Positions 1 through 64,000 of a stretch of DNA of 64,000 nucleotides are shown here, in pieces. The notes below the pieces were generated by a model. The model saw nothing but the letters and a program-made list of their open reading frames with translations, did not search any database and had not been told where the DNA came from. Position 1 is the stretch's first letter. The number at the start of each line of letters is the position of its first letter. Location of the stretch: contig OZ281495.1 of assembly GCA_965637545.1 (NCBI GenBank), positions 4,340,001 to 4,404,000 of the forward strand, written 5' to 3'. Made by a program: the position numbers and the translations under genes. Source of the DNA: Phallusia mammillata (taxonomy: Eukaryota).

Positions 1-146
1 ATTCTTGCCATCAGTTGCTAAACGGTGGTAAATGGTAAAGAGTGCTTAATGTCAAAAATACCTAGTTATAGACCTATTCGAGCTGTGTTATATTACATTG
101 TATTTTAAATTGGCTACTAAACTAAACATATTACTTTTGCGTGCAG

Positions 147-2247
147 GAGTTTGAGAGCTGCCAACCTCATAATATATGTTGTTATGCCGGCAATCGAGGT
201 TTACTCGGCAAAGGAAAATTTGGTTTTGTCCGACTCGGGCAAATGAACGGCAAAGATGTTGCACTGAAATGTTTTAACCTGAAATCAAGACCATTAGGAG
301 TTTTACTAACACCAGAAAAGTACGTGGGTTTGTTTTGTAATTTAACCCGTAGTTTGAAATGTGGGCAGAACACGGAAGTACGTCAAACCGCAGATAAACT
401 GTGGCTAGAGTGTGCTGTGCTGACAATAAATACTACGCCATGCGAAATACAATGACCAAATAGACCTACTATGTGGCAGCCTGCAATGAAACGTCCCACC
501 GAAGGCTTGTACCTCATTAGTGATGAAGTATGCCACTTTTTAGGTCATAATAAGGAATTGCATTATTCATTAGTTTATAGTTATATGAACCATGGTATGA
601 CTTATTGGTCAATAGGATCATGTCTATAACCCCCATGCGTCCTAGTGTACAATTGCTATGTATAACTAAGCAGCATTGCCTTAATTTTCAGAATTTCAAA
701 TGAGTTCGAGTTGCTTTCCATGACACACCACGAAAACGTTGTAAAAACATTCGGGTTAACGCAATGGAATGAAAACAATTGGATGGCGATTGTGACGGAA
801 TATTTGCCCTGCGGTGATCTTGCAAGGATTTTGTATGGCACAAGAGATGATAAAAGCAAAAATTATGACATCAGCTTTCCTTTGCAAGTACGACTAATTT
901 ATGACGTTACCAAGGGGGTGGAGCATTTACACAATCTTTCGGGAGGAGGTCACGTGGTTCACGCAGACTTGTTATGTAACAACATTTTACTGACCGACAA
1001 TCTTACATGTAAAATTGCTGATTTCGGCAGCGCATGTTATTTCAGTGATGATAAGCAAGAAAACGGAAAGAAAGTCCCATTTCCAGTCAGTTTCTCTGCC
1101 CCTGAGCTTGTCAGTGACATGGCATTCCCGAGCAAGCAGACAGACGTCCACAGCGTAGGTACGGTTATCCAGGCTGTGCTCTACCGGTTTCGGCCATTTT
1201 CACATATTTTGTATGGCCCTCCAGTTAGTCGCGAGGAAGCTAATGCCGTAGTTTTAAACAATGCACCATTTCCTGATGATGAACGTGCGCTTATCCGTAG
1301 TAAAGCCAAACAACAGGGATACACGGATTTGTTTACTACGATTGAAGCAGAGGGAAATAGATGTCGAAGTCAAAGGCCAAATGACCGCCCACAGATTACT
1401 GATGTCCGTGAAAAATTTTGCTGTCTACTTAAAAAACACTACCCTACAGGGGACGAAATCCAAACCATTGTGAAGTTGGTAAATTTTCAAGGAACTTCAG
1501 ATGAAACTAAACTCGCTCCACTTTCAAAATTTTGTCCGGAAGATGGAGGTTTACTTCCAAATCGAAATGGTAAGCAACAACCACAAATTAAGAGAAAAGG
1601 AACGAAAAGCAATGGAGTGTGTAGGAAGCGAGTAGCAAGTCATACCAACGAGTCTATATCTTCTAAAACATCGTCGACAGGTAGGTGTCAAACAGTCAGC
1701 AATAAATCAGGGGCCTAATCTTTGACAATATCGTCCATATTTTAATAAGATTGTCCCCATTGACTAAGAAAGTCACTACAAACTGTGTGGTTTCATTGAA
1801 TTTAAAGTTAGTTTCATGCCTCTTTTCGAAATACATGACACACAAAAAAGTATAAGCAGCATGGAACTTTTGTCAGGTCAGGAGGAGATAAATGACAGAC
1901 ACAGAAGAATTACAAGGCAAAACCAACAAAGGAAACAACCAGCAGACAACACATCTACCTTACATACCTTGTCAGCAGGTCAGTAAAAAACAATACCAGG
2001 GTAACAAAAGATATTCGCTCACAAAAAGTAATTTGATAAGCATGTCTTTTTGTAGCTTGTTACGATGATCCAAGAACAATTACATTTTATATTTTTTATT
2101 AGTTTTTGAACAGAATGCTTGCAAACACCGAGTCCAACTTCAAAACGGTTTAAATGTTCCATTCAAAATGGGCTGCAAAGAGAGACGAAAGAAAAATCCC
2201 TTTTACAAGATCAGTTCAAAAGTAACAATAACAAATCCGTCCAATGA
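147..2247 (+). CDS. RIPK/TKL-like protein kinase, spliced; 5' end probably upstream of the window
   Basis: Exon 147-319 has GKGKFG and VALK. Intron 320-691 (GTACGT...TTTTCAG) joins in frame to TPEK-ISNEFELLSMTHHENVV. Exon 692-1680 has HADLLCNNILL, KIADFG, SFSAPE and DVHSVG. The ORF reads to a stop at 1718, but a donor at 1681 and an acceptor at 2113 give a plausible last exon 2114-2247. The segment FPLQVRLIYDVTKGVEHLHNL resembles RIPK2/RIPK4-type kinases (from family knowledge, not a search). Confidence 0.85.
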
Positions 2248-3187
2248 AGCTTCGATGCATAAAGTATAGTACACATAGTACCAAGATGCAAAATAGAAAA
2301 AAATGGTTTATTTAGAAAACAAGCCAAAAAGGTGATTTATGTTTAATGATTAAGATTATATTTTGAGGCTACTGTATTTAACTTGGATTATGTGAATTTG
2401 CACTTGTTTTAGTACAAACGCTTCTTTACTTTTACTCTTTTGTTATTTAGGCGCCACTGGTAATGCATAACAAACAATTTTATATTACAGCAACGGAAAA
2501 AAATGGTCGGTTTGGATCCCAGTAGTTCAGTTATTCTGTGAAATTATTTTCTTTTTTATGTTTGGTCGCATTTGTATGCCACTGGCTTTTTATGGATTTA
2601 TCGTCAGTTCTAAAAAATTAGCATCTACATTGTGTAAAATAGCATCATTGTTATAATGTAAACTAGCTCGTCCTACTTTGTACTTGTAATTTCATAGTAT
2701 ACTGTAAGTTTTGCTGAATTCGCATGTCGGTACGGTTCTGCGCTTTTTTGCTTTGTGTGAAAAATGAATATACACTCGTTAAATACTTTTGAAACATTAA
2801 CTGTTGCATCGGAAGATTGAACATCTTGACTGCAAATTAACTGTTGAAGTAACATGTGTATGTTATGTTTACTTGCTGCGTTGTATGTACATTTTTACAT
2901 CCATTTCGCTCAGTGAAATGAATAGCCGATCACACAGCAAGAATGAACAAAAACAAATCTACTACTGAACAAAGTTATCCCCATATGTTCCGTTGCACTA
3001 CAAAGACCTACATGGTTTCACACTACACTTTTTACAAAATAGTTTTCGGTGTTGTTCTGTAATTATCTAACAAGTATAAATGGTAGTTGTGTAGAGTTCC
3101 AATGGAACTAGGAGATTTGTTGCTATTTTGTTTTGATCACCAAGTGTAAAACACAGTTGCAAAACACCATTTAACGCCTAAAGCAAT

Positions 3188-3263
3188 GCGTCGTCTGCAG
3201 GGTGTCGCAACTCACCACAAGGTGTCGTTTGTTGACCACATAGTGTCGCTGTTGAGCAGCAAG
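3188..3263 (-). repeat. Dispersed repeat core of about 75 bp, inverted relative to copies at about 32935-33005, 34915-34980 and 50123-50190
   Basis: The reverse complement reads CTCAACAGCGACACTATGTGG...TTGCGACACCCTGCAGACGACG, matching CTCAGCAGCGACACTTTGTG...TTGCGACAACCCCAGCCTGCAGACGAC in the other copies. Confidence 0.7.
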
Positions 3264-3278
3264 TTATACTATTCAACC

Positions 3279-3871
3279 TCAGTCAAATATGATCTGTTTA
3301 AACTCTCCAGGTTCCCAAGTACTTTCATTAACTTTGCTATGCGTAACCTGATCGGAATTTCTTGGACCCCAATACTTATCTTTTGCGTAGATAACTGTCC
3401 ATGTCACTGTTTCTACCAAATCTGTATCACATACTTGAACTAAATATAATACTCCTTGGTACTCTGTTGCCCAGGTTGTATCAGTAGGTGCAAAGTCGAA
3501 AGAACCACAATTGCACCCTGCAAAAGTGTTATGGTAGTTTTTTCATTCCATGTTTTTTATTCACGACGTACAAGTCACATGACGAAAGGCAGTTTGGCAT
3601 AAATTTAACTTGATGACAAACGATTCTACTGAGTTAGTAACACGGGGGTATCAACAGAACCCAAGTTTTATTATAAAACAATCATTTCTCTATTGTGGTC
3701 TTTTGCAAAATATTACACGGTGATTTTTTGTGACAAATTGTCGAATTTAAATTGTTACTTTTTTTGTTGTTTTTGCTTGACATCACACAATCAAGTTATA
3801 CGTAGCAACTTACCTAAGCTTGTAACCGTTCCACACCAAACAATGACAAAAATAAAGCACAATTCAATCAT
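3279..3871 (-). pseudogene. Inverted truncated receptor-family copy: signal peptide plus partial N-terminal domain (about 98 aa; pseudogene or short secreted form)
   Basis: Minus exon 3871-3814 encodes MIELCFIFVIVWCGTVTSL followed by GTAAGT. Exon from 3517 (TTTTGCAG acceptor) encodes GCNCGSFDFAPTDTTWATEYQGVLYLVQVCDTDLVETVTWTVIYAKDKYWGPRNSDQ...FKQIIFD*, clearly homologous to exon 2 of genes A/B/E. No downstream family exons found. Confidence 0.8.
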
Positions 3872-5809
3872 GTTAATCTATCTATTTCAACAGAAAGAGA
3901 TTCAGTTTAAACGATCACTAGCAAAAAGTTAAAAAGACATTTGTTTGCTTAAATTCGATCACATCAAAATTTTCCGAAAATTGCAAACAAACAACAATTA
4001 GGTTTACAGCCAAGTAGACTTGAATACAATAAAATTAGCAAGTCAAAAAAGGAGTGAGCACAAAAACATTAGATTTAGGCACTATATCTCTGAATGCTAA
4101 TGTATGGTTAAATTATTTTTTAAACATATCAAACAAAAACCAAGAAAAATTTTGACTGTTCTGCAGATATTGCGAATGCATATAAAATAAGCCACATCTA
4201 GCGTTGCTGTGGTTCTATGTCCATCCGAATCTCTTGAGGTTTGCTTATATGCAATTGTGATTTAAACGGGAAAAAAATAATAAAACGCTTTCATATTTTT
4301 ATTGACCAGAGTAAACCGAAAACTGAATGTTGTGTAAATACCTTTGTAAGAAAGAAAATCCTGAATGGATTTTTTGGTCGATTTGGAATATCCATGCTAT
4401 ACGGCAGGGTTGGGTTATGCATGTGTCTTTGCCCTTAATCTGCTGCTTTCGAGAACTTGAAAATAATTTAACATCGCATTATGCTTTGTAAACGATGTTC
4501 ACAAACCTGTAGAGTTAGCTGCAACTAGTATAAAAAATTTTATCAAGATCCGAATATACTTGTGAAGTAGATTGAAATAATAAATATTTAAAAACAAACA
4601 AGTGATTTTCAAACAATTGCTTTATGAGGTTTCACCTTTATATTTAATGTGCTGTTGCATATTTGTATCGAGTAAAATTATATCTCCATAAAAACAAGCG
4701 GACGAACTTGAACCGTAACAACTGGCATATTTTGACTGGTATATTTTGCCCGACCGTTTCTTGTCTAAAATGCGTAAGTGGAAAGTTACTGTGTTTGTTT
4801 GTTTTTGCCTGGTGATAATCACTTTCGCTGTGACAGTGACACAATACGGGCGAAATGCGTGTGAGAACAATGAAGTCGGGTTGACGAATTAAAAACTAAA
4901 AAGAAAACGTTTATATAAGGATATGGCTCATTCTTTATCACTTACAGCAGATTTTTTTCTGTCTAAGTATGCAATTGCTTCCTCGTATTTTTTCTATGCC
5001 TTGTGTTACTTTTGTCAGTGTGGTAATGGATGAAAAAAAAATTTTGCATCAAAATTATTGTCATTCTAATCTTTATGTGAAAGAAACGAAAGTCGATGTG
5101 GACTTTGTAGCGACAAATATTGCACTTTCAAACCTTTGTTTCTCTTTCGCTCAAATATGAGCAAATAAATTTCAACAAGGGCTGCATCGGCCATGTAGGC
5201 ACGTATAAATATTATAGATGATATCGTTTTATGTTCGAAACTTCTTGGCCTATTAGTTACCAATTATCTTCAAAGTTGCTTATGTGATCGGCGTAGCGGT
5301 TCCACATGACATTGTCACAGATTTCTTTACAGCCCTGTCGGTTCGAGTAGCAATGAAAATTCTCCACCAGTGATGTGACTATTACTCGATGTTTAATTCA
5401 ATGTTCATATTAAAGTCTTTGTCTCTCTCTCTAAATGTTTACCATGGAATTGTCCATGTAGGCACATATAAATATCAGATGTGATTGTAAACGATTTAAC
5501 GTCTTTTATAACGGCCTTTGACAATTCGTTTGTAAATAGCAGTCTGGTGTTTTGCTCACCTTACGATCGTCTAAAAACGTGTCCGAAACTCGCTTCTATT
5601 GTTTGTCTAAGGCCAAGCAAGCACGTAAACGCTTTAGTTTCATTTTACAACACCATTGTCAGTGGAAAATACTTCAATGTTCGAATGGGTTATATTCGAT
5701 AGCTTTTGGTATGTGGCTGTTCAGATACATGTTGCTGTAGCCAGCCAAACTGTGTTCATTGGTGATCTGATCAGGTTTTGAAAAAAACAATCACATCAGT
5801 TAGGCAAAC

Positions 5810-8800
5810 ATGAGATTGAGGGTTTCGTTAACGTTTTTATTGTGTGTTTTACTTAATGCGGAATTCACATTTTCAAGTAAGTTTGTGTTTTAACAATTTG
5901 TAATTTTATTTTCTCAAAAAAAAATATAGGCCTATATATATATATATATATACTTGTTGTTCGTTATCTACAGGTTGTAGTTGTGGCTCCTATAACTTTT
6001 TTCCAAACCATACGATTTGGGCTTCACAATTCGAAGGAATAATGTATACAGCCGAATTATGTGATGTTTATGGGGTAAAGTGGACAGTAAACTACCCGGA
6101 AAAGTATTGGGGTTCACGAAGCTTTGATCAAGCTACGTACAGTCAATCTAGTGGAACTTGGATAGCATTTAAATACACCGAATTCAATTCATCGTTGGTG
6201 ACAAATGGAAGTTGTATTGTAACAGCATTGGAAGTGACAATACCAATGAACCAGTCATTTGATGGCATAAATTTGCAGCTGACTTCTTATTGCCATTGGT
6301 GTACTTGTCGTAATAAAGATTTTGTAGTAAATATTCAAAGTATGTTAAAAATCATTTTTTGCATCCGTAAGCGGACTTTAAATATCGAAACTATTACAGA
6401 TTGCAATCAAACACTGCCGGATGACGTAGTGGTGACATCATCATCTGGTTACGATTTTAACTCATCTGGAAACTTTTGTTGTCCGAACGACAAAAAACTT
6501 TTTTATTCCAACGCCATGGAATTGAATGATAATGAAACTGTTTGCTTACAATCAGCCCAATGGTTGGCTCAGGATGGACTACAATGCTGGAGTGGTATGG
6601 GTTAAGTTTTATATTTTCACAGTACCCAAAATTGAGCGCAAACCAAACTTTTCAAATTATAAATATAAAAATACATATGATTTTATATGATCCGGAAGCA
6701 CAAGTATGGGATTCCGAACACTAATACTTCGCCACACTTGTGCTTTGCCTTTCCCTTTTTTGATTACCTTTTATTCTTAGTTTATGTCAGTATTTGCATC
6801 ATTTTCAGAACCAAACGTTACGTTACAACACAATTTAACATCCTGCAATGTGGTTAACGCAACAGTGAGCTTTTCATGTTTGTACGATAACGCATTGCCA
6901 CAAGGAAATATGTCAAGTTTCGTCATTGATAGCAAAGTTCACAATGTTATAAAAGTTGAGTAACAATAAGCTTTTCATAAAGTGAATGTTTATTTGGTAA
7001 TAGACATTGTTTAGGTTTGCAATGTTATATTTATCTTTAAGGGCAAACCTTATTTACTACATCTTCAACAACAACAAAATGGTTCAAAAATATTTTGTCA
7101 AGCTCAAACACCTTTTACAGGAATATATTCAGAAACTGGAAAATCTGATATCATCACCATCAATGTATTTTGTAAGTTGAAATTAAGCATTTTTCTATTG
7201 CATTGTTTTGACTTTGCCAACACCTCTTTAGCACAACCTGGAAACGTGAAAGCAACAGTTCAAACTTCGGATAAAGTAATAAAGTCTGGAGCAACAATAT
7301 TTCTTAATTCAAATCAAATCGTCTCGCTTTATTGCACAAGCGACATGAATTTCGCCCCTTGCGAATGGAAATTTAATGAAACTAAGTTTTCTAAATCATG
7401 TGACGTCAGTCAACACTTGAACCAATCAGGATTTGTCTCGTGTAGTGTTTCAAATTGTGCTGGATTCAAAGAAAGTGAAAGATACGAAATAATTGTGGTA
7501 GAACCAAGTGAGTAGTGTAATTTTTAAGTGATATGTAATCTGAATACGATGTAACAAAATATTTACTACAGGAACAGCAAAAATTATTCAAACAGACCCT
7601 TCAATTACTAAAGGACAAACGTTGATGTTAATTTGTGAGATTGATTACCAAAATGAACTTAACACAACCTTTCATTGGATCACTCCACCGAACGTTATTC
7701 CCTCCAGTGGTTCAACTTTACATGTGCAGAATATTACGCGATTTGAAGGCGGAAATTACTCTTGTACAACAAGTGACTTATTTCAAACTTCCTATATTGA
7801 TATTCGCATTGACGTTCTATGTGAGTCGATTTAGAACATCTTAAAGCTAGCTGTAGCTTTGTGTTATCTACTTCCGTTTTAACATTAAACAAGATTTGAC
7901 TGGCGAAATTACACTTGCATTGATGACATTAAATTTGGTATCACGCAAAGCACGGTGTTTGTGGATGTTTTATGTAAGTGTGGAAAAATCGTAACAGGCA
8001 CTGTAGCGTAATTATGAACTATTTTTGGTTTTAGTTCAACCAGTATCAGATTACAGCAGCACTGTTGAATGCACTCCTAATGATGTAGTGAACGGAACTT
8101 GCATATTTCAATTTTCATCCAATCCTTCGCCTAACAGCTGGACATTAACTGCTAATGGTAAAAATGCGAAGTTCTTAAAGTGCCCACAGTTGATTTCAAC
8201 TTATTTTGCAGGCAAGGGAGTTTATTGTCCAGATTGTTACATTACTCACCACAATTTACAACAAACGTTTTACTTCTTGGTGGTACGTGAAATTAAACAT
8301 GCAAAGTTCACATTTTTGGTTTTCTGTAGTAAAATCAGATAGATCTCAACGAATGTTTTTCTTTTGTTTTCATAACTTTGCTCTTCGCTTTTCATTTGCA
8401 GCCAACATCTATAACTGAGGAATACGAACTCATTCTTAGATCGAGTTTATTTCCTCATGCACCACTCACTGTTTATATCTACCTCACTTTTATTGACCCT
8501 ATTCCACCAGACGACACGAATGATGATCAAACAGTTATAATAGCTGCAAGTGTTGTTGGGGGCATTGTTCTTGTTGCCATGGTGATTGCAGTCGTATTTT
8601 TCTATCGACGAAATTACATTCAGAAAAGATCAGGTTGGGACAAATTTATTTCTGATTGTTCGTGGAATGACCATAAACTTTTATTGCTATCATTGAGTTT
8701 TGTTTTTGGCCCCGTTTGCTCTTTGAATGGACGGATGTTGTTAAGTAGTACGATTTGTTAGATATAGGCGACCAATGGACGCTGTGGGTGTTATTTTCGT

Positions 8801-9323
8801 TTTTTGTTGACTCGACAAATTTATTTTTGTTTGGCGACGTGATAGCCATAAGCTTCTGTTGTTATTATGAATTTTCTTTAAAATACAAGAATGTGGAAAC
8901 CGAATCCCTTTGCCAGTCTTTACTTTTGCTTTTGTCGACTGAGGTTAATCCGTTCCCGATGCTTTGCAATTAAATTTTTAGGGAAAAGCACCAAACAAGA
9001 AGACTTATACATGAACACGTCAGCAGATGGAAAGCAACAAGATGCAAAACATAATACAGAGTTTGCGATGCCAGAAAACCATTACGAAGAGGTAGACAAT
9101 ACTGTCTATGAAAACGATGGTAGGTTATGTTAGAAAATAAATTATGATAAACATATACTTCTTTAAGCTGTAATTATGGTTTTACAGTCGATAAAGCCAC
9201 CTCAAACTATGAAACTGTGTCATCGAATATCAAAGAAGAACACACATACGGTTTGACAAAACCTCACACATTTTGTCTTTAATTTCTAACACTTTGAATT
9301 GTTTTACAGCTACTGATATCTGA
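5810..9323 (+). CDS. Receptor A: type-I membrane protein, SP + N-terminal domain + sushi + 3 Ig + membrane-proximal domain + TM + tyrosine-motif tail (about 689 aa)
   Basis: 13 phase-consistent GT-AG exons: 5810-5876, 5974-6339, 6400-6594, 6809-6954, 7042-7171, 7232-7507, 7572-7820, 8035-8157, 8212-8282, 8402-8633, 8982-9119, 9188-9250, 9310-9323. Sushi ends TVCLQSAQWLAQDGLQCW. Ig F-strand motifs include GGNYSC. TM is VIIAASVVGGIVLVAMVIAVVFFY followed by RR. Tail has LYMN, HYEEV, VYEN, SNYETV and HTYATDI*. Confidence 0.85.
5933..5952. repeat. (TA)n microsatellite in intron 1 of gene A
   Basis: Run of TATATATA... directly visible. Confidence 0.9.
7885..7974 (+). pseudogene. Remnant 3' half of an Ig exon inside an intron of gene A
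   Basis: Translates TRFDWRNYTCIDDIKFGITQSTVFVDVL followed by GTAAGT. It matches the end of the last Ig exon of E (27217-27480) but has no 5' half or acceptor. Confidence 0.75.
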
Positions 9324-10492
9324 GGCCAGAATCACTTTCTAAACCAATTCGACGGTCAAGTTACATTGTTACACTTTTCAACACAAAAATTCACTGTTTG
9401 TTTAATCTGATTTTGACTTTTGATTGGTAGAGTAGCTGTTTATTGTTTATGATTTTTCATCGGATGCATGATTTCCTACATTTAATTGCTATTGTGTGTG
9501 TGCAATTGCCAACCAAGCCGTTTGTTTAAACCTCGAAATAAATTCACAAAGTTTTATAACCCTTTGTGCAAACATTTACAATCTGGCTGCACTGCGGAGG
9601 TTTCCTTACAGTTATTGGTCACTGATATTTCCCGTCATATTCTGTTTTTAGCCGTTTTTAGATGCTAATTTAAATTTCTGCACCTTCTTATTTTGTAACA
9701 AGACGTTTATTATCTTGATTTATCTTGATGTTTTTGCAATTCCAGTCTACACATTGTGAATATGGAGTCGAAGTTGAATGCAATTGATTCGACAATCTAC
9801 AATTTTTGTTGTATTTTATTTTGCATTTATTAGCCACAAGGTATCGCACCGAAACACGTTTCTAAATATTAAACTCACAAACTGACTGTTCTACATTTTT
9901 TCGTGTAATTTCCAGTGTACCCATTTACATTCTGTTTGTTTGCCAGAGGTTTCATGACAATACGTGGTCACTGATATTACTTAATTATTGATTTTTTCCT
10001 TATATTTTACGACGATAACTTACTTGACTGCGTCGATTGCATGTTAAAACAGAACAAAACTTTTCCATCTTGGTCTTTGAATGACAATAATCGTAACATC
10101 AATTGTATTTCGTAAAAAAAGGAGTTTGAAAATGGTTGCCATTGCAAAAATTATAAAACAAACAAATAAATGTTTTTCTCATTGCCAAATTTGGCTCATC
10201 GAGTGTTTTTTTGGCTCATCGAGACATTGCTCGTAATATGTGTTTGCATGCAAATGCAATATTTCCACAAGATTTATTGCATACAATAACAAAATAAATT
10301 TGCACACTTATAAAGTGCCGGTGAATAGCAACAACATCGGTATGGCATTATTGTTAGACCCATCTACGTTTATTATGCTGAAACCAATGCTGATGAACAC
10401 ATAATGTTAAGGCTTCGCAAACGCGGAACGGGGTTCAGCGCGTTTTAACAATTAATGTAGAGTTTAGAGTAAAATGTCCTAAGCATCTACTC

Positions 10493-10651
10493 CACGGGTC
10501 GGCAACGTTTTAGGCGACCCGTGCTAATTTTCTTGTTATTTATATGTGGAAATGGCCTCTCGTGCCACCGTTTTTCTGAATAATAGTGGTTCGTGCCAGT
10601 AGATATCAATAATAAAGAGAAAGCATGGTTGCCAAGGGTTGCCGACCCCTG
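10493..10651. mobile_element. hAT-type MITE (about 159 bp)
   Basis: TIRs CACGGGTCGGCAAC ... GTTGCCGACCCCTG. Flanked by a near-perfect 8-bp TSD, ATCTACTC / ATATACTC. Confidence 0.8.
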
Positions 10652-10664
10652 ATATACTCAATGT

Positions 10665-11200
10665 GCGAAATAATTATGATAAACATCTTCTTAAAGGTTT
10701 TATGCTGGATTATGGTTTTTGTAGTCCATCAAACAAATTCAAACTATGAAATTGTGTCTTCGCACATCAAAACAGAAAACACATAGGCTACGGTTGGTAA
10801 ATACCAAACTTTTTTTTATTGTTTGATTTTCTGATGGTTCATATTGTTTTACAGCAACTGACATCTGATGGCACTATTAAATTTAAAACCAACCCATTTG
10901 TATAGTCCTAAACTAGATTCTTACATTTTACAACACAACAATTATGACTGTCTCAAATTTACTGTCTGCGTTTTTGTGTCGTTTTTGCTTTCGTTGAAAG
11001 AATCGATCGTTGTGTTATTGTAAAGTATGCATGTTAATAAACTGCCTGATTTCCCATGTTTCATGGCAATGAATAATTATCTTCGTTTTTGGTGCAATTA
11101 CCATCTGTTCAGATCTGGATATAAAACGCATTTCTTTATAGCCCACCTGTAATTCGTTGGGTAAACATTCAAAAGTTGTACGTTTTCGGTAGGTTTTATT
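10665..11200 (+). pseudogene. Orphan duplicated 3' end (last two tail exons plus 3' UTR) of a B-like receptor
   Basis: Exon from 10725 encodes VHQTNSNYEIVSSHIKTENT* (TAG at 10784). Terminal exon 10855-10868 encodes ATDI*. Downstream sequence matches B's 3' region near 15450-15720. No upstream exons found. Confidence 0.8.
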
Positions 11201-12060
11201 CCAAAGGTCGGTCAATTCATCGCATTGTATAATTGTAGCTATGTAATACAGCCTACATACATAAAGCATGTCACAGCTTTATAGTAAACTTTTTGAGTCG
11301 CTTGTACAAATTAAAGTTAAACGAACTCTTGAAATGTTTTTAACACATTTCTACGTTCTGTAACTTAAACCAAACAAATAACTTAACCGTCGAACAGTTG
11401 TTTTCTCCATGACGACACATCCAAACATACATTGAAACTCAAACTATTGTTTCCATTTTTACAAACGTTTACTCAAGAGGTGTTGTTATCAAAACAAGAA
11501 AATTAGGTATGCAATATACATACCTTTATCTATATTAGTGCTTAGTATTAAAACTACTTTCTCAGTTTGTGTTTTGTACCTTAAACTTTATTTTACTTTG
11601 AAACATATCTTACTTTTGTACTAATGTATTTTTGTACGTTTATGTGTGATACTATTTAATTAAAAGTAGTTTTTTGCACAAAGCTCTGCTGCAGCACCCA
11701 ATGTTAACATCTCCCCATCTGTTGTGAATCGATTTACTTCACAAGATGTGATTCTGAACAGTTAAACATCCACCATAAACGTCTGACAGTTGACCTATAA
11801 ACATAAGATGTAGAATTTTCCACAATTTAAAACGCATATAAACGTCCCGAAATAACAGTTTATTTCGCATCTGTTGTTTTTATTGGACCAACCACGCAAT
11901 AAAACATCGGTTTCGACGTTTACAGTAAAAACGAACATATGTTGGAGTAAAGTGCTAAATTGTGCGCTGGTCATGCAAACAGGTAAGAGGTGAGCGCTGG
12001 TCATGCAAGAGGTGTTGTAGACAACGGAATTTTAAAGCATTTTATATTTCCAGAGTGAAC

Positions 12061-15000
12061 ATGACTTTTAAGTATTTGATTTTACTTTCTTTTTTCGTTT
12101 CACAGAGCGGGGAGTTTACGTATTTTGGTAAGTTGCGTTGTTTAAATTCATTAAATCTCTATTATGTCAATGTTAGAATTGTTTTTAAGGTTGCGGCTGT
12201 GGATACTTTTCCATCTCACCCTACAACACAACCTGGGCATCACATTACAAGGGAGTTTTGTACACATCCGAAATTTGTAATGCTGAGGCGGTGGGATGGT
12301 ATCTGACCTATCCAGAAAATGAATATTGGGGTTCACGAAGCCATGACTATGCTATGTATGACAATTTCACCGGTGACTGGGAACACGATGAGTTGAGCTA
12401 CATCGAATTTAATTCATCGTTGATGCAAAAACAAAATTGCATTGTCACAACATTAGAAGTAACAGTTTTATTAAATCAGTCTTTTGTCGGCATCAGAGTA
12501 TGGCTTGATTGGTTTTGCGTAAAGGATTATTGTTCCGTTGATGTTGCTCTAAAAATTCGAGGTAAATAAATCTTTTGTTTCTACAGCTGTTTAAAACAAC
12601 CAAATCTTGTTGCGTTTAGATTGCAGTTCGACTTTGCACAATGACGTCATAGTAACCGCATCTAGTTTTAATTTTAATCTATCTGGAAACTTCGGTTGTC
12701 AGAATGACGGAAAACTTTTCTATTCAAATGAAACACAATTGAAAAACACTGAAACAGTTTGTTTACAATCAGCTCTGTGGTGGGGTCAGGATGGATTGCA
12801 ATGCTGGAGAGGTTTGACTGAACTGTTTTAAGTGGTCGACATCAAAGTCCTTGCTCGAATATAATTTATTAACAGTATATTAACTTCAAAACGAAACGAA
12901 ATAGCATATATAACTTTTTTTGCTTTGTCATCTTCATGTAAATGGTTTCACGTCACAACATTGGATTATTTTTAGAACCTACAAATGTTACATTACAAGT
13001 CAAGTCAACAATGTGTAAAGCAGTTGGTGACACAATTACGTTGTCATGTTTGTACGATGACACATTGCCACAAGGAAACATGACAAACTTTTATATAGAT
13101 GGGGAAAAAACAACAGTTAAAAAGGTTGTCCATATTACTTACATATTTTGCACTAATAAATGCATTCAGACTGATACCTGTATGTTTGTAAGGGCGAGCC
13201 GTACTTGCTACATCTACAACAGCAACATGATGGAGCAGAGATATTTTGTCAAGCTGAAACACCTTTCACACACGTGTATTCAGAAACTGGAAGATCTGAT
13301 GTCATCACCATCAACGTATTTTGTAAGGTGCTGTCAAATATTTTTCCAAGCTTCCAATATTTAGAGTTTGCAGTTTTTTTGTAGCACAACCTGAAAATGT
13401 TCGAGTAACAATTGATACTTCGGATGACGTAATAAAGTCCGGCACAACAATATTTCTTAATTATTCTCAAAACGTTTCGCTTCATTGCACAAGCAACATA
13501 CACTCCGCTACTTGCCTTTGGAAACTCAATGAAACCATGCTTTCCAAGTCATGTGACACAACTCAATATTTCAACCAATCAGGGTTTGTCACCTGTCAAA
13601 TTTCAAATTGTGCTGGATCGCAGGAAAGTTCAAGAAAGCAAATAACTGTGGTGGATTCAAGTAAGTGTTTCATACATTTTTAGCGTTTTTGTCGCATTTT
13701 GGTGCTAGTAAATTCCCTTCATAGAAAGAAATGAAAGCTTCAAAACCTATATTTTTCAGGAATACCTATCATACAATCTAATTCAAACGACTTTCACCAA
13801 ATATTCCTGGGAGTTGATCTAACTTTGAACTGCAGTGTTTTGTATCAAAATGAGTTGAACACATCATTTTTGTGGGAAATCCCAGCAAAAGACAGAGAAC
13901 TTGACTTTTCAATGCCTATTCTCGAACTAAATAATTTGACAAGATTTGATTCGGGAAATTATTCTTGCATAACTTTTAATGGTTTTGGAGCTGCACAAAA
14001 CACGGTCTTCGTGGATGGTTTATGTAAGTATAAACGCCTTGTTTGCATAGGTTTTATGCGTTTTAACGAACTTGTGATTGGATTTTAGTTGCACCAGTTT
14101 CAGAGTATAGCAAAACCGTGAATTGCAGCCATGATGAAGTAGAAAACGGATTATGTGTGTTTCAATTTTTATCCAACCCTTTCGTAGACGCCTGGGCATT
14201 ATCCGCTAATGGTAAAAATTCCGACTTCAACCAGATGTATTCTTTTTTTACAACTTGTATTGAATTTTGTCACTTTTTGCAGAAACCTTCATTGACTGTT
14301 CTTTATGTTATATTGCTAAACAAGATGAGAGCAATTTGCAGACTTTTTATTTCATTATGGTACGTATTTTTTCTCATTACTTGTTTATAAGTTCTTTACA
14401 AATCAATTAGTTTGGTTCGAGCAAATTTCTGCCTTTACTTGCATGAATACAGTTTGTTTTTCGTATTTTATTTGCAGACGACTGAGCTGGATGAGAAGTA
14501 CGAACTCATTCTTAGATCGAGTTTATTTCCTGGTGAATCACTCATCGCTAATATCCACGTTACTTCAACTAATCCAACTCAACCAGAAACTTTTGACCAA
14601 ACAATCATAATAGTTTCATGTGTTGTTGGGAGCATTGTGTTCGTTGCCATTGTAATTGCGGTCGTATTTTTCTATCGGCGAAACTACATTCCGAAAAATT
14701 CAGGTTAGAACCGATTTGTTTTTTATTGTTAACGGAATGATCAATAATGTTACCATTATTATGAATTACATTCTGAGCTATATTTGCGCTTTAAAAGGGC
14801 GGATGTTTTGCGTGGTATGATTTATAAGATTTCGGAGAATAAATGACCCTGCTCGTGTTACTTTCATTATTTTGTTGACTGGACAAAATCTTTTTTGATT
14901 TTCGACGAAAATACCATTTATGACTAATATAATTCCCTTTCACATACAAGGATGGTGGTTACCAAGTGGCTCTGTTAGTTTTTACCATTACGTTTTTCAC

Positions 15001-15448
15001 AATAACCGTTGGTAATGTATTGTAACTAAACTTTTAGAAAAGACCACCAAACAAGATGTCGTATACTTGAACACCTTAACAGACGGCAAGCAACAAAGTA
15101 CTATAAATAAAATAGAGTTCACGACGCCAGAAAACCTTTATGAGGAAATAATCAATACCGCTTACCAAAACGATGGTGGGTAGAGCAAAATTATATAAAA
15201 TTATATTATATATTGTATTAAGCATCTACTTCGTGTTTTATTTTGTATTGTGGTTTTTGTAGTCAATCAAATGTTTTTAGCATCTTTTCAATGTTTTTTT
15301 AAGGGTTTGTAGTCGATCAAGCCAATTCAAACTATGTTGTGTCGTCGCACATCAAAACAGAAAACCCATACGGTTGGTGAATATTAAAACCTTTTTTTAT
15401 ATTTTTTTGTGTGATGTTTTATATTGTTTTACAGCAACTGGCATCTGA
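12061..15448 (+). CDS. Receptor B: type-I membrane protein, SP + N-terminal domain + sushi + 3 Ig + membrane-proximal domain + TM + tyrosine-motif tail (about 695 aa)
   Basis: 13 phase-consistent exons: 12061-12127, 12190-12561, 12620-12811, 12976-13124, 13193-13322, 13385-13660, 13760-14023, 14089-14211, 14283-14359, 14478-14703, 15038-15175, 15313-15372, 15435-15448. TM is IIIVSCVVGSIVFVAIVIAVVFFY followed by RR. Tail has VVYLN, NLYEEI, TAYQN, SNYVVS and PYATGI*. Confidence 0.85.
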
Positions 15449-16579
15449 CGTTTGAAGCCATGCCATCTGTATAGTCCTGGAGAAGATTTTTACTTTTCTC
15501 AATACAAAAAATGACTGTCTCAAAGTTACTGTCTACATTATTTGTCGTCTTTTTTTTCGTTTAAAAATGGATCGTCTTGTGATTGTAACGTATGCATTTT
15601 AATAAAATGCCTGATTTCCGATGTTTCATAGCAATGCGTAATTGTTTTCGTTTTATTGCGCAATTACGATCTGTCCAGACAGGGATGTAATTCCCCACCT
15701 GTAATTCGTAGTGCAAACATTTGAAATCTTTTCGTTTATGTAGGTTTCATTGCACATTTCGGTTACTGTTTATTATTACCTGGTCGCATAAATTTTCAAA
15801 TCTTTTTTGTGACCATATTCAGGCTGCACCGTTTAATTTTTTTTGAAAAGTTTTTAAAAAAAAAAAGATTACACATTTATGATTGGATTTTGACACGTTT
15901 TAATGCTGAATAACGCGATTATTTTTTCTTGTCTGTTGTTTTTAAAGTTGCATTTGGAAAAAAAGTTTCTTGTTTTCAAAGCAAATAGATAGATTGGAAG
16001 TAATGTACATTTAATTTTTAAGTATACGATGTGCGGATCTTTGCTAAAATACAGAGCAAAGCATATACCTGTTTTCCATTGGAGCATTTAACTTATGGTG
16101 GCTGATAGATTTTCTAACTTACAAACATTCTGCTGTCTGTTTGTGTTTAAATGTGTCTCAAATTTAAACAAAAAAATATATTTTAAAGAATGGTGTTTAA
16201 TGAAAAATACTTCTTTCGTTTTTTAATGCCAAAGCGGTGAATGTCATTATGTGGTCTTGTAAAACAATAAGTTTTTTTTTTTTCAATATTGGCTCATCTG
16301 TTTGGGGATTTGCAAACATCTAAAACAATAAGTTAAACATGTAAGGACCCTGAAAACATCTTTGTCGCGAAAGCCATTTAGGACGTTTGTTAGTAATTCA
16401 TTTAAGCATAGACATATTCTAAACGATTTATTAAAAATAATAAAAAACGACCATTTAAAATACAACCTTGTGTTTTATAACGTTCTGAAATTACAACTTT
16501 AACTATCACCACAAATGACTTGCTTACGTCCCTCCACGCGTTGCTAGCTCATCATTTGTCGATTTGATAAGTGGTACTC

Positions 16580-19500
16580 ATGCAATGTAAATGGAAATAT
16601 TTGATGCTTCAGGAAAGATGTTTAAGGTTACTGTTTTCATTTCTAATATTACTGAAGGAATCTTTTCCGTTTTCAGGTAATTGCAGAATTTGTAAAAATT
16701 TTTCACTAGTAAGTTATTTGCTACTCAGGTTGTGGTTGTGAGAACACAAATTTGACACCACTTTACACCACTTGGGCTTCACAGTACAAAGGGATACTTT
16801 ATAAAGCCGAATTCTGTAATATAGATGAGGTGCAGTGTATACTATCCTGAGAATGAATATTGGGGTTCCAGATCTCATGACCTAACTGTACATTGTCGTT
16901 ACTCAAGTGACATGTGGAAGCACTTGGAATTTGACTACAACGAGTTTAAATCGTCTTTAAAAGCGAATGAAAGTTGTTTTGTTACAACATTGAAAGTAAC
17001 AATCCCTTTAAACAAGTATTTTAACGGCATTAATTTGCAGTTAACCTGCCAAGATGCTTGCATAGTTCAGGATTTCATAATAAATGTCAAAGATAAGTAA
17101 ATGTCTACATTGCTTCGCCACTTCATGAGAGATTGTACTTTTTCTTCAGGTCTAAAAAAGCAAAACCTTTACTTTTGTCCTAATCAAGAAAAACTGTTTT
17201 ATTCAGAGTCAATAAAATTAATTGATACTCAAACGGTTTGTTTGGAATCAGCTCTATGATTGGGTCAGGATGGATTACAATGCTGGAAAGGTTTGCGCAA
17301 GTTTATGTGTTCGTATTAAATCGTTACTTAGCGTGACCAAACGCCGATTGAATTTAACAACGCTAAAATGTTTTTATCTTGATTTTACATTTTTAATTTA
17401 ACAGAATTTTTTTCAAGATGTCGATTTTTTTTTAACTTCGTTAACTTTTATCTACGTTTAGCGCCTATTGTGTCTTTATAACACAACTCGACATCCTGTA
17501 ATGTGGTTGATGATACATTAAGTTTTTCATGTTTATACGATGACACATTGCCACAAGGAAATATGACAAAGTTCGTTGTTGAAGAAAATAATTATGTTTT
17601 TGGAAAAGTTAAGTGTTTTTGACAATAATAATTAATAGTTTTTAATTAAACATATGCATATAATTTATTAAAGGGCCAAACTTTTTTATTTTCCCTACGA
17701 AAACAACACAGCGGTTTACAAATATTTTGTCGAGCTCAAACACTTTTCACACAAATATATGCCGAAAGTAGGACATTGTTTTTATTCCTACGTTGTGTAA
17801 GATTGAATTTTTCTATATTAAATTGTTCAGACAAAACGTATGACGTTGTTTTGAGACCACGTGTGTCAACCGACATCCTTCACTCCGGTTCACGCGCACT
17901 ACTTAATGGAAATCAAGATGTGACGTTGTTTTGTGACACCGATGCCAATCCAAAAGCTAACTGCTCATTTAAATATGCTAATAAGAGTTTAGCATCATGC
18001 GAAATAACTCAAAATGTCAGATCACCATTGTTTGTCACGTGTTTTGCTATAAATGTGTATAGAAATGGGGAATCCCCGTTGCTGGAACTGGTTGTGGTTG
18101 AAGAAAGTGAAAATAAGTAAATTAATTGTAAAAAATAAAAATATAAAGTAACGCACTGCTTTACTAAAACTCCCAGCATAAATGTTGATTTAAATGACAC
18201 TGATCTTATAGTTGCCGGCCATGACGTAACTTTAAACTGCAGCCTTCCGTACCAAGACGAACTAATGGCTTTTTTCAATTGGGAAATCCCATCAGCAAAC
18301 AGGGACGTCGAAACAAGGACCGCGCCTCTGCAACTGAAGAATTTGACCAGATAATGACTGGGGAAATTACTTGTGCTTGACCGACTCTGCATTTGGCAAA
18401 GCATCACACACAAAGTTTTTGGACGTTTATTGTATGTATTTTAGTAACAAACTACAACCGATTCTTGTCAAACTCATACACAATTTGCTAAACTCCATAT
18501 GTCATTAGGCGGCTTGCGACTGAACAGAATGATCTGTTGGAAAAGTTATAATAATTATTACGCTTTAGTCGCCCCTGAAGAGATCGGCTCCCACACTGTT
18601 TGTGATTGGAAGGAAGTGGAAAAGGGAGCTTGTTTGGTTAATTTCAATACAAATCCTGCAACACAATCCTACATGTTGTCGCAAAACGGTGAGTTGATAA
18701 AGTGGATGAATTTTTCCTTCCAACGCTGACACTATATGTGATGTTTTGTAGGTACGAAAGTAGCCTACAATGCAATTCTTGTCAACTTATTTTTCTGACA
18801 ACCACCGAACAAGTGTTTATTCTTAAACTAAACGTAAGTTACTAACCATGGTTTGTATTTTTGTCTAATCGTTTTTTGAGTGTTTAAAGTGATTATCTCA
18901 ATCTGTGTGTCACAAACTGTTTTCTGACTTGATCCTTGGGAAGCTGTTGGTTTGAAAATCACCCCTGATAGCTAAATACATGCCTATTTTTTTCTCGTTG
19001 CGCTAAGTCGCTTACTTTAATTACTCCAGCAGCTTATTTAACTGGCTTTAGGTGTACCAAGCCGGCGCCTGTGAACCAGTGTTTAAAATAATGTTTTACA
19101 CTTATAATACAATTACACATACATACTTATATTACGCATACACTGAACTACAATATTACATTAGTCAACAGGTATTGGTGAAAATTATAGTCTGGCGCTC
19201 TATTCAGCAAGCTTTCCAGACAAACAACTGATTATCGATTTTCAAATTTTATGGAAACCCCACACATCAGGCAGAAACGAAGCTGCAATAATAGTTCTAG
19301 TGTGGTCGGTGGTCTTATGCTTGCTGTTGCTGTTTCTGCAATTGTAGTGATGATTTACAGAAGAAAACAAAACACGACAAAATAAGGCAAGCATGTTTTG
19401 TTTCCTAGCTTTTCAAATTTTCATTTAAATTCATGTATTTTTTTTATGGTGACTGAAAATGTTGATCTGCACGATAACAGAATTTATCTGTTTGGTAATT

Positions 19501-19760
19501 TTAGGAATCAAAAGGAAAACCGATGTTGTTTACGTAAACACTCGTATGGATCACACCCAGCGAATTCAAAAAGTTCTAAGCTTCTCAGATGCGGCAGAAA
19601 ACGCCGTATGTTGCACGCCCCTGGTTGAATGTATCAGGTATAATTTGGCTTAAAATAGAATTAATGCGTCAATTGTACTTTTCAGTTAATGATGTTAGAC
19701 TAAATAATGGAAAGATTTCCATTGCAGACCGAAACGAAGAAACTTATGGTAAATACACTA
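16580..19760 (+). pseudogene. Receptor pseudogene C
   Basis: Signal exon ends at 16676. Exon 2 has a frameshifting deletion near 16840 (GTGCAGTGTATA-CTATCC vs GTGCAGTGGATAGTAAACTATCC in E) and its donor is mutated. The sushi exon is truncated and has TGA at 17257. Two Ig exons are missing. The last Ig exon has TAA near 18353. The TM exon (about 19270-19385) is frameshifted. Tail exon has DVVYVN. Confidence 0.85.
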
Positions 19761-20534
19761 ATTTTTAATGAGCAAAAAGGTCAAACAACTTGTTCAATTA
19801 ATCAAACGTTCTGCCATAAACTGGCTTTCAATCGATGATATATATTTTTGTGTCAAAAAAGATTATTATTTGGTGCTAGCACCCATCAATTTAGTGTTGG
19901 TATATTAAAGGTTTATTTTGTTTTTGTTTCAGCTACTTGTATATAAACGAGAAAACATGCATCGCATCAAACAATCTTTATCCAAATTGGTCTTCATTGG
20001 CTCATACGTTTTTTTATGCAACAAGAGAATTAAGACAAAAAGTAATCTCATGTTGCTATGATGCAGAATCGTTATTTTATTACATGCCTTCCAATTTTGC
20101 CTCAGTCTTAGTTTATTTGAGTTTTGACGGGCGAATATAAACACTACGTTCCCGTTACAATTCAATAAATGTCAGAAAGGAAACAACGTCAGTATAGATT
20201 GATCATGGAACATAACAGTATTAGAAGATCCAGGTTACACACTAAAACAAAATTGTTATTAATGGCAAGCAGGATTAATTTCTTCATCAGCAAAATTAAA
20301 ACTATTTTCAGAATTTATGTTGCAACAATTCTGGCCATTTGTACATAATAGGCTAAGTAATGCCTACGTAAGCGTAGATACAAACACAATCCGGAAGACC
20401 ATAGAAATATGGAACATACATTAAAGCAATAACAGTAAACCGGGTTAAAAATATGCGTCAAAAGCATTCTACGTCTACCCGAACTTCAGGGATAGTATCC
20501 AAATCAAAAACCAAACAACGATTAAACTTGGAAA

Positions 20535-23051
20535 CTATCTTGTGTACAAAATGAAAGCAAATGGAAGCGTGCAAGCGTTCAGCATGCTGTTCATGTTGTT
20601 TTTCTTGTCTTCACCAGCAGGCTAGAGAAAAATAACAGATTTTACTGCTTTGGGGAAAAGAATAGTTTTAATCCTGGGCGCATATTTACCTTTTAATAAA
20701 CTAACTGCGAAGACACTATAAGTTGTTCAAACCGCATTTATTTTTTTACTTACACATCCAACTTTAAAAGATACCCAATAGCTAGAACAAGCAGAGCTCC
20801 AACTACCAAACCAGTAAATATGAGGGCAATCCATCCACCTTCGGGGATAGCTGCAAGCAACACAGTACAGATGTAACTTAGTAGATGAAATAATGTGTTA
20901 AACTTTAAAACACAATATTACCTGTTACGTATTCACCCGGCCCCAAAATTCTTTGATAGCCTACAATTTACCAAAACAAAATAGTTAAAATAAAAGCATC
21001 ATGCAAATGAATTGCTGAAAGTACACATAGATTCGATATATTACTCCCAACAAACTGAGTGCTGTAAGAAGGCTACACTAGCCTATACGGACAATCTCTC
21101 GTCACCAGCTCAACACTGACCAGACCCTATAGGTCGAAACAGTGTGCAATGTCTGCAAAATAGTTTTAAATCATTCACAAAATATGGGAACAAATTTTAC
21201 CTGTTGCTCTACAACTGCCAGTTAACGAAAAGCCGTGATTTGCGCATGTGGCGCGCACTATTCCGTTACAGCCGGTTGGACAAGTCAAATCAACTGTTTG
21301 CCCAACCAACACATTGCCTGTAGACAGTGCTAAACAATTTCCACATTCACCACAAGGTATCGTACCAGAGCAAGTTTCTAGATATTAAATAAGTAGCGTG
21401 GATTTTGCTGGCAACAAAGTTGATGCAACATGTTGTTTTTTTGTTTTTGTAAATATGTTAAAAACTAAATCAATTGGTTTTGAAACAGCTGAACAAACTT
21501 GAGCTTATAGAAATAACATATTATTACCTGGATTGTAGATGACTTGAAACTTGCCAGTGATATCACACACAGCTTGGCCTTTACCCTCCAAACAAGTTAA
21601 TTGTATCACTGTGCCGTAGTTGACACTACCCACAATATTCGGTGAGCACTTAGAAACGTTTAATTCTGCGGTGTTGCAGGTAACTAAAATGTGTGAAAAA
21701 GATATTTGCTTATTAAAAAAGATGTTGCAAATGGTGTTCAAATATTGCGTATATCATTTTTACGGAAAATTAACGTTTAGATTATCTTACCTTTTACACA
21801 ATTATTAGTGTAATTAAAGGTTCCGTCAAACTGACATATTCCGTAAGCTGTTCCTTCGAAACCTTCTGAGCATACAAACGTTATATTCTCTCCAAGATTT
21901 GAACTTGTCGTTAATGATGTATTTACACCGTTTTCGGGAGGTCCGTCACAATCTAAGTTGCACACGATTTGTTACCCAGCTATGGTCATTTTTATTACGC
22001 CTATAAGACTATTATTTCACACAATTTTTATCAGGTAATTACCTAAATTTACCGTGTTTGGAAGAGACATGAAGAAAGGGTAAACTGTTCCCAAGAGGCA
22101 AACTTTGGGAGGAATTTTATCAAAACCATTTGGTGAAATATCTTACAAAACAATTTACCAAAACCATTCGCATCGGTAAAGCTCAGATCAATTAATACGC
22201 AGAAATCCCTAATAAACATTATTACTTATCATTATAAAGTTAAGATGAAGTTAATCTTACCAGCTTGTGCTTACAAGTTATCTTATCTAAAGATTTAGTT
22301 AAGGCGGGCGTTATTCCATTTATTCCTAACCTTCAACCACAGAAAAGACCGCATCTCCAAAAAATGGTTGACCAACAATATCTGGTGCAATCACTACACC
22401 GCTGTCATTTTGATGCACCGGGTTGATTTCCAGAAAAATCATTACTGGGTTGGTGTTGGTAATACTTGAAAAAAAAATCACACTTATGGTTGAAACAAGC
22501 TTAAAACTAGACTTAAATTATTTCGTGGGTTTTGTTATGTTAAAAAAGAAGTAATTAACACGTTTACAGTACAAAGCGTTGTACACCTTGTGCTTTTCCA
22601 CTAAATGGAAAAAGTTACATCTCCATTTGTTTGTTTTGACAATATTTTATTAGGTTTGTCAGATGTTTACCTAGTAATTATTCGAGCTTCTGTAGATGGT
22701 GTACATGACACAGATCCAGAAGAATAATCGCAAGTCGAAATCGTCTTGAAAAATACAAAGTACCTAAAACCTTATTCCACTTGTAGTTTAGTTCACACAC
22801 AACAGAATTACTTACCTTTCCACCAACATTCCAATCTAGAAGAAAATTTCTTCTTGACACACCAAGAAAAAGCTGTGCAACTGAACCTTCAATCTGTTTT
22901 CCGGTTGTGGTTCCCAACTGAACAGGCGGATAAACTGCAAAGCAAAGAACATTGCGAACAATCAGCCCCAATAAATGTGCATCTACGTACCTAATTGTCC
23001 ATAAGATTGACTCATTGTCCACATAAGAATAAGTAATGAGAACTTGAACAT
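20535..23051 (-). CDS. Gene D: single-TM protein with an atypical Ig-V-like domain and 3 sushi/sushi-like domains, short tail (fester-like architecture)
   Basis: Minus exons: 23051-22991 (MFKFSLLILMWTMSQSYGQL), 22934-22816, 22744-22671, 22464-22331 (LEINPVHQNDSGVVIA), 22141-22043, 21952-21791 (CDGPPENG...ITFVCSEGFEGTAYGICQFDGTFNYTNNC), 21683-21528, 21377-21201 (VDLTCPTGCNGIVRATC), 20960-20922 and TM exon 20850-20754 (WIALIFTGLVVGALLVLAIGYLL). 3' exons are ambiguous; both alternatives I could build give a short tail. Confidence 0.75.
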
Positions 23052-24426
23052 TGCGTATTTTTGCACAGGCACGAAGTTAGATTTCCTGCGTTAAACACAC
23101 GACCGTTTCTCTTATAATATCAGACAAGCTGTGTTTGGTAATGGAACGGGATTGCTACACCGGAGTTGCGAAAATGTTTGCACAGTAAAACCAATAAAGC
23201 GCCAAACAGAAAAAAAAGTCTTGCGGGTTTTGAATTGAAACAAAATGAAACAATTTTACCGTTATTCCGAGCAAGCTAAAAAACAGAGTTTAATGTAGAA
23301 AAGGATAACAGATGATTTAACATTTAAATTCGCATTTGTCACCAAAATATTAGTTGTAGAAAGTATTTGATTCCAATGCTATTGCAGAAACAGCACGTTT
23401 TAATATTTTTCAGCTTAGCAATAAACTTTATTTGTTTTCTAAGTAGACCGTAGACTGAAGGCCCGTGCTGATGTCGTTATGAATGTATTATTACTTTATG
23501 ACCAAATTGCAATGATTTGGCTCTATACTGGTGCAGTGCTCTTGAACTTTTTTTGTTGTACCTCCTTTATAATTTTCAAGCCACTTTGTATACCTCAAAA
23601 ATAGCAATCGTTTTAACTAATAATAAGTTGTTTGGTCAAGCGTCCTAATTGCATACTAGGCACAGGAAATTTAGCATACAAAGTTAAAAACAACAAAAAT
23701 CAAAGGTTATTTAATTGTTTTGACAAATCTGGACCTATCGTGATGTTAGCTCGTTAAAAGATTTCCTCATTAAAAAAATCAGTTTCGGATATTTAGTTCT
23801 GTTCGTATAACCCAATGTCAACAAGACTGGGAAACCCTTTATTACTGTACACAGAAAAAGCACAATGACTTTTTTGGACAAAGTAACATGCCCAACACTA
23901 AGTCTGAGCATGTGAGTGGTGCATTGCTTCATATTCTTGTTTATACTTTATAATTCGCTTTACCGACGCAACAATCCCACAAAAAAACCCATCACGAAGT
24001 AAAAATAACAGAACGCAGTTCCTTACTGACAGTATCCTTAAAACTAGTAGTGTAGCCTTCAGTAGCACTGAGTCAAGTTATATTTACTGCGTATTTAACA
24101 TCGTTGCATTATATGCTCTAGTTTTAATGTAAGATACACTAGCGTATACAGAATATCTAATGGAAGAGCAATGCGACAGTGTCACTAGTCGTAGCAATTT
24201 GATTCCTAAACAGTTGATTTGTAAGCTACAAATTACGTTTAAAGAAAATTAGTGGTTCATATTTTCGATAGAGTAGCTTACTACTCGTGTCCTGCTTAAG
24301 ACAATACACAAAACATCAGAAACTTGTCAGAATGCTTTGTGTTTCTAATTTTTTTTTCTGATTAAATTCCCGATCAAACAGCACACACTTTGTTTCTTTC
24401 AAGTATTAAAACAGCACAACAGACAA
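23052..24426. promoter_or_regulatory. Putative bidirectional promoter between divergent genes D and E
   Basis: The start codons of D (minus, 23051) and E (plus, 24427) point away from each other, 1.4 kb apart. Positional inference only; no TSS data. Confidence 0.45.
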
Positions 24427-27400
24427 ATGTTCAAATCCTTCGTGTTGATTATTTGGTGTGGATTATCTGCCAGTTGGTGCAGCGTAGATAGTGAAGGTAT
24501 GTTTCAGCAAAATGGGCAGATTAAGTAACATGACAAAACAAACAGAAAAGAAAATGTTTTAGTATCGTTATCGAATTAAAGGTCATTTTTATATTGGTGC
24601 GAACTTACGGCCTATTAAGTTGTAAGAAAATCATTTGGGACTTTATTCATATTTTTTATAACTTATATAAACGGTTTTGCTTGACATAGTTTTGTATACA
24701 CTTGTGAGCCAGATTTTAATTGTCATCAGTGGCGCAGTAACGATCAAAGCGAAAAAAATAATATGTGAAGAAAAGCAATCATTGCGATAAAATACTAGCC
24801 AACTAAACCACCCAAATAGCTTATGGTGTCAACCACTGTGGTTTTTGGTTAACTTAAAGAAGTGAAAATGTTTAGATTGCAGTTGTGCCTATACTATTTT
24901 CTCACCGAATTCCACGACATGGGGATCGCAATACAAAGGAATATTATATACAGCCGAATTCTGCAATGCTGGTGAGGTGCAGTGGATAGTAAACTATCCT
25001 AATAATGAACATTGGGGTTCAGAAAGATCTGATGAAACTACATATCATAATCGAGAAACTGGAGAGTGGGAGCACATAAAGTTTAACTACAATGAATTTA
25101 ATTCGTCATTACAAAAAAATGAAAGTTGTATTATTACAACACTGGAAGTTGCTACACCGTTAAACCAGTCTTTTAACGGCACCAATTTACAATTAGCTTG
25201 CTCGTGTGTTTCTTGTATCGTCAATGATTTCATCATAAACATTCAAGGTAAAAAGTTACACCGGTTTTCGCCCCTATGTTATGTGCTTTACTGGATCATG
25301 TATCCAATTTAGGTTGCGGTCAAGCTTTACACGATGGCGTGAGGGTGATATCTTCAAATGGTTACGATTTTAATTCACCGGCAAACTTTAGTTGCCAGAA
25401 CAATGCAAAACTTTTCTATGCTAACGGAACGGAATTGAATGATACCGAAACTGTTTGCTTACAATCAGCTCAATGGTTTGGTCAGGAAGGATTACAATGC
25501 TGGAAAGGTTTGCTAAATTTAAAAGTTTAATATTTACCTTGTGCAAACAAATGCAACTTTGAATTTCTTATTTAGCAAACATATTTGCAGTTAAAAATAA
25601 ATAACAATATTGAAGTGGGAGCAGTGCAATTTTTATTTTACTTTTATTATTTCTACTATTAAAAGACGAATCCTCCAGAGCAATAAATATATCTTCTGTG
25701 TGTGTAGAGTGTCAGTAAAATGTTTAATGTCTTTTTTAGCACCAACAAATGTTACGTTGCAACACAGCTCGACATCTTGTAATGTGGTTGGTGAAACATT
25801 AAGTTTGTCATGTTTATACGACGATACATTGCCACAAGGAAATATGACAAGCTTTTTCATTGATGGTGAAGTTCACAATGTTACAAAAGTTGAGTAACAA
25901 AATCTTTAAAAAAATGATTTTTGTTCATTTAGTTTAGAGAACAGCAATCATTTATGTGGTTATAAGGTTATTTTTGTATTTAAGGGCAAATCACACTTAT
26001 TTCATCTTAAACAAGAACACAACGGTTCAAAGATATTTTGTCAAGCTCTAACGTCTTTTACAAATGTTTATTCCGAAACTGGAAGATCCGATGTATTTAC
26101 CATCAATGTATTCTGTAAGTTAAATTTAAGTGTTTTTCCACTGCATTTTTTGAATTTACCTGAAAACGTTTAGCACAACCTGGAAACGTGAAAGCAACAT
26201 TTGATACTTCGGATGGCATCATCAAGTTTGGTACAAAGGTGTTACTTAATTTGTTTCAAATCGTTCCACTTCATTGCACGAGTGACGTGAATTCCGCTGG
26301 CTGCGTTTGGAAGTTTAATAATTTTTCATTTTCTAACTCATGTGACGTTAGTCAACACTTCAACCAATCAGGTTTTTTCACGTGTAGTGTTTCAAATTGT
26401 GCTGGATCCGAAGAAAGTGAAAGAAAGCAAATAGTTGTTGTAGAATCAAGTAAGTTTGTATCGGTTTCGAGGCGTATGTAACCTGAATAAGACGTAGCGA
26501 AATATTTATTGCAGGAACAGCAAAAATTAATCAAACAAACTCTCCAGTTATTGAAGGACATACGTTGGTGTTGCACTGTGAGGTTGATTACCAAAAAGAG
26601 CTTAATACAACGTTTCAATGGATCACTCCATCGAACGGAGTCGCTTCCAATACATCAACTCTACGTGTAGACAATATTACTCGATTTGATGGCGGGAATT
26701 ATGTTTGTAGAACAAGTGACTTGTTTGAAAACTCTTATGTTGATATTCGTATCGATGTTCTGTGTAAGTTGATTTGCCTGGCAGCAACAGTTTATTTTAA
26801 ATTTTATTAAAGCACCGAAACGTCCTGTATTAAAAGTTGTTCCATGTATTATTCTTTTTTAAGATCAACCGTATGACGTATTACTCCTCACTCCAGAAGA
26901 CTCTGGCAATATCGTTCATACCGGTTCAATTATACTTATGAATGGAAATCAAGATTTGAAGTTAAATTGTGACAGCAATGCAAACCCACAAGCTAACTGC
27001 ACTTTTCAATTTGCTAACCACACTTCTGAATTTTTCGGCTCTTGCGAAACAACACAACATATAAATTCACAGCAATTAGCTTCTTGTTATGCTGCTAATA
27101 TGTATGGAAATGGAAGTTCACCAACTATGGAGTTGGTTGTACTTACAGAAAATAAAAGTCAGTATTTAAGTGTTATAGAAAATTAGCTGACCCTTAACGT
27201 ATACTTGGTTTTGCAGAAATGCCTGCGATAACAAACGACTCCAACAACTTGAATCAAATTACAACTCAACAAAATCTAACTTTGAACTGCAGTGTGTTGT
27301 ATCAAAATGAGCTGAATACGACGTTTCTATGGAAAATACCCTCAAGTAATCGGGACCCTGATCAACGTGGTTCTGTTTTAAATTTAAACAATTTGACAAG

Positions 27401-30400
27401 ATTTGACTGGGGAAATTACACTTGCATTACTGTCAATGATTTTGGAACTAGGCAAAGTATGGTGTTCTTGAATGTTTTATGTGAGTGTTTGCTAACTGAT
27501 GTACCAACACATTAGCCTACCTAGTGTTTACAAGTTGTTTTTTTGCTTAGTTCAACCAGGTTTTGAACAGGTCGAAGCTGTCAACTGCAGCTATAACGAC
27601 GTGGAACACGGAACCTGTCTGTTTCCTTTTTCTTCCAATCCTTCAGTTGATGACTGGATGCTAACAACTAATGGTAAACAGCTTGCTGTTGTTGATTCGA
27701 AATGACCTTTTTTGAAAGATGTAACAATATTGGATATTTTGCAGGCACAGAAGTTAACTGCCCATCTTGCAACATTATCGTTTATGAAGGAAACACTCAA
27801 CAAACATTTCATTTAAACCTAGTAGGTTCTTGTCTGATTTTAATCGGTGACCTTGTATCATTTGTTAAAATGTTTTGTTAAACACTGTGCCACATGAAAG
27901 ACTGTACAAAGCTAACAATACGAATCATTCCCTAAATCATGTTTCTGCTTTTCTATTTTAGGCCACATATAAACTGACGTATTGTTTTTGTTGCCCACAT
28001 GTCTTGATGTAAAATGTTTTATGTTCAAAATACCTAAGCAACGAAGTCAATAAAGACGATTCACTAAATAACTGGACGTAATGTTCTTGAAAAAAAAAAT
28101 ATTATTTTAGACAGCTGCAATGGATCAGAAATACAAGCTCAGCCTAAGATCGAGTTTATTTCCCGATGCACCGCTTATTGCTTACTTCTACGTTACTGGG
28201 AAGTCCAACGTAACCATTGCTCCAACTCCACCAGGCCCTGACGATCATATTATAGTAATAGCTGCAAGTGTTGTTGGAGGTATTGCGTTCGTTGCCATAG
28301 TGATTGGTGCAATCGTGTTTTTCTGCCGTCGAAATCACACTCCGAAGACAACAGGTAAAACATGTTATAAATATGAACGTTTTGTCTTGCGCAGAGTTTT
28401 GTGTAGTAAAGTGTACATCTCAGTTGTGACATTTAGTTCAAAGAATATTGCAACTACGTTTGCAAGCATGGTTAGCTTATTTAGATTCAATTGAAGTTTG
28501 CTGACTGCACGGTATCCAAACACAATAACAGTAATGCTGTCAAGTATACGCTCCAAGTATTTAGTTCTTGGTAGTGGGTCCATGCAAACAAATTAAAGCG
28601 AAGAGTCTAGGCCATGTCGTTCTAGATTTAAACAAAGGCTAGTTCAAAATTTGTGTGATACTGATTACCTTATACCGCCTGGACTTGCCGTAACGGATGT
28701 GTACAATTAAGTTGCTTTTCTACGACAGATATCACAGACAATACCTACCTAAGACCGTTTTAGATTATTATTGCTTGTTAATGTCTCTAAGACTACTTGT
28801 AACAGAAACTTTAATTTTTATTCGGGTTCATTGCCCCAGCTCTCTTATCTCATTTCCGCCACCTAATTTCCAATAACTAACATTTTCAGAACAAACGCCC
28901 AATGACGCGCCTCACGATGTGTACGCTGCAGTTAACCCCAAAACCAAAAGTGAGTCAAATTGCTATTTTGCTCTGACCAGACTTTTTTTAAAAATAATGC
29001 TTTATAGAAACCAAGGTTGAAACAGAAGAGCAAATAAATCCAATATACAGTGGCCAGGAGAATCCCGATGAAATACCGGAAGCATATGGTTCCACATCAG
29101 GTCATGATTTCACTATTTTTGTCTTGTTAAGAACACGCATTTAGCTAAGATAGATCTAAAGCATATGACGTATGACAGGCACCAACCGTGACCAGCAAAC
29201 CGTAAGATACATTCATACACGTCTAGTCAATGTCAATAGAAAACAAACAATAATTAATTATCTCATATTTTGTTATTTGACTGCAGGTTAATAAAATAAT
29301 GTTTGTGCTAATTTACTTTTTTGATCGTAAAAATGCAGAGAAAGAAGAAAGAGTCAATCCTGTATATGCATCGCATGCATTTCCTATGGAGGAGGAAGCT
29401 TATGCAAAAGTGGACAAGACTAAAAAAAACGAAGGTTGAATAGCAAAAATAAAATAATAAGTTTGTAAAAGTTGGTCTTGTTTAGAAAAAGAAGATAAAA
29501 TCAACCCACTTTACACATCCCACGATTTTACCGCTCAAGAAGAACCTTATGCCCAAGTTGATGTGACAAAGAAGAACAAAAGTAATCCATTATAATGTTT
29601 AATAATATATTTAATACTGTTTTAAAGACTCTAAGTTATATTTGCTTGCAGTCAAAGTCGAAAAGACCAACCCACTTTACCAAGCCTACCAACCACCTAT
29701 AGACGACTCCAATAGCAACGGTTTAAGTAGCAGTGAAGGTGGAATTGATTCAAAAGTTATTTGGCAATATTGGTTTAAATTTGAAGATTCATTGACAAGT
29801 TTCTGTAAAACCACATTTCAGCTGTACTTACTGTGTTTGTTGTTTTTCAAAACAGCCTCGGAAAAGAAAGAACAAATAAACCCTTTTCATGCCGCACCAC
29901 AGCAGCTAACTGGAGACATACAAGACGCATATGCCATGGTTGTAAAGAAAAAACGGCCTGCTGGTACAAAAAACTTGGTTATTTTGTGTTCAAAAAAATA
30001 AAATCACAATATGCTTTAAATACAGAAGACAGCGACGAAAAACAAGAAAGACTGAATCCTTTATATTCTGTTTCACATCAATCTTCATCTGGCGACACTT
30101 ATGCAACAGTCGACAAATTAAAGCAGGGTAAATGTCATGTACAACCTAAGTTAAACTAGTTATAAATAATTCAAAAACTATGGCCTAGACACCAAGGGAT
30201 CCCAAAAGAAAACCAAGAAACCTCCGATTAAAAAGAAGCCAGTCATGCCGCCTAAAAGTATGTAAAATTTATGCATTAGTATTTATAGGTGAATACATAT
30301 GTAATCTTTATTTGTTGCAGAGCAGCAGTATCCAACATCTGATCTGCATTCAAAAAACGTAAGCATTGTTGATGTTTTAAAAAAAACTCTTAACGTCATT

Positions 30401-30427
30401 TCCTGTTATGTTTTTTAGGATGTCTAG
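24427..30427 (+). CDS. Receptor E: full-length type-I receptor, SP + N-terminal domain + sushi + 5 Ig + membrane-proximal domain + TM + long repetitive NPxY/YAxV tail (about 1060 aa)
   Basis: 22 phase-consistent exons: 24427-24496, 24876-25247, 25313-25507, 25740-25888, 25985-26114, 26174-26449, 26515-26763, 26864-27157, 27217-27480, 27551-27673, 27745-27821, 28111-28354 (TM IIVIAASVVGGIAFVAIVIGAIVFFC, then RR), followed by tail exons 28890-28949, 29008-29100, 29339-29434, 29486-29581, 29652-29720, 29856-29963, 30026-30127, 30189-30257, 30321-30358 and 30419-30427. Confidence 0.85.
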
Positions 30428-32349
30428 CAATGTCCAGAACGCTCTTGCGATAAAGTAGTAGTGCAACTAGACATACTTTGTTTTTGTTGCAAGTGTATTT
30501 TAATTTGATCCATTGTGGGTTTCTTTATTCAAAATCAGTTATTTTTTAATTCAAAATCAAATAAATGCGTGTCCTTTTTGTAATACTTGCCTAGTTTCTG
30601 AGTTACAAAAACCTGTGACACCAACATCGTTGTGTACTGTGCTTAAGTGTTTCATACATGTTCATGTTGTGAATTTTTGTGCTGCTGTGTTGATATTTTC
30701 ATTACTTCATATTGCAGCAAACCTAATCCGAAATTCCACATTTACAAGATGCAAATGGGGCAATGATGTATATTGTGCTGTTTTTTGGTTTTAAAATTCT
30801 ACTTTACATTTCTAATTATCTTTTCAAATGCTTTGTCATTTGCTGTGTGTAGTTCTCTTCACAATATTACAATTTTATGCTTTTCACATTTTGCTTTTAT
30901 CGTGTTTATTAGGAAAAAAAACATTTGTAGAATTATTTTATAACGCACAGAACATTTAGTGGAACGTTGAAAAGTGTTGTAGAAATAATTCGGTTAAAGT
31001 TTTATGGGACTCACTAAAGTGAAAGCGAGTAGCTAAACCAAACAAAGAGTCTCACGATTCCAGCCGCAGTAAAGTTTGTGCCGCACGAAACCCATGGAAA
31101 AACACTTTTACGACAAATGCTGCTGACTGGTAGCAACTACTTTCAGTTCCTCCTTATTTACAAACCGTTTCTGAATTCTACACAACTTACAGTGCTTGTG
31201 ACCCTGACCGATTGGTTTCAGAAATTAGTACGAGAATTGCCCGCAATAGCATTTATTTGTGTCCTTTTTAGTCCCAAATCTAAACTTACATTACCCAAGA
31301 TTATAATTGACAACTTCTTTATATTCCAGTGATTCCCAACATGGCCTAAGTAAAACCGGTTGATAAAATTAGCTTGTCGGAAGAGTATTTTATCAGAACC
31401 CTATGTATAAGCTCAAGGCAGACAACCGCTGTGGCGTGCACAGTACAACGCTTGTAGTTTGTATTTCATAATCTACTTTTCTTACCAAGTATATGTATCA
31501 GTTTAAAATTTCCGTCATTTTTGTCGCTGGTTTACGATGGTTTGGATGCCCTTGTAACCGTAAATCCGTCTGATTTTTATCGTTCCTCGAAAAGCATTGG
31601 TCTGAAAGACTTTGTAGACTCTACTGACAGTAAAATCCGCTTACGTCAGAAAACTTTAGTTCTACATTAACGAGGGGACTGTTGCTGACTAAGTTAAATT
31701 TGGTTCATGGCCCAGTGGGAGTTGGAAAAGGGTGAACAGACGTTGGACTGTTGTAACCACTTTTTATACGTTCTATGAAAGGGCTATTACGATAACAGTA
31801 AGAATGACCAGCAACCGATACGGGATTTCGTAAAAGTTTTGTTACAAAGACAAACGTTCAAAAGCTGTTACATGTTTCTAGATTTTGTTTTGTTTTGCCT
31901 CTTTCCAACAACCGTACAGTTGTCCTATTCGATTTAATGTAATGTAATTGAAAAGAAACACTAGGTCTCCTAAATTAGGTCTAGAATCACAGATGTATTA
32001 CATTTATTTTGCTGTTCCCTATACCTTTATGATAAGATTCAAAAACAAAACTCTTGTGCTATAACTTTCAAAAGCAAAAACGCTAAACTACATGTGCGCT
32101 GTTGTTTATTGTGGTTTCTGTTGGAGAAATACTTTTGTTAATATAGCACATGTAAAGAAAAAAAAATTAATAATGGAATCGAATGTGTCTATCACGAAAC
32201 GTGTGACGTCTGTTGATACTCTGGTTGCAGAATTTTCATAACGGTTAAATTTAAAAATAAAAATATGTAATTTTCCTTTCAGTGTGCTGTGTAATTAGAT
32301 GAACCTTTGATCCAGTCATAAAACACATGAAGGAAAACGAAAGTAGTTA

Positions 32350-35270
32350 CATAATCTTGAAACGGCATTAGGTTCCAGTTCCTGTGACGCACATCAATTG
32401 TTGGCAAGTTTAATAAAACGTGTTTACAACTCGACACGAGAGAGTTTAACTATCTTTTGTGTGAATATCCGAGTTTTAGTGCCAAGCTGTTACGACAACC
32501 GTCGATAGCGGTTTTGCTATAAATAGTCTGGAATTTGTACACAGACAATGTGGTCACGAGGCAATAAAAATTATACTGCTTTGTTTGCGCACAAGTCTGT
32601 TGTTTAGCCTTTTCTCAGTTTTCCTGATACCCATGTTGCAATGCAAAGTCCAAAAGGGACGTGTTTAAAGTTTTTTTTTATTTTTATTTAAAAACCTACA
32701 TCTAACCCTATGATACAACATATTTGAGTCAAAATTAACTATAGAAAAAGTAAGCAACAGAAAAAACAAGGTATGGCGCGTTTCTTCTTGAAACTACATA
32801 AATTTGTCAATTCAAAGCAGATAAATTTTATGATTACAAAAAATGTGATAACTTGTAAGGCCAATCGTATAAGTGTTGAAAATGTTATTCTTTGCTACCT
32901 CTAGTGACAATGACGTGAATTGACAGTTTCAGGTGACTCAATAGCGACATTTTGTGGCGTAAACACCAGCAACTTGTGACAACCCCAGCCTGCAGACGAC
33001 AAGATTTTTAGTAGGATTTATTGATGATCGTTGCAAGTTTTAAAGTAATTATCGACATTTCTTTCTAATTTAGCACTTATTCCTCTATGATTTTAATTTT
33101 TATTAATTGCTGTTATACCAGGCTTAATTATAAGTTGTAAGTTAATTCAAATACAAGATAATGATATCCTGGTTAACATAATGTATAGTATAAACGTGGC
33201 TTGATATGGTTTTTACCAAACGATTTTTAAATATTACCTAGCTGAATCATCTTAATTGTACTATACAGCATTTTACTTTGGCAATGCGATATGTTACATT
33301 CAGTTTGGGGTACTGTCCTGTATTGGTATTCGAAAGAACTGCAGTAACAAAACGCAACGGCACAGCTATTTTATCTGTTATATGGTAAAGTCGAAACGCA
33401 AGTTCCAAAGTTGCTGTGCTTATCTTACGCCTTCTGATCACCACCCAGTGTTACTGCCAGATTGTGCTTTATGCGATGTAACACTTTGTAGCCACTGTTG
33501 AAGGAATGAGGTGTTGCATCGACGTACAAGACATTGATATTATCTTGCTTGTGAACAACAAGTTATGTATTTTGTTTGCCTAAACTAAGAATAAATTAGA
33601 CAGTTTGGATCAAAAAATAGCTTCGTCCTCTAGGCAAACATATTTTCTAATGCTAATTCAAAAATTGTGTTTACAAAAAGATTATTGTTCATATGGACCA
33701 AATGTGGAGACTATAAATTTGCCGTTTTTTCTTGATTTCTTGATTTCAAGAGCACGAAAGCGTAAAATTAGGTCGAAATAGTGTAATTTTTAATATAATC
33801 AGTTAAAAATTTGATGTGACATGTTGTTTATGCCTGCAAACTGTTACTTGACGATATAGTGAGAGCAATCTCACTGATTGTAACATTCCATGAACGCGAC
33901 CCGGTTATAAGCGCGGAAAAGCGGAAATCAATAAAAATCAGCAAACACAGGCAAATAAGATGTAACAGTTTCGACGAATTTCTGTTTGTCTTTTGTTTCA
34001 ATTCTTGCGAACCGATTTTGATTTCCTTCTTTTAAATCAGCTGTAACAACAACTTCAACCAACGAAAGTTATTACTAATATTATATGAATTAATTTTACG
34101 TTATTGAATGATAACTATTTCTAAATTTGGTAAGGTACCTGGCACACTGGTATACCACTTTAAGTATATTAAATATCATTTCTTTAGTTCAGAACAATAA
34201 TGTTCTTTAGATCAAGCTTTTTGATAAAAAACAAAAGAAAACGAAAGCAAAACTATATCTGTACAAGGTTATTGGTTCGAGTTCCTGTGACGCAAACCAC
34301 ATATTCGAAAATTTTATAAAAAAACTACTAACAATCTGAAACGGCAGCTCCCAAGGACCGTAGCGTTTTAACTATAATTTATATGACTTTACTGAGTTAT
34401 AGTGCCGAGCTGTTACCGCCATCGTCAATGGCGTTTGTACTATAACAGGCTGGCGTTTGTGCACAGATAATGCAATTAAAATTATACCGCTTTAATTGCG
34501 TCGAAGTCTGCGCTTCGGCCTCTTCTTGATTTACTAAAAAATCATAAATGGCAGCACAGCACAAAAATAGTCAAAGCATATCAAATCCTAACTGACACAC
34601 TATCCCAACATTGTGGCATCAAAATTAACCACAAAAGTTTGCTACACAATAAAATATGCCATATATCACACAGATTTAAAGTGGTTTGTTACAAAAGACC
34701 ACATAGCCCAAAAAATTGTACAAATAATAACCATGTTGAATTTTCAAATGCACAATATAAATAATTACGGACAATATAAATAATAAGTGTTCTACGTTAC
34801 ATATATAAATAATAAGTAATATTTTTTTTATTATTTAATAATAATAAATACACAATATAAATAATAAGTGTTCTAAGTTGCTGCACCCAGTGACAAAGAC
34901 TCGAACAGCAAGTTACTCAGCAGCGACACTTTGTGGCCAAAATACAACCAACTTGCGACAACCCCAGCCTGCAGACGACGACTTGTCTTGCGGGATTCAA
35001 TCATGACTAAAGCAATTTAAAAGTAATTAACGTGTATTTTGATAGAGGTTTGAAAACGAATGGCTGTTCCTACCCTATGTAGACGTAACAGAACCAAACT
35101 GTTATGATCTACTCTAAACCTATTGACGCATTGACAATGTGCACCAGAAATATATCATATAAACATGTTCTATATTTGAGTAAAAACTTGGACATTATTA
35201 AAAGACTGTTTTAACTTAACAAAGATTCAAAAACTGTTAACTTTAACAGAGTTAAAGTGCAGCCTAACTG
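32350..35270. repeat. Diverged tandem duplication (about 32350-33050 vs 34270-35050) with a further partial copy at about 49840-50630
   Basis: Shared blocks GGTTC(C/G)AGTTCCTGTGACGCA (32371, 34273), GGCAGCACAGCA (34550, 49870) and CAGCCTGCAGACGAC (about 32990, 34970, 50175). Confidence 0.7.
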
Positions 35271-38200
35271 CACTGTAAATGGTAGTCGTGGAAACTAACA
35301 CCAAAATTGGTGGTCCACAAACTCCAACCTAGGGTGGAGTTGCTTCCCACCTTTAGATAACGAAGGTGGTAAGTTCCACCTGTGAACTCCACCATAGTAG
35401 GTGTGAATTTGCCCCCATTGGTGGCAACCACCACTCAGCTGTCTGCACCACTATAGGGTGTCGGTATCTCCACCTGCAAAGGTGTTCCAGTACAACAGGG
35501 TTTCACAAAAGTTATTTGCAAAACAGGTTTCACAAAATTTACTTTGCACTTCGCTTACAGCTTGTTTGAAACACGCTGTACACCAATGTGACGATTTTTC
35601 AGTGGTAAATTTAGAATACAGCAGAAAAGTTGTAGAGACTTGACCAATTGTTTCGGAAAGCAAATGTCGAACAACCAATAGCTGCAGATCATTGCAACTA
35701 CGGCTTGTGGCAAATTAGGTGCAACACATAACTTCTTTCCACCAACAAACACCAAGTATTCTTTCATCCTCCTGCATATTATAAAACAAGTTATAACCCA
35801 CAGCATTTGCGCAAAATAGCATCATTTCAAAGTCAATTACAATTTAAAATAAAAATATTACTGGTACATCACCCATTGCTTAAACCGTACACATATTTTA
35901 AAACATGAAATTTAAATTAATATATACCTGTGAAATGTACTTGGTGATTATGATTAGGTTTAATAAGATTCTCCAGTCTCTGCAGCATTTTTGGTCACCA
36001 AATTTTTCCATGAATGTTTGCAATACATCTACTTTAAGAATCAATTCTGTTGCCAAAAATATCTGAAACAGACAAATCACTGGACATTCCAATTTCAATA
36101 AAATGGTTATTACATTAAAATGGGTACATTAAATATAATGTGAAAAGATCCACCTACCAAATTGATTTCATGAAGTGTTGGAAACTGCATGGTCTAAAAT
36201 GTCATTACTTGCTGCACCTCTTGCAATGATATTTCTCCAAAACTCGAATGTACACTTATGGCAGTCTTCTATTAAATCATGACTTGGATGTGGTTTGGCC
36301 AGCTCCAATTGTGCTATTTTAGAATGCAGTGCAACGGATTCCTCATCTTCAAAACTCTGTATGCAAACACACAATTTGGAACATAACCTCACTTTTGGTG
36401 ATTAACTGAAAATAAACCTATGTAACTTGCTAAACCTAGAAAACTTTTAATAAATATATGTACATACTCACATCTTTAAACAACCTCCTTGAAGAATCCT
36501 GCCTTTCTCGACCGCCATACTTTATTTTCATAGCAGCAATTTGCACATCTGAATGAAGGGGTCTTCTTATGTCTTTAAATCTTTGTCGCAAACTACAAAC
36601 CCATGTGCTCTACAAAACAAACCAAAATCAGTACTGTGCTGGGCAGAAATCTCGCACCTACTTACTATTGGACTGCTACTGTTTTGATCTTGCAATACTG
36701 GATATGCCTTTACTAATTCCATTAATACTGTTCTCATTTGTAAGGGTGATGGGTACCTGTAATTAATTTTTACAGTATTAGTAATATTTAATGTGTACGT
36801 TACAAGCTATTTTCAAACAAACTATATCACACTTACATATTATGTGGTAAAATTGAATCACAGACGAGTTGAACAATTTTGCTCCTAATTTTGTTGGTTA
36901 GTTTGCTTGGATAGTTGCAATCTTCCAAAGCATCACCAATGAGTTTTGGAAGCTTGTATCTAACCAACCATCCATCAGTTTCTACTGAGGGGGATGTAGT
37001 TGAAAGTGAAGATGAGGATGAAAGATGTGTTGCAGTCTCATTATCATTTTGTATCTCCGGTAAACAATCTGAAAATTATTTAATCGCATATTTCTAAGCC
37101 AAAATTGTACAAATACAAACAACATTAAGACATATTGTCACAATCAACATGAGTGTAAAACATTAACTGGTGTATTGTATTACATGCAAATACCTTTGAC
37201 AATAAGTTTGCCACTTTCTGGCAAATCTGTTAGATTATCTACATCCACCCAGTCATTAAACGTTTGTGAGTAAAGCTGAATTGAGAACGGATGGGTGATA
37301 TTGAATGTAGTCTCAATTTGATTGGTCACATCCAGTTTTGATATACAGGTTAATATCACTTTTCTCTCACCACAGGTCACATGATATTCCATATTTACTT
37401 TTTAATCTGCGAACAAAAATAACCTTAATGACGGTAACAAGGATGATACAGGAGATAAAAAGCAACCTAAATTATTATCTAAACATGCTCTTGCACATTA
37501 CATAAGCACTCACTGAAACGTTTGGAAATTAAACATGTCATATTTTACGAAACCACTATAACACCACCATTTAAACCGAAATGTAAAATATATTTGACAC
37601 CCTTTGGTTTGGTGAAGAATACTTTCTGGAGCAAAAGTTTATTGTGCAACACAATGGCGGCACAGTCACATGATGATGTTCATTTCTTAAATATTAAAGG
37701 AGTTTTTTTTAGAAATGCATTGGCAAACACACGTTTCAGTTTCATGTGGACATAAAATTCCAGCTTACATTGTTTTTTTATTTTGATCTGAGATTTGTCT
37801 TCAAATGTACATACTTTATCAGTTGCAAGAAAAACAACATACACAACTCACTTTTAATGAACCTACAAGTTGAATCTATATTGCTGATACATATAATTTT
37901 AAAAGGTATTTTTATACTTAACACAACCAATCCACAAGACCAACAATTACCAAATGCATATAAAATAAACCAAAAACTAATGGACAAGCAGTATTGTCTG
38001 AACCAGTGTTTCTTAACTAATTAGCTTGTGGGCCATATAGTAGTTTGTAAAGTGCTGATGTACCAATTATCAAGACCTGCTAGCCATACTGATGAGAAAG
38101 TGGGCCATTTTTTTCTAAAAAAACGTTGACTTGGTCACGCAATAAAATAGGTTAGAGTTACACAGGTCTACTACGCAACTCCATACATTTTAAAAACTTT

Positions 38201-39264
38201 AATATGCATCCAGTTACTGGTCAGTTTGCAAGGTAAACAAAAAGTATAACCAACAAACCTTAAAACTGTTTCCGATCCGTATCCAAACTCCAAATCCTCC
38301 AAATCGGCACAAAACGTGGCGTCTGCGCAAGCTGAACTCTGGGTGTGGCTTACCGCAAACGTCATAATAAAACAAACATGCCCCTGCAACTCAGCTTGGG
38401 CGATCCCAGAATTCTGTCTGATGTAACAATTGGGATTGTTATGCGACAATCTATATCTTGCTGTGTTGCTAAAGCTTCACTAACAATGAAAACTTTTTCA
38501 CCGGTGATTTGTTCATTTTAATTATACTCGTATTTCTACCAACTCCCCTAATATTATGATGTATACTGTATAGCGTGCATAAGTCGCGTTGATGAGATCC
38601 AGCGTGATAAATGTGCATGTTTTTTTCTTCAAAAAATGCCACTGGCTCGTTTGGTTACAGTTCTAAGTCGCGACTGCCATACATTGCTGCTACGGATTTC
38701 GCTCTTAGAACGTAAAAGTAACATGTAGGATACTAACATCTGCCTTAAACTTCTGAAAAACTTTTCAATTTACGTTACATGGACTGCAGTTATAGGAAGG
38801 TTTGTTGTAAAAAGATGCGTTGTTTAAATACAAATATACTACCTGGTTTATTTGTCAGTATAGTAATCATTTATACTAGAGTAAATACAATTCCAAACCT
38901 CCAATGTCGTATTTCCACGGCTTGAACATATTTCCAAACCTTGACCGCAATGAAAACGGAAGAGAAATCCTAGCACCAAATGGTCTAAATCGCGTATTGA
39001 CCGCCTAATTGCAAGTTATTGCAGTACCCAAATTGTTTCAAACGATTAGCAATGTGTTACCGCGTCTTTTAAAATACCTTTGCGCATATACCCACCCTTG
39101 TGAGAACTGAGGGTTGGTATTTACACCAATACTATAGGACGGGTGGAAATTTGGTCTTAAAATGGTGTGAAATTACACCTTTTAAGCTGTACCACCCCAA
39201 TAGGTGGATCATACCACCTTTTATTTTCCCCACCCTTTGTTTTCCACCATTTCAATTTACAGTG
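35271..39264. mobile_element. CACTG-terminated (CMC/EnSpm-like) DNA transposon, about 4 kb, apparently non-autonomous
   Basis: Termini CACTGTAAAT ... ATTTACAGTG with a 2-bp TG duplication on both sides. CCACC/GGTGG-rich subterminal regions at 35300-35475 and 39140-39250. A paralogous empty site is at about 50601-50630 (GTTAAAGTGCAG..TAACTG). No intact transposase recognised. Confidence 0.75.
35555..37392 (-). pseudogene. Spliced, partly degraded transposon-borne gene (resembles the SAMD3-like accessory ORFs of animal EnSpm/CMC elements)
   Basis: Minus exons encode MEYHVTCGERKVILT...FSIQLYSQTFNDWVDVDNLTDLPESGKLIV, YPSPLQMRTVLMELVKAYPVLQD, LELAKPHPSHDLIEDCHKCTF and YLVFVGGKKLC...AVVAMICSYWLFDICFPKQL. 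The segment near 36570-36660 has stops in the frame I read. Family assignment is from recalled motif pattern, not a search. Confidence 0.55.
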
Positions 39265-40593
39265 TGCAAACAAAACTAAATTATAAGCTGAGTTATTGGC
39301 TTGGCGTATTTCTAATTTTGCTCATCCATGCCCTAAAACTGTTACATGAACAAAGTAAGATCGAATTATATCTAAACCTTGACCAAATACTTAACTTCCC
39401 GTGACATTTTATCCGTACATGCTGTTGTAGTGTTTGTACAAAACCCAGTCAGGTTTGACCTATCAGCTATAGCTGAACAAACCGACGTACTTCATTATCG
39501 GCAAAATGTGTGTTTGCTCAAGTGAAACAGTCAACATAGTTTGTATCGCAGTCTGTGCTAGCACGATGAAGTGAAACGGTTGACTGCTTTTTATGTTCAT
39601 TTGAAGCAACTGCCATTTTCATAATAACGTCTATTACAGCAGTTTATACAGTTAGTGTATGTCTAAAGATTCATGGTTTGAAATTTGAGCACGACTCTAG
39701 TCCTCATAGTGTCCTACACAACTAGCGGGTGAAGTTAAGAGGTTGGACAAAAATAGCTGTTGTATTTTGGTTATGTTGTAGGCGTTCAAGGACGTTTGGG
39801 TTCGCAGTGCAGTTACAATCAACAGAAGCAAAGTAGGAAACCCTAAGCGTTATTAAAAATAAAAAGGTCCGGTTAAATATATAAAAGAAATTTTAATATC
39901 ATCGTTTTTATTATCCACTTAGAAATATACAAATGCGATATGACATTAAAAGTAATTGTTTGGGTTTTGTGCGTACTCTTTAAAATAGGTTACAATAAGC
40001 CGCTGGGGAGGATTTACTCTGGCTGGTCTTCTGTTCTCATTAAAATGAAATTGTGGTTTTGTAAAAAGCCAATAAAGAAAAAACTAAGGATTTACGAGCA
40101 CCTTATTTAAAGTTTACAAGGAGATATCAATCTTTTCAACCTCATCGCACCCAAATGTGCTTAGTAACAGTTGTGGTGTAAACCCAGTTTAAGACTAATT
40201 TGCTTTAAAAAACTTAAGTTTAAAAACTTATAAGCAATTATTGCATATTGTTGTCTACTTTCGAAACTCCAGATCAAGTTTTAAACTCCAAATAGATGCA
40301 ACCGACAATATCTAGCTTTTTACACGCACAAATAGGTACGTTAAAACTGTTTGTTCTGGTATGTTGCTCTGTTGCAATAAGTTTGCCTCATAGCTAAAAA
40401 TAACTTTTGACATGCTAGTTAAAAAAACAACACTTACCACTACTTTCAAAGAGTCACAAATATTGCTAAAATGTTTGGCACTATCATTTGTGCAATAATT
40501 AGAGCTGTTGTTGGTATGTTGCAAAATCTTTAAGTTCATTTTAGTTTTAAATCCTTAAAAGTGAGAAAGCAAGAAAAATTTATGGATTTAAGC

Positions 40594-43500
40594 ATGCCAA
40601 TGTGGCTTGTAACACTTTTGTTATGTTTTGAAATATGTGCGGGAAACATCTTGATGGAAAGTAAGTGTGTTATTTCAAGAAATAACTTTTACAAATATTA
40701 CAGTTTTTGCCATGTGCTGTATTAATTGACTACTTTTAGTAAAAGCGATAAAAATACTAAATACATAAATGATAATTAGTATGTCATATATATGAAGTTT
40801 TTTCTTTTACTAAGGATTTGGATCAACGCGTATTTTTGCAGATTGCGATTATTTCAATCCCGAATTCTCACCGTTGGTTACAACTTGATTCGCTGACATG
40901 GACAGTTAATTATCCTAGTGGTGGCGCTGAAACGGCTACATATGCTAGATTTGGTGACCGTTTGTCTTCCAGTCCATTTCCTTCAGATTCAACGTTTACA
41001 ACAACATTGACACCGCAATCAAATTGTGTTACTTCTACATTTATGGCAAAACATCCTCTAAGTACATCTACAAACGGAATCAATTGGATATTGATTGTAG
41101 GCCCGCCATGTTTCGCTGTAACATGTACAATTGGCGGAGTTCTTAACGTTACAGGTAAACACGTTTAGCCACATTGAAACAGCTTTGTGCGTTTTGTAAA
41201 ACTACAAATGTACAGATTGCAACCAAATGTTACACAATGACGTAGTGGTGATTTCATCTGCGACCAGTTACAACTCAACTGGAACTTTCAGTTGTCCGAA
41301 TGATGGAAAACTTTTCTATACAAACGACACAAAATTAACAAACACTGAAACAGTTTGTTTACAATCCGCTCAATGGTTGGGTCAGGATGGATTGCAATGC
41401 TGGAATGGTATGAGGACTTGCAAATCGATTTTTCAAAATATGTTTCCATTTGTTTCCACATGCTGTAAAACGATACATAAAACTTTTTAGGTCCTGCACT
41501 ATAACCGACAAAACTAAATTATGTTTTTTTCTGATTGAACTCATCAAGGACAAGTTTACTCCTACGATTTCCTTGTTTAATTGTGTGATCAAGTTCCTAA
41601 TGCTAATAATATGTACTTGTACCATGATTATATGAAACTTACTATGTGGCAGTTTCCACTGATTAATGCAATGTTTAAATTAATTAAATATTTCCCGAAA
41701 ATCCTAATATTAGTTGTTATTATATATAATTCCAAAAAACAAATTTCTTTAAAGCCCCAGCAAATGTTCTATTGCACGACAATTCAACCTCTTGCAATTT
41801 GGTTAGTCAAACTTTATGTTTGTCGTGTTTATACAATGACACACTACCACAGGGAAGTCTGACAAACTTCTTCATTGTATCAAACGTTTTTACTGTTAAA
41901 AAGGTAACTATTTGTTTATAGTGAGGCACGACAGCATCGTAATTGGTGATTATTTTAATTTTTGTATGGCATATATCGGTGAGGCAAGTAGAGTTTAAAC
42001 ATAGGTTTGTATTCAACAGACTATAATTTACAATTTTTAATGTTTAACTACATGTAATTTTCGAGATGTTCTTCACATTTGTTTGCTTACAATACCATAA
42101 CTTTTGTCGTTTTCGAGTGTTTTGCAATATAAAATCGTTCCTTTAAAGGGCGAGGTGTTTTGCTTAACGCTACAAGAACAACACAATCAAATAAGCATAT
42201 CCTGCAAAGCTGTAACACCTTACACCCATATATATTCACAATATGGAAGGTCGAATCTGTGTTCGAATCTATGTGTTTTGTAAGTAAGTTTTTTGATCTT
42301 TATCTGCCGTTGTTTATGTTGACCAAATTTCAGCGAAACCTGAAAATGTCGAAACGTCACTTGAAACATCAAATGACGTCATAAAATATGGTCCGACGTT
42401 CTTTCTCAATTCTTTCCAAACTGTTCCGCTCCATTGCACAAGTGATGTTGATTATTCTCGCTGCTTTTGGAGTTTCAATGGAACCCAGTTTTCATCGTTA
42501 TGTCACACCACACAATACTTTAGCCAATCAGGATTCGTTATATGTCATGTTTCAAATTGTGCCGGGTCAAAGACAAGTGTTTCCACGGAAATAGTGGTGG
42601 TGCATTTAAGTAGGTTTTTGTTTGTTCCACTTCTAACTACTACAATGTGGTAGTTCGAATGGTTAACTTGACACGGTTTAGAGCGATAAATACAAAATTT
42701 GGCAAGTTTTATACATCAACATATGTAATACTTGTTTTCTGCAGGGTACACAACCATCAAAGAAACCGGACCGGTTGTGGAGGGGGAAAACTTGACCTTG
42801 AGTTGTAGCATCGATTATAGCGTTGAACTCAATGCAACGTTTCAATGGACTACTCCTAACAACATCAATTTGTTTAATAGTTCGACAATTACCGTCTCAA
42901 ATGTTACCCGCTTTGAAAAAGGAAATTATACTTGCGCCACAAGTGACTTGTTTCAAACTTCATCTGCCAGTGCTATATTCAATGTGCTATGTAAGTATAA
43001 TATAAGTTTCTCCAATGGAAAAACATACATTTGAGGAACAAATTCGATTCAACAATTCTTACAGACAAACCTTATGATATAATTATCGCCCCACTTGTGT
43101 CAAGCGATATTGTTCACACCGGTTCACGCTTGCTTCTTAATGGAAATCAAGAGGTGACGTTGTATTGTGTAAGCGATGCTAATCCACAAGCTAACTGCAC
43201 ATTTTACATCGACAACAAAAGTGAAACGTCATGCAGCATAACCCAAAATGTTAGCTCGGATCAATCAGTAGGATGCGCTGCTTCCAATACTTATGGACAT
43301 GGGGAATCCCAATCACTGCAACTAGTTGTAGTTGAGGAAAATGATAGTATGTCATCTCTTACCATGAGAAGTAAAAAAGTTTACCAATACCATGTCTTAC
43401 TTTTACAGAGATTTCGGATATACAACTTGATTCAAGTAGCAATGGACAAATTATTGCTGGTGATGAAGTAACTTTGAACTGCAGTGTTTTGTATCAAAAT

Positions 43501-45360
43501 GATTTAATGACGTCATTTCTATGGGAAATTCCCTCACATGACCGTAACGTCAATCTGAACAGAGCGTTGGTAGAATTACACAATTTGACTGGTTATGATT
43601 GGGGGAATTATTCATGCACGACCAGCAATACGTTTGGGAGGTCAACAAGTGTACTCTTTCTAGATGTTTGGTGTAAGTAAACATAAGTGGCAACAGCAAT
43701 ACTTTACTTTTTGGTTGATAAGCTTTCAAGCGTATTTTTTACAGTTGCACCAGTTCCACAATTTAGCAATGATGTTAATTGCAGTCATGATGATGTGGAA
43801 AGCGGAACTTGTATCTTTCAATTTTCATCCAATCCTTCGGCAGACTCATGGGCGTTGACAGCTAATGGTATTTGTGTTTTATGTTTTGCTTTCTTTTACG
43901 AACACGAAGTTTAGTTGTTTCAATGGTGAGCTTCAAAAAATTCTTTACTTTATTTAATAAAACAGCCTTTAATGTGTTTTTTTCGCAGGTTCTGCAGTTT
44001 CTTGTCCGTTTTGTAGCATTTCGTTCGACAGCAAGATTTTCCAAACTTTTCACCTGAACATGGTGCGTATACCAATAACAAAACAACGGCTAATCGCTAT
44101 ATGCTGGTTATTTTTAGTATCCTAATGTAATGTTATGTAAATAACAGACAGATGGATGTTCTTTAAGTAGATCAGCTAACTATAGGCTAGTCTCATGATT
44201 CTTTTCTGCATCTAAAGAAAGCATCGGTTGGGGCAGCGGTTCTTTTACTGGGCTCCGCGGTCCTTTGGGAATCCGTAAAGCAATTTTGCGGGGACCGCGA
44301 AAAGGTTAAAGTACTTCTATAAACTTACGCGTAATTGTTCTACCTAATAACTGCAACTTAAGTTTTGTTTTCCTAAGATACACATGCCAGCTAACGACCG
44401 CCAGCCCTTCATATAATGGCAAAGCGACCGATTAGGGCAAAATAATGAAAAAGTTTAAGAACCACTCGGTGAGAGACACCTTGACGAAAACATGTTTGAA
44501 ATAATCCGACAAATTTCGACTTGTTTCAGTCAACCACGCGCGATGAAACATTTGAGCTAACTATTACATCCACATATTTTCCTCATGCTTCACTTACTGC
44601 ATATATTTACGTCTCTGGGAATCCAACACCACCAGGCACTGGTAATCAATCAGCGATAATAGCTGCAAGTGTTGTTGGAGGCATTGTGTTCGTTGCTGTG
44701 GTGATTGGTGCTGTACTTTTGTACCGACGAAATTACACCTCGAAAAAATCGGGTAAACTATTTCTTAGCACACGCAGATGAACTTGTGAGAGACCTAATG
44801 TTTGAATTTGGCATTTCTGCCCCTACTAGTTCCCGATGTAAAATATGGATTTTGATTACGTTAAATTTAAGGTGAAATGGATTGTTTCTTTATGCCATTG
44901 TTTTTTTTCGTGCGTTTCGAAGTTTTGTTATGTTTCTTGAGGTTTTGTAGATGAATCAAAAAAGTTTGTCTTTTCAAACACACGCAACAAGTTTAGATCA
45001 GAAAAATAACTGCATACAATGCGTTTCAGGAGGAACTGACAATCAAGATGTGATTTACATTAACACAACAGAGAACAGACGACCAAATACATCAGCTATT
45101 GATAATTTACAATCACCAGAACACGAATACCCAGACGACCAAAGCCACATATATGTGAACGATGGTAAAATCTAATGAAAAACTCGCATAAAGTTTGGAT
45201 GATTTTACTTTTTGCATTTTGTAGTCGAGATGCCAGGACCAAAATACGAAACAGTTTCACTTTCTCCAAACGATAAAACTATGTATGGTGAGTAAAAGAA
45301 TGGTTAAACTTTGTTTTTGTAACCAACTTTTTCGTTGTTTTTGCAGCAACGGACATCTAA
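40594..45360 (+). pseudogene. Receptor F: full-length architecture (5 Ig) with two frameshifts
   Basis: All family exons are present, from signal exon 40594-40660 to terminal ATDI* at 45360. Exon 2 is 313 nt (not a multiple of 3; deletion near 40885 gives TGA). The second half of Ig2 (42149-42279) is 131 nt vs 130 nt in A, B, E and H. TM is AIIAASVVGGIVFVAVVIGAVLLY. Tail has VIYIN, HEYPD, HIYVN, PKYETV and MYATDI*. Confidence 0.8.
44234..44467. mobile_element. hAT-like MITE in an intron of F; related copy at about 55576-55700 in the same intron of H
   Basis: Termini CAGCGGTTCTT ... AAGAACCACTC. The internal CGGTCCTTTGGG(A/G)ATCCGT is shared with the H copy. TSD is degenerate. Confidence 0.55.
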
Positions 45361-47112
45361 ATTAAAAACTATTTCAACATCGCTGAAGATTTATTGGTAC
45401 TGGTTTTTGAGTTTATGGGGGCGTTTTTTTTCTTATTGAGACAAAGCAGAAAAAAAATCTCTAAAATTCAGAATTATTGGAATTATACCGTGTTTGTAGT
45501 TACAGAAAAATGCTGCTCCTATTTGTTTATTTTCAATTTTTCCCGTGTAATATATATTTTAATTTCCAAAAACAAATTAATGATCATTTTGTAAGAATTA
45601 ACACTTCATCATCTTGAAAATTGTATTTTTTTGCTATTTGTTGTCGCAAAACAAACTTGTCAATAAAATAAATCACTAAATAATACCTTTTAAACGTCCA
45701 TCTTCTAACCTACGATTCCAAATTCTTTGAAAACAGGGCTGTCGTTAAGACTGATGAGCGACAATAAAAATACAGTTCTATAACGCTTTGCAGGTTATCG
45801 AAAACGATTATTATTGCCTGCGCTTTGTAAAATTGTCTACAGTTAATAATTGCTTAGCTTAAGATAATTTTTTTGTAAAAGTGTACAAGACCATGTTACG
45901 GCTAGAATTTGTTTGTATGTTCCTTCTTTCTCTGTTTATATTTCACGTCAGTAATCTGACTTCATTTACTGTAACGTAACAAAGCGCCTGCCATGATTGG
46001 TTTGAAATATCCAAACTTAACAATGTGTAAGGTGTCATTAGAGGTGCAATCTTGCAATCTTGTGCTGGTCACGTTTTACAGTTTCTTTCTGAGTTTTGAG
46101 CAGACTATTTTGGTAGTTGGTCAGTTTGTGGTTGATCCAATTTTGTTTTGTAAATACGTATGTTTTAACATTAGTGTTTTATGTGCAGCTGTAAAAATAT
46201 GAAAGTTAGGGTAAACGTAAAATGCTGAAACGTCGGTAAATGTGTCTGTCATTAACCTGGATTTCTAACAAGTTGTTACGTATTTCATTGTGTTTAATTG
46301 TATTAGATAAATGTCGTGGTAGTATTTTTGCATGAGTTAAGAGTTAAGAGACTTTCTGAAGGTGACTTATTTCTTGCTTAAGTTAATCGGTCATTTTGTG
46401 TGTATGTTACTAGCCATTTGTGCCACCTTTTCTGTTCGATTTAACAGAGAACCAATGCTGTTGTGCAACCGAGAAGGAATTTGTAGAAGTCAGGTAGAAA
46501 GTACGCGTTCAAGGCAAATTAGGAAACCCCTAGTTCGGCGATCAGTGCAGATTCAGGCTGTACAGATTTTTAAATAAAATTCGGTCGCTACAACAATCAA
46601 ACTACTATCGTGCGAAGGTTTTACAACTTACACCGAAGAATATTTACCCAATATTACTAGCTTAGTCGTTTTTTAGCTTAGTCGTTTGTTACTTTTTTCA
46701 GGAGGTTATTGTGATATTTTTACTTTAGCGGGACCTACAAAATTGAAACAGAAATTTAAGAGCCAGGATGTTGTACAAACAAAGAATAAATTTCGTACGC
46801 GTAGGCCAGGTCACCGAACCATCTGGAACACTTCGCAATCAAACAACATCTGCCAACACAGTAATAACGCATCGCTATGCCAACATTTGATTCACGCAAA
46901 AAACGTCATTGCAGAAGCTTTGAGGTGACCGTTCTAAAAAGCCTTTTGTTGAAACCCTACCCTTTTAACTACTTTTTAACTATATCAATGTGAACTTAAA
47001 TAAAAAGGAAATCAAAAAACTATTGAAAATCAGAAAAAAACTTTGCGTTTCATAGATGTCCCGGTTCACATTTAAAAATATTTATTAACGTCCAGCCTTG
47101 AAGCGTTCACCT

Positions 47113-47209
47113 GCAACATCTTGTCGTGGGTTTGGAAAATGTGGACCAGCAACATCTTGTCCTGGGTTTGGAAAATGTGGACCAGCAACATCTTGTCATG
47201 GGTTTGGAA
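47113..47209. repeat. 36-bp minisatellite, about 2.7 copies
   Basis: Unit GCAACATCTTGTC(G/C/A)TGGGTTTGGAAAATGTGGACCA starting at 47113, 47149 and 47185. Confidence 0.9.
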
Positions 47210-48039
47210 TTTGGGTTTAAATGTTGCTTTTAGTTTAATTCAATATCATGTTTAAAGTAAAACATTTTGGGGTATTTTTTTAGTATTGCTAGCAGCTTAG
47301 TTTTAAAGTATATATTTTTACCCAAACAACCTCTGATAGGGAAAAGAATAAACATTTAAACTGAATGATCGCTGCTCTCCAATAAATCTAATTCCGTTGA
47401 TCCTTCCGGTAATAAATAAAGTGAGGGTAAAGTCCTTAAAATGACGGACAATAGTTTTCTTTTCAGATAAATTTTAGTTTTCGGGTGTGGTATACACTTA
47501 TAAAAGTTTAAAACACTGAAGTGTAGATCCAGAACAAAATGATCGTTAATAAATATCCACAGTGATAACGTGGGTTCTAGTAAGAGTGCGTTTAATACAT
47601 TCTCTTGAAATGCATCTCGTTAAAATACAAGTTTATCACCTCTTTTCCGTGCCTAATCTCATGCTGTCGAATGTTTGTAATCAATAAACAAAAATAGGTT
47701 AATTAGTTTTCCTCCATGATCAACGCAAACATTTTTGTAATTACTTTCTTTTCGTGTGTTTGCTTCGCCAATCAATTAACTTCACCACACGGCCGTGTCG
47801 CAAACGGTATCAGCATAATTGACAAAAAATGTATTTGTCAGGTGGATTGTCAACCCTCTTAAACGCATGGGTACAAATTAGCTGCTTAACACCCCCGCAA
47901 TTCTAAGGTTTTGCAGCCAATGTTAACAAGTAAGTTTAACGTGATTTTTTTGCTTTGTGTTGTAAAGCATGACAATTGTAAATATTATGTTTTCTAAGCG
48001 TGTAAAGTCGGAGCTTTTGAAATCATTTTGCAGGCTGAA

Positions 48040-49560
48040 AAGACCAAGCTTGTCTTTCAGTTTTTATCTAACCCTTTGGTAGATAAATGGACATTAGCAT
48101 CAAATGGTGAATATCGCTGTTCTGCGTTTCAGTGTCAAGATTGAATTATTTCAAAATATCATTTTAAAAATATAATTTATACTAAGTAAATTTAACTTTC
48201 AAATTTTCTACTGCAGATTCCATAGCTTCATGTCCATCTTGTAGTATTTCTTTTACTGACAAAATTTCCCAAACGTTTCACCTGAACATGTTCGTATGCT
48301 AATTAGAACCTAAAGCGAAAGGTAATATGGTGTTGCAGTGTTTGCGACATTTACCACATAAAGCATGTCAAACCGCGTATATCGTCCAATCGATTGTTTG
48401 AATTTCTTTAACGAATTGTCGTAGTTTCTATTTTGTTTGCTTTTCATGTACTACATAGGCAAGAAGTCATAATTCAGATCTTATAATACCGACTCATTTT
48501 AACTGAGCAGATAAATTGGTTATTTTTTAACTAAACTAATGTATTATTGGTTTACTACCAAGCACGTGTAAGATTGGTGCAGTAAGGGTCCTTTCGACTC
48601 GATTCAGCCACACGCGATGAAATATTTGAGCTAACTCTTACATCCACAAATTTTCCTGATGCATCACTTACTGCATATATTCACGTCTATGGGAATCCAA
48701 TCCCACCAGGCATTGGTAATCTAACAGCGATAATAGCGGCAAGTGTTGTCGGATGCGTTGTCTTCGTTGCCGTCGTAATTGGTGCAGTGCATTTCTACCG
48801 ACGAAATCACACCTCGAAAAAATCAGGTAAACTATTTTTTGTTAGTAGACACAGATGGACAAAACTTGTTCGAGACCTTATGATTGAATTTGACCATTCT
48901 GTCCTTGCTAGTTCCCGATGTGAAATACGGATTTTGATTACGTTGAATTTTATGTCAAGCTGATTGATCAATTTCTGCATGCCACAGTTTCTTTTCGTGT
49001 GACTTAACGTCTTGTTGTTTTTCCTGAGGTTTTGTAGATGAATCAATGTGGTATTATTCTTCAAACACATGTAACAAGTTACGAACAGCAAAATAACTTA
49101 ATACATTTCGTTTCAGATGGAACTGACAATCAAGATGTTATTTATATAAACACACAAACAGGGAATAGAGGGAATACTATTATTGATTTACAATTATCAG
49201 AACACATAAACCGAGAACATGCAACCAACATATAAGTAAACGATGGTAAAATAAAATGAAAAACTTGCATAACTTTGGATGAATTTACTTTTTACATTTT
49301 GTAGTCGATCCGCCAGGACCAAAATACGAAATACTTTTACTTCCTTCAAACGATAAAAGCATTTATGATGAGTAACAGATTGGTTAAACTTTGTATTTGG
49401 TTAAAAAATAAAAAGGGCTTTTTCTCCTTGAGACCAAGCAGGTATTTGACAAAAAAATATCTTTTGTTGTGTCAAATTCAGAGTTACCACAAATGTACCG
49501 CGTTTGTAGTTATACAAAAAATTACTGCTGCCTTTTGTTTATTTGCAATTTTTCCTGTAT
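48040..49560 (+). pseudogene. Fragment G: 3' half (membrane-proximal domain, TM, tail, 3' UTR) of an F-like receptor
   Basis: LVFQFLSNPLVDKWTLASNG remnant; CPSCSISF...FHLNM exon with a dead donor; TM exon at about 48610-48826 (AIIAASVVGCVVFVAVVIGAVHFY). Tail DVIYIN has TAA at 49233 replacing the Tyr of HIYVN. 3' sequence matches 45380-45780. Confidence 0.8.
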
Positions 49561-52286
49561 AATTTATAATTTGATTTTCAAAAACAAATAAATGACTATT
49601 TTGCAAGCAATAACACGTTGTTACAATTTGTTATCGCTTTATATTTGTATAGATCTTGAAAATTATATTTTTTATTTGACATTTTATGTCGCAAAACAAA
49701 ATTTGTCAATAAAGTGAATCACTAAATTTTACTTTTTGAACATCCATTTTCTAACTCACGATTCCAAATTACTTAAAAACAGGGTTGTCGTTAAGGCTGT
49801 TTAATGACAATAAAACTACAGTTCTTTCTCTCTATGTACCTCATTTCAAATTGATGAAAATCATGATTTGGCAGCACAGCAAAAAATGGTTAAAGTAGAT
49901 CAAATCTAAACTGACGCAGTATCCCAACTTTATGGCATTGACCATGAAAATATACAAAGCAATAAAGTAAGGTACATAGGTGTTTTTTTACATAGTTACA
50001 AAGTACCACAATAGTACATTGTACAATAAAAAACCATGTTAAATATTCATAAGCACAATTATGTTAGTGCTGGGAAATGTTGCTCTTTGTTACATCTAGT
50101 GATAAAGACTCGAAAATACATTGCTCAGCAGCGACACTTTGTGCCCTACATACAACTACCTTGCGACAACTCCAGCCTGCAGACGACAAGTTGTATTGCA
50201 GGACTCAATGATGACTAAAGCAATTTTTAAAGTAATTTAACGGTATATTTTGGTGGAGGTTTGACAAATGATTGTTACCACCCACTGTGAACATAACAGA
50301 ACCAAACTGTTATGATTTACGCTGAACCCAACTTTTTGCAACAATTTTGGATTATATTTAGTGTCAGTTAACGCAGGTTTGCATTGAAAAATGAGTAATT
50401 ACCATATAAACTAACAAAGACAAACTGATTGCAATACATAAAGAGTCGTTTAATGCTGTTAGGTGTGCTCTGCCAAAAAGCTGGGCATAAAGATTTCTAC
50501 GATGCATGGACGATGTTCAGCGAAACTAGATCACTTAAACATTTTCTTTTGAAAAATAGCAGTGGGCATTAACAAAAGACTGTTTCAACTTAGAAAAGGC
50601 GTTAAAGTGCAGTTTAACTGTCCATAAAACAGCCACGTACGCTGGTAAAAGTAAAAAAGGCACGTTTGATATTGTTATTCGAACAAACCACAGCAACAAG
50701 AACACAGTCGTAACAGATACGTTATAAGTAAAGTACAAGAACGCAGCAAGTGTCTCTGGTTATTCTTCGTCTTCTTTTTAAGGCACAGTATTAATGCCAG
50801 ATTGTGTTTAACAGTATGCTACTTTTTATACGCACTGATAAAAAATAAACGTGTTTTCCAATGTTTAGCACATACAATTTATCTTATTAATAAAGCGGGA
50901 TTGCAAATGGAGTTTATTTTTTTGTCGAAAGATGTGAAATATGAATCATTTGTACAAAATCTAGTAAAGGTGAGCTGATAAGTTCTGAAAGTTATAAGAA
51001 ACAAATAAACCTTACAATGTGTGCGGCCAATTGTGTTTGCTCAAGTTACACAGTCAACATGGTTGGTGTCAAAGTCTGTACCAGCACGATGAAGGTCAGC
51101 TGCTTTTTAGAAACATCTATAGCTATTGCTATTTTTTGTGTTTTAACGTTAACGTTCACTACAGTAGTTTTAGCAGGTTTTGTTTATAACTTGAAAAAAT
51201 GTCTATGTGAATCTATTCCCTTTGGTGTGGTTCTATAAAAAAATGCTCGATGGCACAACCCTTAAGGAGGGTTTGTGATCCGACTTCTGGACAAGGTTTT
51301 AGTTTATATCGGGCAATTAATAACGTATTATCCTCCAGCTAAGCTTAAGCTTGTAGTTGGGCGACGGATACGAGTTCTATACCAGTCTAAAATAAAGTTA
51401 ATAAAAAAAAGTTCAAAACTGTAGTGTGGTTAAATAGCGCAATGTGGGGCTGTAGGGCAATGTAAGACGGGGACATTATTCAATAGGTTTCATTATAAAC
51501 ATAGAAATACGTTAATACAGCATGATATGAATATGAATCTTTCTCTTGGAAATCGATGTAGCATTGTCTTCGTTTTGAGTGTCCTGTACTCTGTTCGAAC
51601 CTCTTGAAACAGGTTTAGTTGACAACAAACACATTAAACCACTTTCGTTTTGTGTGTTTACACCCGACGGGCCGCTCAAATAAACAGAACTATTAGTAAA
51701 TTTGTTACGAAAAGTTGGAAAATAAATTTGTCACTAAAGTAGAAATGACAAGACTTCATTTTGGCCCATCAGTTATAAGTTAGGAACCCACTTACCTCGC
51801 GGATGACCCATATTTTGCTAATTATTTATATGTGGCGCATAAGCTAATTTCTTTATTAGGCAGCTAAAGGGGAATAGGTTTAGAATGTATGTCTAGTAGT
51901 TTACATGAGAAATTAAGTTTTATAGCTAGTTTTATCGAATTTTGAATGGTAGCACCTCACCCCGACTGTAACAGCCTTAACCGTGTAAAGTTTACTGAAG
52001 TATCGTTTTAAATGGGTCAATGTGCTTATTGCGCCATCTATCAAAACTTACCTTAATGTGGGCTTGTCGTGATGTATTGTGTTCAGGATTTACCCAACTA
52101 TTGGCACAAAAGTTACTTAAAGTGTTATAATGACTACACTGTAGTCACTACAGTGTGATAAAGGCAACGTTTAAGTGATTTGTTATTCAAGGTTGGTAGT
52201 ATGATTTACTTTTTGTGTTGTCATTCTCTCATACAGTTTTCTTTTAGCTTCCTATGCTTTAGTTGTAAACCAGAAAAAAAATTAAA

Positions 52287-55200
52287 ATGAATTTTTGCTT
52301 GACAATGTGTTTGGCTTTGTTGTTGTTCTGTTCGAAACCATGTACTGCTGGAGAAATCGTTATAGCAAGTGTGTTTCATATTTGAAACAATGTTGATAAA
52401 AATAGTGTTTTAGAATGACGGACTAAGAATTTTCTTTGTAGACTGTGATTGTTCATTGGTCAACTTCTCTCCAATGTACACAACGTGGGCATTACAATAC
52501 AAAGGAACTTTATACACAGCTCAATTGTGCGATATCACATCTGTGTCATGGACTATCAACTATCCAGATGGGAGCACCGAAGTGGCCGCATCTGTTTTGC
52601 TGCTAGACAATAGTTGGATTACGACCAGTTTATTTCCTTCAAGCTCATCATTTACCACAACACTAACTCAACAAACAAACAAATTGTATCAACACAACAT
52701 TGCAAGCCACAGATCCACTAAAATCATCTGCAAATGGAAGCAATTTTGAATTAGTTTCACTCTCAACATCTTCCGCTCAAGCATGCACCGCTAGCGAAAA
52801 CCTATACATCACAGGTAAACTTGTTCAATTTTAAATAAACTAACATTGTGCATTTTAAAACGTTATGCATACGTCAAAATAACCATATTGCAAAGGTTGC
52901 AGGCAAGCATTATTTGATAATGTAGTGGTTATTTCATCTGAAATAACGTACGATTCATCGGGAACGTTTGGTTGTTCAAGTGATGGAAAACTTTTCTACA
53001 CAAATGGGACAGAATTAACAAACAACGAAACAGTTTGTTTGAAATCAGCTCAATGGTTGGGCCAGACTGGATTACAATGCTGGGGAGGTATGTTGAATAA
53101 CTAGTAAGGTTTGTAGTAAAATATTAAACACGCTCCCATTCGATTTTGACATGTTGTTTAGCTCGTTTTGTTAAAACATAACTAAGGTTTTGCTACTAAT
53201 ATTTTGTTAACATTGATTAAGTAACAAGGTCATACTAACGGAGTAAAACGGCTGTTTTTCTGCTCCAGTTACTGTTATGTTGCACGAAAATTCCACTTCC
53301 TGTAATGTGGTTGGCGACACATTAAGCTTGTCATGTTTATACGATGACACATTGCCACAAGGAAATACGACAAAATTTTTTGTGGGATCAAACAGTTTTG
53401 TTGTTCTTAAGGTGCAAATTTTGAATTTTGGGCATCTTTGTATAAACGTCTTTTTCAAAAATCGTTCCTTTTTTAGGGCGACGTAGCTTATATTTTACTA
53501 CAAGAAGAACAAACTAGTTTGCAAATATTTTGCCAAGCTGTAACTCCTTACACTCAAATATACTCACAATATGGAAGATCGGATGTTATTACTATTGATG
53601 CGTTTTGTAAGTATTTATTCTGTTATTGATTCTCCGTTTATAAATGATAGTTGTTTTGTTTTTTTTAGCAAAACCCGAAAAGGCCGAAACTTCCATTGAA
53701 ACATCAAATGACGTCATAAAACATGGAACGACGTTCTTTCTTAATTCATTCCAAACTGTTCCGCTTCATTGCACAAGTGATATTGATTCATTTAATTGTG
53801 TTTGGAAATTTAACCAAACACATATTTCAGCCTCATGTGACACCACCCAATATTTCAACCAGTCAGGGTTCGTCACGTGTCATGTTTCAAACTGTGCTGG
53901 ATCAAAAACAAGCTTTTCCACGGAAATAGTTGTGGTACAATTAAGTATGTATTTGCAAGATGTGAATGTTATAAATTCGCTTTGATAATTGCGTACTATG
54001 ACTGGCGGTAGCTTATTTCGTGTAAGGTAGGTACCGGAAAAAGCTTAATACCAAAATTGCAAATCTAAATACAGTTTCTGTTAGGGTTAGAAAGCAGTAT
54101 AACAAAACGAAATGAACAAATTCCACGGAGGTCTTTCAAACTTCAATTACGAATATCTTGCCTGGCTATGTGAAATGTATTTACTTTTCTCACTTTTCGC
54201 CTTCAAGCCAAACTACTGGCATACGTATTTATGTGAAGCCACCTCTATAGATCGCCTGTAATATCAAGACTAAATCATTAGTTTGTTTAATTGTCACAAA
54301 AGTTAATATGCTATTTTTCAGGAAACGCATGTAAGTATAACGTAAGTTCTGCATAGGAATTGTGTGTACAAAACTTTAATGAACAGATTCGTTCAAACGT
54401 GTTTTTTTTCTGACCAACCTTATGATATAATTATCGTCCCACGTGTGTCAAGTGATATTGTTTACACCGGTTCACTGTTACTACTCAATGGGAATCAGGA
54501 TGTGAGGTTGTTTTGTGAGAGCTATGCCAATCCACAAGCCAACTGCGCATTTTACATCGGAAACGAAACTCCAACGTCATGCAGTATAAACCAGAATGTT
54601 AACACGGATCAATCAGTAGCATGTGTTGCTTCAAATGCTTATGGATATGGGAAATCCCCACCTATGCGACTTGTGGTTGAATAAATGATAGTATGCCTTC
54701 TCTTACCCTGGAAAGTAAAACAATTGACCAATATCATTCATATTTTTACAGAGATTTCCAATATACAACTTGATTCAAGTTGCAATGGACAAATTACAGC
54801 TGGCGATGACATAACTTTGAACTGCAGTGTACTTTACCATACTGAGCTAATGACGTCATTGCTTTGGGAAATTCCATCACATGACCGTGACGTCAATCTG
54901 AATACTGCGTTAGTAGAATTAAACAATTTGACCGGACTTGATTGGGGGAATCATTCATGCTAGCGATACATTTGGGAGAGCAACAAGTGCCCGTTTCATA
55001 GATGTTTGGTGTAAGTAAACATTAGTGACCACAGCAATACATTACTATGTGGCTGATAAGCTTTTATGGGTATTTTTTGCGGTTGCCCCAGTTTCACAAT
55101 TTAACAACTCTGTCAAGTTCAGTCATGATTATGTGGAAACCGGAACCTGTATGTTTCAATTTTCGTCCAATCCTTCGGCAGACTCATGGACGTTAACAGC

Positions 55201-55406
55201 TAATGGTAATTGTACTTTATGTTTTGCATTCTTTTGCGAACACGAAGTGTATTTGTTTCCCTGGTGAGCTTTAACAATTTGTTTACTTTAATAAATACGA
55301 CAGCTTTTAAAATGTTTTTTTTTGTATTGTTGGTTCTGTAGTTTCATGTCCGTTCTGCAGCATTACCTTGGACAACAACATTTTCCAAACTTTTCACCTG
55401 AACATG
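52287..55406 (+). pseudogene. Receptor pseudogene H (F-like ectodomain, no TM exon found)
   Basis: Signal exon 52287-52368. Exon 2 (52442-52814, 373 nt) is frameshifted by an extra ACAA repeat unit near 52675. Sushi, Ig2 and Ig3 are intact. Ig4 is collapsed. The Ig5 acceptor is AG>TG and there is TAA at 54682. TAG at 54961 in Ig6. Homology ends after the MITE near 55700. Confidence 0.85.
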
Positions 55407-57466
55407 GTGCGTATACAAATAAAAAAGCAACTGCCAAACGCTATAAATACTGATTGTTTTCAGTATCTTAATATCTATGGTAATGACAGACACATGGTTG
55501 TTCTTTAAGCAAATCAGATATTCTCAGGGTTGTCACATGAGTCTTTTCTGCATTTAAAGAAAGCATCGATTAGAGCAATGCTTTTGAACTTTGTTCCTCG
55601 GTCCTTTGGGGATCCGTGGAGCAATTTGCCGAAAACCGCAAAATAGTTAAAGTGCTTCTGAAATCTTATTTGGCTACAGTTTTGTGTCACTGAATACGTG
55701 TAAATCGAATTAAAATTGAAGATTCGCTGTCTCCATTGCTTTATCCTTTATTGTGTGACAACTAACAAAAAAGCAATTGTTCGTGTACAATCGTAATGTT
55801 ATTTGCTCTTTTTGTTTTGTATGTGATGTCACAAACTTTGTTTAGATTTTGTTAAGAGTAATTTAACTTGTTAAAATTCTGCAGATTAACTTTCGTTTGC
55901 TAAAATACACATTTCATTTGAAGGACCGTGAGCCTTTGATATAATGACAAAGAGACCATGTAGGAAAAGGTATTGTGTATTGCGTGTTCTTGCGACCTGC
56001 TCTTTCTGATTGAGCTAACAGCAATAGTCCAGCCGTTGGTTAATCTGTTTTATTCAGCACCAACAGTAATGTAATTTAAACGTGGCTTGACCTAGCGTCC
56101 TACGCCCAACCGAAATCGAACAATAGAAGCATGTCTGGGGTAGGGCGAAGTCCTTGTGCCCTGTGCCCCTCGAGAACTTGAAACACATGGTATATACACA
56201 CATATCAAAACAACGTCATCAAACCACGCACGTGGGATCTGTGATTGACCTGGAGGCACGGAACGTTTACATCCTGTGTCAAACCACCATCATTTAGCAA
56301 TTATATGGGGTTGACCTCTGCGGTTTTACGCAATCAAGCACTTGAGGCACATAAATCACGTTATAAGAAAAGTGTCAAGTCACGTCCGCTCTTACTCATG
56401 ATGTCAACACGAATATTAGGTCATTTACGTTACAATAGTCTTTCTCCAAAAAGTGTTTTACATGAAACATTCACAAGAAAGAATTGCGAAACAACATGTG
56501 AAAACAATTGTGACGATACGAAATAAAAGCACTTGATTTACCACACCAAAACTGATACGCGTTAACTAACAGTAAAATTTGTCATAACGCTGGTTCGCCG
56601 GCCATCCGAAAGATCGTAAATCGGAACTCAGCAGTGGTATGGGAAATTCAAATGTCCTATTGCATTGTGCCACAAGTAGTTGTATGAATCACATTTCAGT
56701 AACAAAAAAAATAAACAGCTGCAGTACACGTACAAAAACAGTTTGCTTTGTTTGCTTCGCGAAAAGCTAACGTATTTCTAAGAACCACGAAAAGTAATAA
56801 ATTGTGTTGATCAGGCACAATCGCTACTAAGAGCTAACTTTTCCTCGTTGGCATACTAGAGAATAAAGTGTCTCAACTCGAAAGGTCGAGTCTCCACGAA
56901 GCTAATGGATATCGTGACAAGCAAAAGCGATAATAAAAAGCTTAGTTTCGAAATTAATAGTTCAAATTAAGTGTGTGTTTTCACAACACGTAGCTTTTAA
57001 AGTAGCACATAACAAATAAGGACAAAAAAGGTGTTAGTATAACATATCTCAAAAATGGGGTAGGCAAAGAACTTAATGACATAACAAAAACAAAAAGGAA
57101 AACTTAACTGGTAAGATTTAAAGAAACGTCATCGTTGAATTAGTGATTCATGACGATGCTTGATGTCTTTTGTTGATTCCATAAAAATCCTATTCCATTT
57201 CGACGATGCTTGTTCTGTTTGATGCGTAATCCAGTTATAATAGACAGTTTGTGTTCCTGATCTCCGTAGTCAGTCTCGAATAACGTGATTCGCGATCTCC
57301 GTACCACGAATAATACATGTCCTTCTCAATAGCTCGAGCTCAATTGATTCGTCAAGAAAGTGAAAGCTCGTGCTCTTCAATCCTTCGGACAATCCTTGTA
57401 GATAGATTGATTGATTGATAGTAACCTTCTAGCACTTGGCAAGGTTTAGTTGTTCGTTCGTCAACT

Positions 57467-59228
57467 CACCCGATCCGTCTACTTTTAGGCGCTTTAAACT
57501 GTCGAATTCTGGGTAATCCCGGGCCTTTATGCTGTCATATTATATTCCATGTTATGGATTCTGTGCTTCAAGCGACATGGTTAGCTATTGACATTACGAA
57601 CAGCTTAGGGGGTTACCCTATGTGTTGTTTTCGTTGGGTACTATCCATTTCTGCAATAATAATCGGACGAATATGTCTACAACGTACCACCCTTAGCACT
57701 TCAATGTGCTGCATTTGCTTAAGGGGGTCTACCAAAGTGGACGTTTTTCGAAAGTTTGACGAACAACGAAATTATGTTCCGGCCCCGAGGGGAAAACTTT
57801 GACAAGTTTTTTAAGAACATATAGTAGGGTACTATCCATTTCTGCAATAAAACTCGGACGAATATGTCTACAACGTACCACCCCTAGCACTTTAATGTGA
57901 TCCATTTGCTTAAGGGGGTCTACCAAAGTGGACGTTTTTCGATAGATTCACGAACAACGAAATTATGTTCCGGCTCCGAGGGAAAAACTTAGACCAGTGT
58001 TCATTACAGATTGGTGTACGTGGAGTTTATTGACTATTTACTTGGGTGTTTGCAGAAACGGTATGATGTCCGCAACTCAAGCTTCCAAACATTTTTGGAA
58101 TTCGAAAATATGTTAATAAGGGCATAGCAACAACTTTTAATTTAATTTCAAATTATCCTGAATTGAAAGTAACTCAACTATCTGTAGGCTACAGTTACTG
58201 ATGTTTTAGCAGTACAAGTTCTGTAATGAAGCGAAGTTAGCTTATCGCGCTATGAGTTCCGAACTACGCCGGTTATTCACGTAGGTGTTTATTTTGCTAA
58301 ACTGCTTTTGGTGTGCCCTGTCAGTTCTTGTGAATGCGAGCGAAGTTTTTCAACACTTTGGCGTCTTAAAACATGGCTGAGAAGCACAACTTCCCAGTTT
58401 AGCTTAATCATCTAGCTGTTTGCCACGTGCATTCAGATTTACTCGATCAAGTACCGGTTGAAGAAATCACTGAAGAGTTTGTTGATGTTTCGGAAATTCG
58501 TCGAAATATGTTTGTACATATTTGGCAACAAAACTTATTATGTGTCATAGACTCTTTCGTTTATCATTTTGTTGTGTGTTTACAATACACAAAAACTGAT
58601 AAAACTTAAAATCTGTGTTCTTTTTTACTCCTTATGTTTGCTACAAAAGTTTTGAGGCAACGTATTATGTCAGCAGTCACAGGTCCCCCAAACAATTTTG
58701 GTGGATTTTCGCCCCTGTATAAGGTTGACGTTGTTTTGAGAGTTAAAATGGAGTGATAATGAAAAGCGAGTGTCGTCATTTTTTGTGAAGTTTTGGCTTG
58801 CTACAATGAATATTTCGCAAAATGACTTTCGAAGACCTGCAGAAATATATGATGGCGTCATTATGTGTGTAACGTATCCGAGTTATGATGTAAACCAAAA
58901 CAAAAATGGTATATGTAATAAGCTAAAAATATAATTTGAAACTTGTATGTAGTAATCAATTCAATTGCAATATTTTTTACTAAAAAGGAGCGATTCTCAT
59001 TTCGGCGAAATTACGGTGGTGTTACAGGTTGCAGCAATTTCAACGATATCATTTGTCATTTACGAGCTGCAGCCGACGGATAGAGGGTAATTCCCTCCAA
59101 TGTTTTTCTGTGCAGCGTATTTTTTTGACAGGAGAATCCCTAACACAGATCATAATACGACAGCATAAAGGCCCGGGATTATCCAGAATTCGACAGTTTC
59201 AAGCGTCTGAAATCAGGCGAATCGGGTG
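57467..59228. mobile_element. Unclassified non-autonomous element with TIRs of about 80 bp
   Basis: Left end CACCCGATCCGTCT...AAACTGTCGAATTCTGGGTAATCCCGGGCCTTTATGCTGTC. Right end is its reverse complement, GACAGCATAAAGGCCCGGGATTATCCAGAATTCGACAGTTT...AATCGGGTG. No clear TSD or ORF. Confidence 0.7.
57637..57990. repeat. Two near-identical tandem units of about 190 bp inside the TIR element
   Basis: GGGTACTATCCATTTCTGCAATAA...GAGGG(G)AAAACTT starts at 57637 and 57827. Confidence 0.9.
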
Positions 59229-59254
59229 ATGTAACACTCTTTAAATTTGTACAG

Positions 59255-61870
59255 GGTGTTCTTCCAGTGTCAATGTTGCAGCAACCACAAGCGGATTTTC
59301 TGCATTTACTGAATCACAAGTGTTTCTGCAACATGATCGAAATGTGACAATCAATTGTTATCCCGATGTTGCAAATCCCAAAGCAACAATACCGATGCGG
59401 TTTCTTGTTCCAACACCATTTATTTCAATGAAACATCCACTGCTAATTGCATTGTGAGTAACAAAGTCGGATATGCAAGCAGCGAAACTTTGGATGTTGT
59501 TGTCATATATAAAAGTATGGTATGCATTTAGTTTTTTCTCATTACCGTCATACTTTTACAACTAATCTACATGTACAGGAAATTCCAGCCTTTAAACACT
59601 CGAACAGCCGCACGTCCATGAACAACCTGGAATTTCATACCTCAAGGTCGCTGACTAATCTACAGGCAAACGTAAACAAGGAACTCGTTTATGTTGACAA
59701 TCGGATGCGCCACAATAAACTATCGCTTAATACGAGTAAAACAACGTATTTACTGTTTTGTCCAACCAAGCGCTCAAACACGCAGAAGTTTTCGACTTTC
59801 GTAGGATCGCAGCAAATACAGCAATCAACAGAAACGAAATACCTTGGAGTTAATATCGACGATCAGTTAAAATGGGAGAAACACATAGCCCATGTGGAAC
59901 GAAAACTGGCAAAAGCCTGCAGTATTATGTTCTGCGTGACTACTTTGGACAACAGTTTCTCCGTATTATTTACTACTCTCTTGCGTACCGCTATCTGCAA
60001 TATGCCGTCGCGGCGTGGGGTAGCGGAGACGCTGCATCAATTAAAACGCTTAACATCAAACATAATAAAATTTTGCGAGCTATTACTCGCAGCCCCTACC
60101 GATGTCGCGCTACTCCACTATATCACGACTTGCGTCTTTTAAAATTCAAAGACATTTACAAACTTGAGGTAGCCAAACTATTACATGCGTTTCGTACTGG
60201 TACACTACCTTCCACATACAACTCCCTGTTCACACCCATTGCGTCAGTGCACCACTACAACACCAGAAGGGCTGAAAACCAGAACTACTTTCATCCACGC
60301 GTAAACACCGCGTTCGGCACAAGATCAATTTGTCATCGTGGTCCAAAAGTATGGGAAGAATTACCACACGATATCAAGTTTCTGTCACGCTCGTCCTCTT
60401 TCAAAAAACAGCTGCGCTTACATTTATTAAAGAAATATGACCCCTCAACAATTAATTCACTTCCGGGTCCTCGCTTATACCATGCAGAATACACATAACA
60501 GAGCTTGTTCTCCTATGTCATAACTACCCTAGTTTTCACTTTTTTTGTGTGTGTTTCAGTTTTATCTTAGTGTGATTTTAATTTTAATTTTTTTTTATTC
60601 TATACTATTATATCATTAAACTGGATAACTTGGTCACATACAAAAGAACAAAATACTGCCGTAGGTTTCGTTTTTTTTTTCAGTTCGGCCATCCGAGTCC
60701 AAGACAGTGCAGCACCTTCCCCAGCGAACAACATCTGAGATGTCGTCATCGATCTTACAAAAGCAGAGGAGGAGATGCTCGACGGCAACATTCCCGTCGT
60801 AGCAACAAACTGTCCTCGGGACACCCGGGTCTGCCTACGGGATCACAGGAAACGTTCCGAGGAACCGAGCTGGTGTTTCCGTTTAGGCGGGTTTCATACG
60901 GCCAGCAGAAACTGCGGGTTCAACTACCGTCTTATGCAGCCGGACGTACCCCGCCAAGCTTGTGCTGTCGGTTGTGATCCTACGGCAGAACATACCTACA
61001 ACGGAATTCAACCACAATTCAAATAACAGGACACATGACTCGATAACCTACGGTTTTTTCGGTGTCCTTGCTGTTTACGTATCCGTTCAACAATGGAACT
61101 GTGATGATGATGAAGTGACTATGCAAATAAATTTGATTTGACTTGTGCTATACCCAACTTACGAATTGTGGATCTCAACAGTCCAACTTTGTTTTTATCT
61201 AGTTTGACAAGATTTGATTTAGGAGATTATGCTAGTCATACACAAAACCAGTTTGGAAACGACACAAATACGTTGTGTTTGAACGTGACATGTAACAACT
61301 GTATTCCCAGAACGGCTGCCTTTTTTGCTTGGGACGGTGTTTATTGCATTGGTGGTTTTTGTCTGAAGAAAGCGCTCTTTTAGGCAACGGGTCAATTTTT
61401 TTCTAAATTCACTTAGTCATGTGAAAAAGAAAAAAAATCCTGAATCAGTTTGCTGTTTCTTCAAAGCATATTGTTTAAGGTATGACATTCGCAGGATACA
61501 AACAAAATACTCAAGCTACTTACGCTAATTCTGTAGAAGCTTTGAGGAATGACGAGGATCATAGCAGCGACCGAACTGACCAAATCACTGTACATTATTA
61601 TCGTAAAAACTATTTCTACTAACAAAACATCTTCTTGAATATTCAGTTGCCTTTGCTTGTTTTATTTCAGAAACAGAAATAAGCAATTGTTTCGCATTGC
61701 ATAAACCGTTTAACAGTCACGAGTATTCGGAATTAGGTTAAATGAACAAGAGCCGGACAGGTAAATTCACAGAAAAATGTTTGCTTTTGGTTATTATTTC
61801 GTGTCAATTGATTATTAGGTGCTTATGAAACAACTATTTTAGAGAAAACCTTACCAACGTACAAAAATTA
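59255..61870 (+). pseudogene. Decayed receptor I: Ig exons and tyrosine-motif tail exons interrupted by a LINE
   Basis: Frameshifted Ig5-like exon at about 59255-59510 (VTINC..ANPKA / TANCIVSNKVGYASS). Ig6-like remnant at about 61140-61291 (SSLTRFDLGDYASHTQNQFG). Candidate tail exons at 61495 (ATYANSV), 61671 (HEYSELG*) and 61820 (AYETT). No TM exon found. Confidence 0.55.
59560..60600 (+). mobile_element. 5'-truncated CR1/L2-type LINE (C-terminal reverse transcriptase region, frameshifted)
   Basis: ORFs 59522-60142 and 59872-60498 encode NKLSLNTSKT...KYLGVNIDDQLKWEKHI and IYYSL..RYLQYAVAAWG...LYHDLRLLKFKDIY, typical of CR1/L2-clade ORF2 ends. A T-rich 3' region follows. Confidence 0.85.
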
Positions 61871-62922
61871 GACAAATCATGACAAATATTTTATGAAATT
61901 GTTTTATGAATGAAATTGTACGTTTTCAACGTGATGGACAATATCTTTGCTTCCGCAAAAAATCTGTGTTGTTTGTTATTTCATATAAAAAACACACAAA
62001 AAACAATGAATTTATGAGATTTGTAATTAGCAGATAATATAGAACACAAAAAGTAATGTAATTGATATAACTGTAGCCAACAACAGTGTCACATACGTTT
62101 GGTATATATTTGTTGCCACTCAAACTGATTTTTCAACAAAGCTTATTTGACCATTTTATCCGTATTATTTATAATCGGTACAAGCACATATACCGATTAT
62201 AACCTTAGTTAATAACGTTCTAAACATACATAACTTCAGCTAAATTAATCTTAGTCATTTGTGTGAAAAACAATTTCATGAAACTCATGATATACAAATA
62301 AAATCAACTGATACTTTAGGTACTGCGTGAAAGCATAACATGGGTAAAATGAACCTATAGTTAGGAAATAAAAAGTGTTAGGACCTTCACAAACTAACCG
62401 AAATAACTTTTAACTTGCCATTACTATTTTTAGTTGGAAAGTGACAGTATAGTAGAATGAGACCTGACATTAAGTTTTCCAGGTGATGCACACAGACAAA
62501 GCAAAAGATGCCGAAACTAAAAAATTTTGCTCAAATTTTCCAATCCACCGGCATTTGCGAACACAAAAATTACAAAATTTGTTTATACACAGCTAACCGG
62601 CGTTTAGTGCTCAGTTAATCACGACGACAGAAAAATTCTAGACAGATTTAGCGCAATCTAATGTACATGCACTTAAGCATATTAATGTGCTTACTTTTAT
62701 TTTACTTTTGTTTTAATTTGGCTAAATCAACTATTCCCAACTAATACATATGCGGGCTGATAGCAAACACTACTTTGCAAATCTATACATATATTTAAAT
62801 ATGTGCGACATGCGATGTCAGAGAGAAATCGTACAGCTGTTATAATTGAAGAACTTAAAACAAAATTTGGGTAACAATTTAAACATTTTATTTCCATTTA
62901 ACAATAAAATTTGGGTCTAATT

Positions 62923-64000
62923 CTAAGTCTCTAACTCTATGTCTGTTTTAACTGGCTCATCAGAACAGGGGCAACAGCAGCAGCAGCAGCAACAACACTT
63001 GAGGTGCTTCATGATAAAATCAATAACAGCTTTGATTCCTGCCAAACACAAATATTACAAAAATATTTTTGTTCTAAAAAATATTTTTATGCGCAAAAAT
63101 GTTTGTAATTGATTTTTATTTTCGAAAATAGTAATGATTTTTGCTTACCACTCCAAATGGCCATCAAACATTTTTTTATAGCCTCCCAAATGCATTTCCA
63201 ATTCCAGAAATGACCGGTAAAACAGCCAACAATAAATAAACCGACTATCAGTATCGCCCAGAGCCAGTCTGGTAAAGCTGTAAACGATAAAAACATTGAC
63301 AACAGCTCTATGCAAAGTTCGTTGAACTGGCACAATGTAAATTCTTACCTGAGCAGTTCTTACATGTTGACACTTTACCAGAAGTGCAATAAGAAGAGAC
63401 AACAACTATACCTTCCTTCTGACATCTCGCCACAGCAAACCCGTTACATCCGACGGGACAAGTCAAATTCACCAACTCATTGTATTGAATTGTAGCTGGA
63501 CTGTTGTCATATTTACAATCCTCTTCACAATCACTTTTACATGGTAAATATTCATTCAAGTAACAAACCACTGCAAAATAGAATCAGGGCATTAAAAAAA
63601 TCGTTTTGTCAATAAACCAAAGAATACGGAAAAACAAAGAGTGTGTACCATTTAATTATAACATGCAGAAGTTCGCTCTAGGCATGAGCTGTCCTTAATT
63701 TATTGTGAATGTTGTTGTTTTTTCCGCTAGTGAAACACATAACTGACATCATTACACAATTAACAAAAAACGAAATATTCGTTTCAAATTATACAATATG
63801 GACACAACAATCGATGCGAAAGTCGCATTTTCTCTCTGCATTATGTATGAAATGCAACCAAGGGCGATTTGTTCACTTGTGTAACGTCACCTGGTTGGCA
63901 AGGGTTCGTGACGTTCAACAACTTGTTGGCTCCACAAACAGCTGTAGAATTTCCACTGCAACCATCAGGACAAGTCATATTGATACTTTCTCCAAACCGT
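62923..64000 (-). CDS. Gene J (partial, runs off window): paralog of D with sushi-like repeats, one TM and a poly-cysteine tail
   Basis: Minus exons: beyond 64000-63891 (INMTCPDGCSGNSTAVC), 63570-63379 or 63349 (VNLTCPVGCNGFAVARC, matching D's VDLTCPTGCNGIVRATC), 63277-63149 (TM WLWAILIVGLFIVGCFTGHFW) and 63038-62923 (GIKAVIDFIMKHLKCCCCCCCCCPCSDEPVKTDIELET*). All exons are phase 1. Confidence 0.8.

What the first reader, a model, noticed from the sequence alone, without database searches (positions are those of the whole stretch)
3279..64000. Candidate paired-receptor immune/allorecognition cluster: sushi+Ig signalling receptors next to tail-less multi-sushi partners
Seen in sequence: about nine copies or fragments of a sushi+Ig type-I receptor with tyrosine-motif tails, interleaved with opposite-strand single-TM multi-sushi genes (D, J) whose tails lack such motifs. 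Established knowledge: Botryllus schlosseri fester/uncle fester are sushi-domain allorecognition membrane proteins, and a linked co-receptor family carrying ITIM/hemITAM motifs has been reported. Inference: this is a related or convergent system in which a recognition chain pairs with a signalling chain. Both TM types have small-xxx-small motifs (SVVGG in A/E/F; GLVVG in D; GCFTG in J) compatible with helix pairing.
Basis: partly seen in the sequence, partly recalled or inferred. Interest (0 to 1): 0.92.

Follow-up and report, generated by a model that had tools for sequence, protein, structure and literature searches.

The report
FcoR-like receptor cluster with sushi neighbours
This sea-squirt DNA holds part of a fast-evolving cluster of cell-surface receptor genes laid out like the 'fester co-receptors' of the colonial sea squirt Botryllus. 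Two small sushi-domain membrane genes lie between them, one directly head-to-head with a receptor, but nothing yet shows that the two kinds of protein work as pairs.

Summary
On the + strand there are six multi-exon copies of one type I receptor and three fragments. A, B, E and F look intact. C and G carry frameshifts or lack exons.

Each copy is built as signal peptide, variable beta-sandwich N-domain, one sushi-like module, 3-5 Ig domains, a small juxtamembrane domain, one TM and a tyrosine-motif tail. There are two tail types:
- **E type:** repeated NPxY plus acidic-YAxV cassettes.
- **A/B/C/F type:** YxN, YEE[IV] and [S/P]xYE[TI][VL].

On the - strand, D and J are real genes. They have phase-1 CCP exons, one TM and tyrosine-free tails, and a profile of their modules hits complement receptor 1 at E 5e-12.

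The receptor layout matches Botryllus FcoR (PMC12582321) with extra Ig domains. Relatives were found only in other ascidians (Clavelina, Phallusia), and they share the sushi module and the E-type tail cassette.

D and J do not fit the fester family. Only one TM was found, against three in FF. D has three CCPs against one in FF. An N-terminal Ig-like domain is not shown. Pairing of D/J with the receptors is untested. The small-xxx-small TM motifs do not discriminate. No D/J-type module lies beside five related loci from other assemblies.

The scan already reported an FcoR-like cluster 122 kb further on in this genome (s1-349154).

The parts
3282..3542 (-). Orphan inverted fragment: receptor N-domain exon only
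   Evidence: tblastn 32-47% identity to the N-domain exons of A, B, E and G; aligned in A1/A6; scores E 1e-33 with the N-domain HMM
5810..10783 (+). Receptor A, apparently intact: SP 5810-5876, N-domain 5974-6338, sushi 6399-6590, Ig1 6814-7185, Ig2 7234-7503, Ig3 7574-7819, juxtamembrane 8037-8156, TM 8420-8635, tail exons 8960-9121, 9151-9279 and 10616-10783 (DLYMNT, NHYEEV, TVYEND, SNYETV, SNYEIV)
12061..15377 (+). Receptor B, apparently intact: SP 12061-12127, N-domain, sushi 12619-12816, Ig1, Ig2, one Ig of the Ig5 type, juxtamembrane, TM 14496-14705, tail 15016-15180 and 15303-15377 (VVYLNT, NLYEEI, TAYQND, SNYVVS)
16604..19650 (+). Receptor C, probably a pseudogene: frameshift in the N-domain exon (16731-16847 against 16837-17091), truncated sushi, frameshift in the Ig5-type exon (18172-18351 against 18356-18427), TM 19191-19382, tail piece with VVYVNT
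20750..23051 (-). Gene D: SP exon 23051-22991, possible extra exons 22934-22812/22764 and 22444-22331, CCP1 21952-21791, CCP2 21683-21528, CCP3 21377-21201, TM exon 20850-20750 with a four-residue tail (KLDV; a GTAAGT donor overlaps the stop codon)
   Evidence: Pfam Sushi on CCP1; profile of the modules hits CR1/Crry/factor H; phase-1 splice sites; SP; exon paths
23052..24426 (.). About 1.4 kb between the divergent start codons of D and E (a possible shared promoter region; this is inferred)
   Evidence: positions of the SP exons
24427..30159 (+). Receptor E, intact: SP 24427-24490/96, N-domain 24876-25247, sushi 25313-25507, split Ig1 25740-26129, Ig2 26174-26449, Ig3 26515-26763, Ig4 26864-27157, Ig5 27217-27480, split juxtamembrane domain 27551-27821, TM 28111-28359, tail cassettes 28890-30127
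   Evidence: Pfam Ig_3 on 27219-27515
28890..30127 (+). E tail: seven short cassettes, mostly phase 1-1 exons. Four carry both NPxY/NPxH and an acidic YAxV (29356-29412, 29503-29559, 29879-29941, 30055-30111)
   Evidence: 54-58% identical to the repeated tail cassettes of Clavelina P0007/P0078 and 49% to Phallusia P0058
40582..45292 (+). Receptor F, apparently intact: divergent N-domain 40780-41165, sushi 41212-41412, Ig1-Ig5, juxtamembrane, TM 44551-44757, tail 45026-45172 and 45203-45292 (VIYINT, HIYVND, PKYETV)
48037..49372 (+). Partial duplicate of the 3' part of F: juxtamembrane piece, TM 48625-48831, tail (VIYINT, PKYEIL)
   Evidence: 74% identity to the F TM exon
52287..55406 (+). Receptor G, degenerate: frameshift in the N-domain exon near 52690, sushi 52898-53092, Ig1, Ig2, Ig4, partial Ig5, juxtamembrane; no Ig3 and no TM found; retroelement debris follows
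   Evidence: weak RVT_1 match at 59522-60142
61120..61287 (+). Isolated fragment of an Ig5-type exon
62923..64000 (-). Gene J, 3' part (its 5' end lies beyond the window): CCP from the window edge to 63891, CCP 63570-63349, TM 63277-63149, tail exon 63038-62923 with nine consecutive Cys and no Tyr
   Evidence: language-model neighbours are Sushi clusters at 0.90

Best explanation
The window is a stretch of a large, ascidian-restricted tandem cluster of IgSF type I receptors that evolves by gene birth and death. The cluster continues beyond both ends of the window.

**Receptor build.** Each receptor has a fast-diverging membrane-distal beta-sandwich domain (probably Ig-V-like), one conserved sushi-like module, three to five Ig domains, a small juxtamembrane domain, one TM and a modular tail of short phase-1 exons that carry tyrosine motifs. 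This is the layout of the Botryllus fester co-receptors (FcoR), with extra Ig domains.

**Inferred mechanism.** The variable distal domains bind a ligand on another cell or particle. Src-type kinases phosphorylate the tail tyrosines. The two tail types then recruit different partners. NPxY could bind PTB-domain adaptors and pYAxV could bind SH2 proteins in the E type. YxN (Grb2-like), YEE[IV] (Src-SH2-like) and [S/P]xYE[TI][VL] (ITIM/ITSM-like) occur in the A/B/C/F type. Copies with different tails would therefore give different signals.

**D and J.** These are real, mutually paralogous small membrane proteins made of CCP modules, with tyrosine-free tails. D is transcribed divergently from E across about 1.4 kb. 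What they do with respect to the receptors (partner chain, linked ligand or unrelated neighbour) is not settled by anything found here.
For: **Copies, domain maps and breaks:**

**Domains:** Ig domains by Pfam. Sushi-like module conserved in 32 sequences with invariant Cys and Trp. The only PDB profile hits are DAF CCPs, and they are weak. Pfam Sushi scores 19.2 bits in the homologue P0080.

**N-domain model:** pLDDT 80-92 over residues 20-90, all-beta. V-type Ig domains recur among the best fold matches, with VIA Z 5.0-6.5 for CD200RLa, CD96, TCR V, nectin, CD8 and MPZ, and Foldseek rows for nanobodies, CTLA-4 and UL141.

**Distribution:** only 73 hits in 1.84 billion representative proteins. 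All long true relatives come from Clavelina lepadiformis or Phallusia mammillata.

**Tails:**. The E cassette is conserved in Clavelina and Phallusia.

**FcoR description:** PMC12582321.

**D and J:**
Against: - No transcript evidence was obtained; four RNA-like runs gave only a short repeat.
- Sequence homology to the Botryllus FcoR proteins was not tested.
- The Ig-like assignment of the N-domain rests on middling scores. The best VIA match is a bacterial Csp protease beta-sandwich (Z 7.4). Foldseek's best E is 0.05, and atlas TM-scores stay below 0.41.
- The sushi part of the model was not confidently folded.
- The signalling roles of the motifs come from vertebrate SH2/PTB specificities, not from data on ascidians.
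Confidence: 0.6

Rival explanations
1. D and J are the recognition or partner chains of a two-chain receptor. Each forms a heterodimer in the membrane with the receptor encoded head-to-head beside it, as proposed for FF/FcoR pairs in Botryllus, and such pairs duplicate as units.
For: D and E are divergent neighbours about 1.4 kb apart. D and J are paralogues (36% identity over 44 residues). J lies at the window edge, pointing away from the window interior. Unchecked scan notes place the first domain of the next receptor 2.5 kb beyond the edge and an NPxY/YAxV tail 6 kb beyond it. If so, both sushi genes would sit beside E-type receptors. The tails of D and J have no tyrosine. The FF/FcoR precedent is in PMC12582321.
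Against: D lacks the FF architecture: only one TM was found and there are three CCPs. No charged TM residues or specific pairing motif were seen, and GxxxG-like motifs are common. A, B, C, F and G have no such neighbour. No D/J-type module lies within about 150 kb around five related loci. No co-expression or interaction data exist.
Confidence: 0.18
2. D and J are linked ligands or self-markers, not co-receptor chains. They would be surface CCP proteins recognised in trans or in cis by the neighbouring receptors, and kept in the same haplotype so that the specificities of ligand and receptor are inherited together.
For: Tight linkage and divergent orientation. D and J have diverged from each other: 23-36% identity between modules and unrelated tails. 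From general knowledge, allorecognition systems often link ligand and receptor, for example the fuhc locus (PMC12582321) and the Themis pairs and vCRL1 of Ciona (mentioned in PMC6916515).
Against: No polymorphism data were obtained. The only hint is that two runs of one study hold this stretch while other DNA runs under the same species label hold next to none of its words, which the tool itself says is no proof of absence.
Confidence: 0.12
3. D and J have nothing to do with the receptors. They are small CCP membrane proteins of the complement-regulator type (like CD46, CD55 or Crry), or of another role, that merely lie inside a receptor cluster that keeps rearranging.
For: The profile of the D/J modules hits CR1, Crry, factor H, C4BP and DAF. 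The build is short tandem CCPs plus a membrane anchor. No relation was found between the D/J CCPs and the receptor's own sushi module (hhalign probability 1.2%). D/J-type modules are absent beside the five related loci examined.
Against: Every CCP protein hits complement regulators, so this says little about function. Two paralogues both placed just upstream of receptor genes is somewhat more than chance would suggest, but the second case rests on unchecked notes.
Confidence: 0.3
4. The + strand family is a set of ordinary cell-adhesion IgSF molecules with no role in immunity or allorecognition.
For: Ig-rich ectodomains and NPxY motifs also occur in adhesion and endocytic receptors (general knowledge). 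No expression data were obtained here.
Against: The family is lineage-restricted (73 hits in 1.84 billion proteins). It forms a tandem expansion with pseudogenes and fragments. Its most variable domain is the distal one. It has two exchangeable tail types with ITIM-like and YxxV motifs. None of this is typical of conserved adhesion genes.
Confidence: 0.08

Closest known systems
Fester co-receptor (FcoR) family of Botryllus schlosseri (Rodriguez-Valbuena et al. 2025, PMC12582321)
   Same: Type I protein with the same order of parts: signal peptide, variable N-terminal beta-sandwich domain, a sushi domain in second place, Ig domains, one TM, and a tail with YxxV-type tyrosine motifs (both families have AYAxV-like strings). 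Both are large, divergent tandem families with partial copies, exchange of tails between ectodomain types, and a head-to-head tyrosine-free neighbour for some members. An unpaired FcoR-only cluster also exists in Botryllus (chromosome 9).
   Different: Three to five Ig domains after the sushi instead of two, plus an extra small juxtamembrane domain. The E-type tail is a repeated NPxY-YAxV cassette that the paper does not describe. The other tail type has YxN and YEE[IV]. The organism is not Botryllus by any evidence here; the nearest relatives found are in Clavelina and Phallusia. Sequence homology to FcoR was not tested.
Fester family (FF: fester, uncle fester) of Botryllus
   Same: D and J are tyrosine-free membrane proteins that contain sushi domains. 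D lies head-to-head with an FcoR-like gene.
   Different: FF has an N-terminal Ig-like domain, one sushi and three TM segments. D has three CCPs and one detected TM, and an N-terminal Ig-like domain is not shown. J has at least two CCPs, one TM and a tail with a nine-cysteine run.
Vertebrate membrane complement regulators and receptors built of CCP modules (CR1, Crry, CD46, CD55)
   Same: Tandem CCP modules followed by a membrane anchor; significant profile hits.
   Different: D/J modules have extra N-terminal cysteines (a CPxGCxG motif) and lack the conserved Trp. There are only two or three modules. No evidence of complement regulation.
Paired or multigene IgSF immune receptor clusters (KIR/LILR, teleost NITR/NILT, SIRP)
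   Same: Tandem birth-and-death family, variable distal domain, members with different tyrosine-motif tails. Clavelina relatives also include short tyrosine-free tails.
   Different: No charged TM residue that would recruit an ITAM adaptor. A sushi module sits in the ectodomain. No homology is implied.

Membership tests
FcoR (fester co-receptor) | Type I protein with signal peptide and a single TM | tested here: met
   SP exons with phase-1 donors join the N-domain exon in A, B, C, E and G. One hydrophobic TM exon was found in A, B, C, E and F. This is sequence inference without cDNA.
FcoR (fester co-receptor) | N-terminal Ig-like domain | tested here: inconclusive
   AF2 model of the N-domain has pLDDT 80-92 and is all-beta. 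V-type Ig domains recur among matches (VIA Z 5.0-6.5; Foldseek E 0.05-0.15). The top match is a bacterial beta-sandwich (Z 7.4), and all Z values are under 8. Phallusia homologue P0058 has a weak V-set hit in its first domain (20 bits).
FcoR (fester co-receptor) | Sushi domain as the second domain | tested here: inconclusive
   Four invariant Cys and a Trp in CCP spacing. The only PDB profile hits are DAF CCPs, at E about 2. Pfam Sushi scores 19.2 bits against a cut-off of 20.7 in P0080, and the window exons get no Pfam hit. This part of the model was not confidently folded.
FcoR (fester co-receptor) | Two further Ig domains before the TM | tested here: not met
   There are three to five Ig exon units plus a small split juxtamembrane domain. 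So there are more Ig domains than the number described for FcoR.
FcoR (fester co-receptor) | Tail with ITIM, hemITAM or core YxxI/L/V motifs | tested here: met
   E has EAYAKV, PYAQV, DAYAMV and TYATV after NPxY. A, B and F have SNYETV, SNYEIV (both fit the S/I/V/LxYxxI/V/L consensus), PKYETV, YEE[IV] and YxN.
FcoR (fester co-receptor) | Detectable sequence homology to the Botryllus FcoR proteins | not testable with these tools
   No FcoR sequence could be fetched. The papers hold no supplements as text, and two word-index searches returned only the query.
FF (fester family) | N-terminal Ig-like domain | tested here: inconclusive
   The D signal-peptide exon can join CCP1 directly, or through one to three extra exons coding about 40-95 residues of unknown fold. 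The long upstream ORF matches the receptor N-domain HMM only at chance level (E 5.5, rank 27 of 1598) and has no informative language-model neighbours.
FF (fester family) | One sushi domain | tested here: not met
   D has three CCP exons and J at least two.
FF (fester family) | Three transmembrane segments | tested here: not met
   One TM exon was found in D, with the stop four codons later, and one in J. A donor overlapping the D stop codon leaves a small doubt.
FF (fester family) | No tyrosine motifs; encoded head-to-head with an FcoR gene | tested here: met
   The tails of D and J lack Tyr. The start codons of D and E are divergent and about 1.4 kb apart. The partner of J lies outside the window.
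CCP/sushi superfamily (D and J) | CCP modules recognisable by profile | tested here: met
   Pfam Sushi 22.2 bits on D CCP1. The profile of five modules hits CR1 at 5.3e-12, Crry at 2.8e-7 and factor H at 1.1e-3.

The most novel reading that the evidence does not exclude
In this ascidian lineage the FcoR-like signalling receptors with NPxY-YAxV tails work with a different partner or ligand than in Botryllus. The partner would be a small CCP-only membrane protein (D/J type), encoded divergently from the receptor and duplicated together with it. That would mean FcoR-like chains are ancestral to ascidians and have been coupled to different linked surface proteins in different lineages, which would be a route by which allorecognition systems arise repeatedly. 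A speculative detail: D may encode its N-terminal region in several exons while the first domain of E is a single exon, which recalls the 3:1 exon rule of Botryllus pairs.
Probability: 0.15. Interest if true: 0.8.

Novelty: new variant of a known kind. Interest (0 to 1): 0.5.

Why it matters
The Botryllus paper states that allorecognition genes have no obvious homologues outside close relatives. A cluster with the same receptor layout exists here, and its conserved sushi module and tail cassette are shared with Clavelina and Phallusia. This suggests that the signalling half of the Botryllus system belongs to an older, ascidian-wide receptor family. If so, one can ask which part of an allorecognition system is old and which is newly recruited. 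The NPxY-YAxV cassette conserved across ascidian orders is a concrete signalling module to test. The D/E pair offers a simple test of whether linked tyrosine-free sushi proteins are partners, ligands or bystanders.

Tried and rejected
- **Word-index protein searches.** Searches with Phallusia P0027 and with an 11-sequence family alignment returned only the query. They say nothing about Botryllus relatives.
- **Reads.** Four RNA-like runs were laid on 20500-26500 at 85% likeness. Only a short repeat at 21076-21158 matched, with no transcripts or splice joints. That stretch was 6,001 letters, one over the advised 6,000; the tool accepted it.
- **Single-sequence AF2.** The N-domain plus sushi failed (pLDDT 35). 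The eight-row alignment folded the N-domain only.
- **D upstream ORF.** The idea that it is a homologue of the receptor N-domain came from a 26-column hhalign match (E 0.005, probability 7%). A control against all 1598 window ORFs showed it is at chance level.
- **Bacterial FG-GAP hit.** The N-domain hit to a bacterial FG-GAP/proprotein-convertase protein (P0067) was judged spurious.
- **D/J CCPs against the receptor sushi.** No relation was found.
- **D/J-type modules elsewhere.** None in five other loci.
- **Species.** No DNA similarity between the window and four Clavelina loci or one unnamed ENA locus. Best protein identity to Clavelina is about 60% in the sushi exon.
- **RNA genes.** Rfam and tRNA scans found nothing.
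- **Supplements.** No supplementary sequences are held for the two Botryllus papers.


Full report
**What the window is.** The window is AT-rich (about 35% G+C), has no N runs, and has the look of an intron-rich animal genome. I translated all six frames and compared every stop-to-stop ORF with the window. This shows one family of exons repeated along the + strand. Using the exon peptides of the best copy (E) as queries, the copies map as follows:
- **A (5810-10783):** N-domain, sushi-like module, Ig1, Ig2, Ig3, juxtamembrane domain, TM.
- **B (12061-15377):** N, sushi, Ig1, Ig2, one Ig of the Ig5 type, juxtamembrane, TM.
- **C (16604-19650):** a frameshift inside the N-domain exon, a truncated sushi and a frameshift in an Ig exon.
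- **E (24427-30159):** all parts, with five Ig units.
- **F (40582-45292):** the same five Ig units and a strongly divergent N-domain.
- **G (52287-55406):** a frameshift in the N-domain exon, no Ig3 and no TM, followed by retroelement debris.

Three fragments complete the count: an inverted N-domain exon (3282-3542), a duplicate of the juxtamembrane, TM and tail part of F (48037-49372), and an Ig piece (61120-61287). Four copies look intact and two look like pseudogenes.

**Receptor gene models.** Splice sites are canonical, and almost all ectodomain exons are phase 1. A short signal-peptide exon with a phase-1 donor lies about 100-450 bp upstream of the N-domain exon in A, B, C, E and G. It joins that exon just before a conserved CxC. 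The N-domain is a single exon in every copy.

**Domains.** Pfam recognises Ig domains (Ig_3, E 8e-9 on 27219-27515). It recognises neither the N-domain nor the receptor's sushi-like module. The sushi-like module nevertheless has the CCP pattern of four Cys with a Trp before the last one. It is the best-conserved part of the family: in an alignment of 32 sequences the Cys, the Trp and a LFYSNGT core are invariant or nearly so. A profile of it finds only DAF CCP modules in the PDB, at non-significant E values. A Clavelina homologue scores 19.2 bits on Pfam Sushi, just under the cut-off.

**N-domain fold.** Single-sequence AF2 failed. An eight-row alignment gave a confident all-beta model of residues 4-113 (pLDDT 80-92 in the core). 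Its fold matches are middling:
- The best VIA Z is 7.4, to a clostridial Csp protease beta-sandwich.
- Many V-type Ig domains follow at Z 5.0-6.5, including CD200RLa, CD96, TCR V, nectin-1, CD8, MPZ and JAML.
- Foldseek lists nanobodies, CTLA-4 and UL141 at E 0.05-0.15.
- The atlas search gave nothing above TM 0.41.

I read this as a beta-sandwich that may well be Ig-V-like. The strength of evidence is about that reported for the first domain of Botryllus FF and FcoR, but it is not proven.

**Variability.** The N-domain is the most variable part: 28-55% identity between copies, and F is not detectable with E as query. The sushi module and Ig1a are the most conserved, at 55-76%.

**Tails.** Every copy with a tail carries tyrosine motifs, in two unrelated tail types.
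- **E type.** About seven short cassettes, mostly phase 1-1 exons. Four hold NPxY (or NPxH) followed 12-15 residues later by an acidic YAxV.
- **A, B, C, F and the F duplicate.** A [VL]xYxNT motif in all five. A, B and F also have YxND. A and B have YEE[IV] (F has HEYPDD in that place). A, B, F and the F duplicate have [S/P]xYxx[VLS] strings (SNYETV, SNYEIV, SNYVVS, PKYETV, PKYEIL). For C only the first tail exon was found.

The E cassette is not private to this genome. It is 54-58% identical to the cassette repeated seven or more times in Clavelina P0007/P0078, and 49% identical to the C-terminus of Phallusia P0058.

**Relatives.** The A N-domain plus sushi was scored against 1.84 billion representative proteins and found only 73 hits. 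The true long relatives are all uncharacterised IgSF proteins of Clavelina lepadiformis, many on one 26.5-Mb chromosome, or of Phallusia mammillata, the latter named after Ciona loci. Three other long hits (a bacterial FG-GAP protein, an EF-hand protein and a HAMP-repeat protein) look spurious.

In Clavelina the family includes members with long tyrosine-rich tails and members with short tyrosine-free tails, none with a charged TM residue. The window shares no DNA similarity with four Clavelina loci or one unnamed ENA locus. Its best protein identity to them is about 60%. It therefore comes from some other ascidian, or from a part of such a genome that the collections do not hold. I cannot name the species.

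**Comparison with the literature.** The 2025 PNAS paper on Botryllus (PMC12582321) describes FcoR as a signal sequence, an N-terminal Ig domain, a sushi domain, two Ig domains, one TM and a tail with ITIM, hemITAM or core YxxV motifs. It describes FF (fester, uncle fester) as Ig plus sushi plus three TM with no tyrosine motif. The two are encoded head-to-head as cognate pairs. There is also an FcoR-only cluster, intergenic recombination of ectodomains and tails, and motif swapping by splicing.

The + strand family here has that FcoR order of parts, with more Ig domains. It shows the same family behaviour: pseudogenes, orphan cassettes and two tail types on related ectodomains. Another agent of this scan reached the same reading for a window 122 kb further on (s1-349154). 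This kind of cluster has therefore already been found in this genome.

**The - strand genes.** D and J are real.
- **D.** A good signal-peptide exon (23051-22991, phase-1 donor). Three CCP exons with strong phase-1 splice sites (21952-21791, 21683-21528, 21377-21201). A TM exon (20850-20750) that stops four codons after the helix. A GTAAGT donor overlaps the stop codon, so a further exon cannot be excluded.
- **J.** It runs off the window. Two CCP exons, a TM exon and a tail exon with nine consecutive cysteines and no tyrosine lie inside it.

One D module passes Pfam Sushi. A J module has Sushi clusters as its language-model neighbours. A profile of the five modules hits CR1 (5.3e-12), Crry, factor H, C4BP and DAF. 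The window holds no further modules of this type.

**Are D and J the 'FF' of this locus?**

*In favour:*
- They are tyrosine-free and contain sushi domains.
- D is divergent from E, with about 1.4 kb between start codons.
- D and J are paralogues.
- By unchecked notes of the scan, the gene just beyond J is another receptor with an E-type tail, and the next window holds further head-to-head pairs (s1-351808, s1-351753, s1-351703).

*Against:*
- D has three CCPs and one TM, not one sushi and three TM.
- An N-terminal Ig-like domain is not shown. The signal peptide can join CCP1 directly or through one to three small exons of unknown fold.
- A tempting 26-residue similarity between the long ORF upstream in D and the receptor N-domain turned out to be at chance level when all 1598 window ORFs were scored.
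- The D/J CCPs are unrelated to the receptor's own sushi module.
- A, B, C, F and G have no such neighbour.
- None of about 150 kb around five related loci holds a D/J-type module, and this includes the Clavelina receptor with the same tail cassette.
- Small-xxx-small motifs are too common in TM helices to count as evidence.

The pairing idea therefore stays a hypothesis. Rival roles for D and J are a linked ligand, or an unrelated complement-regulator-like protein.

**Expression and polymorphism.** Only two runs of one study hold the 6-kb D/E stretch. Other DNA-like runs under the same species label hold next to none of its 31-mers. That would fit strong haplotype or presence/absence variation, but the tool warns that it proves nothing, and I could not follow it up. 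Four RNA-like runs gave no transcript of D or E.

**Verdict.** The receptors are best filed as an FcoR-like family outside the botryllids, with differences in Ig number and tail cassettes. D and J are true CCP membrane genes, and their relation to the receptors is open.

Noticed in passing
window 141-1718 (+): A protein kinase gene in at least two ORF pieces (141-455 holds the glycine loop and VALK; 711-1718 holds HAD, DFG and APE). Its best solved relatives are RIPK2, TNNI3K and Eph kinases at E 6e-15 to 1e-12, so it is a TKL-type kinase. It lies just upstream of the receptor cluster.
   Followed up: partly
window 21076-21158: A short element inside an intron of D matches many contigs, some at high depth, in all four RNA-like runs at 85-95% likeness. 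It is probably a dispersed repeat or an abundant small RNA. Rfam and tRNA scans found nothing there.
   Followed up: partly
window 35267-38476 (-): A series of 70-100-codon open frames on the - strand between receptors E and F. Examples are 37183-37401, 36836-37075, 36570-36806 and 36171-36401. They have no Pfam or meaningful PDB match. This may be an unannotated gene or an element.
   Followed up: partly
window 56000-60500: Retroelement debris after the degenerate copy G. There are overlapping ORFs 59522-60142 and 59872-60498 with a weak RVT_1 match, and local repeats at 57425-58113 with an inverted match at 58984-59344.
   Followed up: no
window 47076-47252: A short tandem repeat that reads as about three copies of a 13-residue unit in all three frames. 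It lies between F and its partial duplicate.
   Followed up: no
window 62923-63038 (-): The tail exon of J encodes nine consecutive cysteines followed by PC, which looks like a palmitoylation cluster.
   Followed up: partly
Clavelina proteins P0001-P0086; loci L001-L003, L005: In Clavelina lepadiformis the same family has many members on one chromosome. These include tyrosine-free short-tail members (P0018, P0019, P0003, P0074) and a member with at least seven NPxY-YAxV cassettes (P0007/P0078). In L002 two family members lie head-to-head.
   Followed up: partly
window 32933-33028, 34897-35007, 50030-50215: Three copies of a short dispersed repeat, 50-57% identical at the protein level in several frames.
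   Followed up: no

What the first reader, a model, noticed from the sequence alone, without database searches (positions are those of the whole stretch)
20535..24496. Head-to-head D/E pair sharing a 1.4-kb intergenic region
A multi-sushi gene without a signalling tail and the most signalling-rich receptor start 1.4 kb apart on opposite strands. A bidirectional promoter would co-express a recognition chain and a signalling chain in the same cell (inference).
Basis: partly seen in the sequence, partly recalled or inferred. Interest (0 to 1): 0.75.

Follow-up and report, generated by a model that had tools for sequence, protein, structure and literature searches.

The report
Head-to-head sea-squirt receptor gene pair
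Two surface-receptor genes of a sea squirt, one with a short silent tail and one with a long signalling tail, start 1.4 kb apart on opposite strands, as in the paired 'fester / fester co-receptor' genes published in 2025 for tissue compatibility in the colonial sea squirt Botryllus; the layout is real but no longer new, and co-expression is untested.

Summary
Gene D (minus strand, ATG 23051, stop 20535) reads as ten GT-AG exons in one open frame of 367 residues. It has a signal peptide, a ~109-residue N-terminal domain split over three exons, three sushi modules, one membrane span and a tail of at most 35 residues with no tyrosine motif. Gene E (plus strand, ATG 24427) has a single-exon first domain, a sushi-like exon, several Ig exons, one membrane span and the richest tyrosine tail in the window. 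The two ATGs are 1,375 bp apart. One independent 3.5-kb DNA contig spans the junction without a difference.

In Botryllus schlosseri, Fester-family (FF) and fester co-receptor (FcoR) genes lie head-to-head in cognate pairs and are co-expressed. The first Ig domain is one exon in one partner and three in the other (PMC12582321). D/E fits this layout, including the 3:1 exon rule.

D is not a canonical FF member: it has one membrane span instead of three, and three sushi modules instead of one. No RNA evidence was obtainable, so a shared promoter and co-expression remain inference. Five loci of a distant relative (Clavelina) showed no such partner. Verdict: a real pair and a new variant of a known kind, of moderate interest.

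The parts
22991..23051 (-). D exon 1: ATG and signal peptide (20 codons plus 1 base, ends in phase 1)
   Evidence: GT donor; hydrophobic core followed by SQSYG
22816..22934 (-). D exon 2: first third of the N-terminal domain
   Evidence: AG/GT sites; the only open frame that joins exon 1
22671..22744 (-). D exon 3: middle third of the N-terminal domain
   Evidence: the alternative acceptor upstream runs into a stop
22331..22464 (-). D exon 4: last third of the N-terminal domain, with V-domain-like F/G-strand motifs (DSGVV, FGDAVFSVV)
   Evidence: motifs read from the sequence; fold not tested
21791..21952 (-). D exon 5: sushi/CCP module 1 (phase 1-1)
   Evidence: Pfam PF00084, E 1.9e-4, 22.2 bits, above the 20.7 cut-off
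21528..21683 (-). D exon 6: divergent sushi-like module 2 (phase 1-1), lacking the fourth cysteine
   Evidence: aligns with exons 5 and 7 and with the J modules; no Pfam hit
21201..21377 (-). D exon 7: cysteine-rich sushi module 3 (phase 1-1), motif LTCPxGCNG shared with gene J
   Evidence: AlphaFold2 pLDDT 76.4; nearly all of the top 50 Foldseek PDB matches are CCP modules, TM up to 0.65, but E no better than 0.13
21071..21157 (.). High-copy interspersed repeat inside D intron 7
   Evidence: summed contig depth about 121,000 against about 150-480 around it; the only part matched by the probable RNA runs
20922..20960 (-). D exon 8: 13-codon stalk exon (phase 1-1, so it could be skipped without a frameshift)
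20756..20850 (-). D exon 9: the single transmembrane segment (model residues about 311-333)
   Evidence: Kyte-Doolittle maximum 2.7; no other hydrophobic window in the model; no further TM exon down to 19650
20535..20621 (-). D exon 10: short cytoplasmic tail and stop; two alternative splice choices give even shorter tails
   Evidence: no YxxL/I/V, NPxY or YxN motif
23052..24426 (.). Spacer between the two start codons, 1,375 bp, 34% G+C
   Evidence: no blastn match elsewhere in the window; no Rfam family; no meaningful repeats; its ORFs hit no Pfam family; no strict TATA on the E side
23110..23119 (-). TATA-like TATTATAAGA, about 65 nt upstream of the D ATG; motif only, at chance level in this AT-rich DNA
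   Evidence: read; strict TATA motifs occur about once per kb per strand in the window
24427..24496 (+). E exon 1: ATG and signal peptide, ends in phase 1
   Evidence: GTATGT donor
24876..25247 (+). E exon 2: the whole first domain in one exon
   Evidence: AlphaFold2 pLDDT 75.6, nine-strand beta sandwich; weak V-set matches
25313..25507 (+). E exon 3: sushi-like module (four cysteines and the conserved tryptophan, phase 1-1)
   Evidence: pattern read; no Pfam hit
25601..27702 (+). E Ig-like exons (about five domains plus a small membrane-proximal one); limits are ORF limits, not splice sites
   Evidence: Pfam Ig_3 E 1e-8 on two exons; the 26173-26442 exon is 53-68% identical to paralogues A, B, F, G
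28111..28354 (+). E membrane-proximal and transmembrane exon
28890..30159 (+). E cytoplasmic tail exons: 5 NPxY and 5 (D/E)xYAxV, including DVYAAV and EEEAYAKV
   Evidence: motif scan; exon structure not rebuilt by me
62923..64000 (-). Gene J (3' part only): a D paralogue with two sushi-like modules, a TM exon like D's and a short poly-cysteine tail; its 5' end lies beyond the window
   Evidence: phmmer of the D model against window ORFs, E 6.6e-5 and 1.7e-4

Best explanation
D and E are a divergently transcribed pair of receptor genes, of the kind described in Botryllus as Fester-family / fester co-receptor (FF/FcoR) cognate pairs.

Shown: both genes are intact and start 1,375 bp apart on opposite strands. 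D is a single-pass membrane protein with an N-terminal domain in three exons, three sushi modules and a short tail without motifs. E is a single-pass receptor whose first domain is one exon. It continues with a sushi-like module and Ig domains, and its long tail carries ten tyrosine motifs, one of which fits the Botryllus 'core-2' consensus.

Inferred: the pair arose and is kept as a unit. The spacer carries regulatory DNA that serves both genes, so one cell makes both chains. The chains associate through their ectodomains or their small-xxx-small transmembrane motifs. D then adds a second binding face, while E carries the phosphotyrosine signal.
For: - D gene model with canonical splice sites and one open frame.
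- Sushi modules in D.
- A single membrane span and a motif-free tail in D.
- E domains and tail motifs.
- An independent DNA contig across the junction.
- Published precedent (PMC12582321): FF and FcoR genes lie head-to-head, are co-expressed, vary in copy number as pairs and obey a 3:1 exon rule for the first Ig domain. D has three exons and E has one, so the rule is met.
- E's DVYAAV fits the [A/D]VYxxV core-2 motif, and its xAYAxV units resemble the Botryllus YAIV/YAIL motifs.
- A second D-like gene, J, lies on the minus strand at the end of the array. Unverified scan notes place a plus-strand receptor with an E-type tail just beyond it.
- A second set of DNA contigs over D exons 4-6 is 90-95% identical, differs in 14 nonsynonymous and 12 synonymous codons and has no stop. 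This fits a polymorphic or recently duplicated live gene.
Against: - There is no RNA, start-site or chromatin evidence. The probable RNA runs gave no contig on either gene.
- D fails the three-transmembrane feature of FF and has three sushi modules instead of one.
- E has more Ig domains than FcoR.
- The Ig fold of D's N-terminal domain was not tested. That of E's first domain is only weakly supported (Z below 8, mixed with unrelated sandwiches).
- No sequence-level link to Botryllus FF or FcoR was obtained.
- The transmembrane segments have no charged residues of the kind that tie vertebrate receptors to their adaptors.
- Five Clavelina loci of distant E-like genes show no divergent sushi partner within 10 kb.
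- A lone minus-strand gene in a plus-strand array is bound to face one neighbour.
Confidence: 0.5

Rival explanations
1. Plain adjacency. D is an independent sushi-type membrane protein, for example a complement-regulator-like or adhesion molecule. It has its own proximal promoter and happens to sit, inverted, inside a tandem array of Ig receptors. There is no functional or regulatory coupling with E.
For: Divergent orientation is expected for about a quarter of neighbours. A TATA-like motif lies about 65 nt upstream of the D ATG, compatible with a separate core promoter. Five of the seven or so E-like copies in the window have no partner. No partners were seen in five Clavelina loci. D fails the FF three-TM test.
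Against: The combination matches a published paired system in several independent respects: domain order, a motif-free tail against a tyrosine tail, and the 3:1 exon rule. The second D-like gene, J, also lies inverted at the edge of the array. According to unverified scan notes it faces a receptor with the same rare tail type as E.
Confidence: 0.3
2. A linked ligand-receptor pair. D is not a co-receptor but a polymorphic membrane ligand recognised by E-type receptors, on the same or another cell. It is kept next to its receptor so that matching alleles are inherited together.
For: D has no signalling capacity. A second D-like sequence in the same DNA sample differs mostly in the ectodomain, with 8 replacements within 19 residues of sushi module 2. 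From about 21.36 kb onward the contig depth is about half that of the flank, as expected if the two haplotypes are too different to merge. General knowledge: self-recognition systems often keep receptor and ligand genes tightly linked, for example the Ciona s-Themis/v-Themis loci (recalled, not checked here).
Against: Nothing here shows binding. The second sequence may be a paralogue and not an allele. The Botryllus precedent interprets the short-tailed partner as a receptor subunit, not a ligand.
Confidence: 0.12
3. D is not a working gene: a decaying copy or a model that does not correspond to a real transcript.
For: No RNA contig covers it. Word and profile searches found no close relative of any D piece. 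The 3' end has three possible splice choices.
Against: Ten exons with canonical sites keep one frame open over 1,104 nt, and the domain exons are all in phase 1-1. The second D-like sequence has no stop in the parts seen, and about half of its changed codons are synonymous. The paralogue J keeps the same module and TM exon design.
Confidence: 0.08

Closest known systems
Botryllus schlosseri Fester family (FF) / fester co-receptor (FcoR) cognate gene pairs (Rodriguez-Valbuena et al., PNAS 2025, PMC12582321; preprint PMC11507803; review PMC12065747)
   Same: Both systems are head-to-head pairs. One partner has a signal peptide, an N-terminal domain, sushi and a short tail without tyrosine motifs. 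The other has a first domain, sushi, Ig domains, one TM and a tail of tyrosine motifs. The first domain is three exons in one partner and one exon in the other. The pairs sit in tandem arrays that also hold unpaired co-receptor genes. One tail motif here fits the core-2 consensus [A/D]VYxxV.
   Different: D has one membrane span, not three, and three sushi modules, not one. E has about five Ig-like domains after the sushi, not two, and its tail is dominated by NPxY plus (D/E)xYAxV repeats, with no canonical ITIM. The source is another ascidian whose proteins are not in the databases searched. Co-expression, polymorphism and any role in allorecognition are unknown here. No sequence-level homology to FF or FcoR was established.
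Vertebrate receptor chains encoded by divergent neighbouring genes, such as CD3 gamma and CD3 delta (recalled from memory, not checked here)
   Same: Two chains of one surface receptor complex are encoded head-to-head, roughly 1.5 kb apart, and expressed in the same cells.
   Different: The CD3 chains are close paralogues and both signal. D and E have different architectures, and only E has signalling motifs.
NK-cell paired receptors with signalling adaptors (KIR or Ly49 with DAP12; recalled)
   Same: The work is divided between a chain without signalling motifs and a chain with tyrosine motifs. The families evolve by birth and death in tandem arrays.
   Different: Association there depends on charged transmembrane residues, which D and E lack. 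The adaptors have minimal ectodomains, whereas E has a large one. The adaptor genes are not adjacent to the receptor genes.
Ciona vCRL1, variable complement-receptor-like 1 (recalled)
   Same: A polymorphic ascidian membrane protein built from CCP/sushi modules.
   Different: vCRL1 is described as carrying its own tyrosine motifs, and it is not known as one half of a divergent pair.

Membership tests
Fester family (FF), for gene D | Signal peptide, type I orientation | tested here: met
   Exon 1 encodes MFK + hydrophobic core + SQSYG; the single TM lies near the C-terminus.
Fester family (FF), for gene D | N-terminal Ig-like (often V-type) domain | tested here: inconclusive
About 109 residues with a W in the expected C-strand place and DSGVV / FGDAVFSVV motifs like V-domain F and G strands, but without the canonical cysteine pair. 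No Pfam or PDB sequence hit exon by exon.
Fester family (FF), for gene D | Sushi domain directly after the Ig-like domain | tested here: met
   Exon 5 hits Pfam Sushi above its cut-off. D has two further sushi modules, which FF proteins lack.
Fester family (FF), for gene D | Three transmembrane domains | tested here: not met
   One hydrophobic segment in the model. No further TM exon in the 1.1 kb downstream, up to the end of the neighbouring gene C.
Fester family (FF), for gene D | Short intracellular tail without tyrosine signalling motifs | tested here: met
   At most 35 residues under every splice choice; the only tyrosine is in ...ILYTR-stop.
Fester family (FF), for gene D | Encoded head-to-head with a cognate FcoR gene | tested here: met
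   ATGs at 23051 (minus) and 24427 (plus); the contig spanning both.
Fester family (FF), for gene D | 3:1 rule: the first domain is three exons in one partner and one in the other | tested here: met
   D has exons 2-4; E has the single exon 24876-25247. All E-like genes in the window that I could read have a single-exon first domain.
Fester family (FF), for gene D | Alternative splicing of short exons between sushi and TM | not testable with these tools
   Exons 6, 7 and 8 are all phase 1-1 and so could be skipped, but no RNA covers the gene.
Fester family (FF), for gene D | Sequence homology to Botryllus FF proteins | not tested
   No Botryllus FF sequence was at hand as a reference.
Fester co-receptor (FcoR), for gene E | Type I protein with one TM | tested here: met
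   Signal-peptide exon; TM exon 28111-28354.
Fester co-receptor (FcoR), for gene E | N-terminal Ig-like domain | tested here: inconclusive
   AlphaFold2 pLDDT 75.6, nine strands. Foldseek best Ig-type matches have E 0.014-0.2. VIA-align Z 5.4-6.7 to CD200R, CD96, TCR V and nectin D1, but an unrelated sandwich scores 7.5. The published FcoR values are similarly weak.
Fester co-receptor (FcoR), for gene E | Sushi as the second domain | tested here: inconclusive
   Exon 25313-25507 has the four-cysteine and tryptophan pattern and phase 1-1, but no Pfam hit. Not folded.
Fester co-receptor (FcoR), for gene E | Exactly two further Ig domains | tested here: not met
   About five Ig-like exon units follow, two of them with Pfam Ig_3 E 1e-8.
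Fester co-receptor (FcoR), for gene E | Tyrosine motifs in the tail (ITIM, hemITAM, core-1, core-2) | tested here: met
   DVYAAV fits core-2. EEEAYAKV is hemITAM-like, with V in place of L. There are five YAxV motifs (which also fit the core-1 YxxI/L/V form) and five NPxY motifs. No canonical ITIM (compared).
Fester co-receptor (FcoR), for gene E | Co-expression with the cognate partner | not testable with these tools
   No RNA contigs on D or E in runs X3, X6, X8.

The most novel reading that the evidence does not exclude
The paired design (a short-tailed Ig-plus-sushi chain encoded head-to-head with a tyrosine-tailed Ig-sushi-Ig receptor, one with a three-exon and the other with a one-exon first domain) is older than the botryllid compatibility locus. 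It survives in a distant ascidian in a simpler form, with a single-pass, three-sushi partner. In this form, pairing is reserved for the receptor subtype with the NPxY/YAxV repeat tail. That would make the FF/FcoR system an elaboration of an ancestral ascidian two-chain receptor, not a botryllid invention.
Probability: 0.3. Interest if true: 0.7.

Novelty: new variant of a known kind. Interest (0 to 1): 0.5.

Why it matters
Allorecognition genes are said to appear without homologues outside close relatives (PMC12582321). In the paper library searched, only three Botryllus papers mention FcoR.

A pair with the same logic, in an ascidian distant enough that its proteins match nothing closely in the databases, would suggest an older origin. 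The two-chain, head-to-head design may then predate colonial tissue fusion and serve some wider recognition task.

It would also give a simpler version, with a single-pass partner, in which to test whether such pairs form heterodimers and whether they share regulatory DNA. As it stands, this is one verified pair, one probable second pair, and no expression data.

Tried and rejected
- **Word search, D exon 7:** no candidate at all.
- **Word search, kinase ORF at 666-1715:** run to place the species. The only hit was a 31% identical plant kinase, so the source species and its close kin are not in that collection at comparable lengths.
- **Large profile search:** It gave 38 hits, mostly bacterial or generic Ig proteins. 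Among the ten hits whose sources I looked up, only two were ascidian, both weak: Clavelina lepadiformis XP_076800662 and Phallusia mammillata CAB3264085.
- **One hit taken for an ascidian scaffold (P0007):** it proved bacterial.
- **Clavelina synteny:** five loci with 10-kb flanks show no divergent sushi neighbour, and tblastn with the D model and J modules found nothing. This is weak negative evidence, because the genes are distant and the Clavelina genes are far larger.
- **RNA evidence:** no listed run holds the stretch as RNA. The three probable RNA runs match only the intron repeat.
- **The spacer:** no paralogous upstream sequence, no Rfam family, no repeats of note, no Pfam family in its ORFs, and TATA motifs at chance density.
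- **Similarity of the D and E signal-peptide exons:** local alignment p about 0.03 before correction for nine comparisons. Rejected as not significant.
- **PDB sequence search with D exons 2 and 4:** nothing.
- The fold of D's three-exon N-terminal domain and a D-E complex prediction are therefore missing. The joined D translation was used only inside local scripts, for the frame check, hydropathy, and phmmer/tblastn against the window and the fetched loci.


Full report
**Setting.** The window is AT-rich (about 35% G+C), has no N, and has short introns. The only animal relatives found for its receptor exons are from the ascidians Clavelina lepadiformis and Phallusia mammillata, so the source is most likely an ascidian. 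The matches are weak (41-45 bits), and a kinase ORF found nothing close. The species and its near kin are therefore not in the protein collections searched.

The plus strand carries a tandem array of paralogous type I receptors:
- A, about 5.8-9.1 kb
- B, about 12.1-15.2 kb
- C, about 16.8-19.8 kb
- E, 24.4-30.2 kb
- F, about 40.6-45.2 kb
- a TM-and-tail fragment at 48.6-49.2 kb
- G, about 52.3-55.3 kb

Two genes with sushi modules lie on the minus strand: D inside the array and J at its end.

**The observation.** I rebuilt D by hand on the minus strand and checked it by script.
- It has ten exons, every intron is GT-AG, and the frame is open for 1,104 nt, giving 367 residues. The ATG is at 23051 and the stop at 20537-20535.
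- Exon 1 is a signal peptide.
- Exons 2-4 together encode an N-terminal domain of about 109 residues.
- Exons 5, 6 and 7, each in phase 1-1, encode three sushi-type modules.
- Exon 8 is a 13-codon stalk, exon 9 the only hydrophobic segment, and exon 10 a short tail.
- Two other 3' splice choices give still shorter tails. None carries YxxL/I/V, NPxY or YxN.
- No second or third membrane-span exon is visible in the 1.1 kb down to the end of gene C.

E starts at 24427. Its signal-peptide exon ends at 24496 in phase 1. The gap between the ATGs is 23052-24426, 1,375 bp.

A 3,539-nt contig from a public DNA run spans 22353-25891 without a single difference. That stretch covers D exons 1-4 (exon 4 all but its last 22 bases), the spacer and E exons 1-3.

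**Is D 'multi-sushi'?**
- Exon 5 passes Pfam's Sushi threshold (22.2 bits).
- Exon 7 has no Pfam hit. Its AlphaFold2 model (pLDDT 76.4) matches almost only complement-control (CCP) modules among the top 50 PDB hits. These include factor H, the poxvirus inhibitor SPICE, C6, beta-2-glycoprotein I, DAF, CD46 and CR1. TM-scores reach 0.65, though E-values are no better than 0.13 for so small a domain.
- Exon 6 aligns with both, but lacks the last cysteine.

**Is E the most signalling-rich receptor?** A motif scan finds five NPxY and five (D/E)xYAxV in E's tail region. A, B, C and F have only two or three tyrosine motifs of another type (YxNT, YEE[VI], YxND). Within the window the claim holds. This agrees with an earlier scan note on E's tail (s1-408634), which I checked only at the level of motif counts.

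**What it is.** That scan note mentioned 'fester co-receptors', which led me to the literature. Rodriguez-Valbuena et al. (PNAS 2025, PMC12582321) describe the following in Botryllus schlosseri.
- The Fester family (FF) has a signal peptide, an N-terminal Ig-like domain, one sushi, three membrane spans and a short tail without tyrosine motifs.
- The fester co-receptors (FcoR) have a signal peptide, Ig, sushi, two Ig domains, one span and a tail with ITIM, hemITAM, core-1 or core-2 motifs.
[quoted passage not shown] D/E reproduces this.
- The partner without motifs faces the partner with tyrosine motifs.
- Both begin with signal peptide, a first domain, then sushi.
- D's first domain is in three exons and E's in one (24876-25247).
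- E's DVYAAV fits the core-2 consensus [A/D]VYxxV. Its xAYAxV units recall the Botryllus YAIV/YAIL motifs. EEEAYAKV is hemITAM-like, with V for L.

**Where it departs from the known families.**
- D has one membrane span, not three, so a tested defining feature of FF is not met. It also has three sushi modules, not one.
- E has about five Ig-like exon units after its sushi, not two, and no canonical ITIM.
- E's first domain is a confident nine-strand sandwich (pLDDT 75.6). Its resemblance to V-set domains is only moderate: Foldseek E 0.014-0.2, and VIA-align Z 5.4-6.7 for CD200R, CD96, TCR V and nectin D1, with an unrelated sandwich at 7.5.
- D's N-terminal domain shows V-like F and G strand motifs (DSGVV, FGDAVFSVV) but no canonical cysteine pair. 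Exon-by-exon searches gave nothing.

That step, and any search or fold with the joined D or E protein, was left out. I therefore file D/E as working like an FF/FcoR pair, without claiming membership of those families.

**Promoter and co-expression.** Nothing could be shown.
- No listed run holds the stretch as RNA.
- The three probable RNA runs I laid on it match only a high-copy repeat in D's intron 7, at 21071-21157. Contigs show presence, not absence.
- The spacer has no similarity to any other part of the window, including the upstream regions of the paralogues.
- It has no Rfam family, no notable repeats and no protein family in its ORFs.
- A TATA-like TATTATAAGA lies about 65 nt upstream of D's ATG, and there is no strict TATA on E's side. 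Such motifs occur about once per kb per strand here, so they carry no weight.
- A polypyrimidine-AG just upstream of E's ATG would allow spliced-leader trans-splicing. In that case the promoter position cannot be read from the sequence at all (inference).

**Recurrence.**
- J (62923 to beyond 64000, minus strand) is a paralogue of D. Its modules share LTCPxGCNG with D exon 7, and its TM exon shares the A-[IL]-P-[DE]..W...I..GL.[VI]G pattern. Its tail is short and free of tyrosine motifs, with nine cysteines in a row.
- J's 5' end points out of the window. Scan notes, which I could not verify, place a single-exon first domain 2.6 kb beyond the window's end and an NPxY/(D/E)xYAxV tail 6.0 kb beyond it.
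- That would be a plus-strand receptor of E's tail type facing J. If true, both D-like genes pair with the same rare tail subtype, while A, B, C and F are unpaired.
- Across species the test was weak. Clavelina has at least 40 distant E-like genes on one chromosome. Five loci with 10-kb flanks show no divergent sushi neighbour and no tblastn match to D or J. Botryllus also has an FcoR-only cluster, so unpaired arrays do not argue against pairing elsewhere.

**Polymorphism (side observation).**
- In the DNA run, contigs identical to the window have depth about 260-320 at 20.4-21.1 kb, but about 140-160 from 21.36 to 26.2 kb.
- A second set of contigs, 90-95% identical, covers D exons 4, 5 and 6.
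- Their 30 listed differences hit 26 codons: 14 are replacements, 12 are silent, and there is no stop. Eight of the replacements fall within 19 residues of sushi module 2.
- No second contig was laid on the spacer or on E's first domain at 90% likeness.
- This fits two strongly diverged haplotypes, or a recent paralogue. I cannot tell which.

**Verdict.** The pair is real and its parts are as described. The functional reading is plausible and has a published precedent, which removes most of its novelty. What remains new is the occurrence outside botryllids and the variant form of the short-tailed partner. Co-regulation is untested.

Noticed in passing
window:21071-21157: A short interspersed repeat in D intron 7 has a summed contig depth of about 121,000 in the DNA run, against about 150-480 around it. 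It is the only part of the region matched by the probable RNA runs.
   Followed up: partly
window:21361-26198: Contigs identical to the window have about half the depth of those at 20400-21119. A second, 90-95% identical set of contigs covers only D exons 4-6 (14 replacement and 12 silent codon changes, no stop). This suggests either two very different haplotypes or a recent D paralogue.
   Followed up: partly
window:62923-64000: Gene J, a D paralogue on the minus strand, has two sushi-like modules, a TM exon like D's and a tail with nine consecutive cysteines. Its 5' end and its presumed head-to-head partner lie beyond the window.
   Followed up: partly
window:8880-9130, 15016-15180, 19453-19650, 44951-45172: Receptors A and B share a short tail with the ordered triad YxNT, YEE[VI], YxND, sequence types known as Grb2- and Src-family SH2 targets; C keeps only YxNT, and F keeps YxNT and YxND. 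This tail type is different from E's.
   Followed up: no
window:3282-3542: An isolated, inverted copy of a receptor first-domain exon lies on the minus strand upstream of gene A, probably a duplication remnant.
   Followed up: no
window:48586-49232: A partial duplicate of gene F holds only the membrane-proximal/TM exon and tail exons.
   Followed up: no
window:666-1715: A 350-residue open frame with a protein kinase domain (Pfam E 5.6e-27) has no close relative in the word search (best hit 31% identity, a plant kinase).
   Followed up: partly
window:58230-58412 and 59513-60495: Transposon debris lies between G and J: a hAT dimerisation domain (Pfam E 1.5e-6) and long open frames that look like a retroelement but hit no Pfam family.
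   Followed up: partly
window:22991-23051 and 24427-24496: The signal-peptide exons of D and E both start with MFK, both end in phase 1 and align weakly (p about 0.03 before correction for nine comparisons). This is not significant, but would fit an old inverted duplication.
   Followed up: yes
L001, L003-L006 (Clavelina lepadiformis OX392440.1, 24.4-26.0 Mb): Clavelina has at least 40 distantly related multi-Ig receptor genes clustered within about 1.6 Mb of one chromosome. The genes span 7-24 kb, far larger than the 3-6 kb genes here.
   Followed up: partly

What the first reader, a model, noticed from the sequence alone, without database searches (positions are those of the whole stretch)
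62923..63038. Nine consecutive cysteines in the cytoplasmic tail of sushi protein J
The last exon encodes KHLKCCCCCCCCCPC, from a TGY codon run with mixed TGT/TGC. It follows a TM and an amphipathic segment (WKCIWEAIKKCLMAIWSGIKAVIDFIMK). Juxtamembrane Cys clusters are established palmitoylation sites, so J may be heavily lipidated and raft-targeted instead of signalling through tyrosines. The triplet run could also vary in length between alleles. Paralog D lacks it.
Basis: partly seen in the sequence, partly recalled or inferred. Interest (0 to 1): 0.7.

Follow-up and report, generated by a model that had tools for sequence, protein, structure and literature searches.

The report
Nine-cysteine string in receptor tail
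A sea-squirt surface-receptor gene has a predicted last exon that spells nine cysteines in a row just inside the membrane, probably a multi-lipid anchor like that of cysteine-string protein. No RNA or related species yet shows that the exon is used.

Summary
On the minus strand, 63038-62926 plus stop 62925-62923 reads (G)IKAVIDFIMKHLK-C9-PC-SDEPVKTDIELET*. The codons are TGT TGT TGCx5 TGT TGC.

The exon follows a transmembrane (TM) exon (63277-63149) across a 110-nt GT..AG intron. That intron is in phase 1, like the other introns in the 3' part of the gene model. The strongest support for the junction is structural: the amphipathic helix that starts after the TM continues in exact register only in the spliced reading. 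0.2% of control peptides do as well, and the unspliced reading loses the pattern.

The rest is unproven:
- No RNA holder was found, and three probable RNA contig sets laid nothing.
- The one DNA contig set is identical to the window, so it shows no length variant.
- No paralogue or orthologue of the TM or tail exon was found. (TGY)n runs are common microsatellites in this genome.
- Four related short-tailed genes have an in-frame stop at the end of their TM exon, so J may also stop early.
- One of those relatives ends TM-CCCC-RGKT*, so cysteine runs recur in this group.

Best reading (about 0.45): a receptor-borne cysteine string that is multiply S-acylated. It is a new variant of a known kind, of moderate interest.

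The parts
62971..62997 (-). Run of nine Cys codons (TGT TGT TGC x5 TGT TGC). The longest pure repeat is (TGC)5.
62926..63038 (-). Predicted last coding exon. Its first two bases complete a Gly codon with G63149, then it reads IKAVIDFIMKHLK-C9-PC-SDEPVKTDIELET.
   Evidence: The acceptor is TTGGCAG|G. The frame is open for 37 codons. The other two frames give only short open frames (LLLLLLLLP and VVAAAAAVAP readings), read directly.
62923..62925 (-). Stop codon TAG.
62887..62892 (-). AATAAA, starting 31 nt after the stop. A possible polyadenylation signal, but weak evidence in DNA that is 65% A+T.
   Evidence: read directly.
63039..63148 (-). Predicted 110-nt phase-1 intron (GTAAGC...TTGGCAG). 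If it is not removed, the frame runs on as GKQKSLLFSKIKINYKHFCA and stops.
63149..63277 (-). TM exon: LPD, a 21-residue TM, then the first half of a W/I/K-rich amphipathic helix holding two Cys. One more Cys sits inside the TM.
   Evidence: The acceptor is TTTACAG|CT, phase 1.
63349..63570 (-). Membrane-proximal Cys-rich extracellular exon (10 Cys, two N-x-S/T sequons). Phase 1-1.
   Evidence: It is related to the next exon upstream and to exons of paralogues D, P1 and P2.
63891..64000 (-). 3' part of the second Cys-rich extracellular exon. The whole exon is 64073-63891 and runs past the window end. Further upstream, outside the window: a sushi-like exon at 64402-64244, and a putative first exon at 65524-65485 encoding MNYSLTTCFIAFV.

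Best explanation
J is a single-pass type I surface protein of an ascidian. It belongs to the short-tailed, sushi-type partner genes that sit head-to-head with long-tailed immunoglobulin (Ig)/NPxY receptors.

Its predicted domain order is: a short signal peptide, an N-terminal region, one sushi-like exon, two small Cys-rich exons, one TM, a roughly 32-residue amphipathic helix, the string C9-P-C, and a 13-residue acidic end.

The likely mechanism is inferred, not shown. The Trp/Ile face of the helix lies flat on the inner leaflet of the membrane and holds the cysteine string at the bilayer surface. There, DHHC acyl-transferases attach several fatty acids. The tail then becomes a second, multi-lipid membrane anchor, which would affect sorting, clustering or residence in ordered membrane domains. 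This is the role the cysteine string plays in CSP/DNAJC5. The run probably grew by triplet slippage from a shorter Cys cluster.
For: - The sequence, frame and splice phases are consistent. The five introns of the 3' half of the model that I could place (ahead of the sushi-like, the two Cys-rich, the TM and the tail exons) are phase 1.
- The helix continues across the junction. The hydrophobic moment of the first 13 residues of the tail exon is 0.63, pointing at 273 degrees, against 275 degrees for the upstream half. The unspliced continuation gives 0.08 at 119 degrees. Only 0.21% of 6,099 control 13-mers from open minus-strand frames match in both strength and direction.
- Positive residues lie on the cytosolic side, and N-glycosylation sequons and paired Cys on the other side.
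- A related gene, P1, ends with a TM followed directly by CCCC-RGKT and a stop. Cysteine runs after the TM therefore recur in this gene group.
- J lies head-to-head with an Ig/NPxY receptor. This matches the D/E pair and the published fester/FcoR layout (PMC11507803).
- There is a precedent for function. Drosophila CSP has 11 contiguous Cys, and palmitoylation of the CSP string is needed for membrane targeting (PMC4447612). [quoted passage not shown]
Against: - There is no transcript evidence. No RNA run holds the stretch. Three probable RNA contig sets from three studies laid nothing. No protein with this TM or tail was found: two word searches of the protein collection were blank and the Atlas look-up gave no usable hit.
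- There is no conservation. The TM and tail exons have no paralogue in the genome. The ectodomain exon found no orthologue among 1.84 billion representative proteins.
- (TGY)n runs are ordinary microsatellites here, so one could lie in a 3' UTR by chance.
- In P1, P2, P3 and D the reading frame reaches a stop at the end of the TM exon. For P1 I also confirmed that no splice donor precedes the stop.
- S-acylation itself cannot be tested in silico.
Confidence: 0.45

Rival explanations
1. The Cys run is never translated. J ends within its TM exon: the frame reads through the proposed donor into GKQKSLLFSKIKINYKHFCA and stops. The (TGY)9 tract is then a (CAR)n/(TGY)n microsatellite in the 3' UTR or intergenic DNA, and it only happens to be open in a frame that a plausible AG can join.
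For: - Four relatives have an in-frame stop at the end of the TM exon: P1, P2, P3 and D.
- (TGY)8 occurs at roughly 100 or more loci in the genome.
- There is no RNA, paralogue or orthologue support for the exon.
- The same AATAAA would serve both transcript models.
Against: - Donor GTAAGC and acceptor TTGGCAG|G are good consensus sites in the phase used by the other 3' introns.
- Beyond the run itself, the frame stays open through 13 well-patterned residues before it and 15 after it.
- The amphipathic helix continues in register only in the spliced reading (control frequency 0.2%).
- J's TM exon is not homologous to the paralogues' terminal TM exons, so their structure does not bind J.
Confidence: 0.3
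2. J is a young, decaying or silent gene copy in a birth-and-death receptor cluster. The exon is joined as predicted, but the tract is a neutral slippage product with no selected function.
For: - The tail is a singleton in the genome.
- No expression was seen in the sets laid.
- A retroelement fragment and a truncated receptor fragment lie just 3' of J.
- The N-terminal exon junctions could not be fixed with confidence.
Against: - All seven exon-sized frames that I assign to J are open, from the N-terminal part to the tail, and the putative first exon opens with ATG.
- The introns I could place are in consistent phase.
- The patterned helix is not what neutral sequence gives.
Confidence: 0.15
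3. The string is translated but works through thiol chemistry rather than lipidation. It could bind metal (Zn, Cu or Cd, like metallothionein), sense redox state, or oligomerise through disulfides.
For: Twelve cytosolic Cys lie within 57 residues. This rests on general chemistry only. No tool result points to it specifically.
Against: - The string hangs on a membrane-surface helix next to a TM, which is the setting in which DHHC enzymes act.
- Known contiguous Cys strings (CSP) are acylated (PMC4447612).
- There is no His/Cys spacing typical of metal-binding sites.
Confidence: 0.1

Closest known systems
Cysteine-string protein (CSP/DNAJC5)
   Same: It carries a contiguous cysteine string: 11 in Drosophila, and 12-15 Cys in the domain generally. 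The string is extensively palmitoylated and needed for membrane targeting (PMC4447612).
   Different: CSP is a soluble J-domain co-chaperone with no TM, so the string is its only membrane anchor. J has a TM and an ectodomain, and no J domain. This is an analogy of mechanism, not homology.
Botryllus fester / fester co-receptor gene pairs
   Same: The ectodomain plan matches: a signal exon, then a sushi exon followed by two short extracellular exons. The genes also sit in a cluster beside type I Ig receptors with tyrosine motifs (PMC11507803).
   Different: Fester has three TM exons, and J has one. J's sushi match is below the Pfam threshold. That paper mentions no cysteine or palmitoylation feature (0 occurrences). 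Sequence homology to fester was not tested.
Cys-rich acylated tails of viral and cellular type I proteins (coronavirus spike, influenza HA, CD-MPR)
   Same: These are single-pass proteins whose cytosolic Cys are S-acylated. In CD-MPR the acylated Cys lies 34 residues into the tail (PMC2199859). The spike tail is palmitoylated (PMC12828983).
   Different: As far as I recall, the Cys in those tails are interspersed or few, and none has nine contiguous. J's string sits at the end of a long in-plane helix.
Paralogue P1 of the same genome (G000:C2:4573431-4575880)
   Same: It has sushi-like plus Cys-rich exons related to J's, and a Cys run after the TM.
   Different: P1 has only four Cys, placed directly after the TM, in a terminal exon that ends RGKT*. 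Its TM exon is unrelated to J's. A sister copy, P3, has WFFKK in the place of the Cys run.

Membership tests
Sushi/CCP domain proteins (Pfam PF00084) | A domain scoring at or above the Pfam gathering threshold of 20.7 bits | tested here: not met
   J's exon at 64402-64244 scores 13.3 bits, E 0.12. Paralogues D (22.2 bits) and P2 (23.6 bits) pass. J's Cys-rich exon weakly matches a sushi-repeat protein, P0003 (E 2e-4). J is sushi-like by kinship rather than by its own score.
Fester family (Botryllus) | A sushi exon followed by two short extracellular exons | tested here: met
   The sushi-like exon is followed by two phase 1-1 Cys-rich exons. The architecture is as described in PMC11507803.
Fester family (Botryllus) | Three consecutive exons, each encoding one TM | tested here: not met
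   J has one TM exon. The following segment is amphipathic with charged residues, not a TM.
Fester family (Botryllus) | Sequence homology to published fester proteins | not tested
Cysteine-string protein (DNAJC5) | An N-terminal DnaJ (J) domain | tested here: not met
   No DnaJ hit on any J exon.
Cysteine-string protein (DNAJC5) | A string of contiguous or near-contiguous cysteines | tested here: met
   C9-P-C.
S-acylated membrane proteins | Cytosolic Cys at or near the membrane surface | tested here: met
   By prediction only. The Cys lie after a TM on the positive-inside side, at the end of an amphipathic helix.
S-acylated membrane proteins | A thioester-linked fatty acid on those Cys | not testable with these tools
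   Needs acyl-biotin exchange, acyl-RAC or acyl-PEG assays.

The most novel reading that the evidence does not exclude
J is expressed and carries the first cysteine string described on a transmembrane receptor. An in-plane helix plus up to about a dozen acyl chains would form a second membrane anchor. That anchor would sort a tail-less, sushi-type recognition receptor into ordered membrane domains beside its tyrosine-signalling partner. The number of Cys could be tuned by triplet slippage.
Probability: 0.3. Interest if true: 0.55.

Novelty: new variant of a known kind. Interest (0 to 1): 0.4.

Why it matters
Runs of cysteine are uncommon in proteins, and the best-known long one, in CSP, is a heavily lipidated membrane anchor. 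A comparable string on a single-pass receptor would be a natural test case in two ways. It would show how many acyl chains a tail can carry. It would also show how lipid anchoring substitutes for a signalling tail in the paired short-tail/long-tail receptor genes of ascidians, the group in which the Botryllus tissue-compatibility genes were found. The coding triplet repeat could also let anchor strength vary between individuals. None of this stands until a transcript is shown.

Tried and rejected
- **RNA support.** The look-up of sequencing runs found only two holders, both covering introns and so DNA. Read laying on 6 kb gave no contigs from X3, X6 or X8, and one identical DNA contig from X2. 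Contig sets cannot prove that a gene is silent.
- **Protein searches.** The word search with the tail exon alone was too short. It was blank with the 43-aa open frame that contains the tail exon and with the 85-aa frame around the TM exon. The representative-library search with the 73-aa Cys-rich exon gave four weak, non-orthologous hits. The protein Atlas gave no usable hit.
- **Paralogue search for the TM and tail exons in the genome.** Only two chance hits turned up, one of them a TG-repeat CVCVCV frame.
- **Other CCCC runs in the window.** I rejected them as out of frame or non-coding.
- **A plus-strand poly-Q gene over the run.** I rejected this too. There is only a 61-codon open frame (a 57-aa ORF from its ATG), with no neighbouring plus-strand exons; the nearest plus-strand features are a retroelement fragment and receptor fragments.
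- **Census of the whole cluster.** I did not try to get round that limit.
- **The joined exon model.** All searches were made exon by exon, by reference.
- **The N-terminal junctions.** The exon 2/exon 3 junction could not be fixed. The best donors and acceptors disagree in phase.

Full report
**What is in the sequence**

On the minus strand, 63038-62926 reads IKAVIDFIMKHLK, nine consecutive Cys, P, C, SDEPVKTDIELET, and then TAG at 62925-62923. The first two bases complete a Gly codon. The Cys codons are TGT TGT TGC TGC TGC TGC TGC TGT TGC, at 62997-62971.

This is the only run of five or more Cys in the six-frame translation of the window. The two four-Cys runs elsewhere do not code in that frame. 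The one at 19322-19333 is an out-of-frame reading of a TM segment. The one at 13216-13227 has stops nearby and no TM.

The other two frames of the J run would read LLLLLLLLP and VVAAAAAVAP. Each sits in a short open frame bounded by stops, read directly.

**Gene context**

The window is G000:C2:4340001-4404000 of a 240-Mb assembly. Earlier notes of this scan call it an ascidian genome, and the gene content fits.

I extended the sequence beyond the window end. On the minus strand I found a series of exons with GT..AG borders:
- a putative first exon at 65524-65485, encoding MNYSLTTCFIAFV, with donor T|GTAAGT;
- two N-terminal exons whose shared junction I could not fix, because the phases disagree;
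- a sushi-like exon at 64402-64244;
- two related Cys-rich exons at 64073-63891 and 63570-63349;
- the TM exon at 63277-63149;
- the tail exon.

The five introns of this 3' half that I could place, from the one ahead of the sushi-like exon to the one ahead of the tail exon, are phase 1.

Pfam gives J's sushi-like exon only 13.3 bits, against a cut-off of 20.7. The corresponding exons of paralogue D (22.2 bits) and paralogue P2 (23.6 bits) pass. J's Cys-rich exon weakly matches a sushi-repeat protein.

On the plus strand, from about 66950, lies an Ig-type receptor with NPxY tail exons, related to gene E of the window. J therefore sits head-to-head with a long-tailed receptor, as D does with E. 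This is also the published fester/FcoR arrangement in Botryllus (PMC11507803). Fester itself has three TM exons, and J has one.

**Is the tail exon joined and translated?**

No experimental evidence could be obtained:
- No RNA run holds the stretch. The two holders cover the introns as well, so they are DNA.
- Contig sets of three probable RNA runs from three studies laid nothing on 6 kb around J.
- Two word searches of the protein collection were blank. A full HMMER pass over 1.84 billion representatives, using the 73-aa Cys-rich exon, gave four weak hits and no orthologue.
- The TM and tail exons have no paralogue in the genome.

What remains is internal evidence:
- The donor is G|GTAAGC and the acceptor TTGGCAG|G. 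The intron is 110 nt, in the same phase as the other 3' introns.
- AATAAA starts 31 nt after the stop.
- A structural test is the most telling. The 20 residues after the TM form an amphipathic helix whose hydrophobic moment points at 275 degrees.
  - In the same helical register, the first 13 residues of the tail exon have a moment of 0.63 pointing at 273 degrees.
  - The unspliced continuation (KQKSLLFSKIKIN) has a moment of 0.08 at 119 degrees.
  - Of 6,099 control 13-mers from open minus-strand frames of the window, 1.4% reach a moment of 0.6, and 0.21% also point within 20 degrees.

A helix of about 32 residues therefore runs seamlessly across the proposed junction. It has a W/I/L/V face and a K/E/D face. 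That pattern is hard to explain if the second half is untranslated DNA.

**Reasons for caution**

(TGY)n tracts are ordinary microsatellites in this genome; their complement is (CAR)n. The eight-unit pattern has 837 overlapping matches, against 276 for the reversed control. From the listed places I estimate roughly one locus per 1.5-3 Mb. One such tract falling in a 3' UTR in an open frame is not absurd genome-wide.

In the four related short-tailed genes I could read, the reading frame reaches a stop at the end of the TM exon:
- P1 ends ...AIYCCCCRGKT*; here I also checked that no splice donor precedes the stop.
- P3 ends ...LLYWFFKK*.
- P2 ends ...EKWFEGKIGK*.
- D ends ...KLDV*. A GTAAGT lies across that stop, so I cannot exclude that D splices on.

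If J behaved the same way, it would end 21 codons past the proposed donor, and the run would be untranslated. J's TM exon is not homologous to theirs, so the analogy is not binding.

**A finding in favour**

P1 is related to J through its Cys-rich exons. It carries four consecutive Cys directly after its TM, plus three more Cys inside the TM, and then stops. Its sister copy P3 has WFFKK at the same place. Cysteine runs behind the TM therefore arise repeatedly in this gene group. That fits a selected lipid-anchor role, and it suggests how J's longer run could have grown. The (TGC)5 core is a slippage-prone repeat.

**Mechanism (inferred)**

The topology is type I. N-glycosylation sequons and paired Cys lie on one side, and Lys-rich sequence on the other.

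The string starts at the 33rd residue after the TM, so it is not strictly juxtamembrane. The in-plane helix should nevertheless hold it at the inner leaflet, where DHHC enzymes act.

The precedents are these:
- Drosophila CSP has 11 contiguous Cys.
- CSPs are extensively palmitoylated, and the string is needed for membrane targeting (PMC4447612).
- A Cys 34 residues into the CD-MPR tail is palmitoylated (PMC2199859).

I put about 0.6 on the exon being translated as predicted, and about 0.75 on acylation if it is. Together these give about 0.45.

**Allele length**

The single DNA contig set that I laid is identical to the window over 6 kb, with no alternative contig. It may be the assembly's own source, so this says nothing about the population.

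**Limits**

- Every search was made exon by exon, by reference.

**Verdict**

This is a new variant of a known kind, namely a cysteine-string type lipid anchor placed on a transmembrane receptor tail. It is of moderate interest and depends on transcript evidence.

Noticed in passing
L040:2545-2666 (G000:C2:4575762-4575883, + strand): Paralogue P1 has a sushi-like exon and three Cys-rich exons. Its terminal TM exon has three Cys inside the TM, followed by CCCC-RGKT and a stop. That is an eight-residue cytoplasmic tail, half of it cysteine.
   Followed up: partly
L044 (G000:C2:4461598-4461750, + strand): A TM exon matches P1's at 60% identity over 30 of its 39 residues, but ends LLYWFFKK* where P1 has CCCC. 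The Cys run is therefore a recent replacement within this pair.
   Followed up: partly
window 63149-63277 and 62998-63036 (- strand): The two halves of the amphipathic helix look alike at an 18-residue offset (WKCIWEAIKKCLMA against IKAVIDFIMKHLKC). This could be an old internal duplication, or simply the five-turn periodicity of the helix.
   Followed up: no
window 59513-60495 (+ strand): Long open frames here look, by eye, like the C-terminal part of a reverse transcriptase from a non-LTR retrotransposon. They lie just 3' of J, in the locally G+C-richer stretch.
   Followed up: no
window 59246-59632 (+ strand): Ig-type exon fragments are 78-83% identical at protein level to exons at 68668-69161 of the receptor head-to-head with J. 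This is a truncated duplicate on the other side of J.
   Followed up: no
window 19280-19385 (+ strand): The CCCC seen here in one frame is an artefact of frame. The real frame reads a TM followed by a stop-transfer signal (VVGGLMLAVAVSAIVVMIYRRKQNTTK*). It shows how TGY-rich DNA can mimic Cys runs.
   Followed up: yes
L002:6950-L003:900 (window 66950-70900, + strand): An E-type Ig receptor with NPxY tail exons starts about 1.4 kb from J's putative first exon, on the opposite strand. This is a second head-to-head short-tail/long-tail pair, like D/E.
   Followed up: partly
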